Made by a program: the position numbers and the translations under genes. From positions 258,606 to 322,605 of the forward strand of contig JAFWHH010000008.1 of assembly GCA_017512025.1 (NCBI GenBank): a DNA stretch of 64,000 bases. The letters are read 5' to 3'. The stretch's first letter is position 1. Every line of letters starts with the position of its first letter. Shown piece after piece: positions 1 through 64,000 of this stretch. The stretch is from Clostridia bacterium. Lineage in GTDB: Bacteria > Bacillota > Clostridia > TANB77 > CAG-508. The notes beneath the pieces were generated by a model. The model saw only the letters and a list, made by a program, of their open reading frames with translations. It searched no databases and was not told where the DNA came from.

Positions 1-550
1 ATTCAACACCTTTAACATCATCTGATGTATATACTCTCATCTCTTTACTCATAAATAAATCTTGTACATAATTTCTTACATATTCATCTTCAGAAGCACT
101 TACTAAAACTGTTGGCATTCCAACAGAAACTTCTTCAGCGTGGCTTGGTCCAGATAATGCACCAATCTTAGCTCCTGGAATTTCTTCTTCAATAACATCT
201 GTTAATATAGAAAGTGTTGATAGCTCAAGTCCCTTTGAACAAACAATTATTGGTTGTTTTTCTACATCAACAAACTCTTTATATTGTTTAACAATATTTC
301 TTGTAAATTTAGATGGTGTAACATGTAATATTATATCCGTTCCATCAATTGTTTCCTTGTAATCTAAGTAACATGAAATATTATCTGGAATTGTAATATT
401 TGGTAAAAATTTACATTTCTTTTCATTGTTAATTAGGTCAGCCTCTTCCTTCTCAAAAGACCAAATCTTTACATTATTTCCTAATCTTGCTAAATGCATT
501 CCAAGGGCTACTCCCCAACTTCCACTTCCAATTATCGCTATATTTTTCAT
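1..550 (-). CDS. gpsA: NAD(P)H-dependent glycerol-3-phosphate dehydrogenase, N-terminal part (gene runs off the window start)
   Basis: Own translation from ATG (complement 548-550): MKNIAIIGSGSWGVALGMHLA... with Rossmann GxGxxG and ...ALSGPSHAEEV. Sits next to plsY and der, as is usual in Firmicutes. Confidence 0.85.
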   Translation of the reverse strand, partial: MKNIAIIGSGSWGVALGMHLARLGNNVKIWSFEKEEADLINNEKKCKFLPNITIPDNISCYLDYKETIDGTDIILHVTPSKFTRNIVKQYKEFVDVEKQPIIVCSKGLELSTLSILTDVIEEEIPGAKIGALSGPSHAEEVSVGMPTVLVSASEDEYVRNYVQDLFMSKEMRVYTSDDVKGVE

Positions 551-619
551 AATAAAAACTTCCTTTCTTAAACAAGAAATGTAAGACCCACTATGAGCCT
601 TACATTTAATCTATTTATA

Positions 620-1246
620 TTAACTTTTTTGGCCAAGTCTATGCTCTTCACCGTTGTATATTCTCTTAATGTTGGCTCTATGATTGAATATGACAATTGC
701 AGCCATAACAATACCAAATATAATATAGTTACCTTTTACTATATAGTTTTCTGTAATGAATATAGTTAATATTGGAAATAGAATTGCTGTAAGAACTGAA
801 CCTAAAGATACCATTCTTGTTAAAATCATGATAACAAGTCCAAATACTAAACAGATTAATCCAATTTGCCAATTTACTAATAGAAGTATTCCTAAAGATG
901 TAGCAACACCTTTTCCACCTCTAAATCCAAAATATACAGGGAATGTATGTCCAATAACAACAAATACACCAGCTACTTGAACTAATATTTCTCTTTTAAC
1001 ACTATCATCTGCAATTTTTCCAATTCCAATTGCTAAAAGAATTGTAACTACACCTTTTAAAATATCGCAAACTAATGTTAAAGCAGCAGGACCTTTTCCG
1101 ACACTTCTAAGCATGTTTGTTGATCCAGCATTACCGCTTCCTTTTTCTCTTACATCAAATCCAGCAAATTTCTTACTAAATATTACTGAAAAATTTACAC
1201 TTCCTATTAAATATGCAACTATTGCCATTAATATATATACTGCCAT
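620..1246 (-). CDS. plsY: Glycerol-3-phosphate acyltransferase PlsY
   Basis: 208 aa polytopic membrane protein with the PlsY signature GSGNAGSTN. Conserved gpsA-plsY-der context. Confidence 0.9.
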   Translation of the reverse strand: MAVYILMAIVAYLIGSVNFSVIFSKKFAGFDVREKGSGNAGSTNMLRSVGKGPAALTLVCDILKGVVTILLAIGIGKIADDSVKREILVQVAGVFVVIGHTFPVYFGFRGGKGVATSLGILLLVNWQIGLICLVFGLVIMILTRMVSLGSVLTAILFPILTIFITENYIVKGNYIIFGIVMAAIVIFNHRANIKRIYNGEEHRLGQKS

Positions 1247-1266
1247 AATATCACTCCTTCTTTCGT

Positions 1267-2593
1267 TTATTCTTTATCTTCTTTTTCTCTTACCATCATT
1301 CTAATTGGTGAACCCATTAAACCAAATTCTTTTCGTAATTGATTAACCAAATATCTTTCATAAGAGAAATGGAATAACTTTTTATCATTAACAAAAACAA
1401 CAAATGTTGGTGGTTTTGTTGATGCTTGAGTCATGTAGAATATCTTTAATCTCTTTCCTTTATCAGTTGGTGGTTGAACAATTGCAATTGCTTCATTAAG
1501 TACTTGATTTAGTACTGCTGTTGAAACTCTTAATGCATTTTGACTAGCAACAACATTAATTAATTCATACAATTTATCAACTCTTTGTCCAGTTTTAGCT
1601 GAGATAAAGATAACTGGTGCATATGATAAATAAGATAACTTATCATAAATTTCCTTTTTGTATTTCTCTGTTGTATTAGTATCTTTTTCATATTCATCCC
1701 ATTTATTAACAGCTATAATAACACCTTTACCAGCCTCGTGAGCCTCTCCTGCAATCTTTGCATCTTGATCTGTAACACCTTCATTGGCATCTATCATAAA
1801 TACACATACATCAGCTCTTTCAATTGCTAATTGTGTTCTCATAACACTATAACGCTCTAGATTCTCTGTTACTTTGCTCTTTCTTCTGATACCTGCTGTA
1901 TCAATAAGAACATATTTACCATATTGATTTTCAAATTCAGAATCAATAGCATCTCTTGTTGTACCTGCTATATTACTAACAATAACTCTATTTTCTCCTA
2001 AAATTTTATTAACTAAAGATGACTTACCAACGTTTGGCTTACCAATAAAAGCAACCTTTATAACATCACTTTCATCTTGCTCTTCGTCATTTTTAGGTAA
2101 TAATTCGTATATTGCATCTAATGCATCACCAATACCAATTGCATTCTTTGCTGATATTGGAAATGGATCACCAAGTCCTAAGTTATAAAACTCATATATA
2201 TCATCAGATGTCTTACCAAAATTATCAGCTTTATTACATATAAGAACTATTGGTTTCTTAGATTTTCTAAGCATCATTGCAATTTCACTATCGGCACTTG
2301 TAATACCAGCTTTAAAATCAGTAACAAACACTATTACATCAGCCATACTAATTGCTAAGTCTGCTTGCTCTCTCATTTGAGAAATAATAATATCATCAGA
2401 CTCTGGTTCAATACCACCCGTGTCAATAACAGTAAAATCCATTCCTCGCCAGTTTGCTTCTGCATATATTCTATCTCTTGTAACGCCCGGTGTATCTTCA
2501 ACAATAGAAATACGTTTTCCGGACAATGTAATTAAAGAATGTTGATTTACCAACGTTTGGTCTACCAACAATTGCAACTACTGGTTTTGACAT
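1267..2593 (-). CDS. der: Ribosome-associated GTPase Der/EngA, reading frame broken by an apparent 1-nt insertion near 2523
   Basis: ATG at complement 2591-2593 gives [23 protein letters not shown], then a frame change. The long ORF 1267-2577 continues [20 protein letters not shown]... and contains the second GTPase domain (GKPNVGKSS) and a KH-like C-terminus. Removing one base restores [13 protein letters not shown]. Confidence 0.85.
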
Positions 2594-2652
2594 TTCTTCC
2601 TCCTTATTAATTTTTTTCTTATTCTATAACAAATTATCTCATTAGTCAATTT

Positions 2653-3210
2653 TTATCTATAGTAGCTGTATAGCATCCCATTGCTTATTTCACTTGAGTT
2701 TCCGCCTAATACATCTACCAGCTTAAAAGCAAATTCAAAAGCTGTAGCTGGACCTCTACTTGTAATTAGATTATTGTCTTGAACAACTGCATCTTCCATA
2801 TATACAGAATCAGACAAATATCCGTCCATTCCTGGATAAGAAGTAACTTTTCTTCCTACTCCAATACCTGCTCTTGATAATACTAAAGATGGAGCTGCAC
2901 AAATAGCACCAATATACTTTCCTTGATTATCAAAATCTCTTACAATATTAAGTACTTTCTCGCTTTCAGCTAAAAATTTAGCTCCTGGCATACCTCCTGG
3001 TAGAACAATCATGTCGTATTCAGAAAAATTACCACACTGAGAAAAAACTTTATCAGCTAACACACATACTTCATGTGTACTTCTAACTACGTTGTTTTCC
3101 TTTATGCTAACTAAATCACAAATGAATCCTGCTCTACTAAAAACATCCTTTGGAGTAAGAGCTTCTACTTCCTCAAATCCATCAGCTAATAAAATTGCTA
3201 TTTTTTTCAT
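2653..3210 (-). CDS. DJ-1/PfpI family protein
   Basis: 185 aa. MKKIAILLADGFEEVE... and the nucleophile elbow AICAAP are typical of the DJ-1/ThiJ/PfpI family. Confidence 0.8.
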   Translation of the reverse strand: MKKIAILLADGFEEVEALTPKDVFSRAGFICDLVSIKENNVVRSTHEVCVLADKVFSQCGNFSEYDMIVLPGGMPGAKFLAESEKVLNIVRDFDNQGKYIGAICAAPSLVLSRAGIGVGRKVTSYPGMDGYLSDSVYMEDAVVQDNNLITSRGPATAFEFAFKLVDVLGGNSSEISNGMLYSYYR

Positions 3211-3334
3211 TTAACCAACTCCTTTTACAAAAATATTATATACTATTTTTTTATATAAAGATATTTTAATAAGAAATTAATTAAACTTTTTATCCCCATA
3301 AAACAAAAAAAGCAGCATTTACATGCTGATTTTC

Positions 3335-3526
3335 TTATTCTTGGTTGTCACTTTGTACGTTAACAACTTTTTCTCCATCATAATATCCGCAAGCAGGACA
3401 TGCTCTGTGTTGTTGCATTAATTCATGACAATGTGGACATTCAACTAAATTTCTTGCTTTTAAAGTCCATGTAGATCTCTTTAAATGAGTTCTTGCTTTT
3501 GACCATCTTCTTTTTGGTTGTGCCAT
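3335..3526 (-). CDS. rpmF: 50S ribosomal protein L32
   Basis: MAQPKRRWSKARTH... plus a CxxC...CxxC zinc ribbon. RBS AAGGAGGG lies upstream of this ATG, so the longer ORF-track start at 3547 is unlikely. Hairpin terminator near 3310-3330. Confidence 0.85.
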   Translation of the reverse strand: MAQPKRRWSKARTHLKRSTWTLKARNLVECPHCHELMQQHRACPACGYYDGEKVVNVQSDNQE

Positions 3527-3706
3527 TTCTATTCCCTCCTTTGCCAATTAGTATGTATCTATATCATATACTAATGTATTGACGTTTTTAAATATCACTT
3601 TAAGAGTATACTAGTTTTTTGGCTTTTTGTCAACAAAAATTTCAAATAAATGTTATAACTACGTTTTTTTCATAACATCATAAAAGTTCTAAAAATACAG
3701 AAAGAC

Positions 3707-3735
3707 TTTACATAATTTGTATATTGTGCTATAAT
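3707..3735 (+). promoter_or_regulatory. Sigma-70-type promoter of island A (TTTACA-17-TATAAT)
   Basis: TTTACA at 3707-3712, 17-nt spacer, TATAAT at 3730-3735, about 70 nt upstream of the 3809 start. Confidence 0.55.
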
Positions 3736-3808
3736 AATCTTGTAACGCCAAATGCAGGGTGTTATTCGCATACTTTCAGTATGACTTTATTGAAAGGAGT
3801 GATACTTA

Positions 3809-4045
3809 ATGCTGTACGTCTGGTTAGCAGTGCTGTCGGTATTGGTCATCGTATTGATGCTGACAGATTCAAAGCAGATCAAGAAGGCAGCGTGTAGCGC
3901 TGGCGGTCTCGTTATCGCCATTAGTGCGTTTGTGCATTTCTTCCAAGAGTGCACATTCACCGGCCCGGTGATTTCACTGGCTGGTTGCACCGTTGCCGTT
4001 ATTGGTATGACGGCTCTCACAGTCTACCTCTTCGTCAAGAAGTGA
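3809..4045 (+). CDS. Island A: small Cys-containing membrane protein (78 aa, about 3 predicted TM segments), unknown function
   Basis: RBS AAAGGAG lies 8 nt upstream. The sequence is hydrophobic (MLYVWLAVLSVLVIVLML..., GGLVIAISAFVHFF, VAVIGMTALTVYLF). GC is about 47% (28/60 counted over the first 60 nt) against AT-rich flanks. A G5...C5 hairpin plus T8 lies at about 4079-4137. Confidence 0.6.
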   Translation: MLYVWLAVLSVLVIVLMLTDSKQIKKAACSAGGLVIAISAFVHFFQECTFTGPVISLAGCTVAVIGMTALTVYLFVKK

Positions 4046-4207
4046 GTGGATTGATGAGCATTAAGTTATCCGAACACAGGGGGTCTTGCATTAAGAATGT
4101 CTGGTGAAATATCCAGTCTCTTCCCCCTTTTTTTTATGTCAAAATAAATTTATATATATTATTAAGTATTAAAAGCTATCTATTTTCGTAGATAGCTTTT
4201 TTGGTAT

Positions 4208-4242
4208 AAAAAAAGAGGAATGTGCATCACACATTCCCCTCT
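4208..4242 (-). terminator. Rho-independent terminator of island B gene
   Basis: Minus strand reads GAGGGGAATGTG-TGATG-CACATTCCTC followed by T7. Confidence 0.75.
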
Positions 4243-4255
4243 CATGGATATCTCA

Positions 4256-4693
4256 TCATGGTTCCATAATGTCCTCCTCGACATTTTTGTCTTTTTCCTG
4301 ATCAGGAACATATCGAAAGATTATGGTGTTTGGTCTCTTACGAACTCGCAATTTATTTTGAGTTTTCCGAAAACCAGCCTTGCGGACAGTTGAGAACAGC
4401 TTGGCATTCCTTTCTTGTGCTGGAACACCAATTTCAGCTAAGATACCCCTTTGCTCGTAAATCCACTGGGACAATTGATTGAGTGCTTCAACAACTGTCT
4501 CTTGATTTACGACCTTTTTGGCTCCTCGTTTCTCACGTATAATCGATAAGTACATCTTACCATTTTGCTGTACATGAATAACTGCAATCCACTTTTCGTC
4601 CTTTGGACTTAGTGTCCACAGCTCTTCACCGTACCCATCGACATGAGTCCGAGTAATCGCCCAGTTTTCATTGTTAATTCTGGGCTTTTCCAT
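4256..4693 (-). CDS. Island B: hypothetical 145-aa protein with a basic C-terminal region
   Basis: RBS AAAGGAGGG lies 6 nt before the ATG at complement 4691-4693 (MEKPRINNENWAI...). GC-rich relative to flanks. No family recognised. Confidence 0.6.
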   Translation of the reverse strand: MEKPRINNENWAITRTHVDGYGEELWTLSPKDEKWIAVIHVQQNGKMYLSIIREKRGAKKVVNQETVVEALNQLSQWIYEQRGILAEIGVPAQERNAKLFSTVRKAGFRKTQNKLRVRKRPNTIIFRYVPDQEKDKNVEEDIMEP

Positions 4694-4828
4694 GCTCTTC
4701 CCTCCTTTCAAGGAAAGTTCATCTTATTATATCATATATTATGTAAATTTGAAAGCTTTTTATTAAAAATTATCATTTTTTTAGAAATACAGCATATTAT
4801 ATATAAATTACTATGCTGAGGTGTTTTT

Positions 4829-6676
4829 ATGTGTGGATTTACTGGATTTTGTAATTTAAAGAAAAAAATAACTTCTAAAGATAATATTTATAATATGAAT
4901 AGTAGTCTTTCCTATCGTGGACCAGATGATAGTGGTTATTACTATGAAGAAAATGTAGTTCTTGGGCACAATAGATTAGCTGTCGTTGATCCTGCTGGTG
5001 GTATACAACCAATGACCGAAAGAATCTCTGATAATACATATACAATCGTCTATAATGGACAAATATATAATACAAATGAAATTCGTGAGGAGCTTATTCA
5101 AAATGGATTTAAATTTACTACCAAATCAGACACGGAAGTGTTACTAAAAGGATATATATTCTGGAAAAAAGAAATCGTAAATAAAATAAATGGAATATTT
5201 GCTTTTGCAGTATGGGATAGCTCCACTAAAGAATTATTCTTAGCTAGAGATCATTTTGGTGTTAAACCACTATTTTATACCATTATTGATAATACATTGG
5301 TCTTTGCATCAGAAATAAAAGCTCTATTTAAGTATCCTGGTATAAGTCCTATTCTTGATGAACAAAGCATAGCAGAGCTATTTGGTATTGGTCCTGCCAG
5401 AACAAGCGGTACTGCTGTTTTTAAAAATATATATGAGTTGAAGCCAGCAAGTTTTGCAATATTTAATGAATCAGGTTTTCACGTAGAAAAATATTGGAAA
5501 CTTCATTCAAAACCACATACTGATAGCTTAAATCAAACAGCTGATAAAATTAGATTTTTATTAAAAGATTCAATCGAAAGACAACTCGTTTCTGATGTTC
5601 CTTTGTGTGTATTTCTATCTGGTGGTCTAGATTCAAGTATAATTGCCCATTATGCATCTAATAATTATAAAAACAACCATAAGGGACAGCTAAATACTTT
5701 TTCAGTTGATTATATAGATAATGATAAAAACTTTCAGAAAACAGATTTTCAGCCTAATTCAGATAAGTATTATATAAATATCATGTCATCAAAATTAAAT
5801 ACTAATCATCAAACTATATTTTTAGATACCCCTGATTTAGCAAATGCTCTTGAAGATGCAATGCTTGCTCGTGATTATCCAGGTATGGCTGATGTTGATT
5901 CTTCCTTACTTTTATTTTGTAAAGAAGTTAAGAAATATTCAACAGTTTCTCTAACTGGTGAATGTGCTGATGAAATTTTTGGAGGTTATCCATGGTTCTT
6001 TAGAGCTGATAGCTTAAATAGTAAAACATTCCCATGGTCTATTGCAATTGAAGAAAGACAAAATCTTTTAAATTCATCTATCTCTCAAGAAATAAATCTT
6101 AGAGAATATATTGATTATAGATATTTAGAGTCTTTAAAAGAAGTAGAAATATTAGATTCAGATTCAATGGAAACAGCAGAAAAAAGAAAGATTTCCTATC
6201 TTACTCTTAACTGGTTTATGCAAACACTTCTTGATAGGTCAGATAGAATGGCTATGTATAACGGATTTGAAATTAGAGTTCCATTTTGTGATTATAAATT
6301 AGCAGAATACGTATGGAACATTCCATGGGAAATGAAAGCTCTGGGTGGTCGTGAAAAAGGACTACTTCGATATGCCATGAAAGATATTCTTCCTGATGAA
6401 ATAGTTGAACGTAAAAAAAGTCCATATCCTAAAACATGGAATCCAACTTATACAGACTGTGTTAAAAATAAATTATTGGAGATTATGAATAAAGAAAACT
6501 CACCAATTAATTCTTTATTAAATAAAGATAAAATATTAGAAATAATAAATACAAATGGAAAGTCTTTTACAAGACCATGGTTTGGTCAATTAATGACTGG
6601 TCCACAACTTATGGCGTATCTTTGCCAAGTAAATATGTGGCTTGAACATTATAATCCTAGAATTGAACTATCCTAA
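4829..6676 (+). CDS. asnB: Asparagine synthase (glutamine-hydrolysing)
   Basis: N-terminal MCGF (Ntn Cys2) and the SGGLDSS PP-loop. 615 aa. Confidence 0.9.
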   Translation: MCGFTGFCNLKKKITSKDNIYNMNSSLSYRGPDDSGYYYEENVVLGHNRLAVVDPAGGIQPMTERISDNTYTIVYNGQIYNTNEIREELIQNGFKFTTKSDTEVLLKGYIFWKKEIVNKINGIFAFAVWDSSTKELFLARDHFGVKPLFYTIIDNTLVFASEIKALFKYPGISPILDEQSIAELFGIGPARTSGTAVFKNIYELKPASFAIFNESGFHVEKYWKLHSKPHTDSLNQTADKIRFLLKDSIERQLVSDVPLCVFLSGGLDSSIIAHYASNNYKNNHKGQLNTFSVDYIDNDKNFQKTDFQPNSDKYYINIMSSKLNTNHQTIFLDTPDLANALEDAMLARDYPGMADVDSSLLLFCKEVKKYSTVSLTGECADEIFGGYPWFFRADSLNSKTFPWSIAIEERQNLLNSSISQEINLREYIDYRYLESLKEVEILDSDSMETAEKRKISYLTLNWFMQTLLDRSDRMAMYNGFEIRVPFCDYKLAEYVWNIPWEMKALGGREKGLLRYAMKDILPDEIVERKKSPYPKTWNPTYTDCVKNKLLEIMNKENSPINSLLNKDKILEIINTNGKSFTRPWFGQLMTGPQLMAYLCQVNMWLEHYNPRIELS

Positions 6677-6713
6677 AACTAGCTGAGGGGAACCCAGCTA
6701 TGCTAGATTCCCC

Positions 6714-6908
6714 TCATTTTGAAAGCTTATCAATTTCATTTTTCAGCTTTGTAATTTTTCGAATATAGTCGTTCAGAATCCTTCTGTGTTCAGGATTTTC
6801 TGTCTGAGAACTGTTTTCGAGAAAGAGATCAAACTTTGCTTGAAGTTCATTGAGCTGAGCTTTCAAAATTGCTATTCTTTTTTCGTCTATGTTCCGCTTC
6901 TTTCTCAT
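6714..6908 (-). CDS. Island C: 64-aa predicted coiled-coil protein, unknown function
   Basis: RBS AAAGGAGG lies 7 nt before the ATG at complement 6906-6908 (MRKKRNIDEKRIAILKAQLNELQAKF...). The longer ORF-track start at 7025 would run through the promoter and leader. Confidence 0.5.
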   Translation of the reverse strand: MRKKRNIDEKRIAILKAQLNELQAKFDLFLENSSQTENPEHRRILNDYIRKITKLKNEIDKLSK

Positions 6909-6996
6909 ACAGAAACCTCCTTTATGAGAATCACGGTAAGCCCTGAGCAAGAGCTTAGTTATACCCTGGCAGGTGCTCGTCCTCCTGCAGTTATTG

Positions 6997-7025
6997 ATTA
7001 TACTACGTTTTGAGCGTTTTTTCAA
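6997..7025 (-). promoter_or_regulatory. Promoter of island C (TTGAAA-17-TATAAT on minus strand)
   Basis: Minus strand reads TTGAAA (7025-7020), 17-nt spacer, TATAAT (7002-6997). It is followed by a GC-rich leader of about 85 nt. Confidence 0.5.
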
Positions 7026-7040
7026 TGTTATTTTGTGAAT

Positions 7041-7580
7041 TTATGCTTCTTCAGCTGGTGGATTAATAATATTTTGAATATCTTCGTCATTTTTTATCTC
7101 ATCAGCAACATATTCAAAAGCCTTTTTATTCTGCTTGATTGCAGCAATCGCTACATCTTTATCAGCTCTCAATCTATGGCTTGCATACTTTAGAATAATC
7201 GCCTTATTTGATACTGCAGCAAGTACCACATCTTTATCATCTCTTAGCTTTTGGCTTGCATAATAAAGTACTTGTCCATCTCTTTCAGCGGCCTTTAATA
7301 CCACATCTTTATCATCTTGAAGCTCTTCACTTGCATAGCAAAGAACCCACCCTTTTACTTCAACAGCAGCTAACAATATATCTTTATCATTCTTTAATTC
7401 ATCGCTTGCAAATTCTAAAGCTCCGCCATCACATTTAACAGCTTCCATTACAAGCTCTTTATCATTTTTAAGTTCATCTGATGCCCACTCTAGAGCTAAT
7501 CCATCTTTTTTTACATACTCAAGCATCTTTTCTCTATCGCTTGCAAATTGTTTTACTTCTTCTATTTCTGATTCTTCCAA
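7041..7580 (-). CDS. DUF4116-type repeat protein
   Basis: Five to six tandem units of about 30 aa of the form A(S/D)xxL(K/R/Q)(N/D)DK(D/E)(V/I)VL(A/K)AV..(D/N)G..L.YAS, which I recognise as the DUF4116 repeat. Confidence 0.65.
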   Translation of the reverse strand: MEESEIEEVKQFASDREKMLEYVKKDGLALEWASDELKNDKELVMEAVKCDGGALEFASDELKNDKDILLAAVEVKGWVLCYASEELQDDKDVVLKAAERDGQVLYYASQKLRDDKDVVLAAVSNKAIILKYASHRLRADKDVAIAAIKQNKKAFEYVADEIKNDEDIQNIINPPAEEA

Positions 7581-7660
7581 TTTATCTCACCCAATATATC
7601 TATATCACAAAATAAAAAAAAGTACAAAAGAATTTGCACTTTTGTACTTTTTTTATTAAA

Positions 7661-8050
7661 TTAGTCGTCAATATCGAATCCCATTGATTTAGCAAATTTT
7701 TCAATATAATCTCTATCGATATCATCAAGATCTTGATCTAATTCTTTAGCAAGATCTTTTCCTTTAATTGTTACAGTAACTTTTTTACCGCTCTTTTTTA
7801 CTTTTCCAACATCTTCGTATGTATCTTTAGCACTATCATATGCATCTTTTGCCTCATCTTTGTCTTTATATGTTGCTGTCATAGTCATTGTTTTTAATCT
7901 GTCTTTGCTATCAAATGTAGCAACTAATTTTACTTTATAGTCGTCTTCTTTTATAGTTCCAACTAATTTCTTTCCTCCACATCCTGTTAATGCTAATAAT
8001 GCCATAACTACTATAGCTATTAGACTAGTAATTTTTAATAATTTTTTCAT
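7661..8050 (-). CDS. Lipoprotein, paralog 1
   Basis: Signal peptide with lipobox LTGC. Roughly half of positions look identical by eye to the neighbouring ORF 8170-8559. Confidence 0.75.
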   Translation of the reverse strand: MKKLLKITSLIAIVVMALLALTGCGGKKLVGTIKEDDYKVKLVATFDSKDRLKTMTMTATYKDKDEAKDAYDSAKDTYEDVGKVKKSGKKVTVTIKGKDLAKELDQDLDDIDRDYIEKFAKSMGFDIDD

Positions 8051-8169
8051 AGTAAAAAAACCTCCTTATATTTTATACACTTATTATACAAAAAAATAAA
8101 ATAAATGCAAATATATTCTATAAAAAAAGCACAAAAGAATTTACACTTTTGTACCTTTTAATTTTAAAA

Positions 8170-8559
8170 TTAGTCTTCGATATCATATCCCATGAATTTT
8201 AATAATTGTTTCATGTTATCTTTAGTAAGTTCATCTTCATCAGCTCCAGTTTGTTTAGCAAAATCTTTTGCTTTAACTGTAACTGTGATTTTCTTACCAC
8301 TTCTCTTAATCTTATATCCTTCAGCATCTTGATCTTTCATCTCTTTGTATGCATCTTTTGCATCACTAGCTGAATCATAAGTATATGTAATTACTAATTT
8401 TGTTAATTTATCATCTTTATTGAATGATGCAACAACTTTAGATTTGTTACCATCTTCCTCCATAGTACCAACTAATTTGTTTCCACCACATCCTGTTAAA
8501 GCTAATATTAACATAGCAACTACAGCTATAAGACTAGCAATTTTTAATAGTTTCTTCAT
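8170..8559 (-). CDS. Lipoprotein, paralog 2
   Basis: Start set at MKKLLKIASL (RBS GGGAGGGGG 8 nt upstream), which parallels the paralog 1 start. Lipobox LTGC. Confidence 0.75.
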   Translation of the reverse strand: MKKLLKIASLIAVVAMLILALTGCGGNKLVGTMEEDGNKSKVVASFNKDDKLTKLVITYTYDSASDAKDAYKEMKDQDAEGYKIKRSGKKITVTVKAKDFAKQTGADEDELTKDNMKQLLKFMGYDIED

Positions 8560-8629
8560 TCGTTTCACCCCCTCCCTGTTTATTATAAATATAAATTATA
8601 ATAAATCAAATACATTATATACAAAATAA

Positions 8630-8869
8630 TTAAACACAGTCAACTTTATATTCGAAATCTTCCATGAAAGGAAACATCTCAAATATTCTTTTATGTGTAA
8701 CGATTTGCATTCTTGGTTGAGGATTCTTTGGATGCTCTGTTATAAGTTTTTGTGTATAACTATTTTCTGATGTCTTAAACACAACATATCTATTTCTTAC
8801 GTATGTAAAAAATATCTGATATCCATTATCTAAGTCTCTTTCAAATTTTTCAAAAGTATAATCGTTCAT
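8630..8869 (-). CDS. Hypothetical 79-aa protein
   Basis: ORF with host-like AT-rich composition, directly upstream of ligA. No family recognised. Confidence 0.45.
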   Translation of the reverse strand: MNDYTFEKFERDLDNGYQIFFTYVRNRYVVFKTSENSYTQKLITEHPKNPQPRMQIVTHKRIFEMFPFMEDFEYKVDCV

Positions 8870-8881
8870 GTCTTCACCCTT

Positions 8882-10882
<2,001 letters not shown>

Positions 10883-10982
10883 TTATCCTCTTTTCTATCG
10901 TATAAATAAAAAATACCACAAGGAAATAATTATAAATTTCCTTGTGGTTATTCTATCATCAAATTAATAAATTATCTACAAT

Positions 10983-11591
10983 TTACATATCTTTTAATAA
11001 ATCTTTTCCATTCTTTAGATAATCCCATCCAGAGAATATTGTAGCTACTACTGAAATAAAGATTGTAACTGTACTTATAATATTAATTGCAAGAGGAACA
11101 CCTGAAAGATTTCCACTGAAGAAACTTCCAAAAGCATTCATATCGATAAATGCAATTATTAAACCAACCATTTGTGTAACTGTTTTTAATTTGCCCCACA
11201 TAGAAGCTGCTACAACTTTACCAGAATTCTCAACTTCAAGTAATCTGTACCCAGATACTAAAAATTCTCTAAATAAAACTATTACTGGAATCCATGCAGG
11301 TAATCTTCCTGCTGCAACTAACATTATCATTGCAGTTAATACTAATATTTTATCTGCTATTGGATCTAAAAACTTTCCAAAAGTTGTAACTTGTTTTCTT
11401 GATCTTGCAATATATCCATCTAACTTATCAGTAATTGATGCAATAATAAATATTAAATTTATAAGCACCCATGCCATTGGTACTGACACAGTAACAATAT
11501 TTAGTTCACCATCTAATGGAAGATATGGTATTATAACCATTATAGGTACTAATAAAATTCTAAATACCGTTAATTTATTTGGTAAGTTCAT
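10983..11591 (-). CDS. pgsA: CDP-diacylglycerol--glycerol-3-phosphate 3-phosphatidyltransferase
   Basis: CDP-alcohol phosphatidyltransferase motif DKLDGYIAR...G...DPIADK. Membrane protein. Confidence 0.85.
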   Translation of the reverse strand: MNLPNKLTVFRILLVPIMVIIPYLPLDGELNIVTVSVPMAWVLINLIFIIASITDKLDGYIARSRKQVTTFGKFLDPIADKILVLTAMIMLVAAGRLPAWIPVIVLFREFLVSGYRLLEVENSGKVVAASMWGKLKTVTQMVGLIIAFIDMNAFGSFFSGNLSGVPLAINIISTVTIFISVVATIFSGWDYLKNGKDLLKDM

Positions 11592-11609
11592 TTCTAATTC
11601 TCCTTTAAT

Positions 11610-11930
11610 TTATATAATATCATTATTTGCACTTAATTTAATTATTAAGTCCATGTTGTCATCATTCGCTGCTTTATTTTTTCGTATCATTCCACATTTT
11701 TTACACTTAAAAACAATTACATATCCTTTTTTAGGACTTATTTCAATTCCAATCGGCTCTAATATTCCATGGCAATCTTCACTTCTATCGCCAGGATTTA
11801 TATCAACATGTTTTGAATGTAAACAAAATGGACAATGGTTTCTGCATGTATAGTTTAATTTTGGAACATGTTTTCCACAATTTTCACACACAAATTCCTC
11901 ATCAATTTTTGTGAATAGACTTTTTTCCAT
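11610..11930 (-). CDS. RNHCP domain protein
   Basis: Contains the literal CRNHCPFC motif plus additional CxxC pairs. Confidence 0.7.
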   Translation of the reverse strand: MEKSLFTKIDEEFVCENCGKHVPKLNYTCRNHCPFCLHSKHVDINPGDRSEDCHGILEPIGIEISPKKGYVIVFKCKKCGMIRKNKAANDDNMDLIIKLSANNDII

Positions 11931-11954
11931 AAAAAGCTATCATCCTTTCATATT

Positions 11955-13586
11955 TTAATAGAAAATGCTTCCACCTAAAAACTCTCTTAGTAGAGAATGT
12001 TGTGGCACATACATTGCTGGTATTGATTCAAAATACTCAAGCATTGAAATTAATTTTTTAGCTTCTGAATATTCTGGATGGTCATCAGTTATCTCTCTTA
12101 ATAATGGTAATGCAAAATCTCTAAGTACTGCTAGCTCATATATTAATGATGAGTTGAACATACTATCAGCTTGCTCTTGGAATGGGAAAATATTGTTTTC
12201 TTCTCCCCTGTTTACTGAATCCCACATTTGTAATGTGTGTAATGCACTATATCCTCTAAATTGGTGATCTCTAACAATTCTTCTTATTAATCTAGAGTCT
12301 GTTGTTGATATTCTATTGTTGTGATCTAAGTTAAGTACTGTTAAACAACTAATATAGATTTTGTATTTTTGCTCCTTTGGAATTAATGGTGTTAGCTTAT
12401 CGTTTAAGCAATGAATTCCTTCGATAACAAGAACTTGGTCATCTTTAAGTCTCATTTTTTCACCATTATATCTCTTAGTTCCAACTTCAAAATCAAATGT
12501 TGGTACATCTATTTCTTCACCATTTAATAGCTTTAATATATGCTCATTAAATAACTTTGTATCAATAGCCTCTATACACTCGAAATCGTATTCTCCGTTT
12601 TCATCTTTTGGATTCTCTGGACGCTCAACAAAATAATTATCTACAGACATTGTTACTGGTTTTAATCCATTTAGTCTAAGTTGTATTCCAAGTCTTTTTG
12701 CAAACGTTGTCTTTCCAGATGATGAAGGACCAGCTATTAATATAACTTTAACTTTATCTCTTTTAATAATATCATCTGCAATTAATGCAAGCTTCTTCTC
12801 ATGAAGTGCTTCATCAAGCAATATATACTCAAGAGTTTTATTTTTCTTTATTACTCTGTTAAGCTTATACAATGTATGAATGTGTAAAAACTCATGTAAG
12901 TTTTCATATTCATCAAGTGTTTCAAGTAGTTTTTTATTTTCTTCAAATACTGGTAATTTAGTAGAATCCTTTTTACTTGGATATCTAATTAATATACCAC
13001 CATGATATTTCATAATTTCATATATCTTTGCGAACCCTGTTGAGATTGGTAAAACACCATAAAAATAATTGTAATAGTCTTCACAGAAATATAAGCTTAC
13101 TGTATCTTTCTTTCCATACTCAATTTGTAGCTTTCCTTTTTCATTTTTTTCTACGCTATAGAACTTTTTAGCTTCTTCCTTACTCATCTCTTTTTTTACA
13201 ATTGGAAGATTTTTATCTACAATTTCTTTGAATTTTTTATTTATGTTCTCAATCATCTCATCTGTTACTTCTGCATCTGTTACTTCACAAAGCATTGAAT
13301 TTGATAATTGGAAATTAATTTCTGTTTTTGCATCAGGATATAGACTTTCAAAAGCCATAGTTAATATATATATAAGACCTCTTATGTATATACGTCTTCC
13401 ATCTCTGTCTGAAATATCTAAAAGTTGAATTGTTCCGTCTTTAGTTAATTCAAATCCTAGTGACTTAACCTCGTTATTAAATTTACAAGCAATTATATGA
13501 TTGCTCTCAATTTCTTCTTTTAATAGGTCAATTACCTTAATATTTTCAGTCTTAATGACTTGGTCTTTGTATTTTATTTCTATCAT
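11955..13586 (-). CDS. Uridine/nucleoside kinase family protein with N-terminal TGS/ThrRS-like region
   Basis: P-loop AGPSSSGKTTFAKRL within a PRK/uridine-kinase-like C-terminal half. Start set at MIEIKYKD (RBS GGAGG). Confidence 0.7.
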   Translation of the reverse strand: MIEIKYKDQVIKTENIKVIDLLKEEIESNHIIACKFNNEVKSLGFELTKDGTIQLLDISDRDGRRIYIRGLIYILTMAFESLYPDAKTEINFQLSNSMLCEVTDAEVTDEMIENINKKFKEIVDKNLPIVKKEMSKEEAKKFYSVEKNEKGKLQIEYGKKDTVSLYFCEDYYNYFYGVLPISTGFAKIYEIMKYHGGILIRYPSKKDSTKLPVFEENKKLLETLDEYENLHEFLHIHTLYKLNRVIKKNKTLEYILLDEALHEKKLALIADDIIKRDKVKVILIAGPSSSGKTTFAKRLGIQLRLNGLKPVTMSVDNYFVERPENPKDENGEYDFECIEAIDTKLFNEHILKLLNGEEIDVPTFDFEVGTKRYNGEKMRLKDDQVLVIEGIHCLNDKLTPLIPKEQKYKIYISCLTVLNLDHNNRISTTDSRLIRRIVRDHQFRGYSALHTLQMWDSVNRGEENNIFPFQEQADSMFNSSLIYELAVLRDFALPLLREITDDHPEYSEAKKLISMLEYFESIPAMYVPQHSLLREFLGGSIFY

Positions 13587-13754
13587 ATGTGACCTCCATT
13601 TCAAATTTATCTATATTAATTCTATGAGTCTAAACTCTTGAATATAGTTAAATTAGCAAGCTTATTTTATCGCTATATTTTTTTTAAGTCAAGTAATTGA
13701 CAATATAATTGACGTGTATTATTATATATTTATTATGAAAAGGAGGATTTTATT

Positions 13755-14294
13755 ATGAGCGATGTAAAAAATGAAAATGTTGAATTTGGTAAAGAGCCAA
13801 TCGGAGACAACAAGAAAAAAATAGCCATGATTGGAGGAATCGTAGCAGCAGTTGTTGTTTGTTTATTTGTGATTATTTCTCTAATAAGTGGTGGATATAA
13901 AACTCCAATAAAGAATTATTTTAACGGATTACAAAAATGTAATTCAAAAACATATTTAAAAGCTTTCCCAGAATTCATGAAAGAAGATCTTGAAGACAAA
14001 TACTCTGATGAGTATCTAGAAAAGAAAAAAGATAATTTAGAAGATACTTATGGAGACAAAGTAAAATATTCATACAAAGTTGTTGATAAAACAAAATTAA
14101 CTAAAGATGAAATAAAAGATGCTAAAAAAGCATTAGAAAAATTATATAAAGATGAAAAAATAAACTTAAAAGAAGGATACCAAGTTTGCGTTAAAGTAAC
14201 AATAAAAGGATCAGATAAGAAAGCAACTTCTTATGAGACATTTGTTGTATACAAACTTAATGGAAAATGGGTAACATTCCCATCATCTTTATAA
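13755..14294 (+). CDS. Membrane-anchored hypothetical protein
   Basis: One N-terminal TM segment (IAMIGGIVAAVVVCLFVIISLI) followed by a Lys/Asp-rich soluble domain. RBS AAAGGAGG. Confidence 0.55.
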   Translation: MSDVKNENVEFGKEPIGDNKKKIAMIGGIVAAVVVCLFVIISLISGGYKTPIKNYFNGLQKCNSKTYLKAFPEFMKEDLEDKYSDEYLEKKKDNLEDTYGDKVKYSYKVVDKTKLTKDEIKDAKKALEKLYKDEKINLKEGYQVCVKVTIKGSDKKATSYETFVVYKLNGKWVTFPSSL

Positions 14295-14315
14295 TCTAAA
14301 TATTGATTATATAAT

Positions 14316-14358
14316 AAAAAAATAAAACAGCTAAACTAAGTTTAGCTGTTTATTTTTT
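14316..14358. terminator. Bidirectional rho-independent terminator
   Basis: 11-bp stem AACAGCTAAAC/GTTTAGCTGTT with a 3-nt loop, an A-run on the left and a T-run on the right. Lies between convergent genes. Confidence 0.8.
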
Positions 14359-14400
14359 ATTCCCTTTTATTCAAATAAATTTAAATATTTAACCCAAAAA

Positions 14401-17064
14401 TTATTGTAACTTTTCTTTAATTTTAGCAAGTGTATTTAGAGCTTCAATTGGTGTTATTTGATTAAAGTCTATCTTATCAATCTCGTGAGCTACCTCTGCT
14501 ATTTTATAGTTGTTTATATCAATATTTTCTGGAATCATTTTATAAACATTCTCAGCTGATTCAGCTACCTCACTTACTTCATTATTGTTTTCATCATCAA
14601 TAGTAAATTTCTTAGCCATTATACTTTTACGTTCCAATGATTTAAGAATTTCATTTGCTTTTTGAGTAACTACTTGTGGAACACCAGCAAGTCTTGCAAC
14701 ATGTACACCATAACTTTCATCTGTTCCCCCATCAACAATTTTTCTTAGGAAGATAATATCTTCTCCTTTTTCCTTAACAGCAACTGAATAGTTTTTAACA
14801 CCCTCTATCTTATTTTCAAGCTCTGTTAATTCATGATAATGGGTTGCAAATAATGTTTTAGCTCCGCATTTTTCTTTATCAGCAATATACTCAGCAACAG
14901 CCCATGCAATTGAAAGCCCATCATATGTTGAAGTTCCTCTACCAATCTCGTCTAAGATTACTAAACTTTCATTAGTAGCTTCTTTTAAAATTGTAGCTAC
15001 TTCCATCATCTCAACCATGAATGTACTTTGTCCCATACTTAAATCGTCAGAAGCACCAACTCTTGTAAATATCTTATCTACAATACCAATCTTAGCTGAT
15101 GTTGCTGGAACAAAAGATCCAATTTGTGCCATTAATGTAATAAGTGCTACTTGTCTCATATATGTTGATTTACCTGCCATATTTGGACCAGTGATTATCG
15201 CTAATCTGTTATCATTTTTATCTAAGTATGTATCATTTGGAACAAAGTTATTTGAAGAAATCATCTTTTCAATAACTGGATGTCTTCCCTCTTTAATATC
15301 AATTATTCCTGAATTATCAACTACTGGTTTAGCATAGTTTAAATCTTCTGCTACCATTGCAAATGATGCAATAACATCAAGCTCTGATATTAAACTTGCA
15401 GTTCTTTGAATTCTTTGAATTTGTTTTTCAATAGATTCTCTAACTTCTGTAAATGCATTATATTCTAGAATAACAACTTTTTCTTCAGCACCTAGTAATT
15501 GGTTTTCAAGTTGTTTTAACTCTTCAGTTATATATCTTTCTGCATTTGCCAAAGTTTGTTTTCTAATATATCTATCTGGTACCATTGATAAGTTTGATTT
15601 GGTTACTTCAATAAAATATCCAAATACCTTATTATAACCAATCTTTAAATTCTTAATACCTGTTTCTTCTTTTTCTCTTGCCTCTAGATCAATAAGCCAT
15701 TTCTTACCATCTGTTGTAGCTAGTTTTAGTCTATCAATTTCCGGATTATATCCCATCTTGATAAGACCACCATCTTTAACACCAATTGGTGGATCCTCCA
15801 CAATAGATTTTTCTATGATTTCATATACATCCTCTAATGTATCCATGTTCTCATAGATATTTTTAAGAAGTCCTGCTCCGGTTGTTGCTAATATATGTTT
15901 AATGTCTGGTAATTGTTTTACTGAGTTTTTAAGAGATATTAAATCTCTACCATTTGCATTTCCATATGCAATCTTACCGGCTAAACGTTCAATATCATAT
16001 ACCTTCTTAAGAGCATCAATAATATCTCCTCTTAAGATTATACTGTCTTTTAATTCTTCAACAGCATCAAGTCTTTCCTTGATTTCAGTCTTATCAATAA
16101 GAGGATCATTTATCCAACGTCTAAGCATTCTACCACCCATTGATGTAGAAGTTTTATCTAATACCCAAAGAAGAGTTCCTTTTTTAGATTTATCTCTCAT
16201 CTTCTCTGTAAGCTCTAAATTCCTTCTAGCATTAATATCAAGAGCCATATAACGAGTTGTATTATAGATCTTAATTGTATTGATATGATCTAGTCCCGTT
16301 TTTTGTGTATCTTCTAAATATTTCAAAAGAGCATTTATTGCATAAATAGCAAGTTTTTTCTCTGATAATTGTTTATCACCAATTTGTTCATTCTTATCAT
16401 CAACAATTGAATACATTCCAGATAAAAGCTCATATTCTCCATCAAAGAATTCTTCATCCTCTTTAGAAATATATGTTTTAAATCTTTCTTTAATCTTTTC
16501 TATCTCAACTGTGCTATTGAACATTAAATCAGAAACAATAATCTCAGCTGGTGAATATCTTGATATCTCGTCTAATAATCTTGCAAAATTGTTATGTTCA
16601 ACAATTTGAGTTGCGTTAAACTCTCCTGTTGAAATATCACAAACCGCAATACCAAAATATATACCACTTTTGTAAATTGACATTATATAGTTATTTTTCT
16701 TTTCTTCTAGTAAGTTTGATTCAATAACTGTTCCTGGAGTTACAACTCTAACTACTTCCCTTTTAACTATTCCTTTAGCAGTTTTTGGATCTTCAACTTG
16801 CTCACAAATAGCAACCTTATATCCTTTTTCAATAAGTTTAGCAATATAACTTTCAGCTGCATGATAAGGAATACCTGACATTGGAGCACGCTCTGCTTGT
16901 CCACAATCTTTTCCTGTTAAAGTAAGTTCAAGCTCCCTAGAAACAACCTCTGCATCCTCATAAAACATTTCATAGAAGTCACCTAATCTATAGAAGAGTA
17001 CGCAGTCATTGTATTCTTTTTTCGTATCTAAATAATGTTGCATCATCGGTGAAAATTCAGCCAT
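14401..17064 (-). CDS. mutS: DNA mismatch repair protein MutS
   Basis: 887 aa. Walker A GPNMAGKSTYMRQ. N-terminal mismatch-binding region MMQHYL..K.....LFYRLGDFYE. Confidence 0.95.
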   Translation of the reverse strand: MAEFSPMMQHYLDTKKEYNDCVLFYRLGDFYEMFYEDAEVVSRELELTLTGKDCGQAERAPMSGIPYHAAESYIAKLIEKGYKVAICEQVEDPKTAKGIVKREVVRVVTPGTVIESNLLEEKKNNYIMSIYKSGIYFGIAVCDISTGEFNATQIVEHNNFARLLDEISRYSPAEIIVSDLMFNSTVEIEKIKERFKTYISKEDEEFFDGEYELLSGMYSIVDDKNEQIGDKQLSEKKLAIYAINALLKYLEDTQKTGLDHINTIKIYNTTRYMALDINARRNLELTEKMRDKSKKGTLLWVLDKTSTSMGGRMLRRWINDPLIDKTEIKERLDAVEELKDSIILRGDIIDALKKVYDIERLAGKIAYGNANGRDLISLKNSVKQLPDIKHILATTGAGLLKNIYENMDTLEDVYEIIEKSIVEDPPIGVKDGGLIKMGYNPEIDRLKLATTDGKKWLIDLEAREKEETGIKNLKIGYNKVFGYFIEVTKSNLSMVPDRYIRKQTLANAERYITEELKQLENQLLGAEEKVVILEYNAFTEVRESIEKQIQRIQRTASLISELDVIASFAMVAEDLNYAKPVVDNSGIIDIKEGRHPVIEKMISSNNFVPNDTYLDKNDNRLAIITGPNMAGKSTYMRQVALITLMAQIGSFVPATSAKIGIVDKIFTRVGASDDLSMGQSTFMVEMMEVATILKEATNESLVILDEIGRGTSTYDGLSIAWAVAEYIADKEKCGAKTLFATHYHELTELENKIEGVKNYSVAVKEKGEDIIFLRKIVDGGTDESYGVHVARLAGVPQVVTQKANEILKSLERKSIMAKKFTIDDENNNEVSEVAESAENVYKMIPENIDINNYKIAEVAHEIDKIDFNQITPIEALNTLAKIKEKLQ

Positions 17065-17218
17065 CGTTTACACATCCTTTTTCTTTAAAGTATAATTTTC
17101 ATTGGTCATTCTATACCAATTTATGCCATTTTTCAACAAAATATTATATTAAATTATCTTTTCTTGAAAAGATAAAAGACACATTTAATATTTAAAATGT
17201 GTCTTTAATATTTTTTAT

Positions 17219-18592
17219 TTATATTTGTCCTTTTAAGTACCACATATGTTCAGATACTATTGGTATCTCAATCACATTGCCTATAAGATCTTCTGGGCCT
17301 TCAAAGTTAACAACTTTATTAGAATCAGTTCTACCTGTTAGCATCTCTTCGTTATTTTTGCTCTTTCCTTCAACTAAAACTTTTTGAACTGTTCCAACAT
17401 ATTTCTTATTATTCTCATCGATTTGACTTTCAACTAGGGCCTTTAATTTGTCAAATCTTCTATGTTTATCTTCCTCTGGAACTTGATTCTCCATTTTATC
17501 TCCTGGAGTACCAACTCTTCTTGAATAAATAAACATATAAACTTGCTCATAATTAATTTGTCTTACAACATCTAATGTATCTTCAAAATCTTCGTCTGTT
17601 TCTCCTGGGAAACCAACGATAATATCAGTAGATAATGTAAGTCCTGGAATTCTTTCTTTCATTTTATTTGCAAGTTCTAAGTATTGTTCCTTGGTATATT
17701 TTCTATTCATTACTTTTAATATATTTGTGCTTCCAGATTGAAGTGGTAAGTGAATTAATTTACATACCTTATCACAATCTCTAATTGCATCAATAACATC
17801 ATCAGAAAAATCCTTTGGATGTGGTGATACAAATCTAATTCTTTCAATTCCTGGTATCTTATTCACAGCTCTTAATAATTCAGAGAATTTAGTTATTCCT
17901 AAATTACCATTTCCCTTATATGAATTAACATTTTGTCCAAGTAATGTTACTTCTTTATATCCTTGCTTTGCAATATCTTCAACCTCATTAATAACGTCTT
18001 GTGGATCACGGCTACGCTCTCTTCCTCTTACATATGGAACAATGCAGTAGCTACAGAAATTATTACATCCATTCATAATTGTAACTGAAGCTTTAATATT
18101 ATCATTTCTCTTGATTGGTAATCCTTCAATTACTTCACCATCAATATCAAGAATATCCATAATTCTTTTTCTATTACAAATTACATTATATAAATCCTCT
18201 GGTAATTTATGAATTGTATGTGTTCCAAATATAATATCAACAAAGTTATAGCTTTTCTTAATCTTATCAATTATATGTTTTTCTTGCATCATACAACCAC
18301 AAATAGCAATTATAGTCCCCTTTTGCTCTCTTTGCTTTTTAACTTCACCAAGCTTACCAAATAATTTATCCTCTGCATTTTCTCTAACACAGCAAGTATT
18401 ATAAATAATGACATCTGCATCTTCCATGTTTTCTGTTTTAGAATATCCCATATTTTCTAACATACCAGATATTTTTTCAGAATCATTTTCATTTAATTGA
18501 CAACCCATTGTATAGATTGTATATTTTAAATTTTTACCAGCGTTTATTTTTCCAACTTTTTCAATAAAATCTAATTGTTCTTCTACGTTCAA
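17219..18592 (-). CDS. miaB: tRNA-2-methylthio-N6-dimethylallyladenosine synthase
   Basis: N-terminal UPF0004 Cys triad (YTMGCQLNENDSE), radical-SAM CNNFCSYC and a TRAM C-terminus. Lies upstream of mutS, as in many Firmicutes. Confidence 0.85.
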   Translation of the reverse strand: MNVEEQLDFIEKVGKINAGKNLKYTIYTMGCQLNENDSEKISGMLENMGYSKTENMEDADVIIYNTCCVRENAEDKLFGKLGEVKKQREQKGTIIAICGCMMQEKHIIDKIKKSYNFVDIIFGTHTIHKLPEDLYNVICNRKRIMDILDIDGEVIEGLPIKRNDNIKASVTIMNGCNNFCSYCIVPYVRGRERSRDPQDVINEVEDIAKQGYKEVTLLGQNVNSYKGNGNLGITKFSELLRAVNKIPGIERIRFVSPHPKDFSDDVIDAIRDCDKVCKLIHLPLQSGSTNILKVMNRKYTKEQYLELANKMKERIPGLTLSTDIIVGFPGETDEDFEDTLDVVRQINYEQVYMFIYSRRVGTPGDKMENQVPEEDKHRRFDKLKALVESQIDENNKKYVGTVQKVLVEGKSKNNEEMLTGRTDSNKVVNFEGPEDLIGNVIEIPIVSEHMWYLKGQI

Positions 18593-18593
18593 A

Positions 18594-19262
18594 TTAATTC
18601 TCTCCTCTATATTTTTTATATGCTTCTATTAAGTCTGCATCATGTTGTTTTTCTGTTTCTGGAAGATTCTCTAAATCAAAGAATCTCATGTCACAAGATT
18701 CTTCATTCCATTTTAGCCCTCCTGTATATTTATCGACTAAATATAATACTGTATTATTAAAAACAACATCTCCATTTGGATAACATCTTTTTCTACTTTC
18801 TCCAGATAGAACTCCGATAAGTTTTAAGTCTTCTTTTCTAGCCACTAGATTTGTTTCTTCATATACTTCTCGAACAACCGTATCCTCAAATTCTTCACCT
18901 AATTCTTGGCATCCTCCTGGTAGCCCCCACATCTCGTTATCTATACGTTTCTGCATTAGAATTTGACCATTTTCATTTACAACAATCGCAGCAGCACCAT
19001 CTTGTAATAATACAAATTTATGCTTCAAATCAGCCATACATAATCTTGTAAATACTGGATAACCAATAATATTGCTAAGCTCTGTTATTTCTTTATCATC
19101 CATTTTACTCATCATTTCATATAGCTCGTCATAAGATAAATCTCTTTGCTCATTTTTAGTTAAATTTTTAATATTTTCTAAAACTTTTTTATTATCCAAT
19201 TTAATCTCCTTGAAATAATCTATCAATGGTGCTATTTTACTACACTTTTCAATATTTTTCAA
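18594..19262 (-). CDS. NUDIX hydrolase
   Basis: Nudix box GGCQELGEEFEDTVVREVYEETNL. Confidence 0.8.
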   Translation of the reverse strand: MKNIEKCSKIAPLIDYFKEIKLDNKKVLENIKNLTKNEQRDLSYDELYEMMSKMDDKEITELSNIIGYPVFTRLCMADLKHKFVLLQDGAAAIVVNENGQILMQKRIDNEMWGLPGGCQELGEEFEDTVVREVYEETNLVARKEDLKLIGVLSGESRKRCYPNGDVVFNNTVLYLVDKYTGGLKWNEESCDMRFFDLENLPETEKQHDADLIEAYKKYRGEN

Positions 19263-19330
19263 CTATATTATAAAAAGCAAAAAAAAAAAGAAATACTTCT
19301 ATTTCTTCTTTTTAATTATTTTTAATACAT

Positions 19331-20056
19331 TTATCTATCACCTTGTTCTTCATTTCCACTTTTCTTAGTTTTCTTTGCATCTTCTTTTTGTGGTATTTTC
19401 AAACCTACATTTGTTATTCTTTGTGGAAGATCTCTGTTCATACTTTTATTATATCTTGGATAATGATCTTTATTTATAAATTTACCACCAGAAATAAATC
19501 CTATGAAGTTACCAGCTCTATCAAATTTTGGTTTATCTCCTTCTTTTATTGAACGTGGTGGTTCAACATCTAGCTTACGGCTCTTAATAACAACTTTACC
19601 GGTATGTCTCTCAACATCAACAGGTGTTTTTACACCCGTTTCTTTTCGTGGAAGAAGTCTATATTCATCGACTGTATATCCCATACCAGTTGCTATGTCT
19701 ATAAGCATTTCTCTTGCTTCTTTATTTTCACCTTTATATAAAACTTTATCTCTGTATTTATCTTTGATAAAACTAACGATTCTTGTATATTTTCCTGGCT
19801 TGTTCGGAATAGGTATTTGACTAATATAGATTGCATTTTTTTCTTTCATAAGCTCAACAATTGGATCTTCTCCAACACCGCTTTCATGATGCCATCCTGG
19901 AATCTTCATCATTTCCTTTAGAGCAACCTCAGCATGTAATCTATCATCTGGAACTTCAACAGCCTTAATACCTTCAACAAGAAATCCTCTAAAATCATCA
20001 ATTAATGCTATACTTAACATTTTAGCAATAACTTTATAATCTTTATTATTTTCCAT
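19331..20056 (-). CDS. Hypothetical 241-aa protein
   Basis: Long ORF with host-like composition and its own terminator. No family recognised. Confidence 0.5.
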   Translation of the reverse strand: MENNKDYKVIAKMLSIALIDDFRGFLVEGIKAVEVPDDRLHAEVALKEMMKIPGWHHESGVGEDPIVELMKEKNAIYISQIPIPNKPGKYTRIVSFIKDKYRDKVLYKGENKEAREMLIDIATGMGYTVDEYRLLPRKETGVKTPVDVERHTGKVVIKSRKLDVEPPRSIKEGDKPKFDRAGNFIGFISGGKFINKDHYPRYNKSMNRDLPQRITNVGLKIPQKEDAKKTKKSGNEEQGDR

Positions 20057-20185
20057 ATAATCACCTTCTTAGTTTATTTCCTCGAATAACTAATTATACC
20101 ATAAAAAAGGCGATTTTTCAAGTTACATATAGCTCCTAAATCAATAAACACAACAATAACCAGCCAAAATAATTTGACTGGTTAC

Positions 20186-20665
20186 TTATGCTACTCTGTA
20201 TTCAACCCAATGTAATAAATCTTTTGCACGGAATCTTCCGCTGAATCTTTTGGCTGTAATAAAGTTTATTTTTGGATATGTTCTTTGTAAATCTCTAAAG
20301 CTCTTGTCTACAGTATGTGCACCACTTGTTACAAATACATATACATCTTTTCCATCCAAATGATTCTCTTCTATAAAAGTATTAATTATCGTTGGAGCTG
20401 TATTATACCAAACTGGGAATCCTAAAAAAATAGTATCATATTCATCAACATTTTCCAATTTGTTCTCTACCAACGGTCTAAATCTTTTGTTTCTCATCTC
20501 TAAAAATGTCCTGTTTGTTCTGCTAGGCCATTTTAAATCTTCTGTGGTATATTTAATCTCTGGCTTAATTTCAAAAATGTCTGCATATAATACATCTGCC
20601 ATTTTTTCCGCCAACCTTTTTGTCGCGCCCGTTGCTGAAAAATAACTAACTAATATTTTGCCCAT
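20186..20665 (-). CDS. Flavodoxin-like protein
   Basis: Start set at MGKILVSYFSATGATKRLAEKMA (RBS AAAGGAG), a typical flavodoxin FMN-binding N-terminus. Confidence 0.75.
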   Translation of the reverse strand: MGKILVSYFSATGATKRLAEKMADVLYADIFEIKPEIKYTTEDLKWPSRTNRTFLEMRNKRFRPLVENKLENVDEYDTIFLGFPVWYNTAPTIINTFIEENHLDGKDVYVFVTSGAHTVDKSFRDLQRTYPKINFITAKRFSGRFRAKDLLHWVEYRVA

Positions 20666-21031
20666 GCTACACCACTCCTTTTCTTGATAATTTATTACTA
20701 CAGCAATGTAATTGCCCATTACTTAATAATATAAAAATAATTATTGTGAAAAGTTTGGTAGTTTTGTTATGCTCTATCGCCTATCTTCCTTTCTTCATTT
20801 TTGGCTTTCATTTAAGCCCTCTTTTTAGCGTTTTCCCCCATAACAAAAAATAAGAGCCATTAGATAGTGATGTCCTCACTTCTAATCGCTCTAGCTACCT
20901 ATCTGATTTGATTAATTTTTATCATAAAATCGCCAAAAAGTCAATATTTTAGTAGTCATAATTATTCGCATTTTTTTGCAATTTTTAGCACTTGAAAATA
21001 TCAATATCATACAGGTATTATTACCCAAATA

Positions 21032-21934
21032 TTATTTATCACCTTTTTTTAAGATAATAGCAACAATTCCACATAGCATTCCACCTACTGGATATACACA
21101 CCAGTTTATGTTCCAACTATTAAATATGAATCCCCAAATCAAGTATATAATTGTAGCAATAATCATTATTACTCCACAAATACTACCTATTTTCTTTTCT
21201 ACATCTTTGTATTCATCAGAATTAACTTTATTATACTCTTCTATTTCATATTTTTCTTGTTGTTTACCACCATAAACAATGAGTGAAGCTCCAACTGTTA
21301 CAAAATACATTAATGATGCTACTGGTAATACACTATCTTCGCCAAAAACATTTAATCCTGTTAATGTCATCATTACTACAACACCTATAAGTATAAGTGC
21401 TGTTCCAAGTGCAATGAACTTTGTTGCTTTTATTTTTCCAGAGTCCAATTCTTCTTCTGAATATATATTAGCAACTGTTTTATTCTTCTTTTTAAAGTTT
21501 TCAAGCTTCATATTATCCATTATAAAAATTGGAACTGCAAATGCTACCGCTATTAATATCATAACTACACCAATTAAAGCATATTGATCTTCTGCTTGTT
21601 CATTTGGAGCTAAACCTAATATTGTGAGCATAATTGAAACGCCTAATAATATTAGTCCAATTGCAAATGAAGTTGATTTAGCAATTTTACTCATTACAGA
21701 ATCATATTCATTCTTTTCTTTTTTTACATCTTCAGTAATCTTTCCTTTTACTAACTCATCCATACTACAATCAAAAATTTCGCAGATAGAAATAATTTTT
21801 TCCGTTTCTGGATAACCATTTCCACTTTCCCATTTTGAAACTGCTTGTCTTGATACATTTAATTTTTCTGCAAGTTCCTCCTGTGACATATTTTTAATTT
21901 TTCTTAAATTTTGTAAATTATCTGATAAACTCAT
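21032..21934 (-). CDS. XRE-family HTH protein fused to a multi-TM membrane domain
   Basis: N-terminus LRKIKNMSQEELAEKLNVSRQAVSKWESG (Cro/C1 HTH), followed by several hydrophobic segments. Confidence 0.75.
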   Translation of the reverse strand: MSLSDNLQNLRKIKNMSQEELAEKLNVSRQAVSKWESGNGYPETEKIISICEIFDCSMDELVKGKITEDVKKEKNEYDSVMSKIAKSTSFAIGLILLGVSIMLTILGLAPNEQAEDQYALIGVVMILIAVAFAVPIFIMDNMKLENFKKKNKTVANIYSEEELDSGKIKATKFIALGTALILIGVVVMMTLTGLNVFGEDSVLPVASLMYFVTVGASLIVYGGKQQEKYEIEEYNKVNSDEYKDVEKKIGSICGVIMIIATIIYLIWGFIFNSWNINWCVYPVGGMLCGIVAIILKKGDK

Positions 21935-22128
21935 ATCTATCTACCTCCTATGTTCAATTCTAAAGTTGCGTCTACATTTTTGCTACCAACTTACGTTTGC
22001 AACTTGTTTTTTCTTTGCTACGTTAAGTTGCATGTACGTATTTTCGGCACTTTCAAGGTCTATATTTTTATTACTTTAACAATGATTTTGCAAAATAATT
22101 TTACCATATTTTTATATTTTCTTACAAC

Positions 22129-22731
22129 TTATATTATTTTTTTATCACAAGGAGGTAATAATTGTTGTTCTCCTTTTTGAAATACAAATATTTTAATTAA
22201 TCCAATTATAACTGCACTAATTATTATATACATACAAGGTAAATTAAATGTTAATTCAATTATAATAGCAAGTGTGAACAATACTATATTAAGCTTATCT
22301 TGCAGTATACTCTTTCCCATTTGATAAATTGTTTCTAAAAAAATAACACATATGTATATCAAACATCCATTTAATGCAGATTGAACAAATCTAAGTTCCA
22401 ATACTTTATCTAAAAAACCATATATAACTAAAAAAATGATTAATGGTGCTATAGTATAACTAATTCCTGCTATAATGCCACCCAAAAATCCGGCTATTTT
22501 ATTTCCTAAATATGCAACTGCATTAGCGGTTATTGCTCCTGGACCAAGTCTTGCCATCGTAACAGAGTCAATAATATCATCTTGTTCAACCATCTTATGT
22601 TTTTTAACTAAGTTTTCTTCTAATATTGCGGACACAGCTGACATATTACCTAGAGATTCTAATCCAATTATAAAAAATACATATATTATTTTTAAATAAT
22701 TTCTTATATATTCTTTTATATTATTTTTCAT
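22129..22731 (-). CDS. Chromate transporter family protein (second half-size subunit)
   Basis: Hydrophobic ChrA-like half protein paired with 22741-23286, the typical two-gene short-ChrA arrangement. Confidence 0.65.
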   Translation of the reverse strand: MKNNIKEYIRNYLKIIYVFFIIGLESLGNMSAVSAILEENLVKKHKMVEQDDIIDSVTMARLGPGAITANAVAYLGNKIAGFLGGIIAGISYTIAPLIIFLVIYGFLDKVLELRFVQSALNGCLIYICVIFLETIYQMGKSILQDKLNIVLFTLAIIIELTFNLPCMYIIISAVIIGLIKIFVFQKGEQQLLPPCDKKII

Positions 22732-22740
22732 ATTCTCCTC

Positions 22741-23286
22741 CTACACCACAATAATTCCAGCCACAATTGTTGATGCAATCATCAATCCAATTGTTGGAAT
22801 TTTTTTAATTCTAGATACAAAAAAAATAATTATTCCTAAAGTAATTGCTTTAACATTTATTAAGTTGTTATCCACAAAAAATGCACTTTTGTATAAAGTT
22901 AGAGAGCTTGTGATCATAGCGGATAATGCTGCTACCCTTACAAGTTTTATAATATCATTTGCCTTATTATTACTTTGTATTTTTTTTATCATTTTAAAGC
23001 ATATTCCCATAAAACAAATTGCTGGAAGTACAAATGCAATATTAGCAATAAATGAGCCTATAATTCCATGTGCATTCATACCTACAATTGTTCCAATATT
23101 ACATGCAAGCGGACCTGGTGTTGCCTGGGATACCGACAAAATATTAGTAACTTCTTCAGCTTTTATCCAATTAGTTCTTTCTGCCATTTCATATACATAT
23201 GGAAGTGTCGCCATTCCTCCCCCAAATGAAAATGCTCCTATCTTTAGGAATTCAAAAAATAAATTTACTAAAACCAAATAAATCAC
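22741..23286 (-). CDS. Chromate transporter family protein (first half-size subunit)
   Basis: FLKIGAFSFGGGMATLP motif typical of the CHR family. Confidence 0.7.
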   Translation of the reverse strand: MIYLVLVNLFFEFLKIGAFSFGGGMATLPYVYEMAERTNWIKAEEVTNILSVSQATPGPLACNIGTIVGMNAHGIIGSFIANIAFVLPAICFMGICFKMIKKIQSNNKANDIIKLVRVAALSAMITSSLTLYKSAFFVDNNLINVKAITLGIIIFFVSRIKKIPTIGLMIASTIVAGIIVV

Positions 23287-23390
23287 ATCCTTTAATTATT
23301 TTTCTTAACAATAAAAGCCTGCCATAATGCTTTGTTATTTGCATTATAGCAGGCATTTTCAGCGATTTGAAATGCTTATATTTTATTTAA

Positions 23391-24302
23391 TTATATCATT
23401 TTGTTATAATTGTTATTTCTTTTCGTTTTATTTAGAAAATCCTTTAATTCCTTAACTAAATTCTTTAATTCTGTAGAGCTATTATCTTTTCTATAATAAA
23501 TTCCTATCTCTATTGGTGATATCTCAAAATCAACATCTAATACAGTATATAGCCCTTTTTCTAGCTCTTTTGCTAAATACATACTATTTGCAATACCAAC
23601 ACAATCATCAAATTCTTGAATAATCTGTGACATTGAAACAGAATCTATTCTTTTAACTTCACTACTTAAATTGAATTTGTCTATCAATTTTTGGAATGCA
23701 TTCGTTGAATTATTATCACCCCTTGGAATATAGATTATTTTTCCTTTTAAGTCTTCTATCTTTACTTTTTTCTTCTTGCATAAATCTGATTTATTGTTAG
23801 CAACCATATAAAAATCTATTTTACCTAGATCAATGTATTTATATTTGCTTTTATCATATTCATCATCATTATATTTTCTTAGTACTGCAATATCTATATC
23901 TCCGCTTAGAAGAGGATTATTTAATACTCTCGAATTATCAGTTATAGCTGTTATTTTTGAATTCTTATTTTTAGAATAAAAATCTGCAATTGGACCACTT
24001 AATACTTTACTTAGCATTGTTCCATATGTTGCTAAAATAATTTCATTAGACAAGCTATATTTTTTATCTACATCAACTATTTTTTCGATAGCTGTTGATA
24101 ATTCATTGTATAGTCTCTTCCCCGCTTCTGTTAATTCCATTCCATTTGTTCTTTTGAATAGAACCATGTTTAATTCATTTTCTAAATTTTTTATATGTCT
24201 TGTAACTGCTGGTTGTGATATATGAAGTTTTTCGCTTGCACGAGTTAAATTCTTTTCCTTTGCTACTTCAACAAATATTCTATATAATTCTAAATTTGCC
24301 AT
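23391..24302 (-). CDS. LysR-family transcriptional regulator
   Basis: N-terminal HTH LELYRIFVEVAKEKNLTRASEKLHISQPAVTRHIKNLE. About 300 aa. Confidence 0.85.
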   Translation of the reverse strand: MANLELYRIFVEVAKEKNLTRASEKLHISQPAVTRHIKNLENELNMVLFKRTNGMELTEAGKRLYNELSTAIEKIVDVDKKYSLSNEIILATYGTMLSKVLSGPIADFYSKNKNSKITAITDNSRVLNNPLLSGDIDIAVLRKYNDDEYDKSKYKYIDLGKIDFYMVANNKSDLCKKKKVKIEDLKGKIIYIPRGDNNSTNAFQKLIDKFNLSSEVKRIDSVSMSQIIQEFDDCVGIANSMYLAKELEKGLYTVLDVDFEISPIEIGIYYRKDNSSTELKNLVKELKDFLNKTKRNNNYNKMI

Positions 24303-24325
24303 ATACTACCTCCAACATGATAATT

Positions 24326-24835
24326 CTACTCCACTTCTTGAGCAGACTCCATTTTAAAATATTCTTTTAAATGAGGGTTTTCCGTTCCTCCTCTATAAAA
24401 ATATTGTACCTTTGAACGGATTAATCTATCTTTATCCTTAATTAAATCAGCAAGTTCACTTAGCTCTCTATCCACGATTGCATACTCCCCATCATACTCT
24501 ACAGCTAATATGCCCTCTTTTATCTCCTTTAATAACTTAAGTGCATCTTTTCTTACCATATCAACCAAGCTACCTTCTTTTACTTCTGGAACGTATACAG
24601 ATCTATTAATTGACTCTCTTCTTTCCAATGCTTTTTCTTTTTCACTAACAAGTTCAGCTATTTCTCTTATCTCTAGCTCAATAGCATTTTTTTGAGACAT
24701 TGTATATATTTCTCTATCGTAGCTATCGGATAAAGCTCTTAACTTCATTAACACTTCTTGTCTTGTTCCAATTATTATATTAATAAGCCACTCTCTTTTT
24801 TCTGGATTTTTATTAATTTGTCCCAAATTCAACAT
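24326..24835 (-). CDS. Hypothetical 169-aa protein (Glu/Lys-rich, probably helical)
   Basis: ORF only. No family recognised. Confidence 0.45.
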   Translation of the reverse strand: MLNLGQINKNPEKREWLINIIIGTRQEVLMKLRALSDSYDREIYTMSQKNAIELEIREIAELVSEKEKALERRESINRSVYVPEVKEGSLVDMVRKDALKLLKEIKEGILAVEYDGEYAIVDRELSELADLIKDKDRLIRSKVQYFYRGGTENPHLKEYFKMESAQEVE

Positions 24836-24926
24836 CCTTTCAAAACATTATTTTCCTTATTTTACCACATTTTCGTCATTTTGTGATATAATAGTAGAAA
24901 TTTTAGGAGTTTTTTAGGAGGATTTT

Positions 24927-25994
24927 ATGATTATTGAATATCCATCGTATTACAAAAGATTTAATTGTATAGCTTCTAAATGTAAAACAAGCTGTTGCTC
25001 TGCTGGCTGGGAAATACTTATTGATAAAGAAACAGCTGATTTTTACAAGTCTGTTCCAGGTGAATTTGGAGATAAATTACGCTCTAAAATTGACTTTGAA
25101 AAACAGTCTAAATTTAAATTAGAGCCTAATGGTAGATGTCCATTCTTAAATGAAAATAATTTATGTGATATATATATTAATCTTGGTGAAGACCATCTTT
25201 GCCAAATATGTACAGAGCATCCTAGATTCTATGAATGTTTTAAAGACAGAATTGAATGCGGACTTGGTATATACTGCGAGGAAGCTTGTAGAAGCGTATT
25301 GTCCCAAGAAGATAAATTTACTACATATACTGAAGAAACAAACGAAATATTTGATTGTGATTATAATGAAGAAGTATATGATTATCTTCGTGATAACAGA
25401 GCTAAAATATTTGAATATTTATCTGATAAATCTATGAGCTTAAATCAAAAAATTGCAGATATTTTATGGTTTGCAAATACCTTGCAACAGAATATAGATT
25501 CGGATATGTTAGATGATGAAGATATTTTTAATGTTTCTTCTGTTGAACAAAAAAATATTGAACCAATATTTAAATATTTATTAAAGCTAGAGCAAAACGA
25601 CTCTAACTGGTTTAATTATTTAAATAATTCTTTTGAAATATATAAAAATAATATGGATAAATTTGATTTATTTGAAAAAGAAAATTCAGACATTCAAAAG
25701 TATTTACAGAATCTTGCAATCTATTACATATATAGATACTTTTTACGTGGTATTTATAGCGAGGATATTCTTTCACCAATAAAATTCATGGCAGTTAGTA
25801 TTGCTATAATAAAGACATTATTCTTCTGTAAATGGATTAAACAAGGAAATTTAAATTACTCAGATTGTATTTATATTGTAAAAAAATATGCTGAAGAAAT
25901 TGAATGTAATGATGATAATATTATGAATTTACACATTGCTTGTTATGAAGTTGGAGATTTTTCTACAGAAAATCTTCTTAGCTTATATGTATAA
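24927..25994 (+). CDS. FliB/YkgJ-type Cys-rich protein (flagellin lysine-N-methylase family-like)
   Basis: N-terminus YYKRFNCIASKCKTSCCSAGWEI and a second cluster GRCPFLNENNLCDIY, as in the FliB family. Confidence 0.6.
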   Translation: MIIEYPSYYKRFNCIASKCKTSCCSAGWEILIDKETADFYKSVPGEFGDKLRSKIDFEKQSKFKLEPNGRCPFLNENNLCDIYINLGEDHLCQICTEHPRFYECFKDRIECGLGIYCEEACRSVLSQEDKFTTYTEETNEIFDCDYNEEVYDYLRDNRAKIFEYLSDKSMSLNQKIADILWFANTLQQNIDSDMLDDEDIFNVSSVEQKNIEPIFKYLLKLEQNDSNWFNYLNNSFEIYKNNMDKFDLFEKENSDIQKYLQNLAIYYIYRYFLRGIYSEDILSPIKFMAVSIAIIKTLFFCKWIKQGNLNYSDCIYIVKKYAEEIECNDDNIMNLHIACYEVGDFSTENLLSLYV

Positions 25995-26000
25995 ATATCA

Positions 26001-26036
26001 AAAAGGAGCCCATGGTATTTGCGGGGCTCCCTTTTG
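26001..26036. terminator. Bidirectional hairpin terminator
   Basis: GGAGCCC-12 nt-GGGCTCC flanked by A4 and T4/T5. Lies between convergent genes. Confidence 0.65.
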
Positions 26037-26138
26037 GTCTCGATTACACTCAATTGCCTGGGTTTAACCCCTGAGCGAAACCAACACTGCCTCAGTTTGA
26101 CGTTAATCTCTCTGAGTATCCGAGTTTAGCGTAGTTTC

Positions 26139-26435
26139 TTATCCTCCTTCTGCAAGATCTTCCACGACGGGCCAACTCTTTTTACGATTCTTAAGCCATG
26201 AATTGCGGAACGCCTTCGCACCAGACTTGGATCTGAATTCTGCAAAGGACTCCACTTGCTCAAGGTCTACAGGCCGTGTACCAACACGACATGCACCACA
26301 CTTCAAGGCAGCCTGCCTTCCAGCATTCGCCTCGTTGTCGTCGGTCGAACGGAAATTGACGATACTTCCTGCCTCATTCTGTTCAACCTTCTTCTGAGAG
26401 GGATTGGGGTTTTTGCCAGACTTTTGCTTTGCCAT
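26139..26435 (-). CDS. Island D: hypothetical 98-aa basic protein
   Basis: RBS AGAGGAGG lies 10 nt upstream of the ATG. GC-rich (about 50% by eye). MAKQKSGKNPNPSQKK... No family recognised. Confidence 0.55.
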   Translation of the reverse strand: MAKQKSGKNPNPSQKKVEQNEAGSIVNFRSTDDNEANAGRQAALKCGACRVGTRPVDLEQVESFAEFRSKSGAKAFRNSWLKNRKKSWPVVEDLAEGG

Positions 26436-26525
26436 GTGTCATTTACCTCCTCTTTAGAGAATATGAACTCATCATAACACATTAATTGGCGATGCACAAT
26501 GCTTCTAAAAAAATAATTTGTTTTT

Positions 26526-27998
26526 TTATTTTTCATTACTATCATCTATCTCTTCTGTATCTTCATCTTTAGATTTTCCATCGCTTGCTTGGCTTTCTTG
26601 AACCTTTTTTAGTTCATCTTCATATGCACGCTTTTGACCATTATCAAGTTTATAAATATCTATAGCTCTCTCTCTTGATTGAGCTTCATATGCAAGTCTT
26701 GGTGCAATTAGACGAGATACAAGACTGCTCTCTTTTTCACTTACAATTATTTGTTCAACTTTTTTGATAATATGTTTATTTCTCCATCCTTCAGTATAAA
26801 TTGCAGGTTCCTTTTTACTATCAATAGTTGACTTCAAAATTGTAAATGATCTATCACTTGATCTAGCTGTTAAAAATCTTCTGGAAAACTCATCATCATC
26901 GAATGTATATCCTCGAACTGCACTTACACAATCCACCCTAGAAACAGTCTTTGCTATTCCATTATCCTCTATTAGTTGTTCCATATCACCTAGTCTGGTT
27001 ATTACATCTTCTGCATAATCTCCAAGACATTTTTTCCACAGATTTTCAACATCAATATTAAGCTCTGAATTAAAATACCTTAATCTGTTTCTTAACACAT
27101 TAATTAATCTATATTCACAGCATGCAATTTCTTCCTTGAGAGCTTTAAGCTCTTCAATCGTATATGCCTCTGTATCTCTTAAACGATCTTCAATTTTACT
27201 TTGGCATATAGAGAACATTGAGTCTATACCAGCAATTATATCCTCATCTATCTCTTCTTTGCTCTTATTCTTTGGACTTCGTGATTCACTATTATCATAT
27301 AATGTCGAAAATAGAAGTGTTCCACCAACTTCAATCTCATCCAAAAATTCTTCTGCCTCGTATATTTCTTCACCAATTGAGCTTGCTAAAAACTTAGCTA
27401 ATTCTCGTCTTCCATTTAAAGAATGTTTTATAACATCTTGTTCATTAACACCATATGTTGCTTCAATAAAATCAAGAATAAAACTAATATCATCGTATCC
27501 AGATACGTTGCTATTAAATCCTCTATAATCATTTTCTACCGGATATGTTAATCTGTATGAACCTTTCTCAGCAATAAGCTCTTGAAATAAATTACTTCTT
27601 GTTCCAAGTATGTGATTTTGTTTATCCAATCTATCAATACCATGGTTATTCTTTAGCATAACATGGAACAACTCGTGAGCAATGATTTGATATATACGCT
27701 CTGGTGTCTCATTAAGAGTATCTTCTGAAATAAGGATTTCTTTATCCTCTCCACTATATATCGCTAGAGCATAATTATGCATAGCCATCTTTGACCTTGC
27801 CACAATTCTTATACGTTCAAGATTATTTGTTAAAGCCTCTAGATCGGTTCTTAATTCGCCATAAGTTCTATTAAATTGAGCAGCTCTTCTAAGTACAATA
27901 TCAGATATTATTGGCTTAAATCTTTCATCAATTGGAAGCTTTTTTACATATTTGTCAATTCTACTTTTTAAAACAAATTTACTAACTATTCTCTTCAT
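26526..27998 (-). CDS. Hypothetical 490-aa protein with HExxH zinc-metallopeptidase-like motif
   Basis: IIAHELFHVM motif. The remainder is unrecognised, with an acidic C-terminus. Confidence 0.5.
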   Translation of the reverse strand: MKRIVSKFVLKSRIDKYVKKLPIDERFKPIISDIVLRRAAQFNRTYGELRTDLEALTNNLERIRIVARSKMAMHNYALAIYSGEDKEILISEDTLNETPERIYQIIAHELFHVMLKNNHGIDRLDKQNHILGTRSNLFQELIAEKGSYRLTYPVENDYRGFNSNVSGYDDISFILDFIEATYGVNEQDVIKHSLNGRRELAKFLASSIGEEIYEAEEFLDEIEVGGTLLFSTLYDNSESRSPKNKSKEEIDEDIIAGIDSMFSICQSKIEDRLRDTEAYTIEELKALKEEIACCEYRLINVLRNRLRYFNSELNIDVENLWKKCLGDYAEDVITRLGDMEQLIEDNGIAKTVSRVDCVSAVRGYTFDDDEFSRRFLTARSSDRSFTILKSTIDSKKEPAIYTEGWRNKHIIKKVEQIIVSEKESSLVSRLIAPRLAYEAQSRERAIDIYKLDNGQKRAYEDELKKVQESQASDGKSKDEDTEEIDDSNEK

Positions 27999-28009
27999 TG
28001 TATCCTCTT

Positions 28010-28201
28010 TTATAAATCATCTGTAAAACCATGTTTAAATCTATCCATGATTTTATTAATTAATACAATATCTTTTTCTCTATCTAGAGCTTTTCCATTT
28101 TCTTCTTCGATACTACCATCATTAAACAGCAAATAATTCTTACCGCTCTCTTTTAATTTAATAATTACTTTCTTTGAATTATTTTCGCTCATAATTCTCA
28201 A
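28010..28201 (-). CDS. Hypothetical 63-aa protein, probably co-transcribed with 26526-27998
   Basis: Only an 11-nt gap to the downstream ORF. Confidence 0.4.
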   Translation of the reverse strand: MRIMSENNSKKVIIKLKESGKNYLLFNDGSIEEENGKALDREKDIVLINKIMDRFKHGFTDDL

Positions 28202-28317
28202 ACTCCTTCAAATTAACGGGATTATATCATTTTCATTACGCTTATACAATAATTATACTCTTTATAAAATAAAAATAAATAAAAAAAAGACACTTTTAAG
28301 TGTCTTTTTTATTTATT

Positions 28318-29106
28318 TTAATATTGTTGTTTTTTCTTTCCAGAAACAACTATAGCTACAATTATAATGATTGCAATTAATGCAAATACAATTACACCTG
28401 CAACTATTGCAACGATAATCCAAGTATTTTCTTCATCATCATCGTCATCGCTCTTTGATGATTTTTTCTTGCTTGTTTTTTCGTCTTCATCATCGTCATC
28501 ATCATCAGTATTTGTTATTTTGTTGTCTGTGTTAGTATTGTTTGTTGTGTTGTTTATAGTATTATTAACACTATTGATTACATTGTTTACAGTGTTAGTT
28601 GTACCTGTAGTAGTACCTGTTCCTGATGTTGAAGCACCAGTTACTTTGAATGAACTAACAATTCCTGTAGCTTCGCTTGAAGATAACCATGATTTCTCCA
28701 TAGCTCCTAATGTTAATACATAAACTTTGCTACCACCAATTACAGCATATTGCTCTAAATACATACCTGAAACGCTAGATACAATATGTAATGCATCCAT
28801 TCCATTTAATTTTGTGATTTCAGATTTTTCAATTACAATTCCACTATATGATTGCTTTAAGCTATCAATTGAATCTTGTAATGATGATTGAGAAATTGTT
28901 TCTCCTGATGTATTTTCAACAACTTGAACATTAACTGTTGATTTGCTTGTTGCATTAACCCAAGCGTTATCTCCTCCACTTGTATATGTTGATGGTATAT
29001 CAATTGAATATCCATCTCCAACGTATGCAAGTGCTGAGTTTCCAGCAAGCATAATTACCATCATTGCTATTATTGCAACGATTTTTGTGCATAATGATTT
29101 TTTCAT
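28318..29106 (-). CDS. Secreted protein with C-terminal TM anchor and N/T/D-rich linker (paralog of 29232-29810)
   Basis: Signal peptide. Conserved core YSIDIPSTY...VYVLTLGA. Low-complexity NNTINNTTNNTNTDN...DDDDDDEDE stretch. C-terminal hydrophobic anchor followed by KKKQQY. Confidence 0.65.
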   Translation of the reverse strand: MKKSLCTKIVAIIAMMVIMLAGNSALAYVGDGYSIDIPSTYTSGGDNAWVNATSKSTVNVQVVENTSGETISQSSLQDSIDSLKQSYSGIVIEKSEITKLNGMDALHIVSSVSGMYLEQYAVIGGSKVYVLTLGAMEKSWLSSSEATGIVSSFKVTGASTSGTGTTTGTTNTVNNVINSVNNTINNTTNNTNTDNKITNTDDDDDDEDEKTSKKKSSKSDDDDDEENTWIIVAIVAGVIVFALIAIIIIVAIVVSGKKKQQY

Positions 29107-29231
29107 TTACATCTCTCCCTTCATGATTACATTTATATCATAAATCTAATTTATGTTCAACTTATTATGATATTTTTTATTAATATATACATAAAAAAAA
29201 AGACATCCTACGATGTCTTTTTTATCTATAA

Positions 29232-29810
29232 TTAAGCTTGAGCTTTTTTCTTCTTCATGAAGTATACAGCAGCTCCAGCTATACCAGCGATAACAACGAT
29301 TGCTAATATAACACCTACAGCTGATCCTGATTTTGGCTCTTTGTAATTTTCAATCTTGAAAGATTTTAACATAGCTTTAACATCTTCTGATTCAGTAATA
29401 TCACCTGTTCCAGCAAATGTTAATACATAGATTTTTTCCTTTGTTGGGATAGCATATTGAACTATCTTCATTCCAGAATAGCTTGATTCAATGTATAAAC
29501 ATTTGTAATCATTAAGCTTTGTAACTTCTGATTTAGAAACTGTTAATCCAGCATATTGTTTCTTTAATTCTTCAACTGAATCATCTAAAGCAGATTTTGA
29601 TGCAGCTTCTCCCTTTGTATTTTTTTCGATTTGGATGTTGAATGATTGAGTATAACTTTTCATCCATGTTCTGTCACCCATTTCGCTATATGAAGATGGT
29701 ATATCAATAGACATTCCGTCTTCAGAGTATGCTAAAACTTTTCCACATGATACCATAATTCCTAGCATTAAAACTACGGCAAAAATTCTTGATAAGATTT
29801 TTTTATTCAT
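29232..29810 (-). CDS. Secreted protein with C-terminal TM anchor (paralog of 28318-29106)
   Basis: Start set at MNKKILSR (RBS AAAGGAGAG). Core MSIDIPSSY...IYVLTFAG aligns with the neighbour. Confidence 0.65.
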   Translation of the reverse strand: MNKKILSRIFAVVLMLGIMVSCGKVLAYSEDGMSIDIPSSYSEMGDRTWMKSYTQSFNIQIEKNTKGEAASKSALDDSVEELKKQYAGLTVSKSEVTKLNDYKCLYIESSYSGMKIVQYAIPTKEKIYVLTFAGTGDITESEDVKAMLKSFKIENYKEPKSGSAVGVILAIVVIAGIAGAAVYFMKKKKAQA

Positions 29811-29924
29811 TTTAATCTCTCCTTTCATGACAATTTTATATCATATTATGCTTTAATCTTCAACATTTTTATTTACAATATTTTCACAATAAGTATTTAC
29901 ATTTTTTTTATTTAGTTGTATAAT

Positions 29925-30070
29925 GCCGACTGTTACTCGGCATTTTTAATGCCTGATAATATTCGAATATTACGTAAGGCGGATACGCCGCCAGCGACAA
30001 TGACTCTGTCATTGTTCGTTTACCTCTTTAGAGAGCTCCGACTGAATTGCCTCAGTCGGAGCTCTTCTAT
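29925..30070 (+). ncRNA. Island E: orphan GC-rich structured element (candidate small RNA) behind a TTTACA-17-TATAAT promoter
   Basis: Promoter at 29896-29924. Four local hairpins: TGCCGA/TCGGCA followed by T5, TAATATTC/GAATATTA, GGCGG/CCGCC, and ACAATGAC/GTCATTGT. A 14-bp stem AGAGCTCCGACTGA/TCAGTCGGAGCTCT lies at 30032-30065. No RBS-supported ORF. Confidence 0.35.
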
Positions 30071-30125
30071 TATATATAAATTAATTAATATAAAAAAAAG
30101 TCCACGACTATTCGTGGACTTTATA

Positions 30126-31010
30126 TTATTTGTTATCGTCTGGTTCAGGTAATTCAAGAACAACTTTAATTTTCATTAGGTATCTAATACCTCTTATTAA
30201 CTTCATGTTCTTAATTCTTTCCCATAATGTAGGTTTTGTTTCTATGTTTTGTGTATAAGCCATTACATCCATAGATTCTTCATTTAATAATCCTGCTTCA
30301 TCTTGTTGTTCAGCAGCTACAACTGCAGTTTCTTCTGCAGTAGCTTGTTCAGCAAGTGGCTCAGCAACTTCGGCTTTCTTAGATTCTTCTATATTTTGAA
30401 TATCTTTTAATGACTCAGCTATTTCTATACCAATGTAACTTAGAGCTTTAGATCTATCTTCTATTCTCTCCATGTCTACTTCGATATATAAATTAGATTC
30501 TAAGTTAGATATTTTTGTATTAACTAAATTTAATGAATCAAGATATGTTTGTGTCTTTTTAGATTTTGCTCTACCCATTACACCCAATGAGTCCACAACA
30601 TCTTCTGGAACTTTTCCAGAAATATCTTGTACTAATTTCTTCCAGCTTGGAGATTTTTCATCTACTGCTGCAAGAACTTCTTTTAATTCAGTTGATAATC
30701 CAATATTTGTTTCTCTTTGACGAATTAATTCTTCTATCTTTTTAGTATTGTCTTCGAATTGTGAAGTTGCATATTCTACTAAATCATATGCAGCATCATA
30801 AACATCCCTTGGAAATGGCTCTTCCTTTGGATATTCCTCTAAATATGATTTGATAGAAGCTATTAAATCTAAAAAGTAGCTGTCTTGCTCCAATTGAACA
30901 ATTTGCTTCTTACTATTTGGATTTATCATCTTCTTTATTTTTTCTATATTAGCAAGAATCTTCTCTTCCGTAATTATCATTTTAACATTTCCGTTGCTAC
31001 TCTTAGCCAT
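30126..31010 (-). CDS. Hypothetical 294-aa protein
   Basis: RBS AAAGGAGG. No family recognised. Terminator hairpin at about 30083-30115. Confidence 0.5.
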   Translation of the reverse strand: MAKSSNGNVKMIITEEKILANIEKIKKMINPNSKKQIVQLEQDSYFLDLIASIKSYLEEYPKEEPFPRDVYDAAYDLVEYATSQFEDNTKKIEELIRQRETNIGLSTELKEVLAAVDEKSPSWKKLVQDISGKVPEDVVDSLGVMGRAKSKKTQTYLDSLNLVNTKISNLESNLYIEVDMERIEDRSKALSYIGIEIAESLKDIQNIEESKKAEVAEPLAEQATAEETAVVAAEQQDEAGLLNEESMDVMAYTQNIETKPTLWERIKNMKLIRGIRYLMKIKVVLELPEPDDNK

Positions 31011-31210
31011 GCAACTCGTCCTCCTTTATCATCAGTGTACTTTAACGATATTATTATACTATTTACTACATAAAACTACAATTACAGATATATTTCAGTT
31101 ATATTACATTTATATTACATAACCTTGGAACATTTTATTTCCCTAGTAAGTTTTTTGTAATATTTTCCATTGTTTTATGTAACTTACGACTTATGTAACT
31201 TTATATATGA

Positions 31211-31855
31211 CTATATCTTTCCCTCATCTTTTAATTGTTTAATATATGCTTTTTGTGTACTCATAAATTTTTCTTTATCAGATAATAATGCTCTAATTTC
31301 TTTCAAAAAATTTTCATATTCTTCATCTTTGAAGAAAAATTTTGCATATCCATTCTCACCAAATTTTTTTCCAAGATGATTATACGCTCTTTCAAAAAGT
31401 TGTTCATCATCAAAATCTGGTTCAAGTTTTTTTCCATATGTGTAACTTCTTCTTAAACATGCTTCAACTGTATTATTTCTATCAGCAGTTGAAACAATTT
31501 TTCCATATATACTTCTTGGTTCATGATCACTTGAAGCTCTATGATCTTCTATAGCTTCTTTAATGACCTTCCTCTCCCCTTCTGTAAAAAATTTCTTTAA
31601 ATTTTCATCTTTCATCATCATTTCTGCTGAAATAATTTCGTGTTTCTTTGGATCTATACAATGTCCAATATCATGATATGCAGCAACTGTATATACAATA
31701 TCATAATTAATATTATCTACAGAATCTGCAAATTTAAAACTTCTATTTATTACATATTTAATATGTTCAATATTATGTGCTGGTTCATTCTTTGAATATT
31801 CAGGAAATACCTTCTCTTCAATATATTTTTTTAACTCTTCATTTACATTCATCAT
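31211..31855 (-). CDS. HD-domain phosphohydrolase
   Basis: AAYHDIGH and a later DH motif, typical of the HD superfamily. Confidence 0.75.
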   Translation of the reverse strand: MMNVNEELKKYIEEKVFPEYSKNEPAHNIEHIKYVINRSFKFADSVDNINYDIVYTVAAYHDIGHCIDPKKHEIISAEMMMKDENLKKFFTEGERKVIKEAIEDHRASSDHEPRSIYGKIVSTADRNNTVEACLRRSYTYGKKLEPDFDDEQLFERAYNHLGKKFGENGYAKFFFKDEEYENFLKEIRALLSDKEKFMSTQKAYIKQLKDEGKI

Positions 31856-31970
31856 GACAATTACTCCTCATTAATCAAAATCTATTTTATAATACCACAA
31901 ACACGTATTAAGTCAAACAAAAAAATATCATTCTTTAACAGAATGATATTTTTACTATTTAATTATTAAA

Positions 31971-32219
31971 TTATTTTTCTTCGTCTTTTTTCTCTTCGCT
32001 TTTCTCTTCATCTTTATCTGTTTCATCCTCTGGTTGTAATAAAGAAATAACCAATCCTAATCCAATGCAGAAATATAGTAATGCCTTTGATATATTTGCT
32101 ATAGCTAAATTATAATTATGTTTTACATTCATGTATATATCTATTCCAATAGCTGTTAGCATAAATACAACCTGAACTACTAATAAAAATTTTTGTAAAA
32201 AAGAACCTTTAATCTTCAT
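31971..32219 (-). CDS. Small membrane protein with acidic/lysine-rich tail
   Basis: Two hydrophobic segments followed by EDETDKDEEKSEEKKDEEK. Confidence 0.45.
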   Translation of the reverse strand: MKIKGSFLQKFLLVVQVVFMLTAIGIDIYMNVKHNYNLAIANISKALLYFCIGLGLVISLLQPEDETDKDEEKSEEKKDEEK

Positions 32220-32291
32220 ACAAATTCCCCCTCTCTTTAGTTAACATATTAATTATACCACTTTTTGTATTATAAATCAAATAACATAAAT

Positions 32292-32320
32292 TTGACAAAT
32301 GTTTGAATTCACGATATTAT
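32292..32320 (+). promoter_or_regulatory. Promoter of island F (TTGACA-17-TATTAT)
   Basis: TTGACA at 32292-32297, 17-nt spacer, TATTAT at 32315-32320. Confidence 0.5.
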
Positions 32321-32401
32321 ATACACATTACCTTTGGTAAACCGAGTAGAGCTGGTCACTCTGCTCTTTGATCCATGTGTGTGTTTCAGGAGGGAAACCA
32401 A

Positions 32402-32797
32402 ATGGCTTTTAAGTTTATTTTGATTCTGTTTATTTTGCTTGTCAGCCTTCTCATTGCACATCTCATTGTATTCAACGTTACACCTACTAAGGCATTCATT
32501 CGAAAAGCCTTTTATGTAACAAAAGTATACAACGAGGTATACAAGAAACTGCTTTCAGGCAAAATTGACAAAACCGATGAGCCAAAAGAGGCTACTTACA
32601 AAGGGATCACTATTCGGTACTATGGATACAACGATCTCAGTGATTCAGTACTGAAAATGGTCGAGGACGCAATTCGCAGTTATCGCGACATGGAAACAAT
32701 ATATCAAAATGTTGAACAAACCAGACATATTTATTCGACACTTGTTGATATTAAGCTGGAGGTTGAACGGCTTAGACAAAAATATTGTGAGGAATAA
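32402..32797 (+). CDS. Island F: N-terminally membrane-anchored 131-aa protein, unknown function
   Basis: RBS CAGGAGGG lies 7 nt upstream of the ATG at 32402 (MAFKFILILFILLVSLLIAHLIVF...). GC-richer than the flanks. Confidence 0.55.
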   Translation: MAFKFILILFILLVSLLIAHLIVFNVTPTKAFIRKAFYVTKVYNEVYKKLLSGKIDKTDEPKEATYKGITIRYYGYNDLSDSVLKMVEDAIRSYRDMETIYQNVEQTRHIYSTLVDIKLEVERLRQKYCEE

Positions 32798-32836
32798 TAA
32801 GATCAGCATGACCAACTGATTCTTTCCTCCTCACAG

Positions 32837-32879
32837 AAAAAGGAGACATCCACGACTAGTCGTAGATGTCTCCTTTTTA
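32837..32879. terminator. Bidirectional terminator shared by island F gene and tRNA-Leu
   Basis: AGGAGACATC...GATGTCTCCT stem with an inner ACGAC/GTCGT stem. A5 on the left and T5 on the right. Confidence 0.8.
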
Positions 32880-32884
32880 TATTG

Positions 32885-32971
32885 TGGTGCCGATGGTGGG
32901 ACTCGAACCCACACGCCATCACTGACAACAGATTTTGAGTCTGCCTCGTCTACCAATTCCAACACATCGGC
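32885..32971 (-). tRNA. tRNA-Leu (anticodon CAA), CCA encoded
   Basis: Minus strand reads GCCGATGTGTTGGAATTGGTAGACGAGGCAGACTCAAAATCTGTTGTCAGTGATGGCGTGTGGGTTCGAGTCCCACCATCGGCACCA. It has a 7-bp acceptor stem, anticodon loop CT-CAA-AA, a long variable arm and the T-arm GGTTCGAGTCC. Confidence 0.9.
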
Positions 32972-33036
32972 ATATGCTTTATTATATTAACACATATTCA
33001 TTTCTTTGTCTATGATTTTTAATTATTTCTCTTTGC

Positions 33037-33065
33037 TTTACATTTACATAAATAAGTAGTATAAT
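33037..33065 (+). promoter_or_regulatory. Promoter of island G (TTTACA-17-TATAAT)
   Basis: TTTACA at 33037-33042 and TATAAT at 33060-33065. The spacer begins TTTACATAA. Confidence 0.55.
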
Positions 33066-33136
33066 GAGCTACACGGGATTATCCATTCCGTATGAGCGTG
33101 AACATTGACAAACTTAGAAAGAAAGGAAAACTACTT

Positions 33137-34348
33137 ATGAAAATGCATTACTCTATTTCGATCATCCGGCAAAGCATGATGGCACTCCTGTGCACACTGC
33201 TTGTTCTGCTGGCCGTCCCCGCGATTTCTGCCCATGCTGCTTCTGCAATCGATGGCAGCACCACCTACGACGTTAACTGTGATGGCGTTGTCGATAGCTG
33301 TGACGTTGAGCTCATCAAGGATGCTCTTCTTCACTGCAGCCCGGACTATCGCGTATGCGATGTTGTCCGTGCTTACCGCGTTTCTAATGCGGATGTCGAT
33401 TATTCTCCGTCTCATGTACTTACGGTGGCTTCGGAACTTAATCCTAGCGATGAAAACAACATGTTCTTCATCAACACCTTTTTGAGCGACTTCAAAATGG
33501 TCATTCACGAAGATGACGCAAAGATCTACTTTGATCTCCTTGAGGATAATGTGATTTACTTCACTACCGAATGGGAGAAAGATTACAATGTGGTCTACAA
33601 TCTCGATATCGAGAATGATCATATTGTGCAGACGGAATACGATGGGCTTATCTACAAAGTATTCATCCATGGTAACAAGTATAAACTCGACATCGTGGAT
33701 CCTAACTACAAAAAGCCCATTCCTGTGCTCACCGAGTATCTCGTATCCGACTTTACTGTCGAAGATTCTAGCGACTGGTTCTTTATCAATGCTTTTTTGA
33801 GTGATTTTGATAAGGTCGTTCAGGAAGATCTCGAGGCAATCTATGTTGAGCTCTGGGAAGATGGTATGACTTATTTCTCGATTCAATTTACCAAGGGAGT
33901 TAACATTGTTTTCAATGAAGACCTTGACTATAACTATATCGTTGCTACCGAATATAAAGGCGACTGGTATCAGGTGTTTGTTCGAGATGATAAGTACATG
34001 CTAAACGTGGTCGAGTCTACAATTGGTACAGCAATGGCTGCAACCATGTTTAGTAATGACTACCCCGTTGGAATCGAAGATGTAGAACTCGTTTCCGATC
34101 TTTTTAGCTACCGTTATGAACTTGAATCTGTATCCCAGAAGGACAACTATGTTGAACTTTCCTTCATTCACTGCGATGGTATGGCTGAGTATATTATCTA
34201 TGTACCTTGCTGTGAAGTTGCAGACAATTCATATTACGATGAAGAGGGTGTTGATATCCTTGGAAGCGTGTACTACGGTGAAAAAAAATACGTCGTCTTT
34301 TCTGAAAAGATTGGCGACCTCTACATCGTGCAGGTTGCTGTTAGCTAA
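33137..34348 (+). CDS. Island G: secreted protein with one dockerin/EF-hand-like Ca-binding repeat and internally duplicated domains
   Basis: Start set at MKMHYSISIIRQSMMALLCTLLVLLAVPAISAHA (signal peptide). Contains DVNCDGVVDSCDVELIKDALL. Two copies of about 85 aa begin (N/D)(M/W)FFIN(T/A)FLSDF. Confidence 0.65.
   Translation: MKMHYSISIIRQSMMALLCTLLVLLAVPAISAHAASAIDGSTTYDVNCDGVVDSCDVELIKDALLHCSPDYRVCDVVRAYRVSNADVDYSPSHVLTVASELNPSDENNMFFINTFLSDFKMVIHEDDAKIYFDLLEDNVIYFTTEWEKDYNVVYNLDIENDHIVQTEYDGLIYKVFIHGNKYKLDIVDPNYKKPIPVLTEYLVSDFTVEDSSDWFFINAFLSDFDKVVQEDLEAIYVELWEDGMTYFSIQFTKGVNIVFNEDLDYNYIVATEYKGDWYQVFVRDDKYMLNVVESTIGTAMAATMFSNDYPVGIEDVELVSDLFSYRYELESVSQKDNYVELSFIHCDGMAEYIIYVPCCEVADNSYYDEEGVDILGSVYYGEKKYVVFSEKIGDLYIVQVAVS
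33458..34015 (+). repeat. Tandem intragenic domain duplication inside island G gene
   Basis: NMFFINTFLSDFKMVIHEDDAKIYFDLLEDNVIYFT...EYDGLIYKVFIHGNKYKLDIV aligns with DWFFINAFLSDFDKVVQEDLEAIYVELWEDGMTYFS...EYKGDWYQVFVRDDKYMLNVV. Period is about 105 aa. Confidence 0.7.
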
Positions 34349-34400
34349 CTAAAACCTTGCACTAAGCCGAAAACAAATTTAAATAATTGTCAATGTTCAT

Positions 34401-34444
34401 GCGGCTCGGCGGGATTCTTTCCGCCGGGTTCGCTCTTTTTTTTA
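34401..34444 (+). terminator. Rho-independent terminator of island G gene
   Basis: GC-rich stem CGGCGG/CCGCCG with an outer GCG/CGC pairing, followed by T9. Confidence 0.75.
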
Positions 34445-34488
34445 TAAAAAAAACAAATTGCATAGCAATTTGTCTTTTTATTAATATA

Positions 34489-35403
34489 TTATTTTTTCTC
34501 TTGTAAAACCATAATCGTTTTATCTTTGTCTGTTCTATATATTTTAGCTCCAATTTTCTCTAGTCTTTTTACAGCTACATCATGTGGATGTCCATAATCA
34601 TTACCTTCTCCACAAGATATTAATGCAATCTTTGGTTTTATTTGCTCCAAAAAGTTTTTACTTGAACTTGTTTTAGATCCATGATGTCCTACCTTTAATA
34701 TATCTACTTGGTTCCAATTTCTAGAATTTTCAACTTCAGATTCCATATCTCCTGTAAATAAATATTTCACTCCGTCACAATTCATTTGAATTACAATTGA
34801 GCAATCATTTAAATTCTCGACATTATTTTTACAAGACATTATCTCACATTCAGCATTTCCAACTTTAAACTTTTCACCTATTGTTGGAGCAGATATTTTT
34901 AATTTTTTACTTTTAACAGCATCTAATACATCCTCAAATGTTTTTGTATTAGCTTGTTGTTTTGGCATATATATCTTTCCAATTTCAAAGCTCTTTATAA
35001 CATCATCTAATCCACCGATATGATCTTCGTGAGGATGAGTTCCTATTAAATAATCAATTTTAGTTATTCCTAAATCTTTTAAATATTTAACAACCCTTGA
35101 CCCCATTTGATTTGTACTTGCATCTATTAACATTGTTTTATTTTCATTTACAACAAGAATACTATCTCCTTGTCCAACATCTAAACAATATACTCTTAAA
35201 TTCCCATCGTTTGGTATTTTAGAGATAACTCCCTCTCCTGTATGTATTGTAACATTTTCAAGGTTATCAACTTGCTCTACGTTTTGAGCCTGAGTAGAAT
35301 ATAACCCATCTCCATTTGCTCCTAATATAGCCATTACTATTAAAACTAAAATAGTAATAATAGATCCAGCTACACTACTTTTCTTGTTCTGGTTCTTATT
35401 CAT
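34489..35403 (-). CDS. Metallo-beta-lactamase fold protein (ComEC C-terminal domain-like), membrane/secreted
   Basis: HPHEDHIGG and GHHGS motifs. N-terminal TM or signal segment. Confidence 0.8.
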   Translation of the reverse strand: MNKNQNKKSSVAGSIITILVLIVMAILGANGDGLYSTQAQNVEQVDNLENVTIHTGEGVISKIPNDGNLRVYCLDVGQGDSILVVNENKTMLIDASTNQMGSRVVKYLKDLGITKIDYLIGTHPHEDHIGGLDDVIKSFEIGKIYMPKQQANTKTFEDVLDAVKSKKLKISAPTIGEKFKVGNAECEIMSCKNNVENLNDCSIVIQMNCDGVKYLFTGDMESEVENSRNWNQVDILKVGHHGSKTSSSKNFLEQIKPKIALISCGEGNDYGHPHDVAVKRLEKIGAKIYRTDKDKTIMVLQEKK

Positions 35404-35455
35404 TTATCTTTTGCCTCCTAATTATTTTTTCATACGTTACTTTATAAATATCCTC

Positions 35456-35677
35456 TTACTCCCAAAGGCTATCCATTTTATCCTTAATTCTATCTTCTAT
35501 ATTTTTTTGTTCATCTGAATCAAGACTATACTTTCCATCATAGTACTTAATTACAGATCCTTCTCTAACATTTCCTGGTAGTTTTGATAACTGAATATTA
35601 ATCATAACACCATTTGATCTATTTTCACAAACAGCGATGTCACCTTCAATTCTATCTACCACTAAAGTCTCTCCCAT
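35456..35677 (-). CDS. DUF3006-like small protein
   Basis: VVDRIEGDIAVCE N-terminus is typical of DUF3006, which commonly sits next to ComEC-type MBL genes. Confidence 0.6.
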   Translation of the reverse strand: MGETLVVDRIEGDIAVCENRSNGVMINIQLSKLPGNVREGSVIKYYDGKYSLDSDEQKNIEDRIKDKMDSLWE

Positions 35678-35698
35678 ATTGATTCCTTCCCTCTTTTA

Positions 35699-36595
35699 TT
35701 ATTCTGATAAATCAAAAGTTGGAACATATTCTTCTTCATGATCTCCAAGCTCTTGAATGTAACCATTTTTTAAGTTTAGGCAATATAAATATTCTTCAAC
35801 TTCTTTGTATTCTTTCTTTGTAATTTTTCTATTAATCTTGTCACTTTCTTTTGCTTTATATGTTGGAAAATATTGAGCCATTACACTAATATATGTTTCC
35901 TCATCAAAATTTTCTTTTATATATTTTAATATATTTTTTGTATTTAAAATATGATTTGGTAATATCAGATGTCTTATTATTACACCCTTTTTTATAATAC
36001 CATTTTCATCAAATACCGGATTTCCGACTTGTCTTTGCATTTCTTTAATAGCATCTACTGCTGTTTCAAAATAATGATCAACATTTGAATATTTTTTAGA
36101 CATCTCGTCAGAATAATATTTTAAATCTGGTAAATAAACATCAATATATCCATCAAGCATCTTTATTGTTTCCACATTCTCATAACCATTTGAGTTATAT
36201 ATTATTGGAATATGTAATCCATTTTTTCTTGCTATTTTTATTGCTTCGATTATTTGTGGAACGTACATTGTTGGTGTTACAAGATTTATATTATTAACAT
36301 TTTTATTTTGTTGATTAATAAATATTTCAGCTAGATGTTCAATTGTAATCTCTTTTCCTTTGCCAAGTTGACTTATTTCATAATTCTGACAATATATACA
36401 ATTTAAATTACAATTTGAAAAGAATACTGTACCTGAACCATTTACTCCACTTATACATGGCTCTTCGTAGTTATGTATTGATGCAAGTGCTATCTTAACA
36501 TCTTTTCCAGCTTTACATCTACCTACTTTACCTTCATTTCTATTTATTTTGCATTTGTGCGGACAAATTTTACATTCATCGAGCTCTTTCATCAT
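35699..36595 (-). CDS. Radical SAM protein (PflX-like activase family)
   Basis: CNLNCIYCQN CxxxCxxC motif with an N-terminal Cys-rich segment CKICPHKCKI. The start among MWRIMMK is uncertain. Confidence 0.7.
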   Translation of the reverse strand: MMKELDECKICPHKCKINRNEGKVGRCKAGKDVKIALASIHNYEEPCISGVNGSGTVFFSNCNLNCIYCQNYEISQLGKGKEITIEHLAEIFINQQNKNVNNINLVTPTMYVPQIIEAIKIARKNGLHIPIIYNSNGYENVETIKMLDGYIDVYLPDLKYYSDEMSKKYSNVDHYFETAVDAIKEMQRQVGNPVFDENGIIKKGVIIRHLILPNHILNTKNILKYIKENFDEETYISVMAQYFPTYKAKESDKINRKITKKEYKEVEEYLYCLNLKNGYIQELGDHEEEYVPTFDLSE

Positions 36596-36744
36596 AATTC
36601 TCCACATTTTCTATTTTTACTGATTTTATCATTATTATTTTAATATTACAATTAAAAATTTATTTCGTATAATAAATTATTTTTTGTTAATACTATGCTT
36701 GAACAACAATTAGTTGTTCTGCACATTTGTGCAAGGAGGTTTAT

Positions 36745-37128
36745 ATGTCAGACAATCATATGGAAAATAGTCAGGCAAGAAATACTTCAAATACAGTATG
36801 GCAAATAGTTGGTAGAATGATTACAGCTGGTATCATTCTTGCAATTACAGCTTTCTTTACTCCAGGATTTCAAATTAGCAATTTATGGGCATTAGCAGTA
36901 GCTACTGCAGTTTTAAGTATTATGGACTTCTTGATTGCTAAATTTACTGGTTTAAAAGCAAGTCCTTTCGGTAAAGGTTTTGTAGGGTTTGTACTTTCTG
37001 CCGTAGTTTTATATGTAACTCAATTCTTTGTAGCTGGCTATGTAATATCATGGATGGCCGCAATAATCGGTGCTTTAATTTATGGTGTAGTTGATTATTT
37101 TTTACCTGGCGATGAACAATTCTTTTAA
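36745..37128 (+). CDS. Four-TM membrane protein, phage-holin-4/YvlD-like
   Basis: RBS AAGGAGG. The FFTPGFQI and VAGYVISW segments resemble the Phage_holin_4_2 family. Confidence 0.5.
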   Translation: MSDNHMENSQARNTSNTVWQIVGRMITAGIILAITAFFTPGFQISNLWALAVATAVLSIMDFLIAKFTGLKASPFGKGFVGFVLSAVVLYVTQFFVAGYVISWMAAIIGALIYGVVDYFLPGDEQFF

Positions 37129-37196
37129 GAAAGCAAAAAAGACGAACTAAATTCGTCTTTTTTGTTTTTATAATTATGTTTAATATCTTATTTTAA

Positions 37197-38453
37197 TTAC
37201 ATATTATATTTTTTGTTATACTCATCATATAGATTAACTGCAGTTTCTGGGCTATCTGGTCCAGACGCATTCTTAATTGGAGCAAATTCTTCTTCTCTCT
37301 TAACTCTTAAGATGCTCATTTCATCAAAGTAGCTGAATCCATCAAATATATATGATTCAAACTTATATGCATTTGGCTCTGAAACTTCAACTAAGTTTCC
37401 GTTTTCATCTAAGTAATTAGATTTCTTAAATGCTGTATGATATGGTAAATCGATATCAGCTAATTTTTCTATGGCCTTTATATTTAATAAATGGCTTAAG
37501 ATATTTATATCTCCATATACTAACTTTCCATTTTCATCAACTTGCTCAGCCATTGTCTTTGGAAGCTCTGTGTATTCAATAACTTTTGGTTTTCCATCTA
37601 ATTTGCAGAATACTCCTGCTTTTTCTTCTGGATTTCTCTTAGCAACTGTTTTAGAAGCGATTAGATTATTCTCTTTAACAGTTAATCCAACCATTATTGG
37701 ATCTACTATTCTTAATAGAATATTATCTACTCCACCAACAAATACCCATTCAATTCCATCTGCTTTCATTTTATCTAGCATTCCATCGATCTTTAAATGT
37801 GAATAAATACCACCATTTCCGTCAGATGCTTCTTTAATTAGCTTATTTGAATCAACAACCATGTTTCCATCAAGCTTAACCATTGGTAAATTTCCTTGTT
37901 TAAAGAAGTTTACCTTATCTTTATCATATCCAAAATAATTATGCTCTTCTAAGAAAGAAACTGTTTGTTCATTGTTATCATCACTAGTCATAACATACCA
38001 TGGAATAACAACTCCATATTTTTCCTTTGCTTTGTTTAAAGAGTCAATAATAACTTCAAATAAATATTTTTCTCCATTTACTGTATCAATTTTAAATGTT
38101 CCCTTTGGTCCTTTATGTCCAAGTCTTGTTCCTTGTCCGCCAGCCATAGTAATAACAGCATATTTACCACTCTTAATAATTTCTTCACCAGCTGTCTTTA
38201 AAGATCTAAAGTCTTCTTCATTCAAAGAGCTTAAATCTGTATATCCAATATGCTCTATCTTTGATTGATCTATAAAAGGAATGTTTGATGCATTCTCATA
38301 TAAATCCATAACTTTTTCTAAATTTATTCTTTCAATTTGACTAGCGATTTTTTCGTTTTCTTCGTCTGTGTACACGTTAGTCATTAAATTAATTATTTCA
38401 TTTTGGTTGTTGTTTTCTAGTTTTTCAATTATGTTTTTTAATTCTTCTTTCAT
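37197..38453 (-). CDS. UDP-sugar (UDP-N-acetylhexosamine) pyrophosphorylase family protein
   Basis: MAGGQGTRLGHKGPKG motif of the UDPGP family. 418 aa. Confidence 0.75.
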   Translation of the reverse strand: MKEELKNIIEKLENNNQNEIINLMTNVYTDEENEKIASQIERINLEKVMDLYENASNIPFIDQSKIEHIGYTDLSSLNEEDFRSLKTAGEEIIKSGKYAVITMAGGQGTRLGHKGPKGTFKIDTVNGEKYLFEVIIDSLNKAKEKYGVVIPWYVMTSDDNNEQTVSFLEEHNYFGYDKDKVNFFKQGNLPMVKLDGNMVVDSNKLIKEASDGNGGIYSHLKIDGMLDKMKADGIEWVFVGGVDNILLRIVDPIMVGLTVKENNLIASKTVAKRNPEEKAGVFCKLDGKPKVIEYTELPKTMAEQVDENGKLVYGDINILSHLLNIKAIEKLADIDLPYHTAFKKSNYLDENGNLVEVSEPNAYKFESYIFDGFSYFDEMSILRVKREEEFAPIKNASGPDSPETAVNLYDEYNKKYNM

Positions 38454-38615
38454 TTTATCACCCTCACGAGCACTATAATATCATATAATTTTTGATTTAG
38501 CAATATATTTCTTTAATGCAATAATTTCGGGGCTTTCATGCATATTCTAATGCGAAACAAATATACTTTATTAAAGTTTTCGAATGTTGAAACGTATTTT
38601 ATTTAGGAGGTTTAA

Positions 38616-40097
38616 ATGGATACAAAATTAAAATTATATGAAGATATTGCCAAGCGTACTGATGGTGATATTTATGTTGGAGTAGTCGGTCCGGTGAGAA
38701 CTGGTAAATCTACTTTTATAAAAAAGTTTATGGACTTACTTGTTATTCCAAATATTGATAATAATTACAAAAAAGAAAGAGCTAAAGATGAGCTCCCTCA
38801 AAGTGCAGCTGGCAAAACAATAATGACAACTGAGCCAAAGTTTATCCCAAATGAAGCTGTAGAGATTAAGGTTGATAATTCAATTACATTGAAGACAAGA
38901 CTCGTTGACTGTGTTGGGTATCTAGTAAATAATGCTATTGGATATTTAGAAGATGACATGCCTAGAATGGTAAAAACACCTTGGTCTGATGAAGAAATAC
39001 CATTTGAACAAGCAGCTGAAATTGGTACGAAAAAAGTAATCCAGGAGCATTCTACAATTGGTATTTTAGTAACAACAGACGGTACTATTACTGATATTCC
39101 ACGCGATGATTATATACAAGCTGAAGAGCGTGTTGTATATGAACTACAAGAGCTTCATAAACCTTTTGTCATCGTATTAAATAGTACAAATCCGGAATCA
39201 GATGATACAAAAAAATTAGCAAATGAACTTAGAGAAAAATACTCTACTTCTGTTATCCCTATAAGCTGTGAAGAATTATCTTTAAATGATATAAATAGAA
39301 TATTTGGTGAAGTTCTTTATGAGTTCCCTGTAGAGCAAATTAACATTAATTTTCCAAGATGGGTTGATCATTTAGATAGCACACATCCTCTAAAAAAAGA
39401 GCTGTATGCAGAAATAAAAGACGCCTTTTTTGATACAAAAAGACTAAAAAACATCTCCTCAAAAATTGAGTCTTTGAAAAATACGGAGATAATCACAGAA
39501 ACAAGACTAAATGATATATCTCTTGGTACTGGTGAAGTTACTGTTTCTATCTACCTTCTAGAAGAGCTATTTTATAAGGTTATATCTGAAATATCTGGTG
39601 TAGATATTTTAAATGAAGGCGATTTATTCTCAACAATAACTAACTTTTCTAAAATAAAACAAGAGTATGATAAGATTTCAACAGCACTTGAAGAAGTGAA
39701 ATCTAAAGGATATGGCATTGTCACCCCATCAATTGATGAGCTCGTTTTGGCTGAACCAGAAATGGTTAAACAAGGCTCTCGTTTTGGAGTTAAGCTAAAA
39801 GCAACTGCCCCATCTATACACATGATTAGAGCTAATATTGAAACCGAAGTATCTCCAATTGTTGGAAGCGAAAGACAATCCGAAGAGCTTGTTAACTATC
39901 TGCTTTCCGAATTTGAAAATGAACCAAAGAAAATATGGGAATCAAATATCTTTGGAAAAAGCTTACACGAACTAGTAAATGAAGGACTTCAAAGTAAGCT
40001 ATATCACATGCCTGAAGAAGCTCAAGGTAAACTTCAAGAGACGCTAGAGCGTATAATAAATGAAGGCAGTGGTGGGTTAATTTGTATTATTCTATAA
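38616..40097 (+). CDS. spoIVA: Stage IV sporulation protein A (spore coat morphogenetic ATPase)
   Basis: N-terminus IYEDIAKRTDGDIYVGVVGPVRTGKSTFIKKFM (Walker A). 493 aa. Confidence 0.9.
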   Translation: MDTKLKLYEDIAKRTDGDIYVGVVGPVRTGKSTFIKKFMDLLVIPNIDNNYKKERAKDELPQSAAGKTIMTTEPKFIPNEAVEIKVDNSITLKTRLVDCVGYLVNNAIGYLEDDMPRMVKTPWSDEEIPFEQAAEIGTKKVIQEHSTIGILVTTDGTITDIPRDDYIQAEERVVYELQELHKPFVIVLNSTNPESDDTKKLANELREKYSTSVIPISCEELSLNDINRIFGEVLYEFPVEQININFPRWVDHLDSTHPLKKELYAEIKDAFFDTKRLKNISSKIESLKNTEIITETRLNDISLGTGEVTVSIYLLEELFYKVISEISGVDILNEGDLFSTITNFSKIKQEYDKISTALEEVKSKGYGIVTPSIDELVLAEPEMVKQGSRFGVKLKATAPSIHMIRANIETEVSPIVGSERQSEELVNYLLSEFENEPKKIWESNIFGKSLHELVNEGLQSKLYHMPEEAQGKLQETLERIINEGSGGLICIIL

Positions 40098-40137
40098 ATA
40101 AAAAAGAAGACCTAAGTCTTCTTTTTATTATGTATTA

Positions 40138-41046
40138 TTACTCAAAAATTAATGTACTTCCAATCATTCCAGCATCATTCCCGAAGCTTGCCATTACTAA
40201 TTCTGGACAATCTTCTTTGTAGAATAAATCTTTTGAATTCTTGAATGTTTCTTTTAATTTATCAAATAGAATATCTTCATACTTAACAAATCCGCCACCT
40301 AAGCATACAACTTGTGGCTCTAATATATTAACTAAATTTGTTAATCCAACAGCAATGTACTTTACAAATTCATCGATAGATTTTTGTACTTCTTCTGAGT
40401 TGATGTTTGCTCTTATAATATCACGAAGCTCTCCTCCATCTACAGACTCCTCTAGGTTTAACTTTTCTCTGATATCTCTTTTAAAGTGTCTCATAGATGC
40501 ATATCTTTCATAGCATCCTCTTCCGCCACATTTACATTCTTTTCCATCTTTAACGATTACCATATGACCCACTTCAAATCCAGCACATCTCTTAGGCTCT
40601 ATTAATTTACCATCAAAGAAAGCAGCACCACCAATTCCAGTGCCAAGACACATGAATATACAGTCATCATAATCTTTAAGGCTTCCCCATTTTTTCTCTG
40701 CAAGTGCAGCACACTTTGCATCATTCATTACTTTAACTTTCATGTCTGGAAAACGCTTTTGGATTTCTTCACCAATTTTAAAATTCTCAATTCCAAGATT
40801 AACACTACTAACAATTTCGTTATTACGTATTACACCTGGTGCACCAATACCAATTTCATGTATTTCAATATTTTCGTTTTCTTTCCAATCAATTAAAACT
40901 GAAATAATTCCTTCAAGAATAAACTCTTCCATTGTATCTTCAGTTTTATCATTTATATATTTTTCATGTATTTTAACAATTTCACCATTAGAGTTTACTA
41001 ATCCAACTCCAACGTGACTTCCTCCTATATCAACACCAACTCTCAT
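40138..41046 (-). CDS. ROK-family glucokinase
   Basis: MRVGVDIGGSHVGVGLV ATP-binding N-terminus and the ROK zinc motif CKCGGRGCYE. Confidence 0.8.
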   Translation of the reverse strand: MRVGVDIGGSHVGVGLVNSNGEIVKIHEKYINDKTEDTMEEFILEGIISVLIDWKENENIEIHEIGIGAPGVIRNNEIVSSVNLGIENFKIGEEIQKRFPDMKVKVMNDAKCAALAEKKWGSLKDYDDCIFMCLGTGIGGAAFFDGKLIEPKRCAGFEVGHMVIVKDGKECKCGGRGCYERYASMRHFKRDIREKLNLEESVDGGELRDIIRANINSEEVQKSIDEFVKYIAVGLTNLVNILEPQVVCLGGGFVKYEDILFDKLKETFKNSKDLFYKEDCPELVMASFGNDAGMIGSTLIFE

Positions 41047-41063
41047 AATCTATTTCATCCTTC

Positions 41064-41255
41064 TTATTTTGTAGAATTTGTAAGTTCAATTACAATATTA
41101 TTTTCATATTGTTGTTTAGCTCTTTCCTCTTTCCATTGTTGAATAAGACCATTTTCTCCAATCATTACTCTGATAGTCATTGCTGCTATAATTAATATTG
41201 CTAAAACTAGTACAACAATTCTAACACGAGTGATTCCTTTTTCACTTCTAAACAT
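41064..41255 (-). CDS. Small single-TM protein (pilin-like GENGLI motif, not a clear prepilin)
   Basis: 63 aa. Hydrophobic VRIVVLVLAILIIAAMTI followed by GENGLIQQ. Confidence 0.4.
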   Translation of the reverse strand: MFRSEKGITRVRIVVLVLAILIIAAMTIRVMIGENGLIQQWKEERAKQQYENNIVIELTNSTK

Positions 41256-41266
41256 ATTATCACCTC

Positions 41267-42085
41267 TTATATTATATATTTTTCAATTATATTCATCATG
41301 TATTTAGCAGATGTCTTTGGCGCTACCTTTCCTGGTATTCCAAGATATTGAATAACCTTAAAACCATTTTCTTTTGCAAAAACAAAATCAATACCCCCTG
41401 GTTTAGATGCAACATCAATTATTAAAGTTTCTTTATTAATGAATTTAAATAAATCTTTATTAATAACCAGTGCTGGTACAGTATTTACAATAACATCCAT
41501 ATTTTCAATATAATTATTTAAACTATTGAGTACATTATACCCTCTAGATTCAATATTTGCAACCTCATGTTTATTTATATCGTAGCAATAAATATTAGCA
41601 TTTAATTTACTAAGTAATTCTGATGCTTTCTTACCAATATTACCAAATCCAATTATTAAGATATTGCTATTATCAATTGTTATATCCGTATTTTCAATTA
41701 TACATTTAATAATTCCTTCAGCTGTTGGTATTGCATTATTAATAATAAAGTCTTTTTCTTTTAAAATATCAATCACTAAGTTATTATTTTTCTCTAAAAT
41801 AAATCTTGTATTATTGTCTATTTTCCCTGCAAAAATAATTTTGTTTTTAACATCTTTTACACATTCTTTAATCTGTATTTCTCCATCAAATAAAGGTGTA
41901 TATAAATTCTTTTCATCTTTTGAAAATGGAATTGGAAAAACTATATAATTACACTCTAAACAATTATATAAATTGCTTCCATTTTTGCTATCTAATCCAC
42001 AATTTAATACCATTCCTTTTTCTTCTAACATTCTGGATAAAAAAATGTTTCTGTAATCTCCGCCAATACATGCAAAACTTTTCAT
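41267..42085 (-). CDS. dpaA: Dipicolinate synthase subunit A-like protein
   Basis: Start set at MKSFACIGGDYRN (RBS AGGAGG). IPTAEGIIKCIIENTDITI, GFGNIGKKAS (Rossmann) and LGIPGKVAPKT align with my recollection of B. subtilis SpoVFA. Confidence 0.7.
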   Translation of the reverse strand: MKSFACIGGDYRNIFLSRMLEEKGMVLNCGLDSKNGSNLYNCLECNYIVFPIPFSKDEKNLYTPLFDGEIQIKECVKDVKNKIIFAGKIDNNTRFILEKNNNLVIDILKEKDFIINNAIPTAEGIIKCIIENTDITIDNSNILIIGFGNIGKKASELLSKLNANIYCYDINKHEVANIESRGYNVLNSLNNYIENMDVIVNTVPALVINKDLFKFINKETLIIDVASKPGGIDFVFAKENGFKVIQYLGIPGKVAPKTSAKYMMNIIEKYII

Positions 42086-42159
42086 AAAACCTCCTAAAGA
42101 ATAAAATAGTTTATTAAATAAAAAATAGACCATTACTGGTCTATTCTTATCTTATTCAT

Positions 42160-43377
42160 TTAGAATCTAAAAAGTCCATTACGATCTATGAAGTCTTTTT
42201 CAGCTCTCTCTTTAACTTTTTTAGCTCTCCAATCTTCCATATCAACAGTTCTTCCATTGTTAGTCATTTTGCTAACTAATGCAAACATTTCTTCCAAATG
42301 TCTTCTTGTTCTGAACTCTTGCTTTGTTAAATCGTTTCTACGTATTTTACTTTTTCCACTTCTTATTTCCTTCATAACTGGAGCAAATATCTCTTGTCTG
42401 CTAACTCTCTTATACATTCTTTTATCAAGCTCAATTGCTATATTTGCATAACCAACAGCTCTGTCTCTGTCACCCTTTAACATATAAATTATTGATAAAT
42501 AAAAATATGCATCCGGCTCAGAATACTTGTCTATCATACAATCTAAGAATGTTTGCTCAGCTTCCTCAAGCTCTCCTTGTAACATCATAATTTGAGCAAT
42601 GCTCATCTTTGGATGGAAAGCATCTGAATTAATTTGAGCAGCCTTTTCATAGTACTCTCTGGCTGTTTGGAAATCATTTAATCTTGTATAAACCATTCCA
42701 AGTCCATAATATAACTCATATATATCTGGATTGTATTTTAGTGCTTGTAAATACACATTTGCAGCTTCTCTAAATTGCTCTTGGTCATACAGAATTAGTC
42801 CAAGTAAATCTGATGCTTTGTAGTACTCAGGCTTTTTATCAATTAATTCTTGTAGCATTTTCTTAGCTTCGTCTTGCTTTTCTATTTGATTAAGTAAAAA
42901 CGCAATCTCATAATATGAATCGTAGTCTTTCTTGTTGTTATCAACAGCAAGCACATATTCATCAATTGCTTCTTCTAACTTGCCCTCTTTCTCATACACC
43001 TCTGCTAAAAGTTTGTGAGAATAATAACTATTTGGATGTTTCTCTATAAATTTAATAAGAATCTTTCTTGCCTGTTCATTTTGACCAAGCTTTAAAAATA
43101 TTTTTGCTTTTGATACAGCAAAAATCTCTGGTAAAAATACTTTCTTAAATTCAAGGCCCACCACAATAAGTGGAATTATTATCGACATAGTATATGTAAT
43201 TCCAAGAAGAACAAAGCTTGTATCTACATCATTACTATAAAGAACGAATCTAATTAAAATTCCTAATACGTTTATAATTAATAAATATAGATAAAGTGTA
43301 TCTTTTTTCTTAAGGAACTTAGATAATAATACTCCAAACATTACAAAGGCAACTGCAAAAAACAATACCTTTTCCAT
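42160..43377 (-). CDS. Membrane-anchored TPR-repeat protein
   Basis: N-terminal TM segments followed by repeated A..YY..A/L...P......LG motifs. Confidence 0.7.
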   Translation of the reverse strand: MEKVLFFAVAFVMFGVLLSKFLKKKDTLYLYLLIINVLGILIRFVLYSNDVDTSFVLLGITYTMSIIIPLIVVGLEFKKVFLPEIFAVSKAKIFLKLGQNEQARKILIKFIEKHPNSYYSHKLLAEVYEKEGKLEEAIDEYVLAVDNNKKDYDSYYEIAFLLNQIEKQDEAKKMLQELIDKKPEYYKASDLLGLILYDQEQFREAANVYLQALKYNPDIYELYYGLGMVYTRLNDFQTAREYYEKAAQINSDAFHPKMSIAQIMMLQGELEEAEQTFLDCMIDKYSEPDAYFYLSIIYMLKGDRDRAVGYANIAIELDKRMYKRVSRQEIFAPVMKEIRSGKSKIRRNDLTKQEFRTRRHLEEMFALVSKMTNNGRTVDMEDWRAKKVKERAEKDFIDRNGLFRF

Positions 43378-43391
43378 GTGAAAAAAGTCTC

Positions 43392-43922
43392 CTATCTTTC
43401 AAATTTTTCTTTATAATTATTAATACATTTCTCAACAATAGCTTCAGCATCTGCTCTTCCAAGCATCTTATCAACTGTAGTTTGTTTTCCTTCAAGTTGT
43501 TTATAAACCTCAAAGAAATGCATTATTTCATCTAATAATTGTGTTGGTAATTCAGATAAATCTTTAAATCCATTTAAGTATGGATCATTGACTGGAATAC
43601 AGATAATCTTTTCATCCTCTTCACCATTATCTACCATTTTTAATACACCAATTGGATATGCTTCAACTAATGTTAGTGGAACAATTTCCTCATGACATAA
43701 AACCACAACATCAAGTGGATCGCTATCACCAGCATATGTTCTTGGAATAAATCCATAATTTGCTGGATAATGAGTAGCTGTATATAAAACTCTATCAAGT
43801 TTTAACATACCAGTTTCTTTATCTAGTTCATATTTGTTTCTTCCATTTTTTTGAATTTCAATAACACAAACAAATCTGTCTTTATTAATTCTTTCTCCAT
43901 TTATATCGTGCCATATATTCAT
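43392..43922 (-). CDS. ppa: Inorganic pyrophosphatase (family I)
   Basis: YPANYGFIP and GDSDPLDVVVL motifs. Confidence 0.9.
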   Translation of the reverse strand: MNIWHDINGERINKDRFVCVIEIQKNGRNKYELDKETGMLKLDRVLYTATHYPANYGFIPRTYAGDSDPLDVVVLCHEEIVPLTLVEAYPIGVLKMVDNGEEDEKIICIPVNDPYLNGFKDLSELPTQLLDEIMHFFEVYKQLEGKQTTVDKMLGRADAEAIVEKCINNYKEKFER

Positions 43923-44036
43923 AAAAAGTCCTCCTCATATGTACTTTATCTTGCTTAATTGTATTCTAAAAATGCTAAAAAGTCTAGCTTTTACAAGAAA
44001 TTTCCGTATATTATTTTCATGTCATTTCCTATTAAT

Positions 44037-44066
44037 TTGACATTTACATAATACAGATGATATAAT
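44037..44066 (+). promoter_or_regulatory. Promoter of island H (TTGACA-18-TATAAT)
   Basis: TTGACA at 44037-44042 and TATAAT at 44061-44066. The spacer begins TTTACATAA, the same as the island G promoter. Confidence 0.55.
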
Positions 44067-44132
44067 CATTCCGTTAAACAAGAGCCAAGCGCTCTCTGCC
44101 CGTCAACATATGCCTTGATAAGGAGGATGTTT

Positions 44133-44495
44133 ATGGAAATAACACGGAACCCGTTCAAATCACTTTGTAAGGTGACAAAGGACAACAATACCATTCCCCC
44201 GGAGTTTGCAGTCTGCAGAGTTTTCAAATATATACGATTGATAAAAAATATGTCTCAGCAACAGATTGCAGATGCTAAAACACCGGACGGAAAATGTATC
44301 AGTCAGTCATACATTTCAAAAATTGAACAGATGCAAATCACCCCCACATTTGACACAGCTTTTCTGTTCTGCCAACTGACAAAAATCAATCCTTGTGATT
44401 TTCTTGACTGTGTTGCTAAAACTATGAACATGACAAATCTTCAGGCTGCCGAATATATTGGCAAAAAGATTATGAAGATTTTAATGGAAGAATAA
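44133..44495 (+). CDS. Island H: XRE/Cro-type HTH protein
   Basis: RBS AAGGAGG lies 5 nt upstream. IRLIKNMSQQQIADAKTPDGKCISQSYISKIEQ resembles an HTH_XRE domain with an insertion. GC-richer than the flanks. Confidence 0.6.
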   Translation: MEITRNPFKSLCKVTKDNNTIPPEFAVCRVFKYIRLIKNMSQQQIADAKTPDGKCISQSYISKIEQMQITPTFDTAFLFCQLTKINPCDFLDCVAKTMNMTNLQAAEYIGKKIMKILMEE

Positions 44496-44520
44496 CCCGG
44501 CAACAATCACATAGGATTCC

Positions 44521-44558
44521 AAAAAAGAGATTCGGTACAACTGGCCGAATCTCTTTTT
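44521..44558. terminator. Bidirectional terminator shared by island H gene and dnaJ
   Basis: GAGATTCGG-9 nt-CCGAATCTC with A6 on the left and T5 on the right. Confidence 0.8.
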
Positions 44559-44574
44559 GGTTCTATAATTATTA

Positions 44575-45717
44575 TTAAAAACCAAATATATTCTTTTTCT
44601 TAATAGGTGGTTGTTCGTTCATAGTCTTAGCAAGTTCATTTAAGATATCTCTTTGTTCCTTGCTTAAATGCTTTGGAACTTGAACTTGAACTGTGAATAC
44701 GAAGTTACCTTGACTTGCTGCATTTACAGTCTTGAAGCCTTTACCTCTTATAGTAAATTTAGTACCTGTTTGTGTTCCTTCTGGTATTTGATATGTTTCT
44801 TTTGAACCATCTACCATTGGTATTTCTAGATTTGCTCCTAAAGTTGCTTGAGTAAATGTAATTGGAACTGTACATACTACATCATTTCCATTTCTTGTGA
44901 ATATGCCATGTTTCTTTACTCTTATTAAGATGTATAAATCACCTTTAGCTCCACCTCTAGATCCAGCTTCACCTTCACCTCTTAATACTATTGTTTGACC
45001 ATCATCGATACCTGCAGGAATCTTAATTTTAATCTTAGCTTGTTTTCTAATCTTTCCTCTTCCTTTACATACATCGCATGGTTGTTTAATAATTTTACCT
45101 GTACCACCACAAGTACCACAAGTTCTTGTAGTTTGCATTTGTCCAAGTAGTGTATTTTGTATTTGTCTAACTTGACCTGTTCCGTTACAAACATTACATT
45201 TGTCTATAACTGTACCAGGTTTTGCACCATTTCCTCCACATGTTGTACATGTTTCATTTCTTGTGATAATGACTTCTTTTTCTACTCCTAAGAAAGATTC
45301 TTCAAATGTAATATCTATTGTGCTCTTAACATCTGCACCTTGAACAGGTCCATTGTTATTCTTTCTTGATCTACCTCCAAAACCACCACCAAAGAATGAT
45401 GAGAAAATATCGCCTATATCTCCAAAATCTGAGAAACCATCAAAGCCTGTAGAATAGTATCCACCTGCTCCTCCGCCTCCAAATCCTTGAGGGCCATCTG
45501 GTCCAAATTGATCATACATTTTTCTCTTCTGAGGATCTGATAATGTCTCGTATGCTTCATTTATTTCTTTAAATTTCTTTTCAGCTTCTTCCTTATTGTC
45601 AGGATTTGCATCTGGATGGTATTGCTTTGCAAGTTTTCTAAATGCTTTTTTTAATTCATCGTCAGTTGCAGTTTTGCTTACTCCAAGTACTTCATAATAA
45701 TCTCTTTTATCTGACAT
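44575..45717 (-). CDS. dnaJ: Molecular chaperone DnaJ
   Basis: J domain with HPD, a G/F region and four CxxCxGxG repeats. Confidence 0.95.
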
Positions 45718-45784
45718 TTTCTATTTTCCTTTCCGAAAAGTTAAAGTATGAGGTTGGATTTTCTCCAACCTCGATTGTACTTAA

Positions 45785-47650
<1,866 letters not shown>

Positions 47651-47754
47651 TTAAATTTTGTGGACTTAAATTTTAAGTTTTTTACGTCCTTGTTATCTAT
47701 TATTTTTGTAATCTTTTGTTTTTATATAAACTAATATTATCTATTAGTAAATAA

Positions 47755-48270
47755 CTAATTTGCTACAACAACCAAAGAATGTCTTATAACTTTGTCTCCA
47801 ATCATATAACCTTTTCTGTACTCTTCTTTAATTTCTTGTACTCCAAGATTATCATCTTGAACTGATGTTATTGCCTCATGAAGCTCTGGATTAAATGTTT
47901 GACCAACTGATTCAATCTCCTTAACTCCATTTGACTCTAAAACATCTTTAAATTGTTTTAAAACAAGTTCAATTCCTTGTTTAAATTCTTGATCTTCTGT
48001 CTTTGTTTGTACTGCTTTTTCTAAGTTGTCTATTATTGGTAAAAAAGATGTAATTATATCTCCGATTATAGAGTTATATAAGTTTTCTCTTTCTTTGCTA
48101 CTTCTTTTTTTGAAGTTTTCAAATTCTGCAATTAAACGTTTTATACGATCATCTTTTTCTTCGATTTCTTGTTTTTGAGTTTCTATTAAAACTTTTATTT
48201 TTTCGACATCATTTTTGTTAATTTCTTCATTTAATTCTTCGTTTACTTCGCTGTTTTCGATATCGTCCAT
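47755..48270 (-). CDS. grpE: Nucleotide exchange factor GrpE
   Basis: Position between hrcA and dnaK. FENFKKR... and a C-terminal beta domain ...GYMIGDKVIRHSLVVV. Confidence 0.9.
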   Translation of the reverse strand: MDDIENSEVNEELNEEINKNDVEKIKVLIETQKQEIEEKDDRIKRLIAEFENFKKRSSKERENLYNSIIGDIITSFLPIIDNLEKAVQTKTEDQEFKQGIELVLKQFKDVLESNGVKEIESVGQTFNPELHEAITSVQDDNLGVQEIKEEYRKGYMIGDKVIRHSLVVVAN

Positions 48271-49274
48271 TATAAACCTCCTTGATCTATCAATTTTTGT
48301 ATATATCTCATTACTGAAATAACTTTAGAATAATTCATTCTCTTTGGTCCGATAATACCGATGGTACCCATCTCTTTATCATCACCTTTAAGAGTTACGA
48401 TGCTAAAGTCCTTTAAGTTTTCATCGTCAAGTTCATCTCCGATATATACGTGTATATCATTTGATAAATCATTATCAAGTAGGTCAACAACTTCCGTTTT
48501 GCTTTCCAATATGTTCATGAAATTTCTTGCTGTTTCAGCTTTGCTAAGTTCCGGTAAATCAAATGATTTATTTGTACCTTCTAAATAAAGCTTAGATTCT
48601 TCATTAATAACTTTATTTAACTGCTCTATGATTGTTTTAATCATATTCGCTGAAGCTTCCATTTCGTTAAAGATATACTCTTCAATTGGAACATCAATTT
48701 GATCAAGTGGTTTTCCTTTTAACTTGCTATTGAATAGTAAGTTAATTGTTTGAATTTGATCTTCGTATATATCCTCTTCGAAGTTTATGATTGTTTCTTT
48801 AATCATACCTTCATTAGTAAGAATTATTGCCATAAGCATTCTGTTGCCAAGCAATATAAATTTAATCTCTTGAATAATTTGTTTTGCGACTTTAGGTCCA
48901 ATCGCAACTGTTGTGTAATGGGTTACTTCTGATAATGTATTAGTTGCAATTTTCATTAAATCTTCAATTTGATTAACTTTTGTTTGTAACTTGTCTTTGA
49001 TGTATTTGATTTCATCAAGACTGATATTATCTTCTTTTAATAACTCATCTACATATAGTCTATAACCTTTTACAGATGGTATTCTTCCGCTAGATGTATG
49101 AGTTTTTTCAAGGTATCCTCCTTTTTCAAGCTCAGACATTTCGTTTCTGATTGTAGCACTACTATAATCTAAGCCTTTTTTCTTAGAAATACTACCAGAG
49201 CTAACTGGCTCTGCAGTGCTAACATACTCATCTACAATAGCTTGTAGAATGCGTTTTTTTCTATCATCTAACAA
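48270..49274 (-). CDS. hrcA: Heat-inducible transcription repressor HrcA
   Basis: LDDRKKRILQAIVDEYVSTAEPVSS N-terminus. Start moved to the TTG at 49274 (RBS AAGGTG 6 nt upstream), or possibly the GTG at 49283, because the ORF-track ATG at 49340 lies upstream of the CIRCE operator. Confidence 0.85.
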   Translation of the reverse strand: MLDDRKKRILQAIVDEYVSTAEPVSSGSISKKKGLDYSSATIRNEMSELEKGGYLEKTHTSSGRIPSVKGYRLYVDELLKEDNISLDEIKYIKDKLQTKVNQIEDLMKIATNTLSEVTHYTTVAIGPKVAKQIIQEIKFILLGNRMLMAIILTNEGMIKETIINFEEDIYEDQIQTINLLFNSKLKGKPLDQIDVPIEEYIFNEMEASANMIKTIIEQLNKVINEESKLYLEGTNKSFDLPELSKAETARNFMNILESKTEVVDLLDNDLSNDIHVYIGDELDDENLKDFSIVTLKGDDKEMGTIGIIGPKRMNYSKVISVMRYIQKLIDQGGL

Positions 49275-49291
49275 TTTATTCACCTTCTTTT

Positions 49292-49318
49292 TTAGCACTC
49301 TTTCTTGTTGACTGCTAA
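49292..49318. promoter_or_regulatory. CIRCE operator (HrcA binding site)
   Basis: TTAGCACTC-N9-GACTGCTAA, one mismatch to the TTAGCACTC-N9-GAGTGCTAA consensus. Lies just upstream of hrcA, with a TTGACA-type promoter at about 49330-49360 on the minus strand. Confidence 0.85.
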
Positions 49319-49448
49319 ACTGTGTATATATTATATCCAAAAGGATGGATTGTCAATACTAAATTTAAGTATTTTTGTGAATTTTTTGTGAAATAAAAAA
49401 ACACCCCTTTCTAATGCTTACATGCATCAAAAAAGGGTATCTTCCGGC

Positions 49449-50167
49449 TTACAGATTTCTTTCGCCGTACGGGTATCCAGCATAAACTACGTTATCCATG
49501 GGAATAATCAGTGCGGGCATATCCTTGATTGTCGAAATAAGGTTTGCATTGAAGCCATCAACGAGTACGTTATTTGCTGTTACTGTTACCGGCTTAATCA
49601 AATATCCATATTGTGCAACATCTTCAAGCATACGCATGTACGAGCCACCTTTTATCTCCCCAATTCGATAATTGACCCATATGCTCCTGGGACTGCTGTC
49701 AGCGAGCCACGCTGCAGGCAAACTTGGTATATCGCCTTTTCTTCTCTTCTCTTGCTTTGCCAAAAGCGCCGCTCTAAACTTTTCCAATAAATCTTGATTC
49801 CCCGTTCTAATTACTTCCTGATATACTTTCAGGAATTCATAAAACTCATCTTCGAACATATTTCCCTTTCGGGAATTACACGCCGTACAAGCCGGCCGCA
49901 AATTGTTCGTAATGGTCGGACCACCAAAGTCCTGCGGAATTAAATGATCCATTGAAATTTTAGAAAAGTACGCCTGGTTATTGCACTGAGTTTCGTGACT
50001 TCTCAGTTTCCGGTGACAGAAATAACATTCATCGTCGCCAAAAATCTTGTATGTAAGTGCATACATAACATCTTTGAAATCACCCTTTTTATAGAGATAG
50101 AGCGTATCACCTTTGACTTCAGCAGAATCACCAATCACAAAGTCATCGCCTGGAAGTAGTATCTCCA
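49449..50167 (-). CDS. Island I: HNH endonuclease domain protein with C-terminal ParB/Srx-like region
   Basis: RBS GGGAGGAA lies 5 nt before the ATG at complement 50165-50167 (MEILLPGDDF...). HNH core CYFCHRKL...DHLIPQDFGGPTITNNLRPACTACNSRKGN. The C-terminal ...LIKPVTVTANNVLVDGFNA resembles a ParB N-terminal fold lacking DGHHR. Clearly GC-richer than the neighbours. Confidence 0.65.
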
Positions 50168-50229
50168 TGTTGATTCCTCCCCTCATCAATGTACTACATT
50201 CATGAATTTTCTACCGCTTCCTAGAAGCA

Positions 50230-50257
50230 ATTTTAACATATAAAAAAGTAGAGTCAA
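50230..50257 (-). promoter_or_regulatory. Promoter of island I (TTGACT-16-TAAAAT) followed by two palindromes
   Basis: Minus strand reads TTGACT (50257-50252) and TAAAAT (50235-50230). Downstream are GCTTCTAGGAAGC and TCATGAATGTA-G-TACATTGATGA. Confidence 0.45.
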
Positions 50258-50271
50258 TAAAAACTTACAAC

Positions 50272-50429
50272 TTGATACATTTTTTACCATGTGGTACAAT
50301 AATAATGTATACAATTTATGTATTGGAGCTTATTCCACGAATTAAGTTATTGAACCAGTTTTACTGGTAGATTGTATACAAACTTAAGGGACTTCGTTCC
50401 CTTAAGTATTTATTTTAGGAGAGTATATT
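50272..50429 (+). promoter_or_regulatory. Promoter plus structured leader with intrinsic terminator upstream of the Thg1-like gene (candidate riboswitch/attenuator)
   Basis: TTGATA (50272-50277), 17-nt spacer, TGgTACAAT (50292-50300). 10-bp P1 TGTATACAAT (50306-15) pairs with ATTGTATACA (50371-80). It encloses hairpins TGGA/TCCA and ACCAGT/ACTGGT. A terminator CTTAAGGGA-6 nt-TCCCTTAAG plus TATTTATTTT lies at 50383-50416, followed by the RBS AGGAGAG. Confidence 0.5.
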
Positions 50430-51113
50430 ATGTGGTATAGTTATTTTTATGAAATTCAGAAAAAATATAGTTTGCGCGTAAGTACAAAAAATCCTCTTGT
50501 TATAAGATTAGATGGAAAGAATGCTACCAAAACAAGAAAAAATGATTTTATTAATAATTATAGTGGCTCATTCCTTAATTCTATGGAAAACTGTGCAAAA
50601 TATTTCAGTGGGAAATATAATTGTTATGCACTATTTGGATCTGATGAAATAAGCTTTATTTTTCCAACTCCATCTGTTGTTATCGATGATTTGGATAAAG
50701 AGCATTGTAATTTTTCGCAAGAAGTATGCTCACTTTTTTCACAGTATTACTTTGATTATTTTAATTTAAATTATCCTGCGGAAAAAATATTTTGGCATGC
50801 AAAATGTTTTAGTATAAATAAAGATAAAATTAATTCATATTTACGACATAGATCTCGTATCATTTCAAATGTACTAACTACTTTCTTTTTAATAAAAAAT
50901 CAATCATATCATGAAGAAAAAGATACTTTAACAGAGCGTTTGGATAAATGTAAAAAACTAGATAACTACTCAGCTTTAGAAGATGTTTTGGATGGAATCC
51001 TATATTATAATGGTAAACGAATTGATTTAAACTCATTCCTTGATGGAAAGGTCGTAGAAATACAATCACCTGAAACTGATACAAACTTAACAATAGATCT
51101 TTTAGATTTTTAA
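50430..51113 (+). CDS. Thg1-like protein (tRNA-His guanylyltransferase family, 3'-5' nucleotidyl transferase)
   Basis: PLVIRLDGKNATK and ALFGSDEISFIF match the Thg1/TLP metal-binding motifs (R-x-DG-x-x-F and G-x-SDE-x-S). Size of 227 aa fits. Confidence 0.65.
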   Translation: MWYSYFYEIQKKYSLRVSTKNPLVIRLDGKNATKTRKNDFINNYSGSFLNSMENCAKYFSGKYNCYALFGSDEISFIFPTPSVVIDDLDKEHCNFSQEVCSLFSQYYFDYFNLNYPAEKIFWHAKCFSINKDKINSYLRHRSRIISNVLTTFFLIKNQSYHEEKDTLTERLDKCKKLDNYSALEDVLDGILYYNGKRIDLNSFLDGKVVEIQSPETDTNLTIDLLDF

Positions 51114-51160
51114 AAATAAAAAGACAGATTTATAAAACCTGTCTTTTTTTGTACTTAATT

Positions 51161-52156
51161 TTATTCGTTTGACTCAAATGCAAGACCTGCACATAATGAT
51201 GTACCTTTTAAAAATTCTTCAGCTGGCATTCTCTTTGCATTCTCTCCTTGTATTTCTAATACCTTTATATTTGCATCTTTTGCTTTAATGTATAATCCTG
51301 TTTTAGTATCAGAAAATAAAACCGTTCCTTCTGGTAAATCTAAAAATTTATCTTCATATTCTTTTAAATCTGGGAATCTTTCTAACAAATCTTCATTAGA
51401 GCATACCTCAACTTTCCAGAATTTAATCTTCTTTCCTTCATAGAAAGAATATGCACCCATGAATGGATTTAAACCTCTAACTAAGTTTTTAATCTCTGCA
51501 GCTGTTTTATTTTCCCAATCAATCTTAGCCATTTCTTTATCTAGCATTGGTGCCATTGTAAAATCATCACCTTGTTTTTCTCTTGGCGCTGTTCCTTTTT
51601 CAATCTCTTTAACAGTTTCAACTAATAAATCAGCTCCAACTTTAGAAAGTCTATCCCATAGCTCTCCAGTTGTTTCATCATCACCAATCTCAACTTCTTT
51701 TTTAAGAATCATATCTCCAGTGTCCATACCTTGTCCCATGTACATTGTTGTAACACCAGTAATTTTATCTCCGTTAATTACAGACCATTGAATTGGAGCT
51801 GCTCCCCTATACTTAGGAAGTAAAGAGCCATGAACATTAATAGCTCCAAGTCTTGGTATATCTAATATCTCTTGAGGAAGAATTTTTCCATAAGCAACAA
51901 CAACGATTAAGTCTGGATTAATTTCTTTTAATTCATTAATGAACTCTTCGTTATTCTTAACTTTTTCAGGTTGATATATCTTTTCAATTCCTGCTTCAAT
52001 AGCATATTCTTTTACTTCAGACATCATCATCTTCATGCCTCTGCCCTTTGGTCTATCTGGATTTGTAACAACAGCATCAACATTATAACCATTTTCAACA
52101 AGTGCTTTTAATGAGTCTCTAGCAAAATCTGGTGTCCCCATAAATACTATCTTCAA
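51161..52156 (-). CDS. fmt: Methionyl-tRNA formyltransferase
   Basis: MKIVFMGTPDFA and HGSLLPKYRGAAPI motifs. Confidence 0.92.
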   Translation of the reverse strand: MKIVFMGTPDFARDSLKALVENGYNVDAVVTNPDRPKGRGMKMMMSEVKEYAIEAGIEKIYQPEKVKNNEEFINELKEINPDLIVVVAYGKILPQEILDIPRLGAINVHGSLLPKYRGAAPIQWSVINGDKITGVTTMYMGQGMDTGDMILKKEVEIGDDETTGELWDRLSKVGADLLVETVKEIEKGTAPREKQGDDFTMAPMLDKEMAKIDWENKTAAEIKNLVRGLNPFMGAYSFYEGKKIKFWKVEVCSNEDLLERFPDLKEYEDKFLDLPEGTVLFSDTKTGLYIKAKDANIKVLEIQGENAKRMPAEEFLKGTSLCAGLAFESNE

Positions 52157-52195
52157 ATCAAACTCCTCCTTTTATTTTTTTTATCTTTTATTTTC

Positions 52196-52669
52196 TTATT
52201 TTTTTGGAACTATTTCCATTGTCCCTGGTATAATCTTATCCACAAATAATACACCATTTAAGTGATCTACTTCATGTGAAATAGCTTGTGCAAGTAATCC
52301 CTTTCCTTTTAGTGTAAATTCTTTTCCATCTAATCCAATAGCTTTAACAGTAACTTCTTCAGGTCTTATTATCTTAGCAAATTTATTTGGAAAACTTAAG
52401 CAACCTTCATCAACTTCTTGCTCACCTTTTTCTTTGATTATCTCTGGATTGATTAAAACATATGGTCCTTTGTCATCATATAAATCTATAACAACAACTC
52501 TTTTTAGTATTCCAACTTGAGGTGCTGCAAGTCCAACACCATCTTGGTCATGCATAGTATCAATCATATCTTCAACAAGCTCTTTAATCTTATCGTCTAT
52601 AACCTCAACTGGTCTACACATTTTTCTTAGGATTTCATCATCTTCTAATCTTACTTTCCTGATTGCCAT
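52196..52669 (-). CDS. def: Peptide deformylase
   Basis: [15 protein letters not shown] and HEVDHLNG motifs. Confidence 0.95.
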
Positions 52670-52703
52670 TTTTATCCCCCTTTAATTTTACTTCATTTTA
52701 TTT

Positions 52704-54950
52704 CTACATCATATTACTTGGATTTACATCTATAATTGTTTTAACGTCTCTTATATTTTTGCTTTCTAAATCCTTTAAACATTCATAAATAGCATCATTA
52801 ATTTTGTCATCAAACTTACACTTTACTATAAGCCTCCATCTATATTTGTTTTTGATTCTGTCTATTGGTGCTGGTACTGGCTTATAAAGTATTATTGGTA
52901 GTTTTTCACTAATTATTTTATCTTTTAAACACATATACATTTGTTTAGCAGATTCAATAACATTTTTTTCGTTCTCTGAACTAAATCCGATAAGGATTAT
53001 ATCACAAAAAGGCGGATATTTCAATGCTTTTCGAATTTTAATCTCTGTATCATAAAACCTCTTATAGTCTTGCTGCTTTGAAAATTCAATAGCTAAGTTA
53101 TCTGGGTTATATGTTTGTATAAATACATTGCCTTTTTCCTTCTCACGTCCAGCTCTTCCAGCTACTTGTGTTAGTATCTGGAATGTTCTTTCATGAGCTC
53201 TATAGTCATCTATATTTAAGCTACCGTCTGCAAATATAACACCAACAAGTGTTACATTTGGAAAGTGATGTCCCTTAACTACCATTTGTGTTCCAATTAA
53301 AATATCAATATTTTCATCTTTAAATCTATTAATAATATCTTCATGCGAATTCTTTTTAGTTACAGTATCAACGTCCATTCTAATTGTAGATGCTTCTGGA
53401 AACATTTTATTAACTTCTTCTTCTAGCTTTTGTGTACCGCTTCCAGAATATTTAATACTACCACTATCACACTCTGGACAACTCTTAAATGGAATTTCCT
53501 CATAACCGCAATAGTGACAACGTAATCTATTTTCTTTGCTATGGTATGTTAAAGCAATGTTACAGTGCTTACACTTAGCAACGTATCCACAATTTCTACA
53601 CATTACAAATGTAGAATACCCTCTTCTATTTAAGAAAAGAATTGTTTGTTTTTTATCTTTTAAGTTTTGTTTTATATACTCAAAAAGTCTCATACTAATT
53701 GAACTTCTATTTCCATTAGCAAGCTCTCTTCTCATATCAACAATATTAATATCTGGAAGACTTGCTTCATTTGCTCTTTTAGTTAGCTCTAAAAGTTCAA
53801 TATCACCATTTTGAGCTTTATAATATGTATCCATATCTGGAGTTGCGCTTCCAAATACAATTGGAACACTATATTCTTTAGCTAAATATCTAGCAACATC
53901 CTTTACATTATATCTTGGAGTCGTTTCAGATTTATATGAGCTATCATGTTCCTCATCAATAATGATTATTCCTAAATCATTAATTGGTGCAAACATAGCA
54001 GATCTTGCTCCAATTACAATCTTAGCCTCTCCATTTTTAATCTTATACCATTGATCATATCTTTCGCCAACAGATAATTTACTATGAAGAACTGCTATCT
54101 TTTCTTGTCCAAATCTTGCAATAAATCTATCTACTGTTTGAGGTGTTAAAGATATTTCTGGAACAAGCATTACACTTGTTTTCCCCATCTCTAATACCTT
54201 TTCAATAAGTTGTAGGTACACCTCTGTCTTACCAGATCCAGTTACTCCAAATAATAAAAACTCTGAGTTCATCATATCATCTAAAGCATTTTCAACTGCT
54301 GTAAATGCACTTTGTTGTTCATCTGTTAATTTTAAATTATTTGTTGATGCAACTACTTTATGAAGAAATGGATTTCTTTCAACTGCATTTTCATAAAATT
54401 CTATATAACCATTTTTCTCTAGCGTTTTTAATACTGCAGATGACACATCTGCTATCTCCTCAAATTCTTTAGATGGTATTTCACTAATTTTATCAAGCAT
54501 TCTAAGTGCTCTAATATGTTTATCTGATTTTATCTTTTTACTTTCAATATCAAATTCTATTTCATCAATAGACTTAGCTAGTCTTATAAATCTAGCGGTC
54601 TTTTCTTTAGCTCTATTCTCTAAATTATTAGTACCCGTTCCTGGTGGGAGCATTAGTTTAATACATTCAGAAACATTACAAAAATATCTTTTAGACATCC
54701 ATTTAGCTAAGTTAACTTTCGCTTCATCAATAAAATCTTTTTCTTCAACTTTTGAAATATCTTTAACTTCAAAATCAGATTTATCTTTTATATTAACAAC
54801 AAAGCCTTCTTTAAGCTCTTTAATATTTCCAAACTTAACTAAAACTCTACTACCAATATGAATCTTATCTTCCATATCGAATGGAATACTATAGTCAAAT
54901 GTCTTATCCAGATTTCTAACAGAGCTATTCATAATGATTTCTGCTATCAT
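52704..54950 (-). CDS. priA: Primosomal replication restart helicase PriA
   Basis: Start set at MIAEIIMNS (RBS AAGGAGGTG). GVTGSGKTEVY and DEEHD motifs and Cys4 zinc motifs. Confidence 0.92.
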   Translation of the reverse strand: MIAEIIMNSSVRNLDKTFDYSIPFDMEDKIHIGSRVLVKFGNIKELKEGFVVNIKDKSDFEVKDISKVEEKDFIDEAKVNLAKWMSKRYFCNVSECIKLMLPPGTGTNNLENRAKEKTARFIRLAKSIDEIEFDIESKKIKSDKHIRALRMLDKISEIPSKEFEEIADVSSAVLKTLEKNGYIEFYENAVERNPFLHKVVASTNNLKLTDEQQSAFTAVENALDDMMNSEFLLFGVTGSGKTEVYLQLIEKVLEMGKTSVMLVPEISLTPQTVDRFIARFGQEKIAVLHSKLSVGERYDQWYKIKNGEAKIVIGARSAMFAPINDLGIIIIDEEHDSSYKSETTPRYNVKDVARYLAKEYSVPIVFGSATPDMDTYYKAQNGDIELLELTKRANEASLPDINIVDMRRELANGNRSSISMRLFEYIKQNLKDKKQTILFLNRRGYSTFVMCRNCGYVAKCKHCNIALTYHSKENRLRCHYCGYEEIPFKSCPECDSGSIKYSGSGTQKLEEEVNKMFPEASTIRMDVDTVTKKNSHEDIINRFKDENIDILIGTQMVVKGHHFPNVTLVGVIFADGSLNIDDYRAHERTFQILTQVAGRAGREKEKGNVFIQTYNPDNLAIEFSKQQDYKRFYDTEIKIRKALKYPPFCDIILIGFSSENEKNVIESAKQMYMCLKDKIISEKLPIILYKPVPAPIDRIKNKYRWRLIVKCKFDDKINDAIYECLKDLESKNIRDVKTIIDVNPSNMM

Positions 54951-55049
54951 GCTCTCACCTCCTTTAGTCCATGTAATAGTATCAAAATTAAGGTAGTTGG
55001 TCAATATTTAAATAACTAAAAAGACACCGGGTAACCGATGTCTTTTATC

Positions 55050-56801
55050 TTACATTTCATATTTATCTTGTTTCTTATAGTGTGTGTGTAAATATTCATG
55101 AGCTTTTTCTCCACATGGCTCTCCAAAGAATTCTTGATAGATTCCTTGAACAACCGGATTTTGATGTGATTTTCTAATTGTAGATTTTTCATCTATTGAA
55201 TAAATAGCATCTGCTCTTAATTTTCTTACATCTAATTTACTTCTTATCTTAGATGATTTAATTGGTTGTCCTCCACCATTTATACATCCACCTGGACAAG
55301 CCATTATTTCTACGAAATCATAATCTGCTTCTCCATTTTTTATCTCATTCATAATCTTTCTTGCATTCTTTAATCCAGAGGCAACAACAACTCTAATATC
55401 TTTTCCAGCTATTGTAACTGTTGCTCTCTTAATTCCTTCTTGACCACGAACTGCTTCGTAATTAACTTCACCAATATCTTTTCCTTCAAGAACATCAGCT
55501 GCAGTTCTTAAAGCTGCTTCCATAACACCACCTGTTGCTCCAAATATTGCAGCAGCACCAGAAGCTTCTCCCATTGGATCATCAAAGTTTGTATCTTCAA
55601 TCATTTCAAAATCAATATTAGCTTGTTTAATCATTCTAGCTAATTCTCTTGTTGTAAGAACTGCGTCAACATTTCTTAAACCATCATTTTCCATTTCTGG
55701 TCTAACTGCTTCATATTTTTTAGCAGTACATGGCATTACAGATACAACATATATCTTAGCTGGATCTATATTAAACTTATTTGCATAATATGATTTTAAA
55801 ATTGCACCAAACATTTCATGTGGTGATTTACAACTTGATAAATGATCTAATTGATCTGGGAAGTTTTTCTCAGCAAATCTTATCCAAGCTGGGCAACATG
55901 ATGTCATCATTGGCATAACTCCACCATTTTTAATTCTCTCTAGAAATTCATTTGCTTCTTCCATAATTGTAAAGTCTGCACCAGTATTTGTATCAAATAC
56001 TTTATCAAATCCAATAGCTCTTAATGCTGTTGGCATCTTATGCTCAACTGATGTACCAATTGGCATACCAAATTCTTCACCAAGTGCTACTCTAACGGCT
56101 GGTGCTGTTTGTACTATTGTTATTGTTTCATCGTCTCTTATCTTAGCCCAAACTTCATCTGTGCTATCTTTTTCACGAAGAGCTCCAACTGGACAAGCTT
56201 CAATACACTGTCCACAGAATGTACAATCTACATCATTTAAACTTGCTCCACTTGCTGTTGATACGCATGAATCAAATCCTCTATTCATTGAATCAATTGC
56301 ACCAATTTCTTGTACTTTCTTACATGCTCCAACGCATCTTCTACAAAGTACACATTTATTTAAGTCTTTTACTATTGAAGGAGATTTATCATCTATTTCG
56401 TAATCAATTTTTTCTCCCTCAAACATTACTTCTTTCATGTTAAATTTCTTAGCTAAGTCTTGTAATTCACAATTACCATCTCTAACACATGTTAGACATT
56501 CCATATGGTGATTTGAAATTATTAAGTCAAGTATTGTTCTTCTTGCTTCTATAATATCTGGTGTATTTGTACGAACTATCATACCTTCTTCAACTTTTGT
56601 GATACATGAAGTTGTATAACCTCTACGGCCTTCAACCTCAACGATACACATTCTACAGTCACCAATTTCATTTATCTCTTTTAAATAACATAGTGTTGGA
56701 ATATCAATTCCATTTTGTCTTGCTGCTTCTAATATAGTTATTCCTGCTGGTACACTAATTACTTTGTTATCTATCGTTAGGCTTACTAAATTATCTTCCA
56801 T
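55050..56801 (-). CDS. hydA: [FeFe] hydrogenase catalytic subunit (HydA/HndD type)
   Basis: N-terminal 2Fe-2S and 4Fe-4S ferredoxin domains. H-cluster motifs TSCCPAW, MPCTAKK and ACPGGCINGGGQP. Confidence 0.9.
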   Translation of the reverse strand: MEDNLVSLTIDNKVISVPAGITILEAARQNGIDIPTLCYLKEINEIGDCRMCIVEVEGRRGYTTSCITKVEEGMIVRTNTPDIIEARRTILDLIISNHHMECLTCVRDGNCELQDLAKKFNMKEVMFEGEKIDYEIDDKSPSIVKDLNKCVLCRRCVGACKKVQEIGAIDSMNRGFDSCVSTASGASLNDVDCTFCGQCIEACPVGALREKDSTDEVWAKIRDDETITIVQTAPAVRVALGEEFGMPIGTSVEHKMPTALRAIGFDKVFDTNTGADFTIMEEANEFLERIKNGGVMPMMTSCCPAWIRFAEKNFPDQLDHLSSCKSPHEMFGAILKSYYANKFNIDPAKIYVVSVMPCTAKKYEAVRPEMENDGLRNVDAVLTTRELARMIKQANIDFEMIEDTNFDDPMGEASGAAAIFGATGGVMEAALRTAADVLEGKDIGEVNYEAVRGQEGIKRATVTIAGKDIRVVVASGLKNARKIMNEIKNGEADYDFVEIMACPGGCINGGGQPIKSSKIRSKLDVRKLRADAIYSIDEKSTIRKSHQNPVVQGIYQEFFGEPCGEKAHEYLHTHYKKQDKYEM

Positions 56802-56804
56802 TAT

Positions 56805-57668
56805 TTACCTCTCTTCCCCAGAATCTATATCTGAATTATCAAAAAGATGTTTATTTTTATCTAAATCTCTTACTATTTCATGTCTTGATGTTAAGTATGT
56901 CTTTGAGTCAAGTAATTTTATTAAACCTCCAAAATCTCTTTTGTCAGCTATTATTTCATCAGAGCTTATAATTGAGCATATTTCTTTCTCATCAATGTGA
57001 AGTAGTCTATAATAACTTTCTTTGTCAATCATAGTATTCTTAGTAAAGTCTAAAGCATAATCTTTTCCATTTACTTTAAGCTCCATCCAGCTATGTAGAT
57101 ACTTGTTATCTGGAACATAGTATTTAGCATAACCAGTAACAATACTATTTGGAGTATTAAAATCATATTGGAATAACTCAGTTGCTGTCATTGAAAAATC
57201 ATGACAATTACTTTGTCTATTTCTAACACTATCTATACTTTTACAAAATGTTTCTAGTACTCTACCTTGAGGCGCTTCTATATCTGCTTTTCCACTACTT
57301 CTTATCATTTCACTGATAGAGGCACACTCTATACTTCCATCATCTGTTTCAATTTGTATAAATTGACCACTTTGATTTATTCCCTTTACAAAAGGAAAAG
57401 TACTAATTAATCCAAGAATATCATCTTTTAAATCAGCATTTTCTTTTGAATAAATAAGACTAATCAAATCCATTAGATATGAATCATCGTAGAATTCTTC
57501 TCCATTTCCAACGTATTCCTTTAAATCTCTTTTTACGGCTGCTTCTTCATTATCGTTTACTCCAATAATTTCTCGAATTCTATTTTGTATTTGCATTGCT
57601 CTTTCTTCTGGTTTAATAAATAACCAATAGTAGTTTGGATTAGTATTTCTTTCTAAATCATCACTCAT
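56805..57668 (-). CDS. Transglutaminase-like/papain-like Cys-His-Asp fold protein embedded in the hydrogenase operon
   Basis: RQSNCHDFSMTATELF...NKYLHSWMELKVNGKDYALDFT matches the C...H.W.E...D spacing of the transglutaminase core. There are 3-nt and 12-nt gaps to the flanking hyd genes. Composition is host-like and AT-rich. Confidence 0.5.
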   Translation of the reverse strand: MSDDLERNTNPNYYWLFIKPEERAMQIQNRIREIIGVNDNEEAAVKRDLKEYVGNGEEFYDDSYLMDLISLIYSKENADLKDDILGLISTFPFVKGINQSGQFIQIETDDGSIECASISEMIRSSGKADIEAPQGRVLETFCKSIDSVRNRQSNCHDFSMTATELFQYDFNTPNSIVTGYAKYYVPDNKYLHSWMELKVNGKDYALDFTKNTMIDKESYYRLLHIDEKEICSIISSDEIIADKRDFGGLIKLLDSKTYLTSRHEIVRDLDKNKHLFDNSDIDSGEER

Positions 57669-57680
57669 TTATTTCACCTA

Positions 57681-59540
57681 CTATCCGATTGCCTTGAAAG
57701 GACATTTTGACATACATGTTCTACATTTTATACACTTGTCTTGATCAATTGTATGAACTTCTTTGATTTCACCAGATATTGCATTAACTGGACATACCTT
57801 TTTACATAGGTCACATCCTTTACACTTCTCTGGATCAATTGTAATTTTAGCCATCGCTTTACATTCTTTAGCTTCACAATTGTATTCAATAACATGTGCT
57901 TTATATTCATCTTTAAAATATTTCAATGTACTTAATACTGGGTTTGGAGCTGTTTGTCCAAGTCCACATACTGCAGATTTTTTAACATCATTTGCAAGTT
58001 TCTCTAGTTTATCTAAATCTTCTGGAACACCTTTACCATCACATATTTTTTGTAATATTTCTAGTAATCTCTTTGTTCCAATTCTACATGGTGTACACTT
58101 ACCGCAGCTTTCACTTACAGTAAAATCTAAATAGAATCTTGCAATATTAACCATACATTTTGTATCGTCCATTACAATAAGTCCACCTGATCCCATCATA
58201 GATCCAATTGCTTGTAAACTTTCATAATCTATCTTTGTATCTAAGTGCTCTTTTGGAATACATCCTCCAGAAGGTCCACCTGTTTGAGCAGCTTTGAATT
58301 CTCTATTATTTGGAATTCCTCCACCAATATCATAAATAATTTCTCTTAAAGTTGTTCCCATTGGAACTTCAACAAGACCTACGTTATTAACGTTTCCACC
58401 TAAAGCAAAAACTTTAGTTCCTTTAGATGTTTCAGTACCGATTGATGCATACCATTCAGCACCATTTAATATAATTCTTGTAATATTTGCATATGTTTCA
58501 ACATTGTTAATTAATGTTGGTTTCTTAAATAATCCTTCGTTTGCTGGGAATGGTGGTTTTGTTCTTGGTTGTCCACGTTTTCCTTCTACAGATTCTAGAA
58601 GCGCTGTTTCTTCACCGCATACGAATGCTCCAGCTCCAAGACGTATTTCTATATCAAAATTAAATCCTGTTCCAAATATGTTCTCTCCTAAGATACCATA
58701 TTCTCTTTCTTGCTCAATTGCTATTTTTAATCTTTGAACAGCAATTGGATATTCAGCTCTTACATAGATATATCCTCTATTTGCTCCAACAGCATAAGCA
58801 GCTATTGCCATAGCCTCTAATAATGCATGTGGATCTCCTTCAAGAATACTTCTATCCATAAATGCTCCAGGATCACCTTCGTCTGCATTACATACTACAT
58901 ACTTTTGGTCACCTTGAGCCATTTTAACGAATCCCCATTTTTTACCAGTTGGGAATCCAGCTCCTCCTCTACCACGTAATCCAGAGTTACTTACAACTTC
59001 GATTACTTCGTCTTGTGACATTGATGTTAATACTTTTTCTAAAGCTTTAAATCCATCAAATGCAATATATTCATCAATATTTTCTGGATCAATCACACCA
59101 CAATTTTTAAGTGCAATTCTCATTTGCTTTTTATAGAATGGAAGTTCATCTAACTTCTTTACAACTTCGCCTGTAACATCTTTGCAAAGTAATCTTTCAA
59201 CGATTTGTCCACCAATAATGTGAGTATTTACTATCTCCTCAACATCATCTGGTGTTACCATTGAATAGAATGTATCTTCTGGTCTAATAATTACGATTGG
59301 ACCTTTTGAACAAAGACCAAAACATCCAGTCTTAACTACTCTAACATTATCTATATTTTTCTCTTTAAGAGTTTCTATAAATTTTTCCATTATTACTGGA
59401 GACTTAGATGATGTACATCCAGTACCATGACAAATTAATATATGTTTTTCTCTAGTATCAGCAGCTGTGTTAACTCTTAAATCAAGTTCAGCTCTTTTAC
59501 TATTTCTTATTTCTTCTATCTCTTCAATAGTTTTTGCCAT
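57681..59540 (-). CDS. hydB: NADH-binding NuoF-like hydrogenase subunit (HydB/HndC type)
   Basis: GRGGAGFPTGKKW (FMN/NADH site), ESCGKCTPCR (N3 cluster) and C-terminal 2x[4Fe-4S] CxxCxxCxxxCP. Confidence 0.9.
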   Translation of the reverse strand: MAKTIEEIEEIRNSKRAELDLRVNTAADTREKHILICHGTGCTSSKSPVIMEKFIETLKEKNIDNVRVVKTGCFGLCSKGPIVIIRPEDTFYSMVTPDDVEEIVNTHIIGGQIVERLLCKDVTGEVVKKLDELPFYKKQMRIALKNCGVIDPENIDEYIAFDGFKALEKVLTSMSQDEVIEVVSNSGLRGRGGAGFPTGKKWGFVKMAQGDQKYVVCNADEGDPGAFMDRSILEGDPHALLEAMAIAAYAVGANRGYIYVRAEYPIAVQRLKIAIEQEREYGILGENIFGTGFNFDIEIRLGAGAFVCGEETALLESVEGKRGQPRTKPPFPANEGLFKKPTLINNVETYANITRIILNGAEWYASIGTETSKGTKVFALGGNVNNVGLVEVPMGTTLREIIYDIGGGIPNNREFKAAQTGGPSGGCIPKEHLDTKIDYESLQAIGSMMGSGGLIVMDDTKCMVNIARFYLDFTVSESCGKCTPCRIGTKRLLEILQKICDGKGVPEDLDKLEKLANDVKKSAVCGLGQTAPNPVLSTLKYFKDEYKAHVIEYNCEAKECKAMAKITIDPEKCKGCDLCKKVCPVNAISGEIKEVHTIDQDKCIKCRTCMSKCPFKAIG

Positions 59541-59557
59541 ATTATCCTCCTTACAGT

Positions 59558-60058
59558 TTATTCTTTATTATTCATTAATCCATCTAAAACTTCGTCCAAT
59601 TTTTTAACTGTAGCTTTTCCATATACTTCGTTGTTAATTGTAAAAACTGGAGCTAGTCCACATGCACCAACACATCTTGTTGTATCTAAAGAAAACATTC
59701 CATCTTCTGTAGTCTTTCCTTCTTCAATTCCAAGTCTTTGTTTAGCTCTTTCTAAAAGCTCTTTAGAACCTTTAACAAAACAAGCTGTTCCTAAACAAAT
59801 TGATACATTATATTTTCCCTTTGGTTCTAACGAAAATCTAGAATAAAATGTAATTACTCCATATACTTCTGCAAGTGGAATTCCTAGATAATCTGCAATT
59901 TCCAATTGAGCAACTTTAGGAATATATCCATACTTTTCTTGTACCTCATTTAAAATTGTAATAAGGTGTTGTTTGTCCTTATCAAATTGCTCAAGTATTT
60001 GGCAGACTTCTGTTTTTATTTTTTCATCTGCACAATTTAACTTTTCGTTCTTTTCCAT
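59558..60058 (-). CDS. hydC: NuoE-like [2Fe-2S] hydrogenase subunit (HydC/HndA type)
   Basis: CLGTACFVKG...CVGACGLAP thioredoxin-like ferredoxin motif. Confidence 0.85.
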   Translation of the reverse strand: MEKNEKLNCADEKIKTEVCQILEQFDKDKQHLITILNEVQEKYGYIPKVAQLEIADYLGIPLAEVYGVITFYSRFSLEPKGKYNVSICLGTACFVKGSKELLERAKQRLGIEEGKTTEDGMFSLDTTRCVGACGLAPVFTINNEVYGKATVKKLDEVLDGLMNNKE

Positions 60059-60216
60059 ACAAAACCTCCTTTTCTGTTTTAATTTCTCTTATTAATAAAC
60101 AGAAAAATCTAGTGTGATTATATCTAAATAATTAATGATTTACAACACTATATATTTAAAAATTTTTTGCATAGAAAAAGAGCCAGATAGTAAAACTATC
60201 TGACTCCTCACGTATT

Positions 60217-60528
60217 TCACCAAAAAAGATATATTTTATAATCTTGCAAGCCTAATTTCTCAAGCTTCTTTTGTACATCTTTTTTCGTGTAATACTGACC
60301 TGCCGCAATTGCACACAAAGGCTCGTTTCCGCACCCAACTTGAATGGCTTTTTTCTTCATGATTAAAAAATCTTTTGCTGATCCACAACCATACCAAGTC
60401 CAGTCCTCATTTGGGAATTTCTTTTTATACTCCCAAATTATATCGCGTGCTTTTCCCTCGTGGCCATTTCCCTCATTGGCGAAAAATTTTCCGTCCCAGA
60501 TAAATCCTCTGGGCATCTGCTTGCTCAT
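60217..60528 (-). CDS. Island J: hypothetical 103-aa protein
   Basis: ORF with RBS GAAGGAAG. GC-richer than the flanks. Terminator hairpin GAGTCAGATAGT/ACTATCTGGCTC plus T-run at about 60180-60213. No family recognised. Confidence 0.5.
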   Translation of the reverse strand: MSKQMPRGFIWDGKFFANEGNGHEGKARDIIWEYKKKFPNEDWTWYGCGSAKDFLIMKKKAIQVGCGNEPLCAIAAGQYYTKKDVQKKLEKLGLQDYKIYLFW

Positions 60529-60547
60529 ACTAAATCACTTCCTTCGT

Positions 60548-60586
60548 CTAGTTGTTAGTCGAATACATAGTGTTTGCATAAACCAT
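60548..60586 (-). CDS. Candidate 12-codon upstream ORF/leader peptide (MVYANTMYSTNN) in island J leader
   Basis: The strong SD GGGAGG lies 8 nt upstream of the ATG at complement 60584-60586. The stop is 19 nt before the main ATG. Promoter TTGCAT-17-TATAAT lies at 60649-60621 (minus). Confidence 0.3.
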   Translation of the reverse strand: MVYANTMYSTNN

Positions 60587-60704
60587 GCTAATTACCTCCC
60601 ATCATTGTGGCATACAGGGTATTATACTCTAAAATTGATTATTATGCAATAATGCTGTTATTGAAAATAAAAAAGATTGGCTATGCCAATCTTTTTATAA
60701 TATA

Positions 60705-61403
60705 TTATCTATCTTCGTTATCATCACTTTGATCTTGTTCTGCAGGTGCTTCTTGATTTTTCTTTGCATTTGCGTGGACATCAATTTGTGGTTGTCTGCT
60801 CTTAAATTCTTCTTTTAATTCTTTCCATTCATCACTCAACATTGTTGCTACTTTTAAATTTGCTTGATATGGATTTTTAAAATGTTCTTGGAACGCTTCA
60901 TCAGCTTTACCAACTTCAAATCCAAGCTCTCTAAAACCATCTTGTAATTTTTTTATTCTTAATATATGAGAAACAGCAAATACATTTTCTACACCCTCTA
61001 TTTCTCCGGATTCAATCTGCATACTTAATTGTTCAAGTGCATCTACTAAATATGGACCCATATTTCTTATATCTGTTGTGCTTACATGTTCTGGTATAAC
61101 ATGTAGTGCTATTGTATCTTGTTTACTTCCTGCAATGTTATACGAAACCATATCATTTAATTCGATAAATCCTGTACCTACTAGCTCATGATTTAATCTG
61201 TTGTCTACCCAATTAATAAAATCTTGAACACCGGCGTTCTCTCCAAGTGATCTAGTTGCAATTTCCGCAAACTGCTCCTCAGATATTCCTTCTATTTTTA
61301 ATATATAACCTTCAATTTTTTCTATTCTGTGATCATCTTGCGTCTCAGTCATGATACCTTGTAGTGTTTTAATTGCATCATTCTTACTTAACATACTAAT
61401 CAC
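60705..61403 (-). CDS. Hypothetical 232-aa protein with acidic C-terminal tail
   Basis: ORF only, with host-like composition. Terminator AAGATTGG/CCAATCTT at about 60670-60697. Confidence 0.5.
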   Translation of the reverse strand: MISMLSKNDAIKTLQGIMTETQDDHRIEKIEGYILKIEGISEEQFAEIATRSLGENAGVQDFINWVDNRLNHELVGTGFIELNDMVSYNIAGSKQDTIALHVIPEHVSTTDIRNMGPYLVDALEQLSMQIESGEIEGVENVFAVSHILRIKKLQDGFRELGFEVGKADEAFQEHFKNPYQANLKVATMLSDEWKELKEEFKSRQPQIDVHANAKKNQEAPAEQDQSDDNEDR

Positions 61404-61571
61404 CTCACTATAATTATACCATATTTCTAATAATATTTAAAATCTGGTCTCACCATTAAAAATAATTATGCTAAAAACGCTTTATAGTACTTGATTATTG
61501 GCTTTATCTGTTGTATACTAGAATTTGTTCGTAGTAAGCCTATTTGTAATGACAGGAAGGAGTGAAAAATC

Positions 61572-61814
61572 GTGCCAGACCTTGAAATTGTTGGACCTCA
61601 CTTTATCGTGTGTCCACACTGCGGTTACCGGTTTGATTTATCCAAACACAAAGTGAACAAGAATACGCATGGCGAGAAGTTTATCTCTTGCCCGAGACCC
61701 GGTCAGAGCCTTTTTGATTCAGATAGAAAGAAGCCTGCCTGCGGTCAGTACATCGCACTTACCGATGATTTAGAAGTGGTACCTGAAAAGGCACCAATCC
61801 AAATGACCGGATAA
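61572..61814 (+). CDS. Island K: 80-aa zinc-ribbon protein (GTG start)
   Basis: RBS GGAAGGAG lies 8 nt before the GTG at 61572. CPHCGYRF...CPRPG...ACGQY Cys pairs. GC-rich. Promoter TTGATT-17-TATACT at 61491-61519. Confidence 0.5.
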   Translation: MPDLEIVGPHFIVCPHCGYRFDLSKHKVNKNTHGEKFISCPRPGQSLFDSDRKKPACGQYIALTDDLEVVPEKAPIQMTG

Positions 61815-61849
61815 TTCCTGGAGGGGGAGCACAAGGTTGTGCTTCCCCT

Positions 61850-62491
61850 CTATTGGTTTATTAATTCAATAATTCTTAGCTTATTATCTATTTCTTTATT
61901 ACTCCTAATTCTAATGTATTGCACATATATTAATCCACATATTATGCCCATGTTATGATATTCTAGAATTACTACACTACACACTACTAACAATAATATA
62001 AATATTACATTCGTTGTTTTTTTTACGCACTTGTATGCACTACCTTCTCCCCAAAAAATAGATAATATGCTCTTAAATATTCTTCCACCATCTAGTGGAT
62101 AGATAAATAATAAATTAAAAATCATAATACTAAAATTTATGTAACAAATGCTCTCATTAAAACATAATAAAAGAGCTATTATTCCAACTATAAAGTTAAA
62201 TAATGGCCCCGCTAAATAAATTATTATTTTCTTTAATTCTGCTAAGTTCCCTTTCAAAATCTTCTTATTATAATCGTCTATTTTATACCTAAAAGATATA
62301 GAACACCCACTGGGTTTTATTTCAAAATGCGTTGGTATTACACCCAATATTATTCCTACTATTAGATGTGCTATTTCATGAAGAAAGATAAAAGCCAAAA
62401 AAAGTAAATACATTTTGTGTTGATTTGTTATATAAAACATTGCTAAAAACAGCAATATTTTTATATCAAATTTAATGCACATATCATACAA
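61850..62491 (-). CDS. M50 site-2 metalloprotease, SpoIVFB-like
   Basis: HEIAHL zinc motif in a polytopic membrane protein, with a later DGGR motif. Follows an M23 gene as in spoIVFA-spoIVFB. Confidence 0.7.
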   Translation of the reverse strand: MYDMCIKFDIKILLFLAMFYITNQHKMYLLFLAFIFLHEIAHLIVGIILGVIPTHFEIKPSGCSISFRYKIDDYNKKILKGNLAELKKIIIYLAGPLFNFIVGIIALLLCFNESICYINFSIMIFNLLFIYPLDGGRIFKSILSIFWGEGSAYKCVKKTTNVIFILLLVVCSVVILEYHNMGIICGLIYVQYIRIRSNKEIDNKLRIIELINQ

Positions 62492-62497
62492 AACCTC

Positions 62498-63376
62498 TTA
62501 TTCAAAATTTATTATAAGCTCTGGGTCAATTGCCCTTTCTCCCCTTCGTATTTCAAAATGCAAATGTGGACCAGTCGCTCTTCCCGTTGATCCAACTTCA
62601 GCTATCTTTTGTCCAATCTTTATTTCATCGCCTTCATTTACAAAAAGTTTGCTACAATGTGCATATATAAAAATTGCATCACCATGTTTTATTTTTATAT
62701 GCTTTCCAAAATCTCCGGTTGATGATACACTTATTACTTTTCCATCGCAAACAGATACTATCTCTGTACCAGTTGATGCTCCAATATCAATGCCTTTATG
62801 GTTTGCAGAAACAATCTCACTTGGATCTCTTTCACCATATCTAGAAGTTATAATTCCATTCACTGGACTAATTAGTTTAATATTATCTTTTATATATTTT
62901 ATATCTTCATCTAATTCTTCTTCACTATTATAAAACTCTATTTCATCGACAGCTTGCTCTTCTAGCTCACCACCAATCCCAAGATATTCATCTTCATTGC
63001 TAAATTTATTTTCAGTTAATAAACTTATTTTGTTTTGATTACTATCGGTATTATTCTCATTTTCTTCTTTATTATCTCCAACATCTTCATGGTTTATTAT
63101 TTTATTATATATTCCCATAAAATCAACATCATAACTTAATACTTCTTTTGTTTTTTTAATCCATTTATTTGTTTGTTCACCTTCTGGCATATTTTTTATA
63201 TAGTAAAATCCACAATATATTAACAGACATATTAATATTTGAATTAATAATCCTCTCGTTTTAGATTGTGTATTTTTAATTCTTATTCTATTGTAATCTG
63301 GCTCTCTATTTTGCCTTCTTTCAACAACCTCACAAGCTCTTCTAATACGCTCTTCATCACTTAATATTTTATCCAT
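62498..63376 (-). CDS. M23 family metallopeptidase, membrane anchored (SpoIVFA/SpoIIQ-like)
   Basis: C-terminal LytM domain with HKGIDI and GSTGRATGPHLHFEI. One TM segment. Confidence 0.75.
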   Translation of the reverse strand: MDKILSDEERIRRACEVVERRQNREPDYNRIRIKNTQSKTRGLLIQILICLLIYCGFYYIKNMPEGEQTNKWIKKTKEVLSYDVDFMGIYNKIINHEDVGDNKEENENNTDSNQNKISLLTENKFSNEDEYLGIGGELEEQAVDEIEFYNSEEELDEDIKYIKDNIKLISPVNGIITSRYGERDPSEIVSANHKGIDIGASTGTEIVSVCDGKVISVSSTGDFGKHIKIKHGDAIFIYAHCSKLFVNEGDEIKIGQKIAEVGSTGRATGPHLHFEIRRGERAIDPELIINFE

Positions 63377-63426
63377 ATTAACAGCTCTTTCTTATCTAAA
63401 GTACTCTGCTAATATATATTCATTTT

Positions 63427-63726
63427 TTATAAAATAATGCTAATTATTAATGCAAAAGATAATATGACATTTATTATTCTTAACTTTTTTATTATCTTTT
63501 TGCTCTTACTTTTTTTGTTAGATTCATCCTTATCTAAATAATCAGAAATAATAAACTCCGCTTCTTTTATAACCATACTTTCATCCGATTCATTTTTATC
63601 ATTTATACTTTTGAACTTACTTGAGCATTCGTACTTTTTTGCTCTTTTATTTTCTTTCAAAATTAATATTGCCTCATCAATTGTGTTAGATGGAAAATCC
63701 TTTATTCTAATTATATTTTTATCCAT
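63427..63726 (-). CDS. Hypothetical 99-aa protein with C-terminal TM anchor
   Basis: ORF only. C-terminal LRIINVILSFALIISIIL. Confidence 0.4.
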   Translation of the reverse strand: MDKNIIRIKDFPSNTIDEAILILKENKRAKKYECSSKFKSINDKNESDESMVIKEAEFIISDYLDKDESNKKSKSKKIIKKLRIINVILSFALIISIIL

Positions 63727-63774
63727 ACCTATATACCTCCGAAAACTTATATAGATATTTTTTCCAATTTTAAA

Positions 63775-64000
63775 TTAATTATTCATTATTAAGCTAATTC
63801 CTTCAAAAGTTTTTTTAGATAATTTTAATATCTTTGATAGAGGAATATTTTGAAGTGCATTAAAGTTTAGACTCGGATTATTATAGTCTTTTCCAACAAC
63901 AACCTTCACTCCAACATCCCCAATTTTATTAATATTTTTTCCTAAACAGTTTCCAAAATTAATTCCATTATCTACAAATATTTTTCCAATATTTTCTTTA
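63775..64000 (-). CDS. C-terminal fragment of an unidentified protein (gene continues beyond window end)
   Basis: Own translation of the minus strand: ...KENIGKIFVDNGINFGNCLGKNINKIGDVGVKVVVGKDYNNPSLNF...GISLIMNN, with stop at complement 63775-63777. Confidence 0.4.
   Translation of the reverse strand, partial: KENIGKIFVDNGINFGNCLGKNINKIGDVGVKVVVGKDYNNPSLNFNALQNIPLSKILKLSKKTFEGISLIMNN

Follow-up and report, generated by a model that had tools for sequence, protein, structure and literature searches.

The window analysed here, the whole 64-kb stretch of DNA (30.9% GC), is part of the chromosome of an uncultured Clostridia species from the gut (31% GC), and carries at its operon boundaries eleven self-contained transcription units, designated A to K, which form islands of deviant composition. 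Ten of these consist of a promoter, one small gene and a terminator, and the eleventh is a candidate small non-coding RNA. The features are given below, together with a tRNA gene and a core gene; GC3 denotes GC content at third codon positions.

3707..4135, plus strand: unit A; promoter 3707-3735 (TTTACA-17-TGnTATAAT), coding region 3809-4045, then a hairpin with a T-run
4208..4753, minus strand: unit B; promoter 4753-4726, coding region 4256-4693 (145 aa), terminator about 4241-4208
6684..7025, minus strand: unit C; promoter 7025-6997, coding region 6714-6908 (64 aa), terminator 6716-6684
7041..7580, minus strand: core DUF4116 repeat protein, not an island (Pfam DUF4116, E 4.5e-54; GC3 0.19)
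26000..26500, minus strand: unit D; promoter and ribosome-binding site (RBS) about 26500-26440, coding region 26139-26435 (98 aa), terminator 26031-26000
26082-26040, minus strand: conserved 3'UTR element of D
29896..30075, plus strand: unit E, non-coding; promoter 29896-29924 (11/12), about 145 nt, terminator 30031-30066
32292..32797, plus strand: unit F; promoter 32292-32320, coding region 32402-32797 (131 aa)
32885..32971, minus strand: tRNA-Leu(CAA) (ARAGORN and Rfam)
33037..34430, plus strand: unit G; promoter 33037-33065, coding region 33137-34348 (403 aa), terminator 34403-34430
44037..44570, plus strand: unit H; promoter 44037-44066 (12/12, with TG), coding region 44133-44495 (120 aa)
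49398..50257, minus strand: unit I; promoter 50257-50230, coding region 49449-50168 (239 aa), terminator 49443-49398
60175..60649, minus strand: unit J; promoter about 60649-60621, coding region 60217-60528 (103 aa), terminator about 60206-60175
60586-60548, minus strand: 12-codon leader ORF of J
61491..61852, plus strand: unit K; weak promoter 61491-61519, coding region 61572-61814 (80 aa), terminator 61819-61852

An earlier note on this DNA had described twelve islands of 45-50% GC, with coordinates that proved good apart from the start of I, which is the ATG at 50168 and not 50167. Whole-island GC as computed (A 0.51, D 0.50, K 0.46, E 0.46, G 0.43, B 0.42, I 0.42, J 0.39, H 0.37, F 0.36, C 0.33, and 0.35 for 7041-7580) shows that this range is true of four islands alone, and eleven of the twelve stand: ten coding islands by their GC3, and the non-coding E. 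The GC and codon usage comparison with flanking genes that the note had proposed reveals a clear difference, since the GC3 groups do not overlap; the approximately 57 core genes range from 0.11 to 0.26 (median 0.176), the ten coding islands (A, B, C, D, F, G, H, I, J and K) from 0.38 to 0.63 (robust z 4.6-10), and no gene in the window falls between them. Codon usage in the islands is nearly flat, such that CGG, CTC, CTG and CCC, almost missing from the core genes, have RSCU values of about 1. The segment at 7041-7580, proposed as a weak twelfth island, is rejected because its GC3 is core-like (0.19) and it is a DUF4116 gene conserved in relatives (79% identical and syntenic in L007-L010, 76% identical in L030). 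Between F and G, the tRNA-Leu(CAA) gene, which the note had overlooked, explains the rise in GC at 32.8-33.0 kb.

The claim that each unit has its own promoter, RBS and terminator largely holds, with promoters before A, C, E, F, G and H and terminators found both by scanning and in the sequence itself. Of the nine best promoter matches (11-12 of 12 positions) in the scanned stretches, six stand immediately before those six units, and for B and I the match is 10/12, with an extended -10; these matches are supportive only, because promoter-like sites in total show no excess over shuffled sequence. The scans place strong terminator hairpins after C, E, G, I and K, others read from the sequence follow A, B, D and J, and H has one in common with dnaJ. 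The islands' proteins are unrelated to each other by Pfam, and in an exhaustive search of 1.84 billion representatives each constitutes its own small family. The island ORFs are real genes, as attested by the full-length conservation of these families and by confident structure models for J (pLDDT 93) and B (pLDDT 82). The predicted products range from a three-helix membrane protein and a secreted repeat protein to a GNAT-like protein, a zinc-ribbon protein, an HNH endonuclease and an Xre-type regulator.

Units A, B and C form a group at the left of the window. The 78-aa product of A (GC3 0.63) has three predicted membrane helices and belongs to a family of four representatives with 37-56% identity. 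A homolog in L183 occupies the same site, with promoter, RBS and terminator conserved around a divergent coding region of about 57% nucleotide and 49-54% protein identity (GC3 0.63 vs 0.41); nucleotide identity over rpmF and its promoter is about 99%, and 95% at third positions. The fold predicted for B (GC3 0.41; five representatives, 40-50% identity) resembles that of GNAT acetyltransferases, which its model matches at TM about 0.5 and E 1e-5, and a homolog in L180 (GC3 0.36) is divergently oriented from asnB. The product of C (GC3 0.34-0.39) appears coiled-coil-like by eye and has homologs at 51-67% identity, of which that in L182 (GC3 0.31) adjoins DUF4116. The site of A is empty in L007, L008 and L030, and none of the three units lies within the rpmF-asnB-DUF4116 interval of these relatives, the gaps being 232 and 94 nt in L007 vs 1282 and 365 nt in the window; nor were A, B or C found at any of 80 species loci when every family member was used as a query.

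Unit D (GC3 0.48; a family of four representatives) is represented in L177 and L178 by an ortholog (GC3 0.47) with the same genes on either side, and promoter, 5'UTR and 3'UTR element are all conserved. The approximately 145 nt of E fold into four hairpins, the last being the terminator (MFE -62.3 kcal/mol, z -9.5), and contain no ORF with an RBS and no match to an Rfam family; we regard E as a candidate orphan small non-coding RNA, strongly folded. Unit F (GC3 0.38), with an N-terminal membrane helix discerned by eye, has a homolog at the same site in L088 (66% identity, GC3 0.34), where the tRNA-Leu(CAA) gene also lies between F and G. Unit G (GC3 0.49) encodes a protein in which a signal peptide and a pair of roughly 100-aa repeats can be recognized by eye, and in which a dockerin-like motif scores under the Pfam cut-off; its homologs are 67-75% identical, and those in L087, L088 and L092 are syntenic, upstream of a metallo-beta-lactamase gene (GC3 0.43-0.44). 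Neither F nor G is present in L095-type relatives.

On the right, H (GC3 0.41) encodes an Xre-type HTH protein (Pfam HTH_3, E 7.7e-8) with a homolog at the same site in L174 (65% identity, GC3 0.48), a site that is empty in L172 and L095. Unit I encodes an HNH endonuclease (Pfam HNH_5, E 2.9e-11), and the gene order Thg1-HNH-hrcA is kept in L172 (51% identity) and L174 (66%), with GC3 values of 0.28-0.33 there and 0.42 in the window. The family of J (GC3 0.41) has 12 representatives, among them two-domain forms of 227-240 aa, and J itself is 42% identical to the C-terminal half of a 240-aa gene at the same site in L172; its model has no PDB match. The product of K (GC3 0.46) is Cys4 zinc-ribbon-like, with zinc-ribbon matches under the Pfam cut-off, and a homolog in L181 (51% identity, GC3 0.46) adjoins the same M50 peptidase gene.

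Each of the ten coding units is thus matched by a homolog, likewise with raised GC3, at its own chromosomal site in another AT-rich species. The proteins at these sites are 42-69% identical, vs mostly 80-99% for flanking genes, and the sites are empty in the next-closest species. Synteny across all relatives, which the earlier note named as a sign of ancient core genes, extends to sister species only. The seven family members with readable DNA all (7/7) lie at the same site in AT-rich genomes, and no donor lineage was found; phage records, plasmid records and IMG/VR yielded no relatives. Of the relatives' own GC3-raised, lineage-specific single genes, L172 o207 and L174 o139 sit at other gaps, and such genes make up 4.3% of 2203 genes at 116 related AT-rich loci (median length 83 aa); together these show that island neighbourhoods have a gene flux of their own. 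The density in the window is 10 of about 70 genes, or 14%.

We think it somewhat probable that the eleven unrelated units are separate old acquisitions, followed by fixed inheritance, fast evolution and partial decay of their composition. Illegitimate or flank-assisted recombination, needing no dedicated cassette machinery, would have brought each unit in horizontally and separately from GC-richer sources, in the ancestor that the window species shares with a few sister species. Inheritance at fixed positions, which is observed, would have followed, and the unit proteins, as is also observed, evolve at two to five times the rate of the proteins of neighbouring genes. Synonymous sites are consistent with being part-way in decay to the AT-rich equilibrium of the host, and some lineages may have lost a unit or swapped a divergent allele by homologous recombination, since presence is patchy and trees conflict with those of the flanks. 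Among the origins proposed in the earlier note, many independent foreign captures fits best, provided that the captures are old, given the diverged same-site homologs and the empty next-closest sites. Decay to the host composition is feasible, the implied ancestral GC3 being 0.41-0.81 in eight of ten comparisons; for K, neutral decay would need an ancestral value of 0.95, and for D one of 1.25, which is impossible, both estimates being noisy and near saturation. For G, a likelihood fit does not reject the host equilibrium (2dlnL 1.1) and places ancestral GC3 at about 0.6-0.7, with the window lineage as the shortest branch; for I, a higher equilibrium is not favoured (2dlnL 1.6).

We note that separate acquisition requires ten separate events, each with a host-type promoter and terminator, and that the seven same-site family members, the missing donor, the strained neutral decay for K and D, and the near-equal GC3 of these two in both lineages (D 0.48 vs 0.47, K 0.46 vs 0.46, despite proteins only about 50% identical) count against it, as does the better-than-expected folding of the island mRNAs. 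An unlikely but substantial alternative is that these are native clade-specific genes whose coding regions and UTRs are kept GC-rich by selection against AT-biased mutation; selection could act on the stability or structure of the mRNA, or on expression control through host-rare codons, of which TTA/bldA control in GC-rich Streptomyces is the mirror image. The missing donor and the behaviour of D and K speak for it, as do the raised GC3 of all ten same-site homologs, the GC-richness of non-coding parts (the conserved 3'UTR element of D and all of E), and the better folding of island coding mRNAs than of synonymous shuffles (mean z -2.9 vs -1.0 for 55 core controls, p 0.003; B -6.35, J -6.47), which hints at RNA-level constraint. 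However, the likelihood fits for G and I lend no support to a higher equilibrium, and seemingly balanced parsimony substitution counts (37 to 36) carry no weight against decay because parsimony error predicts them under decay. Codon usage is flat and without patterned preference, the GC3 gap between orthologs can be wide (A 0.63 vs 0.41, I 0.42 vs 0.28), and the sites of the next relatives are truly empty. Six of the 11 units, vs six of 57 core genes, are on the lagging strand (Fisher p 0.0025); unit orientation thus looks random, consistent with strand-blind insertion, which explains it better than native origin does.

A less probable reading is that of hypervariable allelic cassettes under balancing or arms-race selection, with immunity, defence or surface functions for example, in which ancient divergent alleles are swapped between related lineages and the conserved promoters and terminators serve as recombination arms. 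The near-identical rpmF and conserved signals around the divergent coding region of A in L183 suggest as much, as does I, for which L174 is the nearer match (66%, vs 51% for L172) even though L172 is the closer relative by the flanks, and H, present in L174 and not in L172; judged by synonymous "age", A, H, F and G (vs L088) are also older than their flanks. Yet synonymous divergence resembles that of the flanks for C, D, J, K, I (vs L174) and G (vs L087), as in vertical descent, the evidence comes from one close relative per locus on short contigs, and the high GC is left unexplained by this reading alone. That one mobile family of promoter-bearing cassettes moved by an undescribed mechanism, as the earlier note had entertained, seems very improbable, despite the common architecture and the dense occurrence. 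The note's own failure to see mobility signatures is confirmed, as no repeat family, common ends or recombination sites link the islands in the window, no target duplication appears in empty-site alignments, and no recombinase or mobility gene and no second copy of any unit was found in the window; the proteins are unrelated, and a recently mobile family is disfavoured because other species keep each unit at its position. That the islands are chimeric assembly, contamination or engineered inserts can be dismissed for A-C and almost entirely for the rest. Although the window derives from a metagenome-assembled genome and one contig (L001) has another left junction, within rpmF, A-C and their junctions recur at 100% identity in five independent assemblies, namely a scaffold from ENA and four Logan assemblies of other runs, the proteins of D and J are each found on 16 contigs, and the same junctions are occupied by diverged homologs in other species.

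Comparison with known systems places the units in context. Integron gene cassettes are likewise single genes of diverse function, whereas the window units carry their own promoters, are scattered rather than arrayed, and have no attC-like common site and no integrase. GC-rich structured RNAs in AT-rich genomes underlie the screening of GC-rich intergenic regions for new non-coding RNAs, and E, a GC-rich, strongly folded intergenic unit running from promoter to terminator, and the conserved 3'UTR element of D resemble them; in contrast, the remaining ten units encode proteins of conserved families, and no unit matches an Rfam family. Phage "morons", described by Hendrix and co-workers in lambdoid phages and matched by the units in architecture, are single extra genes with their own sigma-70-type promoter and intrinsic terminator. 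Like the units, they are wedged between two functional neighbours with a base composition unlike the flanks, are present in some relatives while the same junction is vacant in others, and have no mobility gene of their own; unlike morons, the units lie between chromosomal housekeeping operons rather than in a prophage, have no relatives in phage records or IMG/VR, and are old, with same-site orthologs in sister species. Acquired ORFans or "genomic islets" at core-genome hotspots are, like the units, short, single-lineage, compositionally deviant and fast-evolving, and lie between conserved core genes in random-looking orientation. ORFans usually have a higher AT content than the host, as in E. 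coli (PMC3514957), whereas the window units are GC-richer, as expected because the host is at 31% GC. They also differ in density (14% of genes vs 4.3% in related loci), and the islands most likely represent an ordinary process at an unusual density.

The window has a GC content of 30.9%, and sliding windows confirm that the segments singled out in the earlier note stand out against it, although the figure of 45-50% GC given there for the islands is matched by computed GC in four of them only. Third-codon-position GC (GC3) makes the distinction sharp: it lies between 0.11 and 0.26 (median 0.176) in about 57 core genes and between 0.38 and 0.63 in ORFs A, B, C, D, F, G, H, I, J, and K (robust z 4.6-10), with no gene of the window falling between the two ranges. 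The feature is thus real and statistically sharp, with a bimodal GC3 distribution. Codon usage in the islands is nearly flat, such that CGG, CTC, CTG, and CCC have RSCU values of about 1 as opposed to 0.00-0.06 in core genes, and the lagging strand carries six of the 11 units compared with six of 57 core genes (p 0.0025). A GC peak at 32.8-33.0 kb corresponds to the tRNA-Leu(CAA) gene.

GC-rich units of the window, with whole-island GC.
A: 3809-4045 (+), small protein gene; 0.51
B: 4256-4693 (-), protein with a GNAT-like model; 0.42
C: 6714-6908 (-), small protein gene; 0.33
D: 26139-26435 (-), small protein gene; 0.50
E: 29896-30075 (+), non-coding, small-RNA candidate; 0.46
F: 32402-32797 (+), small protein gene; 0.36
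G: 33137-34348 (+), repeat-containing protein gene; 0.43
H: 44133-44495 (+), Xre-type HTH protein gene; 0.37
I: 49449-50168 (-), HNH nuclease gene; 0.42
J: 60217-60528 (-), small protein gene; 0.39
K: 61572-61814 (+), small protein gene; 0.46

A twelfth island proposed at 7041-7580 (GC 0.35) does not belong with these; it encodes a DUF4116 repeat protein with a GC3 of 0.19, is 79% identical and syntenic in relatives, and is therefore a core gene.

The suggestion that the islands might be an artefact of assembly or engineering can be set aside, since independent assemblies agree. Positions 1-16,676 are 100% identical to a ruminant-gut scaffold in ENA, four Logan assemblies built from other runs reproduce units A to C, junctions included, at 100% identity, and the D and J proteins are each encoded on 16 contigs, one of which is a 418.7-kb NCBI contig. 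We note that a contig from another sample (L001, positions 1-9657) is 99.95% identical to window positions 3466-5344 and joins, inside rpmF (window 3466), a sialic-acid and glycosyltransferase gene cluster; this junction may reflect a true rearrangement, or else the metagenome contig is chimeric.

Comparison with related genomes shows that many of the sites are empty elsewhere. Nearest among GTDB species are Clostridia MAGs and Clostridium sp. CAG:492, whose AsnB proteins share 75-77% identity with that of the window; they keep the plsY-der-rpmF-asnB-DUF4116-ligA-mutS order without A, B, or C. The corresponding gaps in one such locus, L007, are 232 and 94 nt, compared with 1282 and 365 nt in the window, and the 80 species loci contain nothing from the A, B, or C families. 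Empty junctions are seen for A to C in L007, L008, and L030, for F, G, and H in L095, and for H in L172; in the L095-type relatives H is missing, as is an entire block containing an HD gene, o82, F, the tRNA gene, and G. The missing block corresponds to window positions 31211-34430 (L095 12223-12595) and would lie between a beta-lactamase-fold gene and o294. At the fmt locus of L176 (3632-4276; Fmt 93% identical) the HD gene adjoins fmt, in the position of the Thg1-like gene of the window, and a Thg1-like gene of L176 lies just past it, so that local gene order apparently differs between sister species. Also without counterpart in the L095-type relatives beyond o294 are o303 (LysR), o169, o355, D, o63, o262, o198, and a 490-aa zincin-like (MPTase-PolyVal) protein, all within window positions 23391-29828, a stretch that may form a wider variable region surrounding D and E.

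For all ten genes a homolog at the same site was found in some other AT-rich species, and the GC3 of these homologs is 0.28-0.48 compared with 0.12-0.26 in their neighbours.

Same-site homologs in other loci: locus, protein identity, and identity of the flanks.
A: L183, 49-54%; rpmF 99%
B: L180, 48%; AsnB N-terminus 80%
C: L182, 51%; DUF4116 93%
D: L177, 49%; flanks 61-83%
F, G: L087, L088, L092, 66-69%; flanks 85-95%
H: L174, 65%; flanks 82-89%
I: L172, 51%, and L174, 66%; HrcA 93% and 83%, respectively
J: L172, 42% to half of a 240-aa gene; NuoE 88%
K: L181, 51%; M50 62%

The relatives carry their own lineage-specific single genes with raised GC3 in other gaps, and GC3-outlier genes make up 4.3% of genes across 116 related AT-rich loci (median length 83 aa) as against 14% in the window. 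Single-gene inserts where the window has none occur at L172 5729-7114 and at L174 6671-7090 and 16549-16806, occupying the gap between a hydrogenase gene and priA in both loci and the dnaK-dnaJ gap in L174; they include a DUF4160/DUF2442 pair, and several have raised GC3. In a different species, L009 has a 96-aa ORF (9239-9529, +; GC 0.44-0.46) in the rpmF-asnB gap that A occupies; it appears hydrophobic by eye and resembles A only marginally (E 0.003 over 23 residues). Not all lineage-specific inserts are GC-rich, because two tandem paralogous orphan genes of 129 and 132 aa with duplicated terminators (window 7615-8568, -) have host-like AT-richness and are lacking at this position in L007, L008, and L030.

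Some units may have histories that differ from those of their neighbours. L183 is about 99% identical to the window in rpmF and its promoter, and unit A has a conserved promoter, RBS, and terminator there; the A coding sequence is only about 57% identical in nucleotides, with synonymous sites diverged too, and the A allele greatly exceeds its flank in age. The similarities of H and I are likewise at odds with their flanks, I being closer to L174 than to L172, the opposite of the relationship of the flanking genes, and H having the same pattern. These conflicts suggest that ordinary homologous recombination has probably removed some units or put divergent alleles in their place.

Whether the high GC3 is fading or maintained was addressed by several estimates. 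The parsimony counts for G are balanced, with 37 GC-to-AT and 36 AT-to-GC changes, but we reject these as a sign of stable composition because, on branches of the measured length, plain decay combined with parsimony error would give much the same numbers (about 34 to 28). With (u+v)T of 1.05-2.3 from flank divergence, the ancestral GC3 implied by neutral decay is a feasible 0.41-0.81 in eight of ten comparisons. In a three-taxon likelihood fit for G, the host equilibrium is not rejected (2dlnL 1.1), the ancestral GC3 comes out at about 0.6-0.7, and the window lineage has the shortest branch, which accounts for the window copies being usually the GC-richest; two-state fits for I leave the models equally unseparated. 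The two-state model describes the flanks poorly (fitted equilibrium 0.26), probably because of rate variation between sites. Since the implied ancestral values are mostly feasible and the fits indecisive, old transfer followed by incomplete decay is an adequate, though not proven, explanation. The remaining two comparisons keep alive the alternative of a high GC3 that is a maintained, stable state and not a fading relic: neutral decay would demand a barely feasible ancestral GC3 of 0.95 for K and an impossible 1.25 for D, the latter being a noisy estimate. The same explanation draws on the GC-richness of a conserved element in the D 3'UTR and on an excess of mRNA structure in the islands (mean z -2.9 versus -1.0), with B and J near -6.4. 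Against synonymous-codon shuffles, the coding regions of B and J have folding z-scores of -6.35 and -6.47, and 55 core controls have a mean of -1.0 and a minimum of -4.8. In its full form, this explanation holds the units to be clade-specific, positionally fixed, fast-evolving small genes and one small RNA, whose transcripts are actively kept GC-rich for RNA stability or structure or for rare-codon gating, and at least some of which are exchanged as divergent alleles via conserved promoter and terminator arms, the high GC being functional and not a foreign trace; we consider this unlikely. Were the GC-richness indeed maintained, it would reveal gene-specific selection on base composition, strong enough to keep GC3 at about 0.45 where the genome tends to about 0.17, and would be relevant to the old debate about the determinants of GC content in bacteria. 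We found no literature on the base composition of this clade.

Pfam recognizes only two of the unit proteins, H with an Xre-type HTH and I with an HNH nuclease domain; I matches HNH_5 at 43.6 bits (cut-off 27.5) and is an HNH endonuclease, and its matches as IscB or Cas9d fall far below the respective cut-offs. PADLOC and PHROGs return only generic HTH matches for H and HNH matches for I. When 1.84 billion representatives are searched exhaustively with HMMER, each protein recovered falls into its own small, full-length family (A, 4 representatives; B, 5; C, 2; D, 4; F, 3; J, 12; K, 3), and a separate search yielded three homologs of G. The B sequence has no match in Pfam or PDB, and its predicted structure is GNAT-like, with Foldseek matches to GNAT structures at TM about 0.5 (E 1.7e-5; 11-16% identity). 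The J model is confident (pLDDT 93) and matches nothing in PDB, its sole structural match being a borderline one to a gut siphovirus ORF. G has two tandem repeats of about 100 aa, as read from its translation, and a signal peptide assigned by eye; sister species have a shorter 316-aa form lacking window positions 33735-34021, approximately one repeat unit. A dockerin-like motif in G and a zinc-ribbon signal in K are weak and below the Pfam threshold. As by-products, the window, which comes from an uncultured lineage of ruminant-gut Clostridia, yields eight uncharacterised small-protein families and one orphan small-RNA candidate.

High-scoring putative -35/-10 pairs are found immediately 5' of A, C, E, F, and G, with 11/12 consensus matches; for H the match is 12/12, and for B and I it is 10/12 together with an extended -10. 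Scans and sequence reading of A to K place predicted stable hairpin terminators 3' of the units. Because promoter-like sites are overall no commoner than in shuffled sequence, these promoter matches are supportive only. E contains no ORF with an RBS, and its predicted layout of a promoter, four hairpins, and a terminator (MFE -62.3 kcal/mol; z -9.5) makes it an orphan small-RNA candidate. No Rfam 15 family was found among the islands at gathering and E-value thresholds, with nothing credible at E <=1 and tRNA-Leu alone passing, and we thus reject the islands as known structured RNAs. The D 3'UTR includes a possible small RNA motif, a 43-nt element (window 26082-26040, -; GGTTTCGCTCAGGGGTTAAACCCAGGCAATTGAGTGTAATCGA) conserved in L177 and L178 above the level of the D coding region and without a match in Rfam. 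Between the J promoter and start codon is a 12-codon leader ORF (60586-60548, -; MVYANTMYSTNN) with its own GGGAGG RBS. Long antisense ORFs within G, A, D, and J were set aside; they are accounted for by the scarcity of stop codons in GC-richer DNA, and no consistent reading frame is seen.

How do these units compare with known mobile elements? The idea of a single mobile cassette family fails, as the units are unrelated and have no repeats or ends in common. No donor lineage was found for them. Integron cassettes carry an attC site and are moved by an integron integrase, neither of which is present in the units, nor do they have a common inverted-repeat element; no integrase was found among the scanned window proteins. 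A classical genomic island or integrative element, with an integrase, direct repeats, and a multi-gene block at a tRNA gene, differs from these single-gene units, which have neither repeats nor an integrase and of which F and G alone are next to a tRNA-Leu gene. For IS elements, MITEs, and transposons, no terminal inverted repeats, target-site duplication, transposase, or multiple copies were found; the long C ORF was rejected as IS110 (17 bits against a cut-off of 140). Plasmid records contain no match to the units, and no phage relatives were found in PHROGs and phage records, or in IMG/VR for B, J, and G. The closest likeness is to phage morons: the GC3 of the units departs from that of flanking genes, empty junctions exist in relatives, and each coding unit appears, from its consensus matches, to combine its own promoter, a single ORF, and its own intrinsic terminator. 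Morons reside in phage or prophage genomes, whereas the units are flanked by housekeeping genes, namely rpmF, asnB, ligA, dnaJ, hrcA, fmt, and hydrogenase genes. We conclude that they are unrelated, moron-like, self-contained, and fast-evolving genes confined to a small subclade, most probably captured separately, long ago, from GC-richer sources. If so, they offer a clean, dense case of a small AT-rich gut genome gaining accessory genes singly at operon boundaries, and the window is a dense example of an already known kind of genome flux.

What the first reader, a model, noticed from the sequence alone, without database searches (positions are those of the whole stretch)
49341..51113. Divergent pair of an HNH+ParB-like nuclease and a Thg1-like 3'-5' polymerase, separated by a structured RNA leader
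A GC-rich gene encodes an HNH nuclease (CYFCHRKL...DHL...NNLRPACTACNSRK) fused to a ParB/Srx-like C-terminal region. Between hrcA and fmt it lies head-to-head with an AT-rich gene whose product carries the Thg1/TLP catalytic motifs (RLDGK..., GSDEISF).

The 260-bp divergent region holds two promoters, two palindromic operator-like sites and a structured RNA of about 110 nt.

Bacterial Thg1-like proteins are rare template-dependent 3'-5' polymerases, normally discussed for tRNA 5'-end repair. A reverse-direction polymerase next to a nuclease and a dedicated structured RNA resembles polymerase plus ncRNA plus effector defence modules such as retrons and DRT systems. To my knowledge that arrangement has not been described for Thg1-like enzymes.

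The compositional mismatch between the two genes argues that the nuclease arrived later, so the linkage may be accidental.
Basis: partly seen in the sequence, partly recalled or inferred. Interest (0 to 1): 0.7.

Follow-up and report, generated by a model that had tools for sequence, protein, structure and literature searches.

The report
Conserved leader RNA of Thg1-like polymerase
The nuclease and the reverse-direction (Thg1-like) polymerase are only chance neighbours, but the RNA in front of the polymerase gene is a real, apparently undescribed structured RNA that precedes this polymerase in every gut Clostridia genome examined, which gives a testable handle on what bacterial 3'-5' polymerases do.

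Summary
The sequence features are real. There is an HNH endonuclease gene (49449-50168, minus strand) and a divergent Thg1-like (TLP) gene (50430-51113, plus strand). A 261-bp spacer between them holds two promoter-like sites and a structured RNA.

The proposed three-part defence module does not hold:
- None of 35 species-representative TLP loci has the HNH gene within 4 kb.
- Relatives at the same fmt/hrcA locus carry TLP only, HNH only, or both.
- HNH homologues also sit alone in unrelated housekeeping contexts.
- HNH has its own promoter and terminator and an atypical GC content.

The TLP-RNA link is very strong. A 75-nt three-stem RNA (50306-50380), followed by a hairpin, lies directly upstream of every complete TLP gene of this clade. 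That covers the window, 33 of 35 species representatives (the other two contigs are cut off upstream) and all 7 true metagenome hits. It was never found elsewhere.
- 15 of 20 base pairs show compensatory changes.
- There is no Rfam match and no literature link was found.
- An extended -10 promoter sits 5-6 nt before stem P1, so the transcript should begin at the base of P1.

Best reading: a new TLP-specific cis-regulatory leader, possibly sensing TLP itself. A stand-alone substrate or partner RNA is not excluded.

The parts
50272..50300 (+). Promoter of the TLP leader: TTGATA, 17 nt, TGgTACAAT (extended -10).
   Evidence: scores it 10/12 with a TG. An equivalent TGnTAnnnT box lies 3-9 nt upstream of P1 in 34/34 loci, and 5-6 nt upstream in 27/34. 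The transcription start is therefore inferred at about 50306-50308.
50306..50380 (+). Conserved structured RNA (the 'TLP leader'). Stems are P1 50306-50315 with 50371-50380, P2 50324-50327 with 50334-50337, and P3 50353-50358 with 50364-50369. The conserved unpaired blocks are (A/U)GUAU and CGAA flanking P2, and AUUxUAGAA before P3.
   Evidence: The covariance model R1 scores it 82.9 bits, E=1e-14, and it is the only hit in the 64-kb window. 93.9% of pair cells are paired, and 15/20 pairs carry compensatory changes. There is no Rfam match.
50382..50417 (+). Terminator-like hairpin (10 bp, 4 G-C pairs, 6-nt loop) followed by AUUUAUUUUA. It is the presumed expression platform.
   Evidence: Found. 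A hairpin follows the RNA in 34/34 loci, but only 13/34 have at least 5 U in the next 9 nt.
50417..50423 (+). Ribosome-binding site AGGAGAG of the TLP gene.
   Evidence: Read directly from the sequence.
50430..51113 (+). Thg1-like protein (TLP) gene, 227 aa, belonging to a divergent gut-Clostridia clade.
   Evidence: Pfam PF04446, 36.9 bits. The clade profile hits 4KGK at E=2.3e-12. D28, D72 and E73 are invariant. Only 96 representatives reach E<=1e-3 out of 1.84 billion proteins.
51118..51148 (.). Hairpin flanked by A and T runs between the convergent TLP and fmt genes, probably a bidirectional terminator.
   Evidence: One search lists it on the minus strand. A-run and T-run flank it on both sides (sequence read).
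49449..50168 (-). Free-standing HNH endonuclease gene (239 aa from the ATG at 50168). It is not part of the TLP unit and is GC-rich relative to its surroundings.
   Evidence: The AlphaFold model has pLDDT 92.9, and only the HNH core matches PDB structures.
50230..50257 (-). The HNH gene's own promoter-like site: TTGACT, 16 nt, TAAAAT with TG.
50183..50205 (-). Palindrome or hairpin in the HNH 5' UTR, next to its ribosome-binding site.
   Evidence: I3. It is conserved in L001 and L053.
49398..49443 (-). The HNH gene's own intrinsic terminator, upstream of the hrcA promoter (49356-49328).

Best explanation
The HNH gene and the Thg1-like (TLP) gene are unrelated neighbours.

**HNH.** It is a self-contained cassette with its own promoter, gene and terminator. 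It is compositionally foreign and sits just upstream of hrcA in some relatives and elsewhere in others.

**The functional unit.** This is the TLP gene plus its conserved 5' leader RNA.
- Transcription starts from an extended -10 promoter, so the first transcribed nucleotides form the base of stem P1 (inferred from spacing).
- The RNA folds into a P1/P2/P3 junction with invariant unpaired nucleotides (shown by covariation).
- The GUA and GAA blocks flanking P2 fit a loop-E / bulged-G module (inferred from my own knowledge of that motif).
- A stable hairpin, often with a U-run, follows and precedes the ribosome-binding site.

**Proposed mechanism.** I propose that the leader acts in cis to set TLP expression. 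It would do so by controlling termination at this hairpin, or access to the ribosome-binding site, in response to a bound factor (inferred).

**Sensed factor.** This is not shown. I favour feedback by TLP itself, at roughly 0.3. TLP is an enzyme that recognises 5' ends of RNA helices, and here it would recognise the 5'-triphosphate end of P1 as a substrate mimic. A small-molecule ligand is about equally possible.
For: **The RNA-TLP link**
- R1 hits once per TLP locus, always just upstream on the gene's strand. There are 38 hits (E 7e-16 to 3e-8) in 402 kb, including the whole window, and 5 more.
- 33 of 35 species representatives carry it. The other two are cut off upstream.
- A pattern scan of metagenomes that ignored genes gave 7 true hits. 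All lie in front of a TLP gene or at a contig end facing outward.
- The viral collection gave no true hit.
- HNH-only loci lack the RNA.

**The structure**
- RNAalifold on a plain MAFFT alignment predicts the same helices.
- 93.9% of pair cells are paired, against at most 43% when partners are slid. 15/20 pairs carry double changes, and 0/500 shuffles reach the observed values.
- Many G-U pairs show the structure is specific to the sense strand.

**The position**
- The order promoter, RNA, hairpin, ribosome-binding site, ATG is conserved.

**HNH independence**
-.
- Divergence of the two genes is discordant: L154 has TLP at 75% identity but HNH at 48%, whereas L001 has 64% and 61%.
Against: - There is no transcript or binding data, and every sequence comes from a metagenome or MAG.
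- I found no conserved alternative (antiterminator) pairing. P1 and the hairpin coexist in the minimum-free-energy fold in 27/34 leaders.
- Only 13/34 leaders have a clear U-run, so termination control is not established for the family.
- Exclusive association with one gene family is unusual for a metabolite riboswitch. It is equally expected for a substrate or partner RNA.
- The covariation counts were made on a model-fitted alignment of related sequences, which leans towards the structure.
Confidence: 0.6

Rival explanations
1. The leader is a classical small-molecule riboswitch, for example sensing a nucleotide or nucleotide derivative tied to TLP chemistry. It would control TLP by termination or by occluding the ribosome-binding site. 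This is a sub-case of cis regulation that differs from my preferred protein feedback.
For: - It is a compact three-stem junction with near-invariant unpaired nucleotides.
- It is followed by a terminator-like hairpin.
- No Rfam family matches, so it would be a new class.
Against: - It was found only in front of one enzyme family, never before transporters or metabolic genes.
- No mutually exclusive expression-platform pairing was detected.
- Some members lack P3 entirely.
Confidence: 0.25
2. The RNA is a stand-alone small RNA of about 100-110 nt, running from the base of P1 to the hairpin. It would be the physiological substrate, template or partner of TLP. TLP would add nucleotides 3'-5' to its 5'-triphosphate end, templated by the strand opposite. 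The polymerase-plus-dedicated-RNA half of the first reader's idea would then survive.
For: - The promoter spacing puts the 5' end at or 1-2 nt inside P1 in 34/34 loci.
- That gives a flush or recessed 5' end on a helix whose 3' strand continues, which is the geometry TLPs use.
- A 5'-triphosphate mimics the activated substrate (PMC6471195, PMC4820378).
- The RNA and TLP are strictly co-inherited and share no other partner.
- Where the hairpin has a U-run, it would release a discrete RNA.
- The natural substrates of bacterial TLPs are unresolved (PMC6471195).
Against: - Every feature is also expected of an ordinary 5' leader.
- The U-run is weak in most members.
- The RNA is always on the gene's strand, 40-105 nt from the ATG.
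- The transcription start is inferred, not mapped.
Confidence: 0.18
3. One reading: HNH nuclease, TLP and RNA form a three-part retron- or DRT-like anti-phage module.
For: The divergent pair recurs in four relatives at the same locus: L001-3, L053, L154 and the window.
Against: - All four belong to one sub-lineage and one syntenic site, where TLP-only and HNH-only alleles also exist.
- 0 of 35 species representatives pair the two genes.
- HNH has separate transcription signals.
- Divergence of the two genes is discordant.
- TLP has no PADLOC hit.
- The neighbours are housekeeping genes, not a defence island.
Confidence: 0.03
4. The conserved inverted repeats are DNA operators for a transcription factor rather than an RNA structure.
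For: The P1 arms and the hairpin appear as palindromes in DNA.
Against: - Pairing is kept through compensatory changes while the sequence varies.
- About 27 pair cells are G-U, which would be C-A mismatches on the other strand.
- The arms are 49 nt apart and enclose further covarying helices.
- The orientation relative to the gene is fixed.
Confidence: 0.02

Closest known systems
Bacterial Thg1-like proteins (TLPs), e.g. Bacillus thuringiensis TLP (PDB 4KGK; PMC3701042, PMC3061083)
   Same: - It has the same fold family, with a Pfam Thg1 match.
- The catalytic Asp and Asp-Glu are conserved.
- It has near full-length profile similarity to 4KGK.
   Different: - It belongs to a small, divergent clade of uncultured gut Clostridia, with 96 representatives at E<=1e-3. 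The single sequence reaches only E=0.032 against the best PDB chain.
- It is always preceded by a conserved structured RNA. I found no such RNA described for other TLPs, and more distant TLPs lack it.
Autoregulatory mRNA leaders that mimic an RNA-binding protein's substrate (ribosomal-protein leaders, the E. coli thrS operator); comparison from my own knowledge
   Same: It is a structured 5' leader found only before the gene of one RNA-binding protein family and co-inherited with it.
   Different: - Binding by TLP is untested.
- The mimic here would be a 5'-triphosphate helix end rather than an anticodon arm or an rRNA site.
- The platform looks like a terminator-like hairpin, not an operator at the ribosome-binding site.
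Transcription-terminating riboswitches
   Same: It has a promoter, a compact junction-type structure with invariant unpaired nucleotides, a terminator-like hairpin, a ribosome-binding site and then the gene.
   Different: - No Rfam family matches.
- It is associated with a single gene family.
- No antiterminator was detected, and the U-run is absent in many members.
- The RNA begins at the transcription start.
Retrons and DRT systems (polymerase plus ncRNA plus effector)
   Same: A nucleic-acid polymerase gene is strictly linked to a dedicated structured RNA encoded just upstream.
   Different: - The polymerase is a Thg1-type 3'-5' enzyme, not a reverse transcriptase.
- There is no conserved effector gene.
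- It sits in a housekeeping context, and TLP has no defence-database hit.
Free-standing HNH (homing-type) endonucleases of phages and mobile elements
   Same: - The HNH gene has an HNH_5 core resembling phage HNH and endonuclease VII families.
- It is a solitary gene with its own signals.
- It shows presence/absence polymorphism and variable intergenic sites.
- Its GC content is atypical.
   Different: - It is chromosomal and intergenic, not within a phage, intron or intein.
- The full-length architecture, with a C-terminal domain possibly of the ParB/Srx fold, was not found in viral contigs.
- Homing activity is untested.

Membership tests
Thg1/TLP 3'-5' polymerase superfamily (PF04446) | Profile match above the curated threshold | tested here: met
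   Pfam Thg1 scores 36.9 bits against a 29.2 cut-off, covering profile positions 9-115 of 130. The PHROG tRNA-His guanylyltransferase family matches at 1.3e-5.
Thg1/TLP 3'-5' polymerase superfamily (PF04446) | Catalytic carboxylates (RxDG Asp; SDE Asp-Glu) conserved | tested here: met
   D28, D72 and E73 are invariant in 23 clade members. They align to RADG and SDEIS of the M. acetivorans TLP structure 5AXK.
Thg1/TLP 3'-5' polymerase superfamily (PF04446) | Near full-length similarity to a solved TLP | tested here: met
   The clade profile matches 4KGK (BtTLP) at E=2.3e-12, residues 7-193 against 9-205. It also matches 5AXK, 3OTB and 7CV1 at about 4e-6.
Thg1/TLP 3'-5' polymerase superfamily (PF04446) | Template-dependent 3'-5' nucleotide addition activity | not testable with these tools
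   This needs an enzyme assay.
HNH endonuclease (PF14279/PF01844) | Profile match and beta-beta-alpha-metal residues with a Cys4 zinc site | tested here: met
   HNH_5 matches at 2.9e-11 and HNH at 6e-8. C48, C51, H75, N89, C94, C97 and N98 are invariant. Foldseek hits HNH nickase and Cas9 HNH domains.
ParB/Srx fold (C-terminal domain of the HNH protein) | Sequence-profile match to ParBc or Srx | tested here: not met
   No Pfam hit at E<=1 for the whole protein or E<=10 for 19 C-terminal domains. The domain profile has no ParB or Srx hit among PDB sequences.
ParB/Srx fold (C-terminal domain of the HNH protein) | Significant structural similarity | tested here: inconclusive
   The domain model has pLDDT 81.6. 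Its top hits are pNOB8 ParB-N, Spo0J and sulfiredoxin, but with E 0.67-9 and TMq 0.40-0.44.
ParB/Srx fold (C-terminal domain of the HNH protein) | Conserved GxxR / DGxHR nucleotide-binding or catalytic motif | tested here: not met
   The equivalent conserved motif is L(L/V)DGFN, with no Arg or His. The comparison with the ParB motif is from my own knowledge.
Retron/DRT-type defence module | Conserved co-location of polymerase, ncRNA and effector gene | tested here: not met
   The RNA is conserved with TLP. No effector is: HNH appears in 0 of 35 loci, and no other family appears in more than 6 of 38 neighbourhoods.
Retron/DRT-type defence module | Reverse transcriptase polymerase, or a match to known defence-system models | tested here: not met
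   TLP has no PADLOC hit, and HNH has only weak domain-level hits (PDC-M01B at 9.5e-6, PtuB at 3.7e-3).
Riboswitch / cis-regulatory leader RNA (as a kind) | Conserved secondary structure supported by covariation | tested here: met
   15 of 20 pairs carry double changes, 93.9% of cells are paired, and 0/500 shuffles reach this. RNAalifold gives independent support.
Riboswitch / cis-regulatory leader RNA (as a kind) | Located between the promoter and the start codon, on the sense strand of a consistent gene | tested here: met
   True of all 34 leaders analysed in detail, and every R1 hit lies directly upstream of a TLP gene on its strand or at a contig end facing outward.
Riboswitch / cis-regulatory leader RNA (as a kind) | Expression platform with ligand-dependent alternative pairing | tested here: inconclusive
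   A hairpin is present in 34/34 leaders, but a U-run in only 13/34. No mutually exclusive fold was found.
Riboswitch / cis-regulatory leader RNA (as a kind) | Specific ligand or protein binding | not testable with these tools
   This needs in-line probing or EMSA.
Any Rfam 15 family | Covariance-model match | tested here: not met
   No match in 50169-50429 in the 4.5-kb scan. The best score in the 156-nt scan is 16.6 bits at E=3.5.
Homing-type free-standing HNH endonuclease | Presence/absence polymorphism at one site, plus varied intergenic sites and atypical composition | tested here: met
Homing-type free-standing HNH endonuclease | Cleavage of the empty allele and copy-in by repair | not testable with these tools
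   This needs a nuclease assay on the L014/L016-type intergenic DNA.

The most novel reading that the evidence does not exclude
The leader is not just a regulator but the natural RNA substrate or partner of this bacterial 3'-5' polymerase. TLP would recognise the 5'-triphosphate end at the base of P1 and add templated nucleotides to it. That would either tune its own expression or make a modified RNA. It would be the first dedicated non-tRNA substrate known for a bacterial Thg1-like enzyme, and a polymerase-plus-cognate-RNA pair outside the reverse transcriptases.
Probability: 0.15. Interest if true: 0.9.

Novelty: new variant of a known kind. Interest (0 to 1): 0.6.

Why it matters
The biological substrates and roles of bacterial and archaeal Thg1-like 3'-5' polymerases remain unresolved (PMC6471195).

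Here one clade of these enzymes, abundant in human and animal gut Clostridia, is always preceded by the same covarying structured RNA. One homologue is indexed in more than 3,500 blocks of the assembly collection. The RNA's predicted 5' end sits on a helix, which is the kind of end these enzymes act on.

This gives a concrete 75-nt object to test for TLP binding, 5' extension or ligand sensing. It also adds an apparently undescribed RNA family. Finally, it removes a tempting but false defence-system reading of the HNH neighbour.

Tried and rejected
- **Rfam.** I scanned the 4.5-kb region and the 156-nt leader at E<=10. Nothing credible matched the leader. The Cyano-2 hit at 49345-49469 (25.8 bits against a gathering score of 40) is a hairpin artefact over the HNH terminator.
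- **PADLOC and NCBIfam.** TLP has no hits. The IscB, Cas9d, PtuB and PDC-M01B hits to the HNH protein cover only the HNH core.
- **Leader peptide.** A 21-codon ORF overlaps the RNA in the window. I rejected it because 1-2 nt indels in the P2 loop and the presence or absence of P3 break any reading frame, and the variation is compensatory.
- **Antiterminator or anti-SD logic.** The hairpin's 5' arm is purine-rich, and 26/34 contain an SD-like tetramer, but I found no consistent alternative pairing.
- **TLP as the tRNA-His G-1 adding enzyme.** The tRNA-His gene next to TLP in L010 and L020 already encodes G-1 opposite C73, so this is not needed there.
- **Phage origin.** No true RNA hit and no full-length HNH homologue were found in IMG/VR.
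- **Literature.** Searches for Thg1 with riboswitch, structured RNA or defence found no prior link. The supplements of PMC8040213 were searched only in part, and those of PMC5737381 are not held.
Full report
**What is in the window.**
- Genes on the minus strand run priA-def-fmt on the high-coordinate side and hrcA-grpE-dnaK-dnaJ on the low-coordinate side.
- Between them lie ORF 49449-50189(-) and ORF 50430-51113(+).
- The minus ORF most likely starts at the ATG at 50168, behind GGGGAGGA. It matches Pfam HNH_5 (2.9e-11) and HNH (6e-8).
- The plus ORF matches Pfam Thg1 above its gathering score, 36.9 against 29.2 bits.
- GC content is 0.417 for HNH (GC3 0.41), 0.266 for the Thg1-like gene (GC3 0.16) and 0.309 for the whole window.
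- The coordinates, the two protein assignments and the composition contrast are therefore confirmed.

**The Thg1-like protein (TLP).**
- As a single sequence it is distant from solved structures. The best hit is 5AXK at E=0.032.
- A profile of 23 clade members hits the Bacillus thuringiensis TLP structure 4KGK at 2.3e-12 over almost the full length. It also hits archaeal TLP and eukaryotic Thg1 at about 4e-6.
- D28 (RLDGK) and D72-E73 (GSDEISF) are invariant. These are the catalytic carboxylates of the family.
- The clade is small: 96 representatives at E<=1e-3 among 1.84 billion proteins.
- It belongs to uncultured gut Clostridia such as Clostridium sp. CAG:245, CAG:465 and CAG:921 and Ca. 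Scatovivens.

**The HNH protein.**
- Thirty-one homologues share invariant C48, C51, H75, N89, C94, C97 and N98.
- The AlphaFold model is confident, with pLDDT 92.9. Only the HNH core finds PDB neighbours.
- The C-terminal 90 residues have no Pfam or PDB sequence match.
- Modelled alone (pLDDT 81.6), this domain's top structural neighbours are pNOB8 ParB-N, Spo0J and sulfiredoxin. E-values are 0.67-9 and TM-scores about 0.4.
- Its conserved motif is LxDGFN, without the Arg or His of ParB-type motifs.
- 'ParB/Srx-like' is therefore a reasonable guess that stays below significance.

**Is the pair a module? No.**
- Relatives at the same fmt/hrcA site show several states. Both genes are present in L001-3, L053 and L154. 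HNH alone is present in L004-6. TLP alone is present in L014/15 and L016/17.
- In the very abundant CAG:245-type species, TLP lies elsewhere, between a sortase region and mutL, with no HNH.
- HNH homologues sit alone after cysS and before mfd, beside ruvA, and after nrdG.
- Among 35 species-representative TLP loci, tblastn finds no HNH within 4 kb.
- Clustering all flanking ORFs of 38 loci finds only TLP shared. The next families, the fmt/hrcA-locus genes, occur in at most 6 loci.
- Divergence is discordant. L154 has TLP at 75% identity and HNH at 48%. L001 has 64% and 61%.
- In the window, HNH has its own promoter-like site (50257-50230) and its own terminator (49443-49398), ahead of the hrcA promoter.
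- Where HNH occurs in this sub-lineage, its constant neighbour is hrcA, not TLP.
- It behaves like a free-standing, possibly homing-type, endonuclease cassette.

**The leader RNA is the real finding.**
- The 133 nt before the ATG fold better than all 200 shuffles, with z=-3.7.
- The same sequence pattern precedes TLP genes at 55-67% protein identity, including in a different genomic context. RNAalifold predicts P1, P2, P3 and a downstream hairpin.
- It is visible upstream of 33 of 35 species-representative TLP genes. The other two contigs are cut off upstream.
- A covariance model (R1: 74 positions, 20 pairs) gives exactly one hit per TLP locus. Every hit lies just upstream on the gene's strand. 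There are 38 hits (54-88 bits) in 402 kb, including the entire window, and 5 further hits.
- On 35 distinct sequences, 93.9% of pair cells are standard pairs, against 25-43% when partners are slid. 15 of 20 pairs show double changes, and no shuffle of 500 reaches any observed measure.
- About 27 G-U cells make the structure specific to the sense strand.
- One caveat applies: this alignment is fitted to the model and the sequences are related.
- As a check that did not depend on genes, an exact-pattern scan of metagenome contigs gave 12 matches. Seven were true model hits (48-79 bits) absent from the seed. All seven lie in front of a TLP gene or at a contig end facing outward.
- More distant TLPs (31-33% identity) lack the RNA.
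- There is no Rfam 15 match, and full-text searches found no paper linking Thg1 or TLP to a riboswitch or structured RNA.

**Anatomy of the RNA in the window.**

| Element | Coordinates |
|---|---|
| Promoter TTGATA, 17 nt, TGgTACAAT | 50272-50300 |
| P1 | 50306-50315 with 50371-50380 |
| P2 | 50324-50327 with 50334-50337 |
| P3 | 50353-50358 with 50364-50369 |
| Hairpin | 50382-50407 |
| U-rich tail AUUUAUUUUA | 50408-50417 |
| Ribosome-binding site | 50417-50423 |
| ATG | 50430 |

- The conserved unpaired blocks are UU, then (A/U)GUAU before P2, CGAA after P2, and AUUxUAGAA before P3.
- The GUA/GAA pair flanking P2 fits a loop-E (bulged-G) module. That reading comes from my own knowledge and was not tested.
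- P3 is absent in seven members.
- An extended -10 box lies 3-9 nt before model position 1 in 34/34 leaders, and 5-6 nt before it in 27/34. The transcript should therefore begin on the first nucleotides of P1.
- A 7-18 bp hairpin follows the RNA within 0-8 nt in 34/34 leaders. Only 13/34 have at least 5 U in the next 9 nt.
- The hairpin's 5' arm is purine-rich. P1 and the hairpin coexist in the predicted fold in 27/34 leaders.

**Interpretation.**
- Shown: a new structured RNA family is strictly tied to this TLP clade, it occupies the 5'-leader position, and HNH is independent of both.
- Inferred: the RNA acts in cis on TLP expression through the hairpin.
- The sensed factor is unknown.
- The RNA precedes only one RNA-end-binding enzyme, and its own 5'-triphosphate end sits on a helix. 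I therefore favour feedback by TLP (about 0.3), with a small-molecule ligand about as likely (0.25).
- The same geometry leaves open that the RNA is a genuine TLP substrate or partner (about 0.15-0.2). TLPs add nucleotides to recessed 5' ends using the opposite strand as template, and a triphosphate end mimics the activated intermediate (PMC4820378, PMC6471195).
- The three-part defence reading is at about 0.03.

**Verdict.**
- Novelty lies in the RNA family and its exclusive link to a 3'-5' polymerase. It is a new variant of the known kind 'structured 5' leader'.
- Interest is 0.6.

Noticed in passing
L049 4170-4195 and L052 4170-4195 (TLP genes of two species representatives): Both TLP genes need a +1 shift at the same codon: TCT CGG A AAA TAT in L049, and ACT CGG T AAA TAC in L052. 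In L052 the zero frame gives CGG TAA. The downstream frame is intact and conserved to the end, and both genes keep the leader RNA. This could be a programmed +1 frameshift at a rare CGG codon, or shared assembly errors.
   Followed up: partly
L014 5636-5785 (also L018 3636-3785 and L015): A 150-nt GC-rich element folds into a very long branched hairpin (-72 kcal/mol, z=-9.9). It occupies the hrcA-TLP spacer exactly where the HNH cassette sits in the window. It has no Rfam match and was not seen in other loci.
   Followed up: partly
L047, L048, L050 (about 4001-5395) and L060 (2095-3497): These loci carry two tandem TLP paralogues (34-40% identity to the window protein). The leader RNA lies only in front of the first copy.
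   Followed up: partly
L010 4913-4990 and L020 2867-2944: A tRNA-His(GUG) gene, followed by a tRNA-Gln gene, lies about 1 kb upstream of the TLP gene in the abundant CAG:245-type species. G-1 is genome-encoded opposite C73, so TLP is not needed to add it there.
   Followed up: partly
window 50183-50205 (-): A palindrome (TCATCAATGTA / TACATTCATGA) in the HNH 5' UTR abuts its ribosome-binding site. It is conserved in L001 and L053 and partly in L004. It may be an autoregulatory operator or an mRNA hairpin of the HNH cassette.
   Followed up: partly
window 49345-49469 (-): A sub-threshold Rfam hit to Cyano-2 RNA (25.8 bits against a gathering score of 40, E=0.002) overlaps the HNH terminator and the region upstream of hrcA. 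The alignment rests on hairpins only and is probably spurious.
   Followed up: no
window 49349-49397, and L014 5535-5590: A conserved stretch upstream of the hrcA promoter holds a repeated TTTGTGAA motif (ttttgtgaattttttgtgaaat). It is shared between the window and HNH-less relatives and marks the left boundary of the HNH cassette. Its function is unknown.
   Followed up: no
L010 5248-5795: Two small ORFs lie between the tRNA genes and the TLP leader in the CAG:245-type species. One is a called 91-aa gene, and the second has no called gene. They were not analysed.
   Followed up: no
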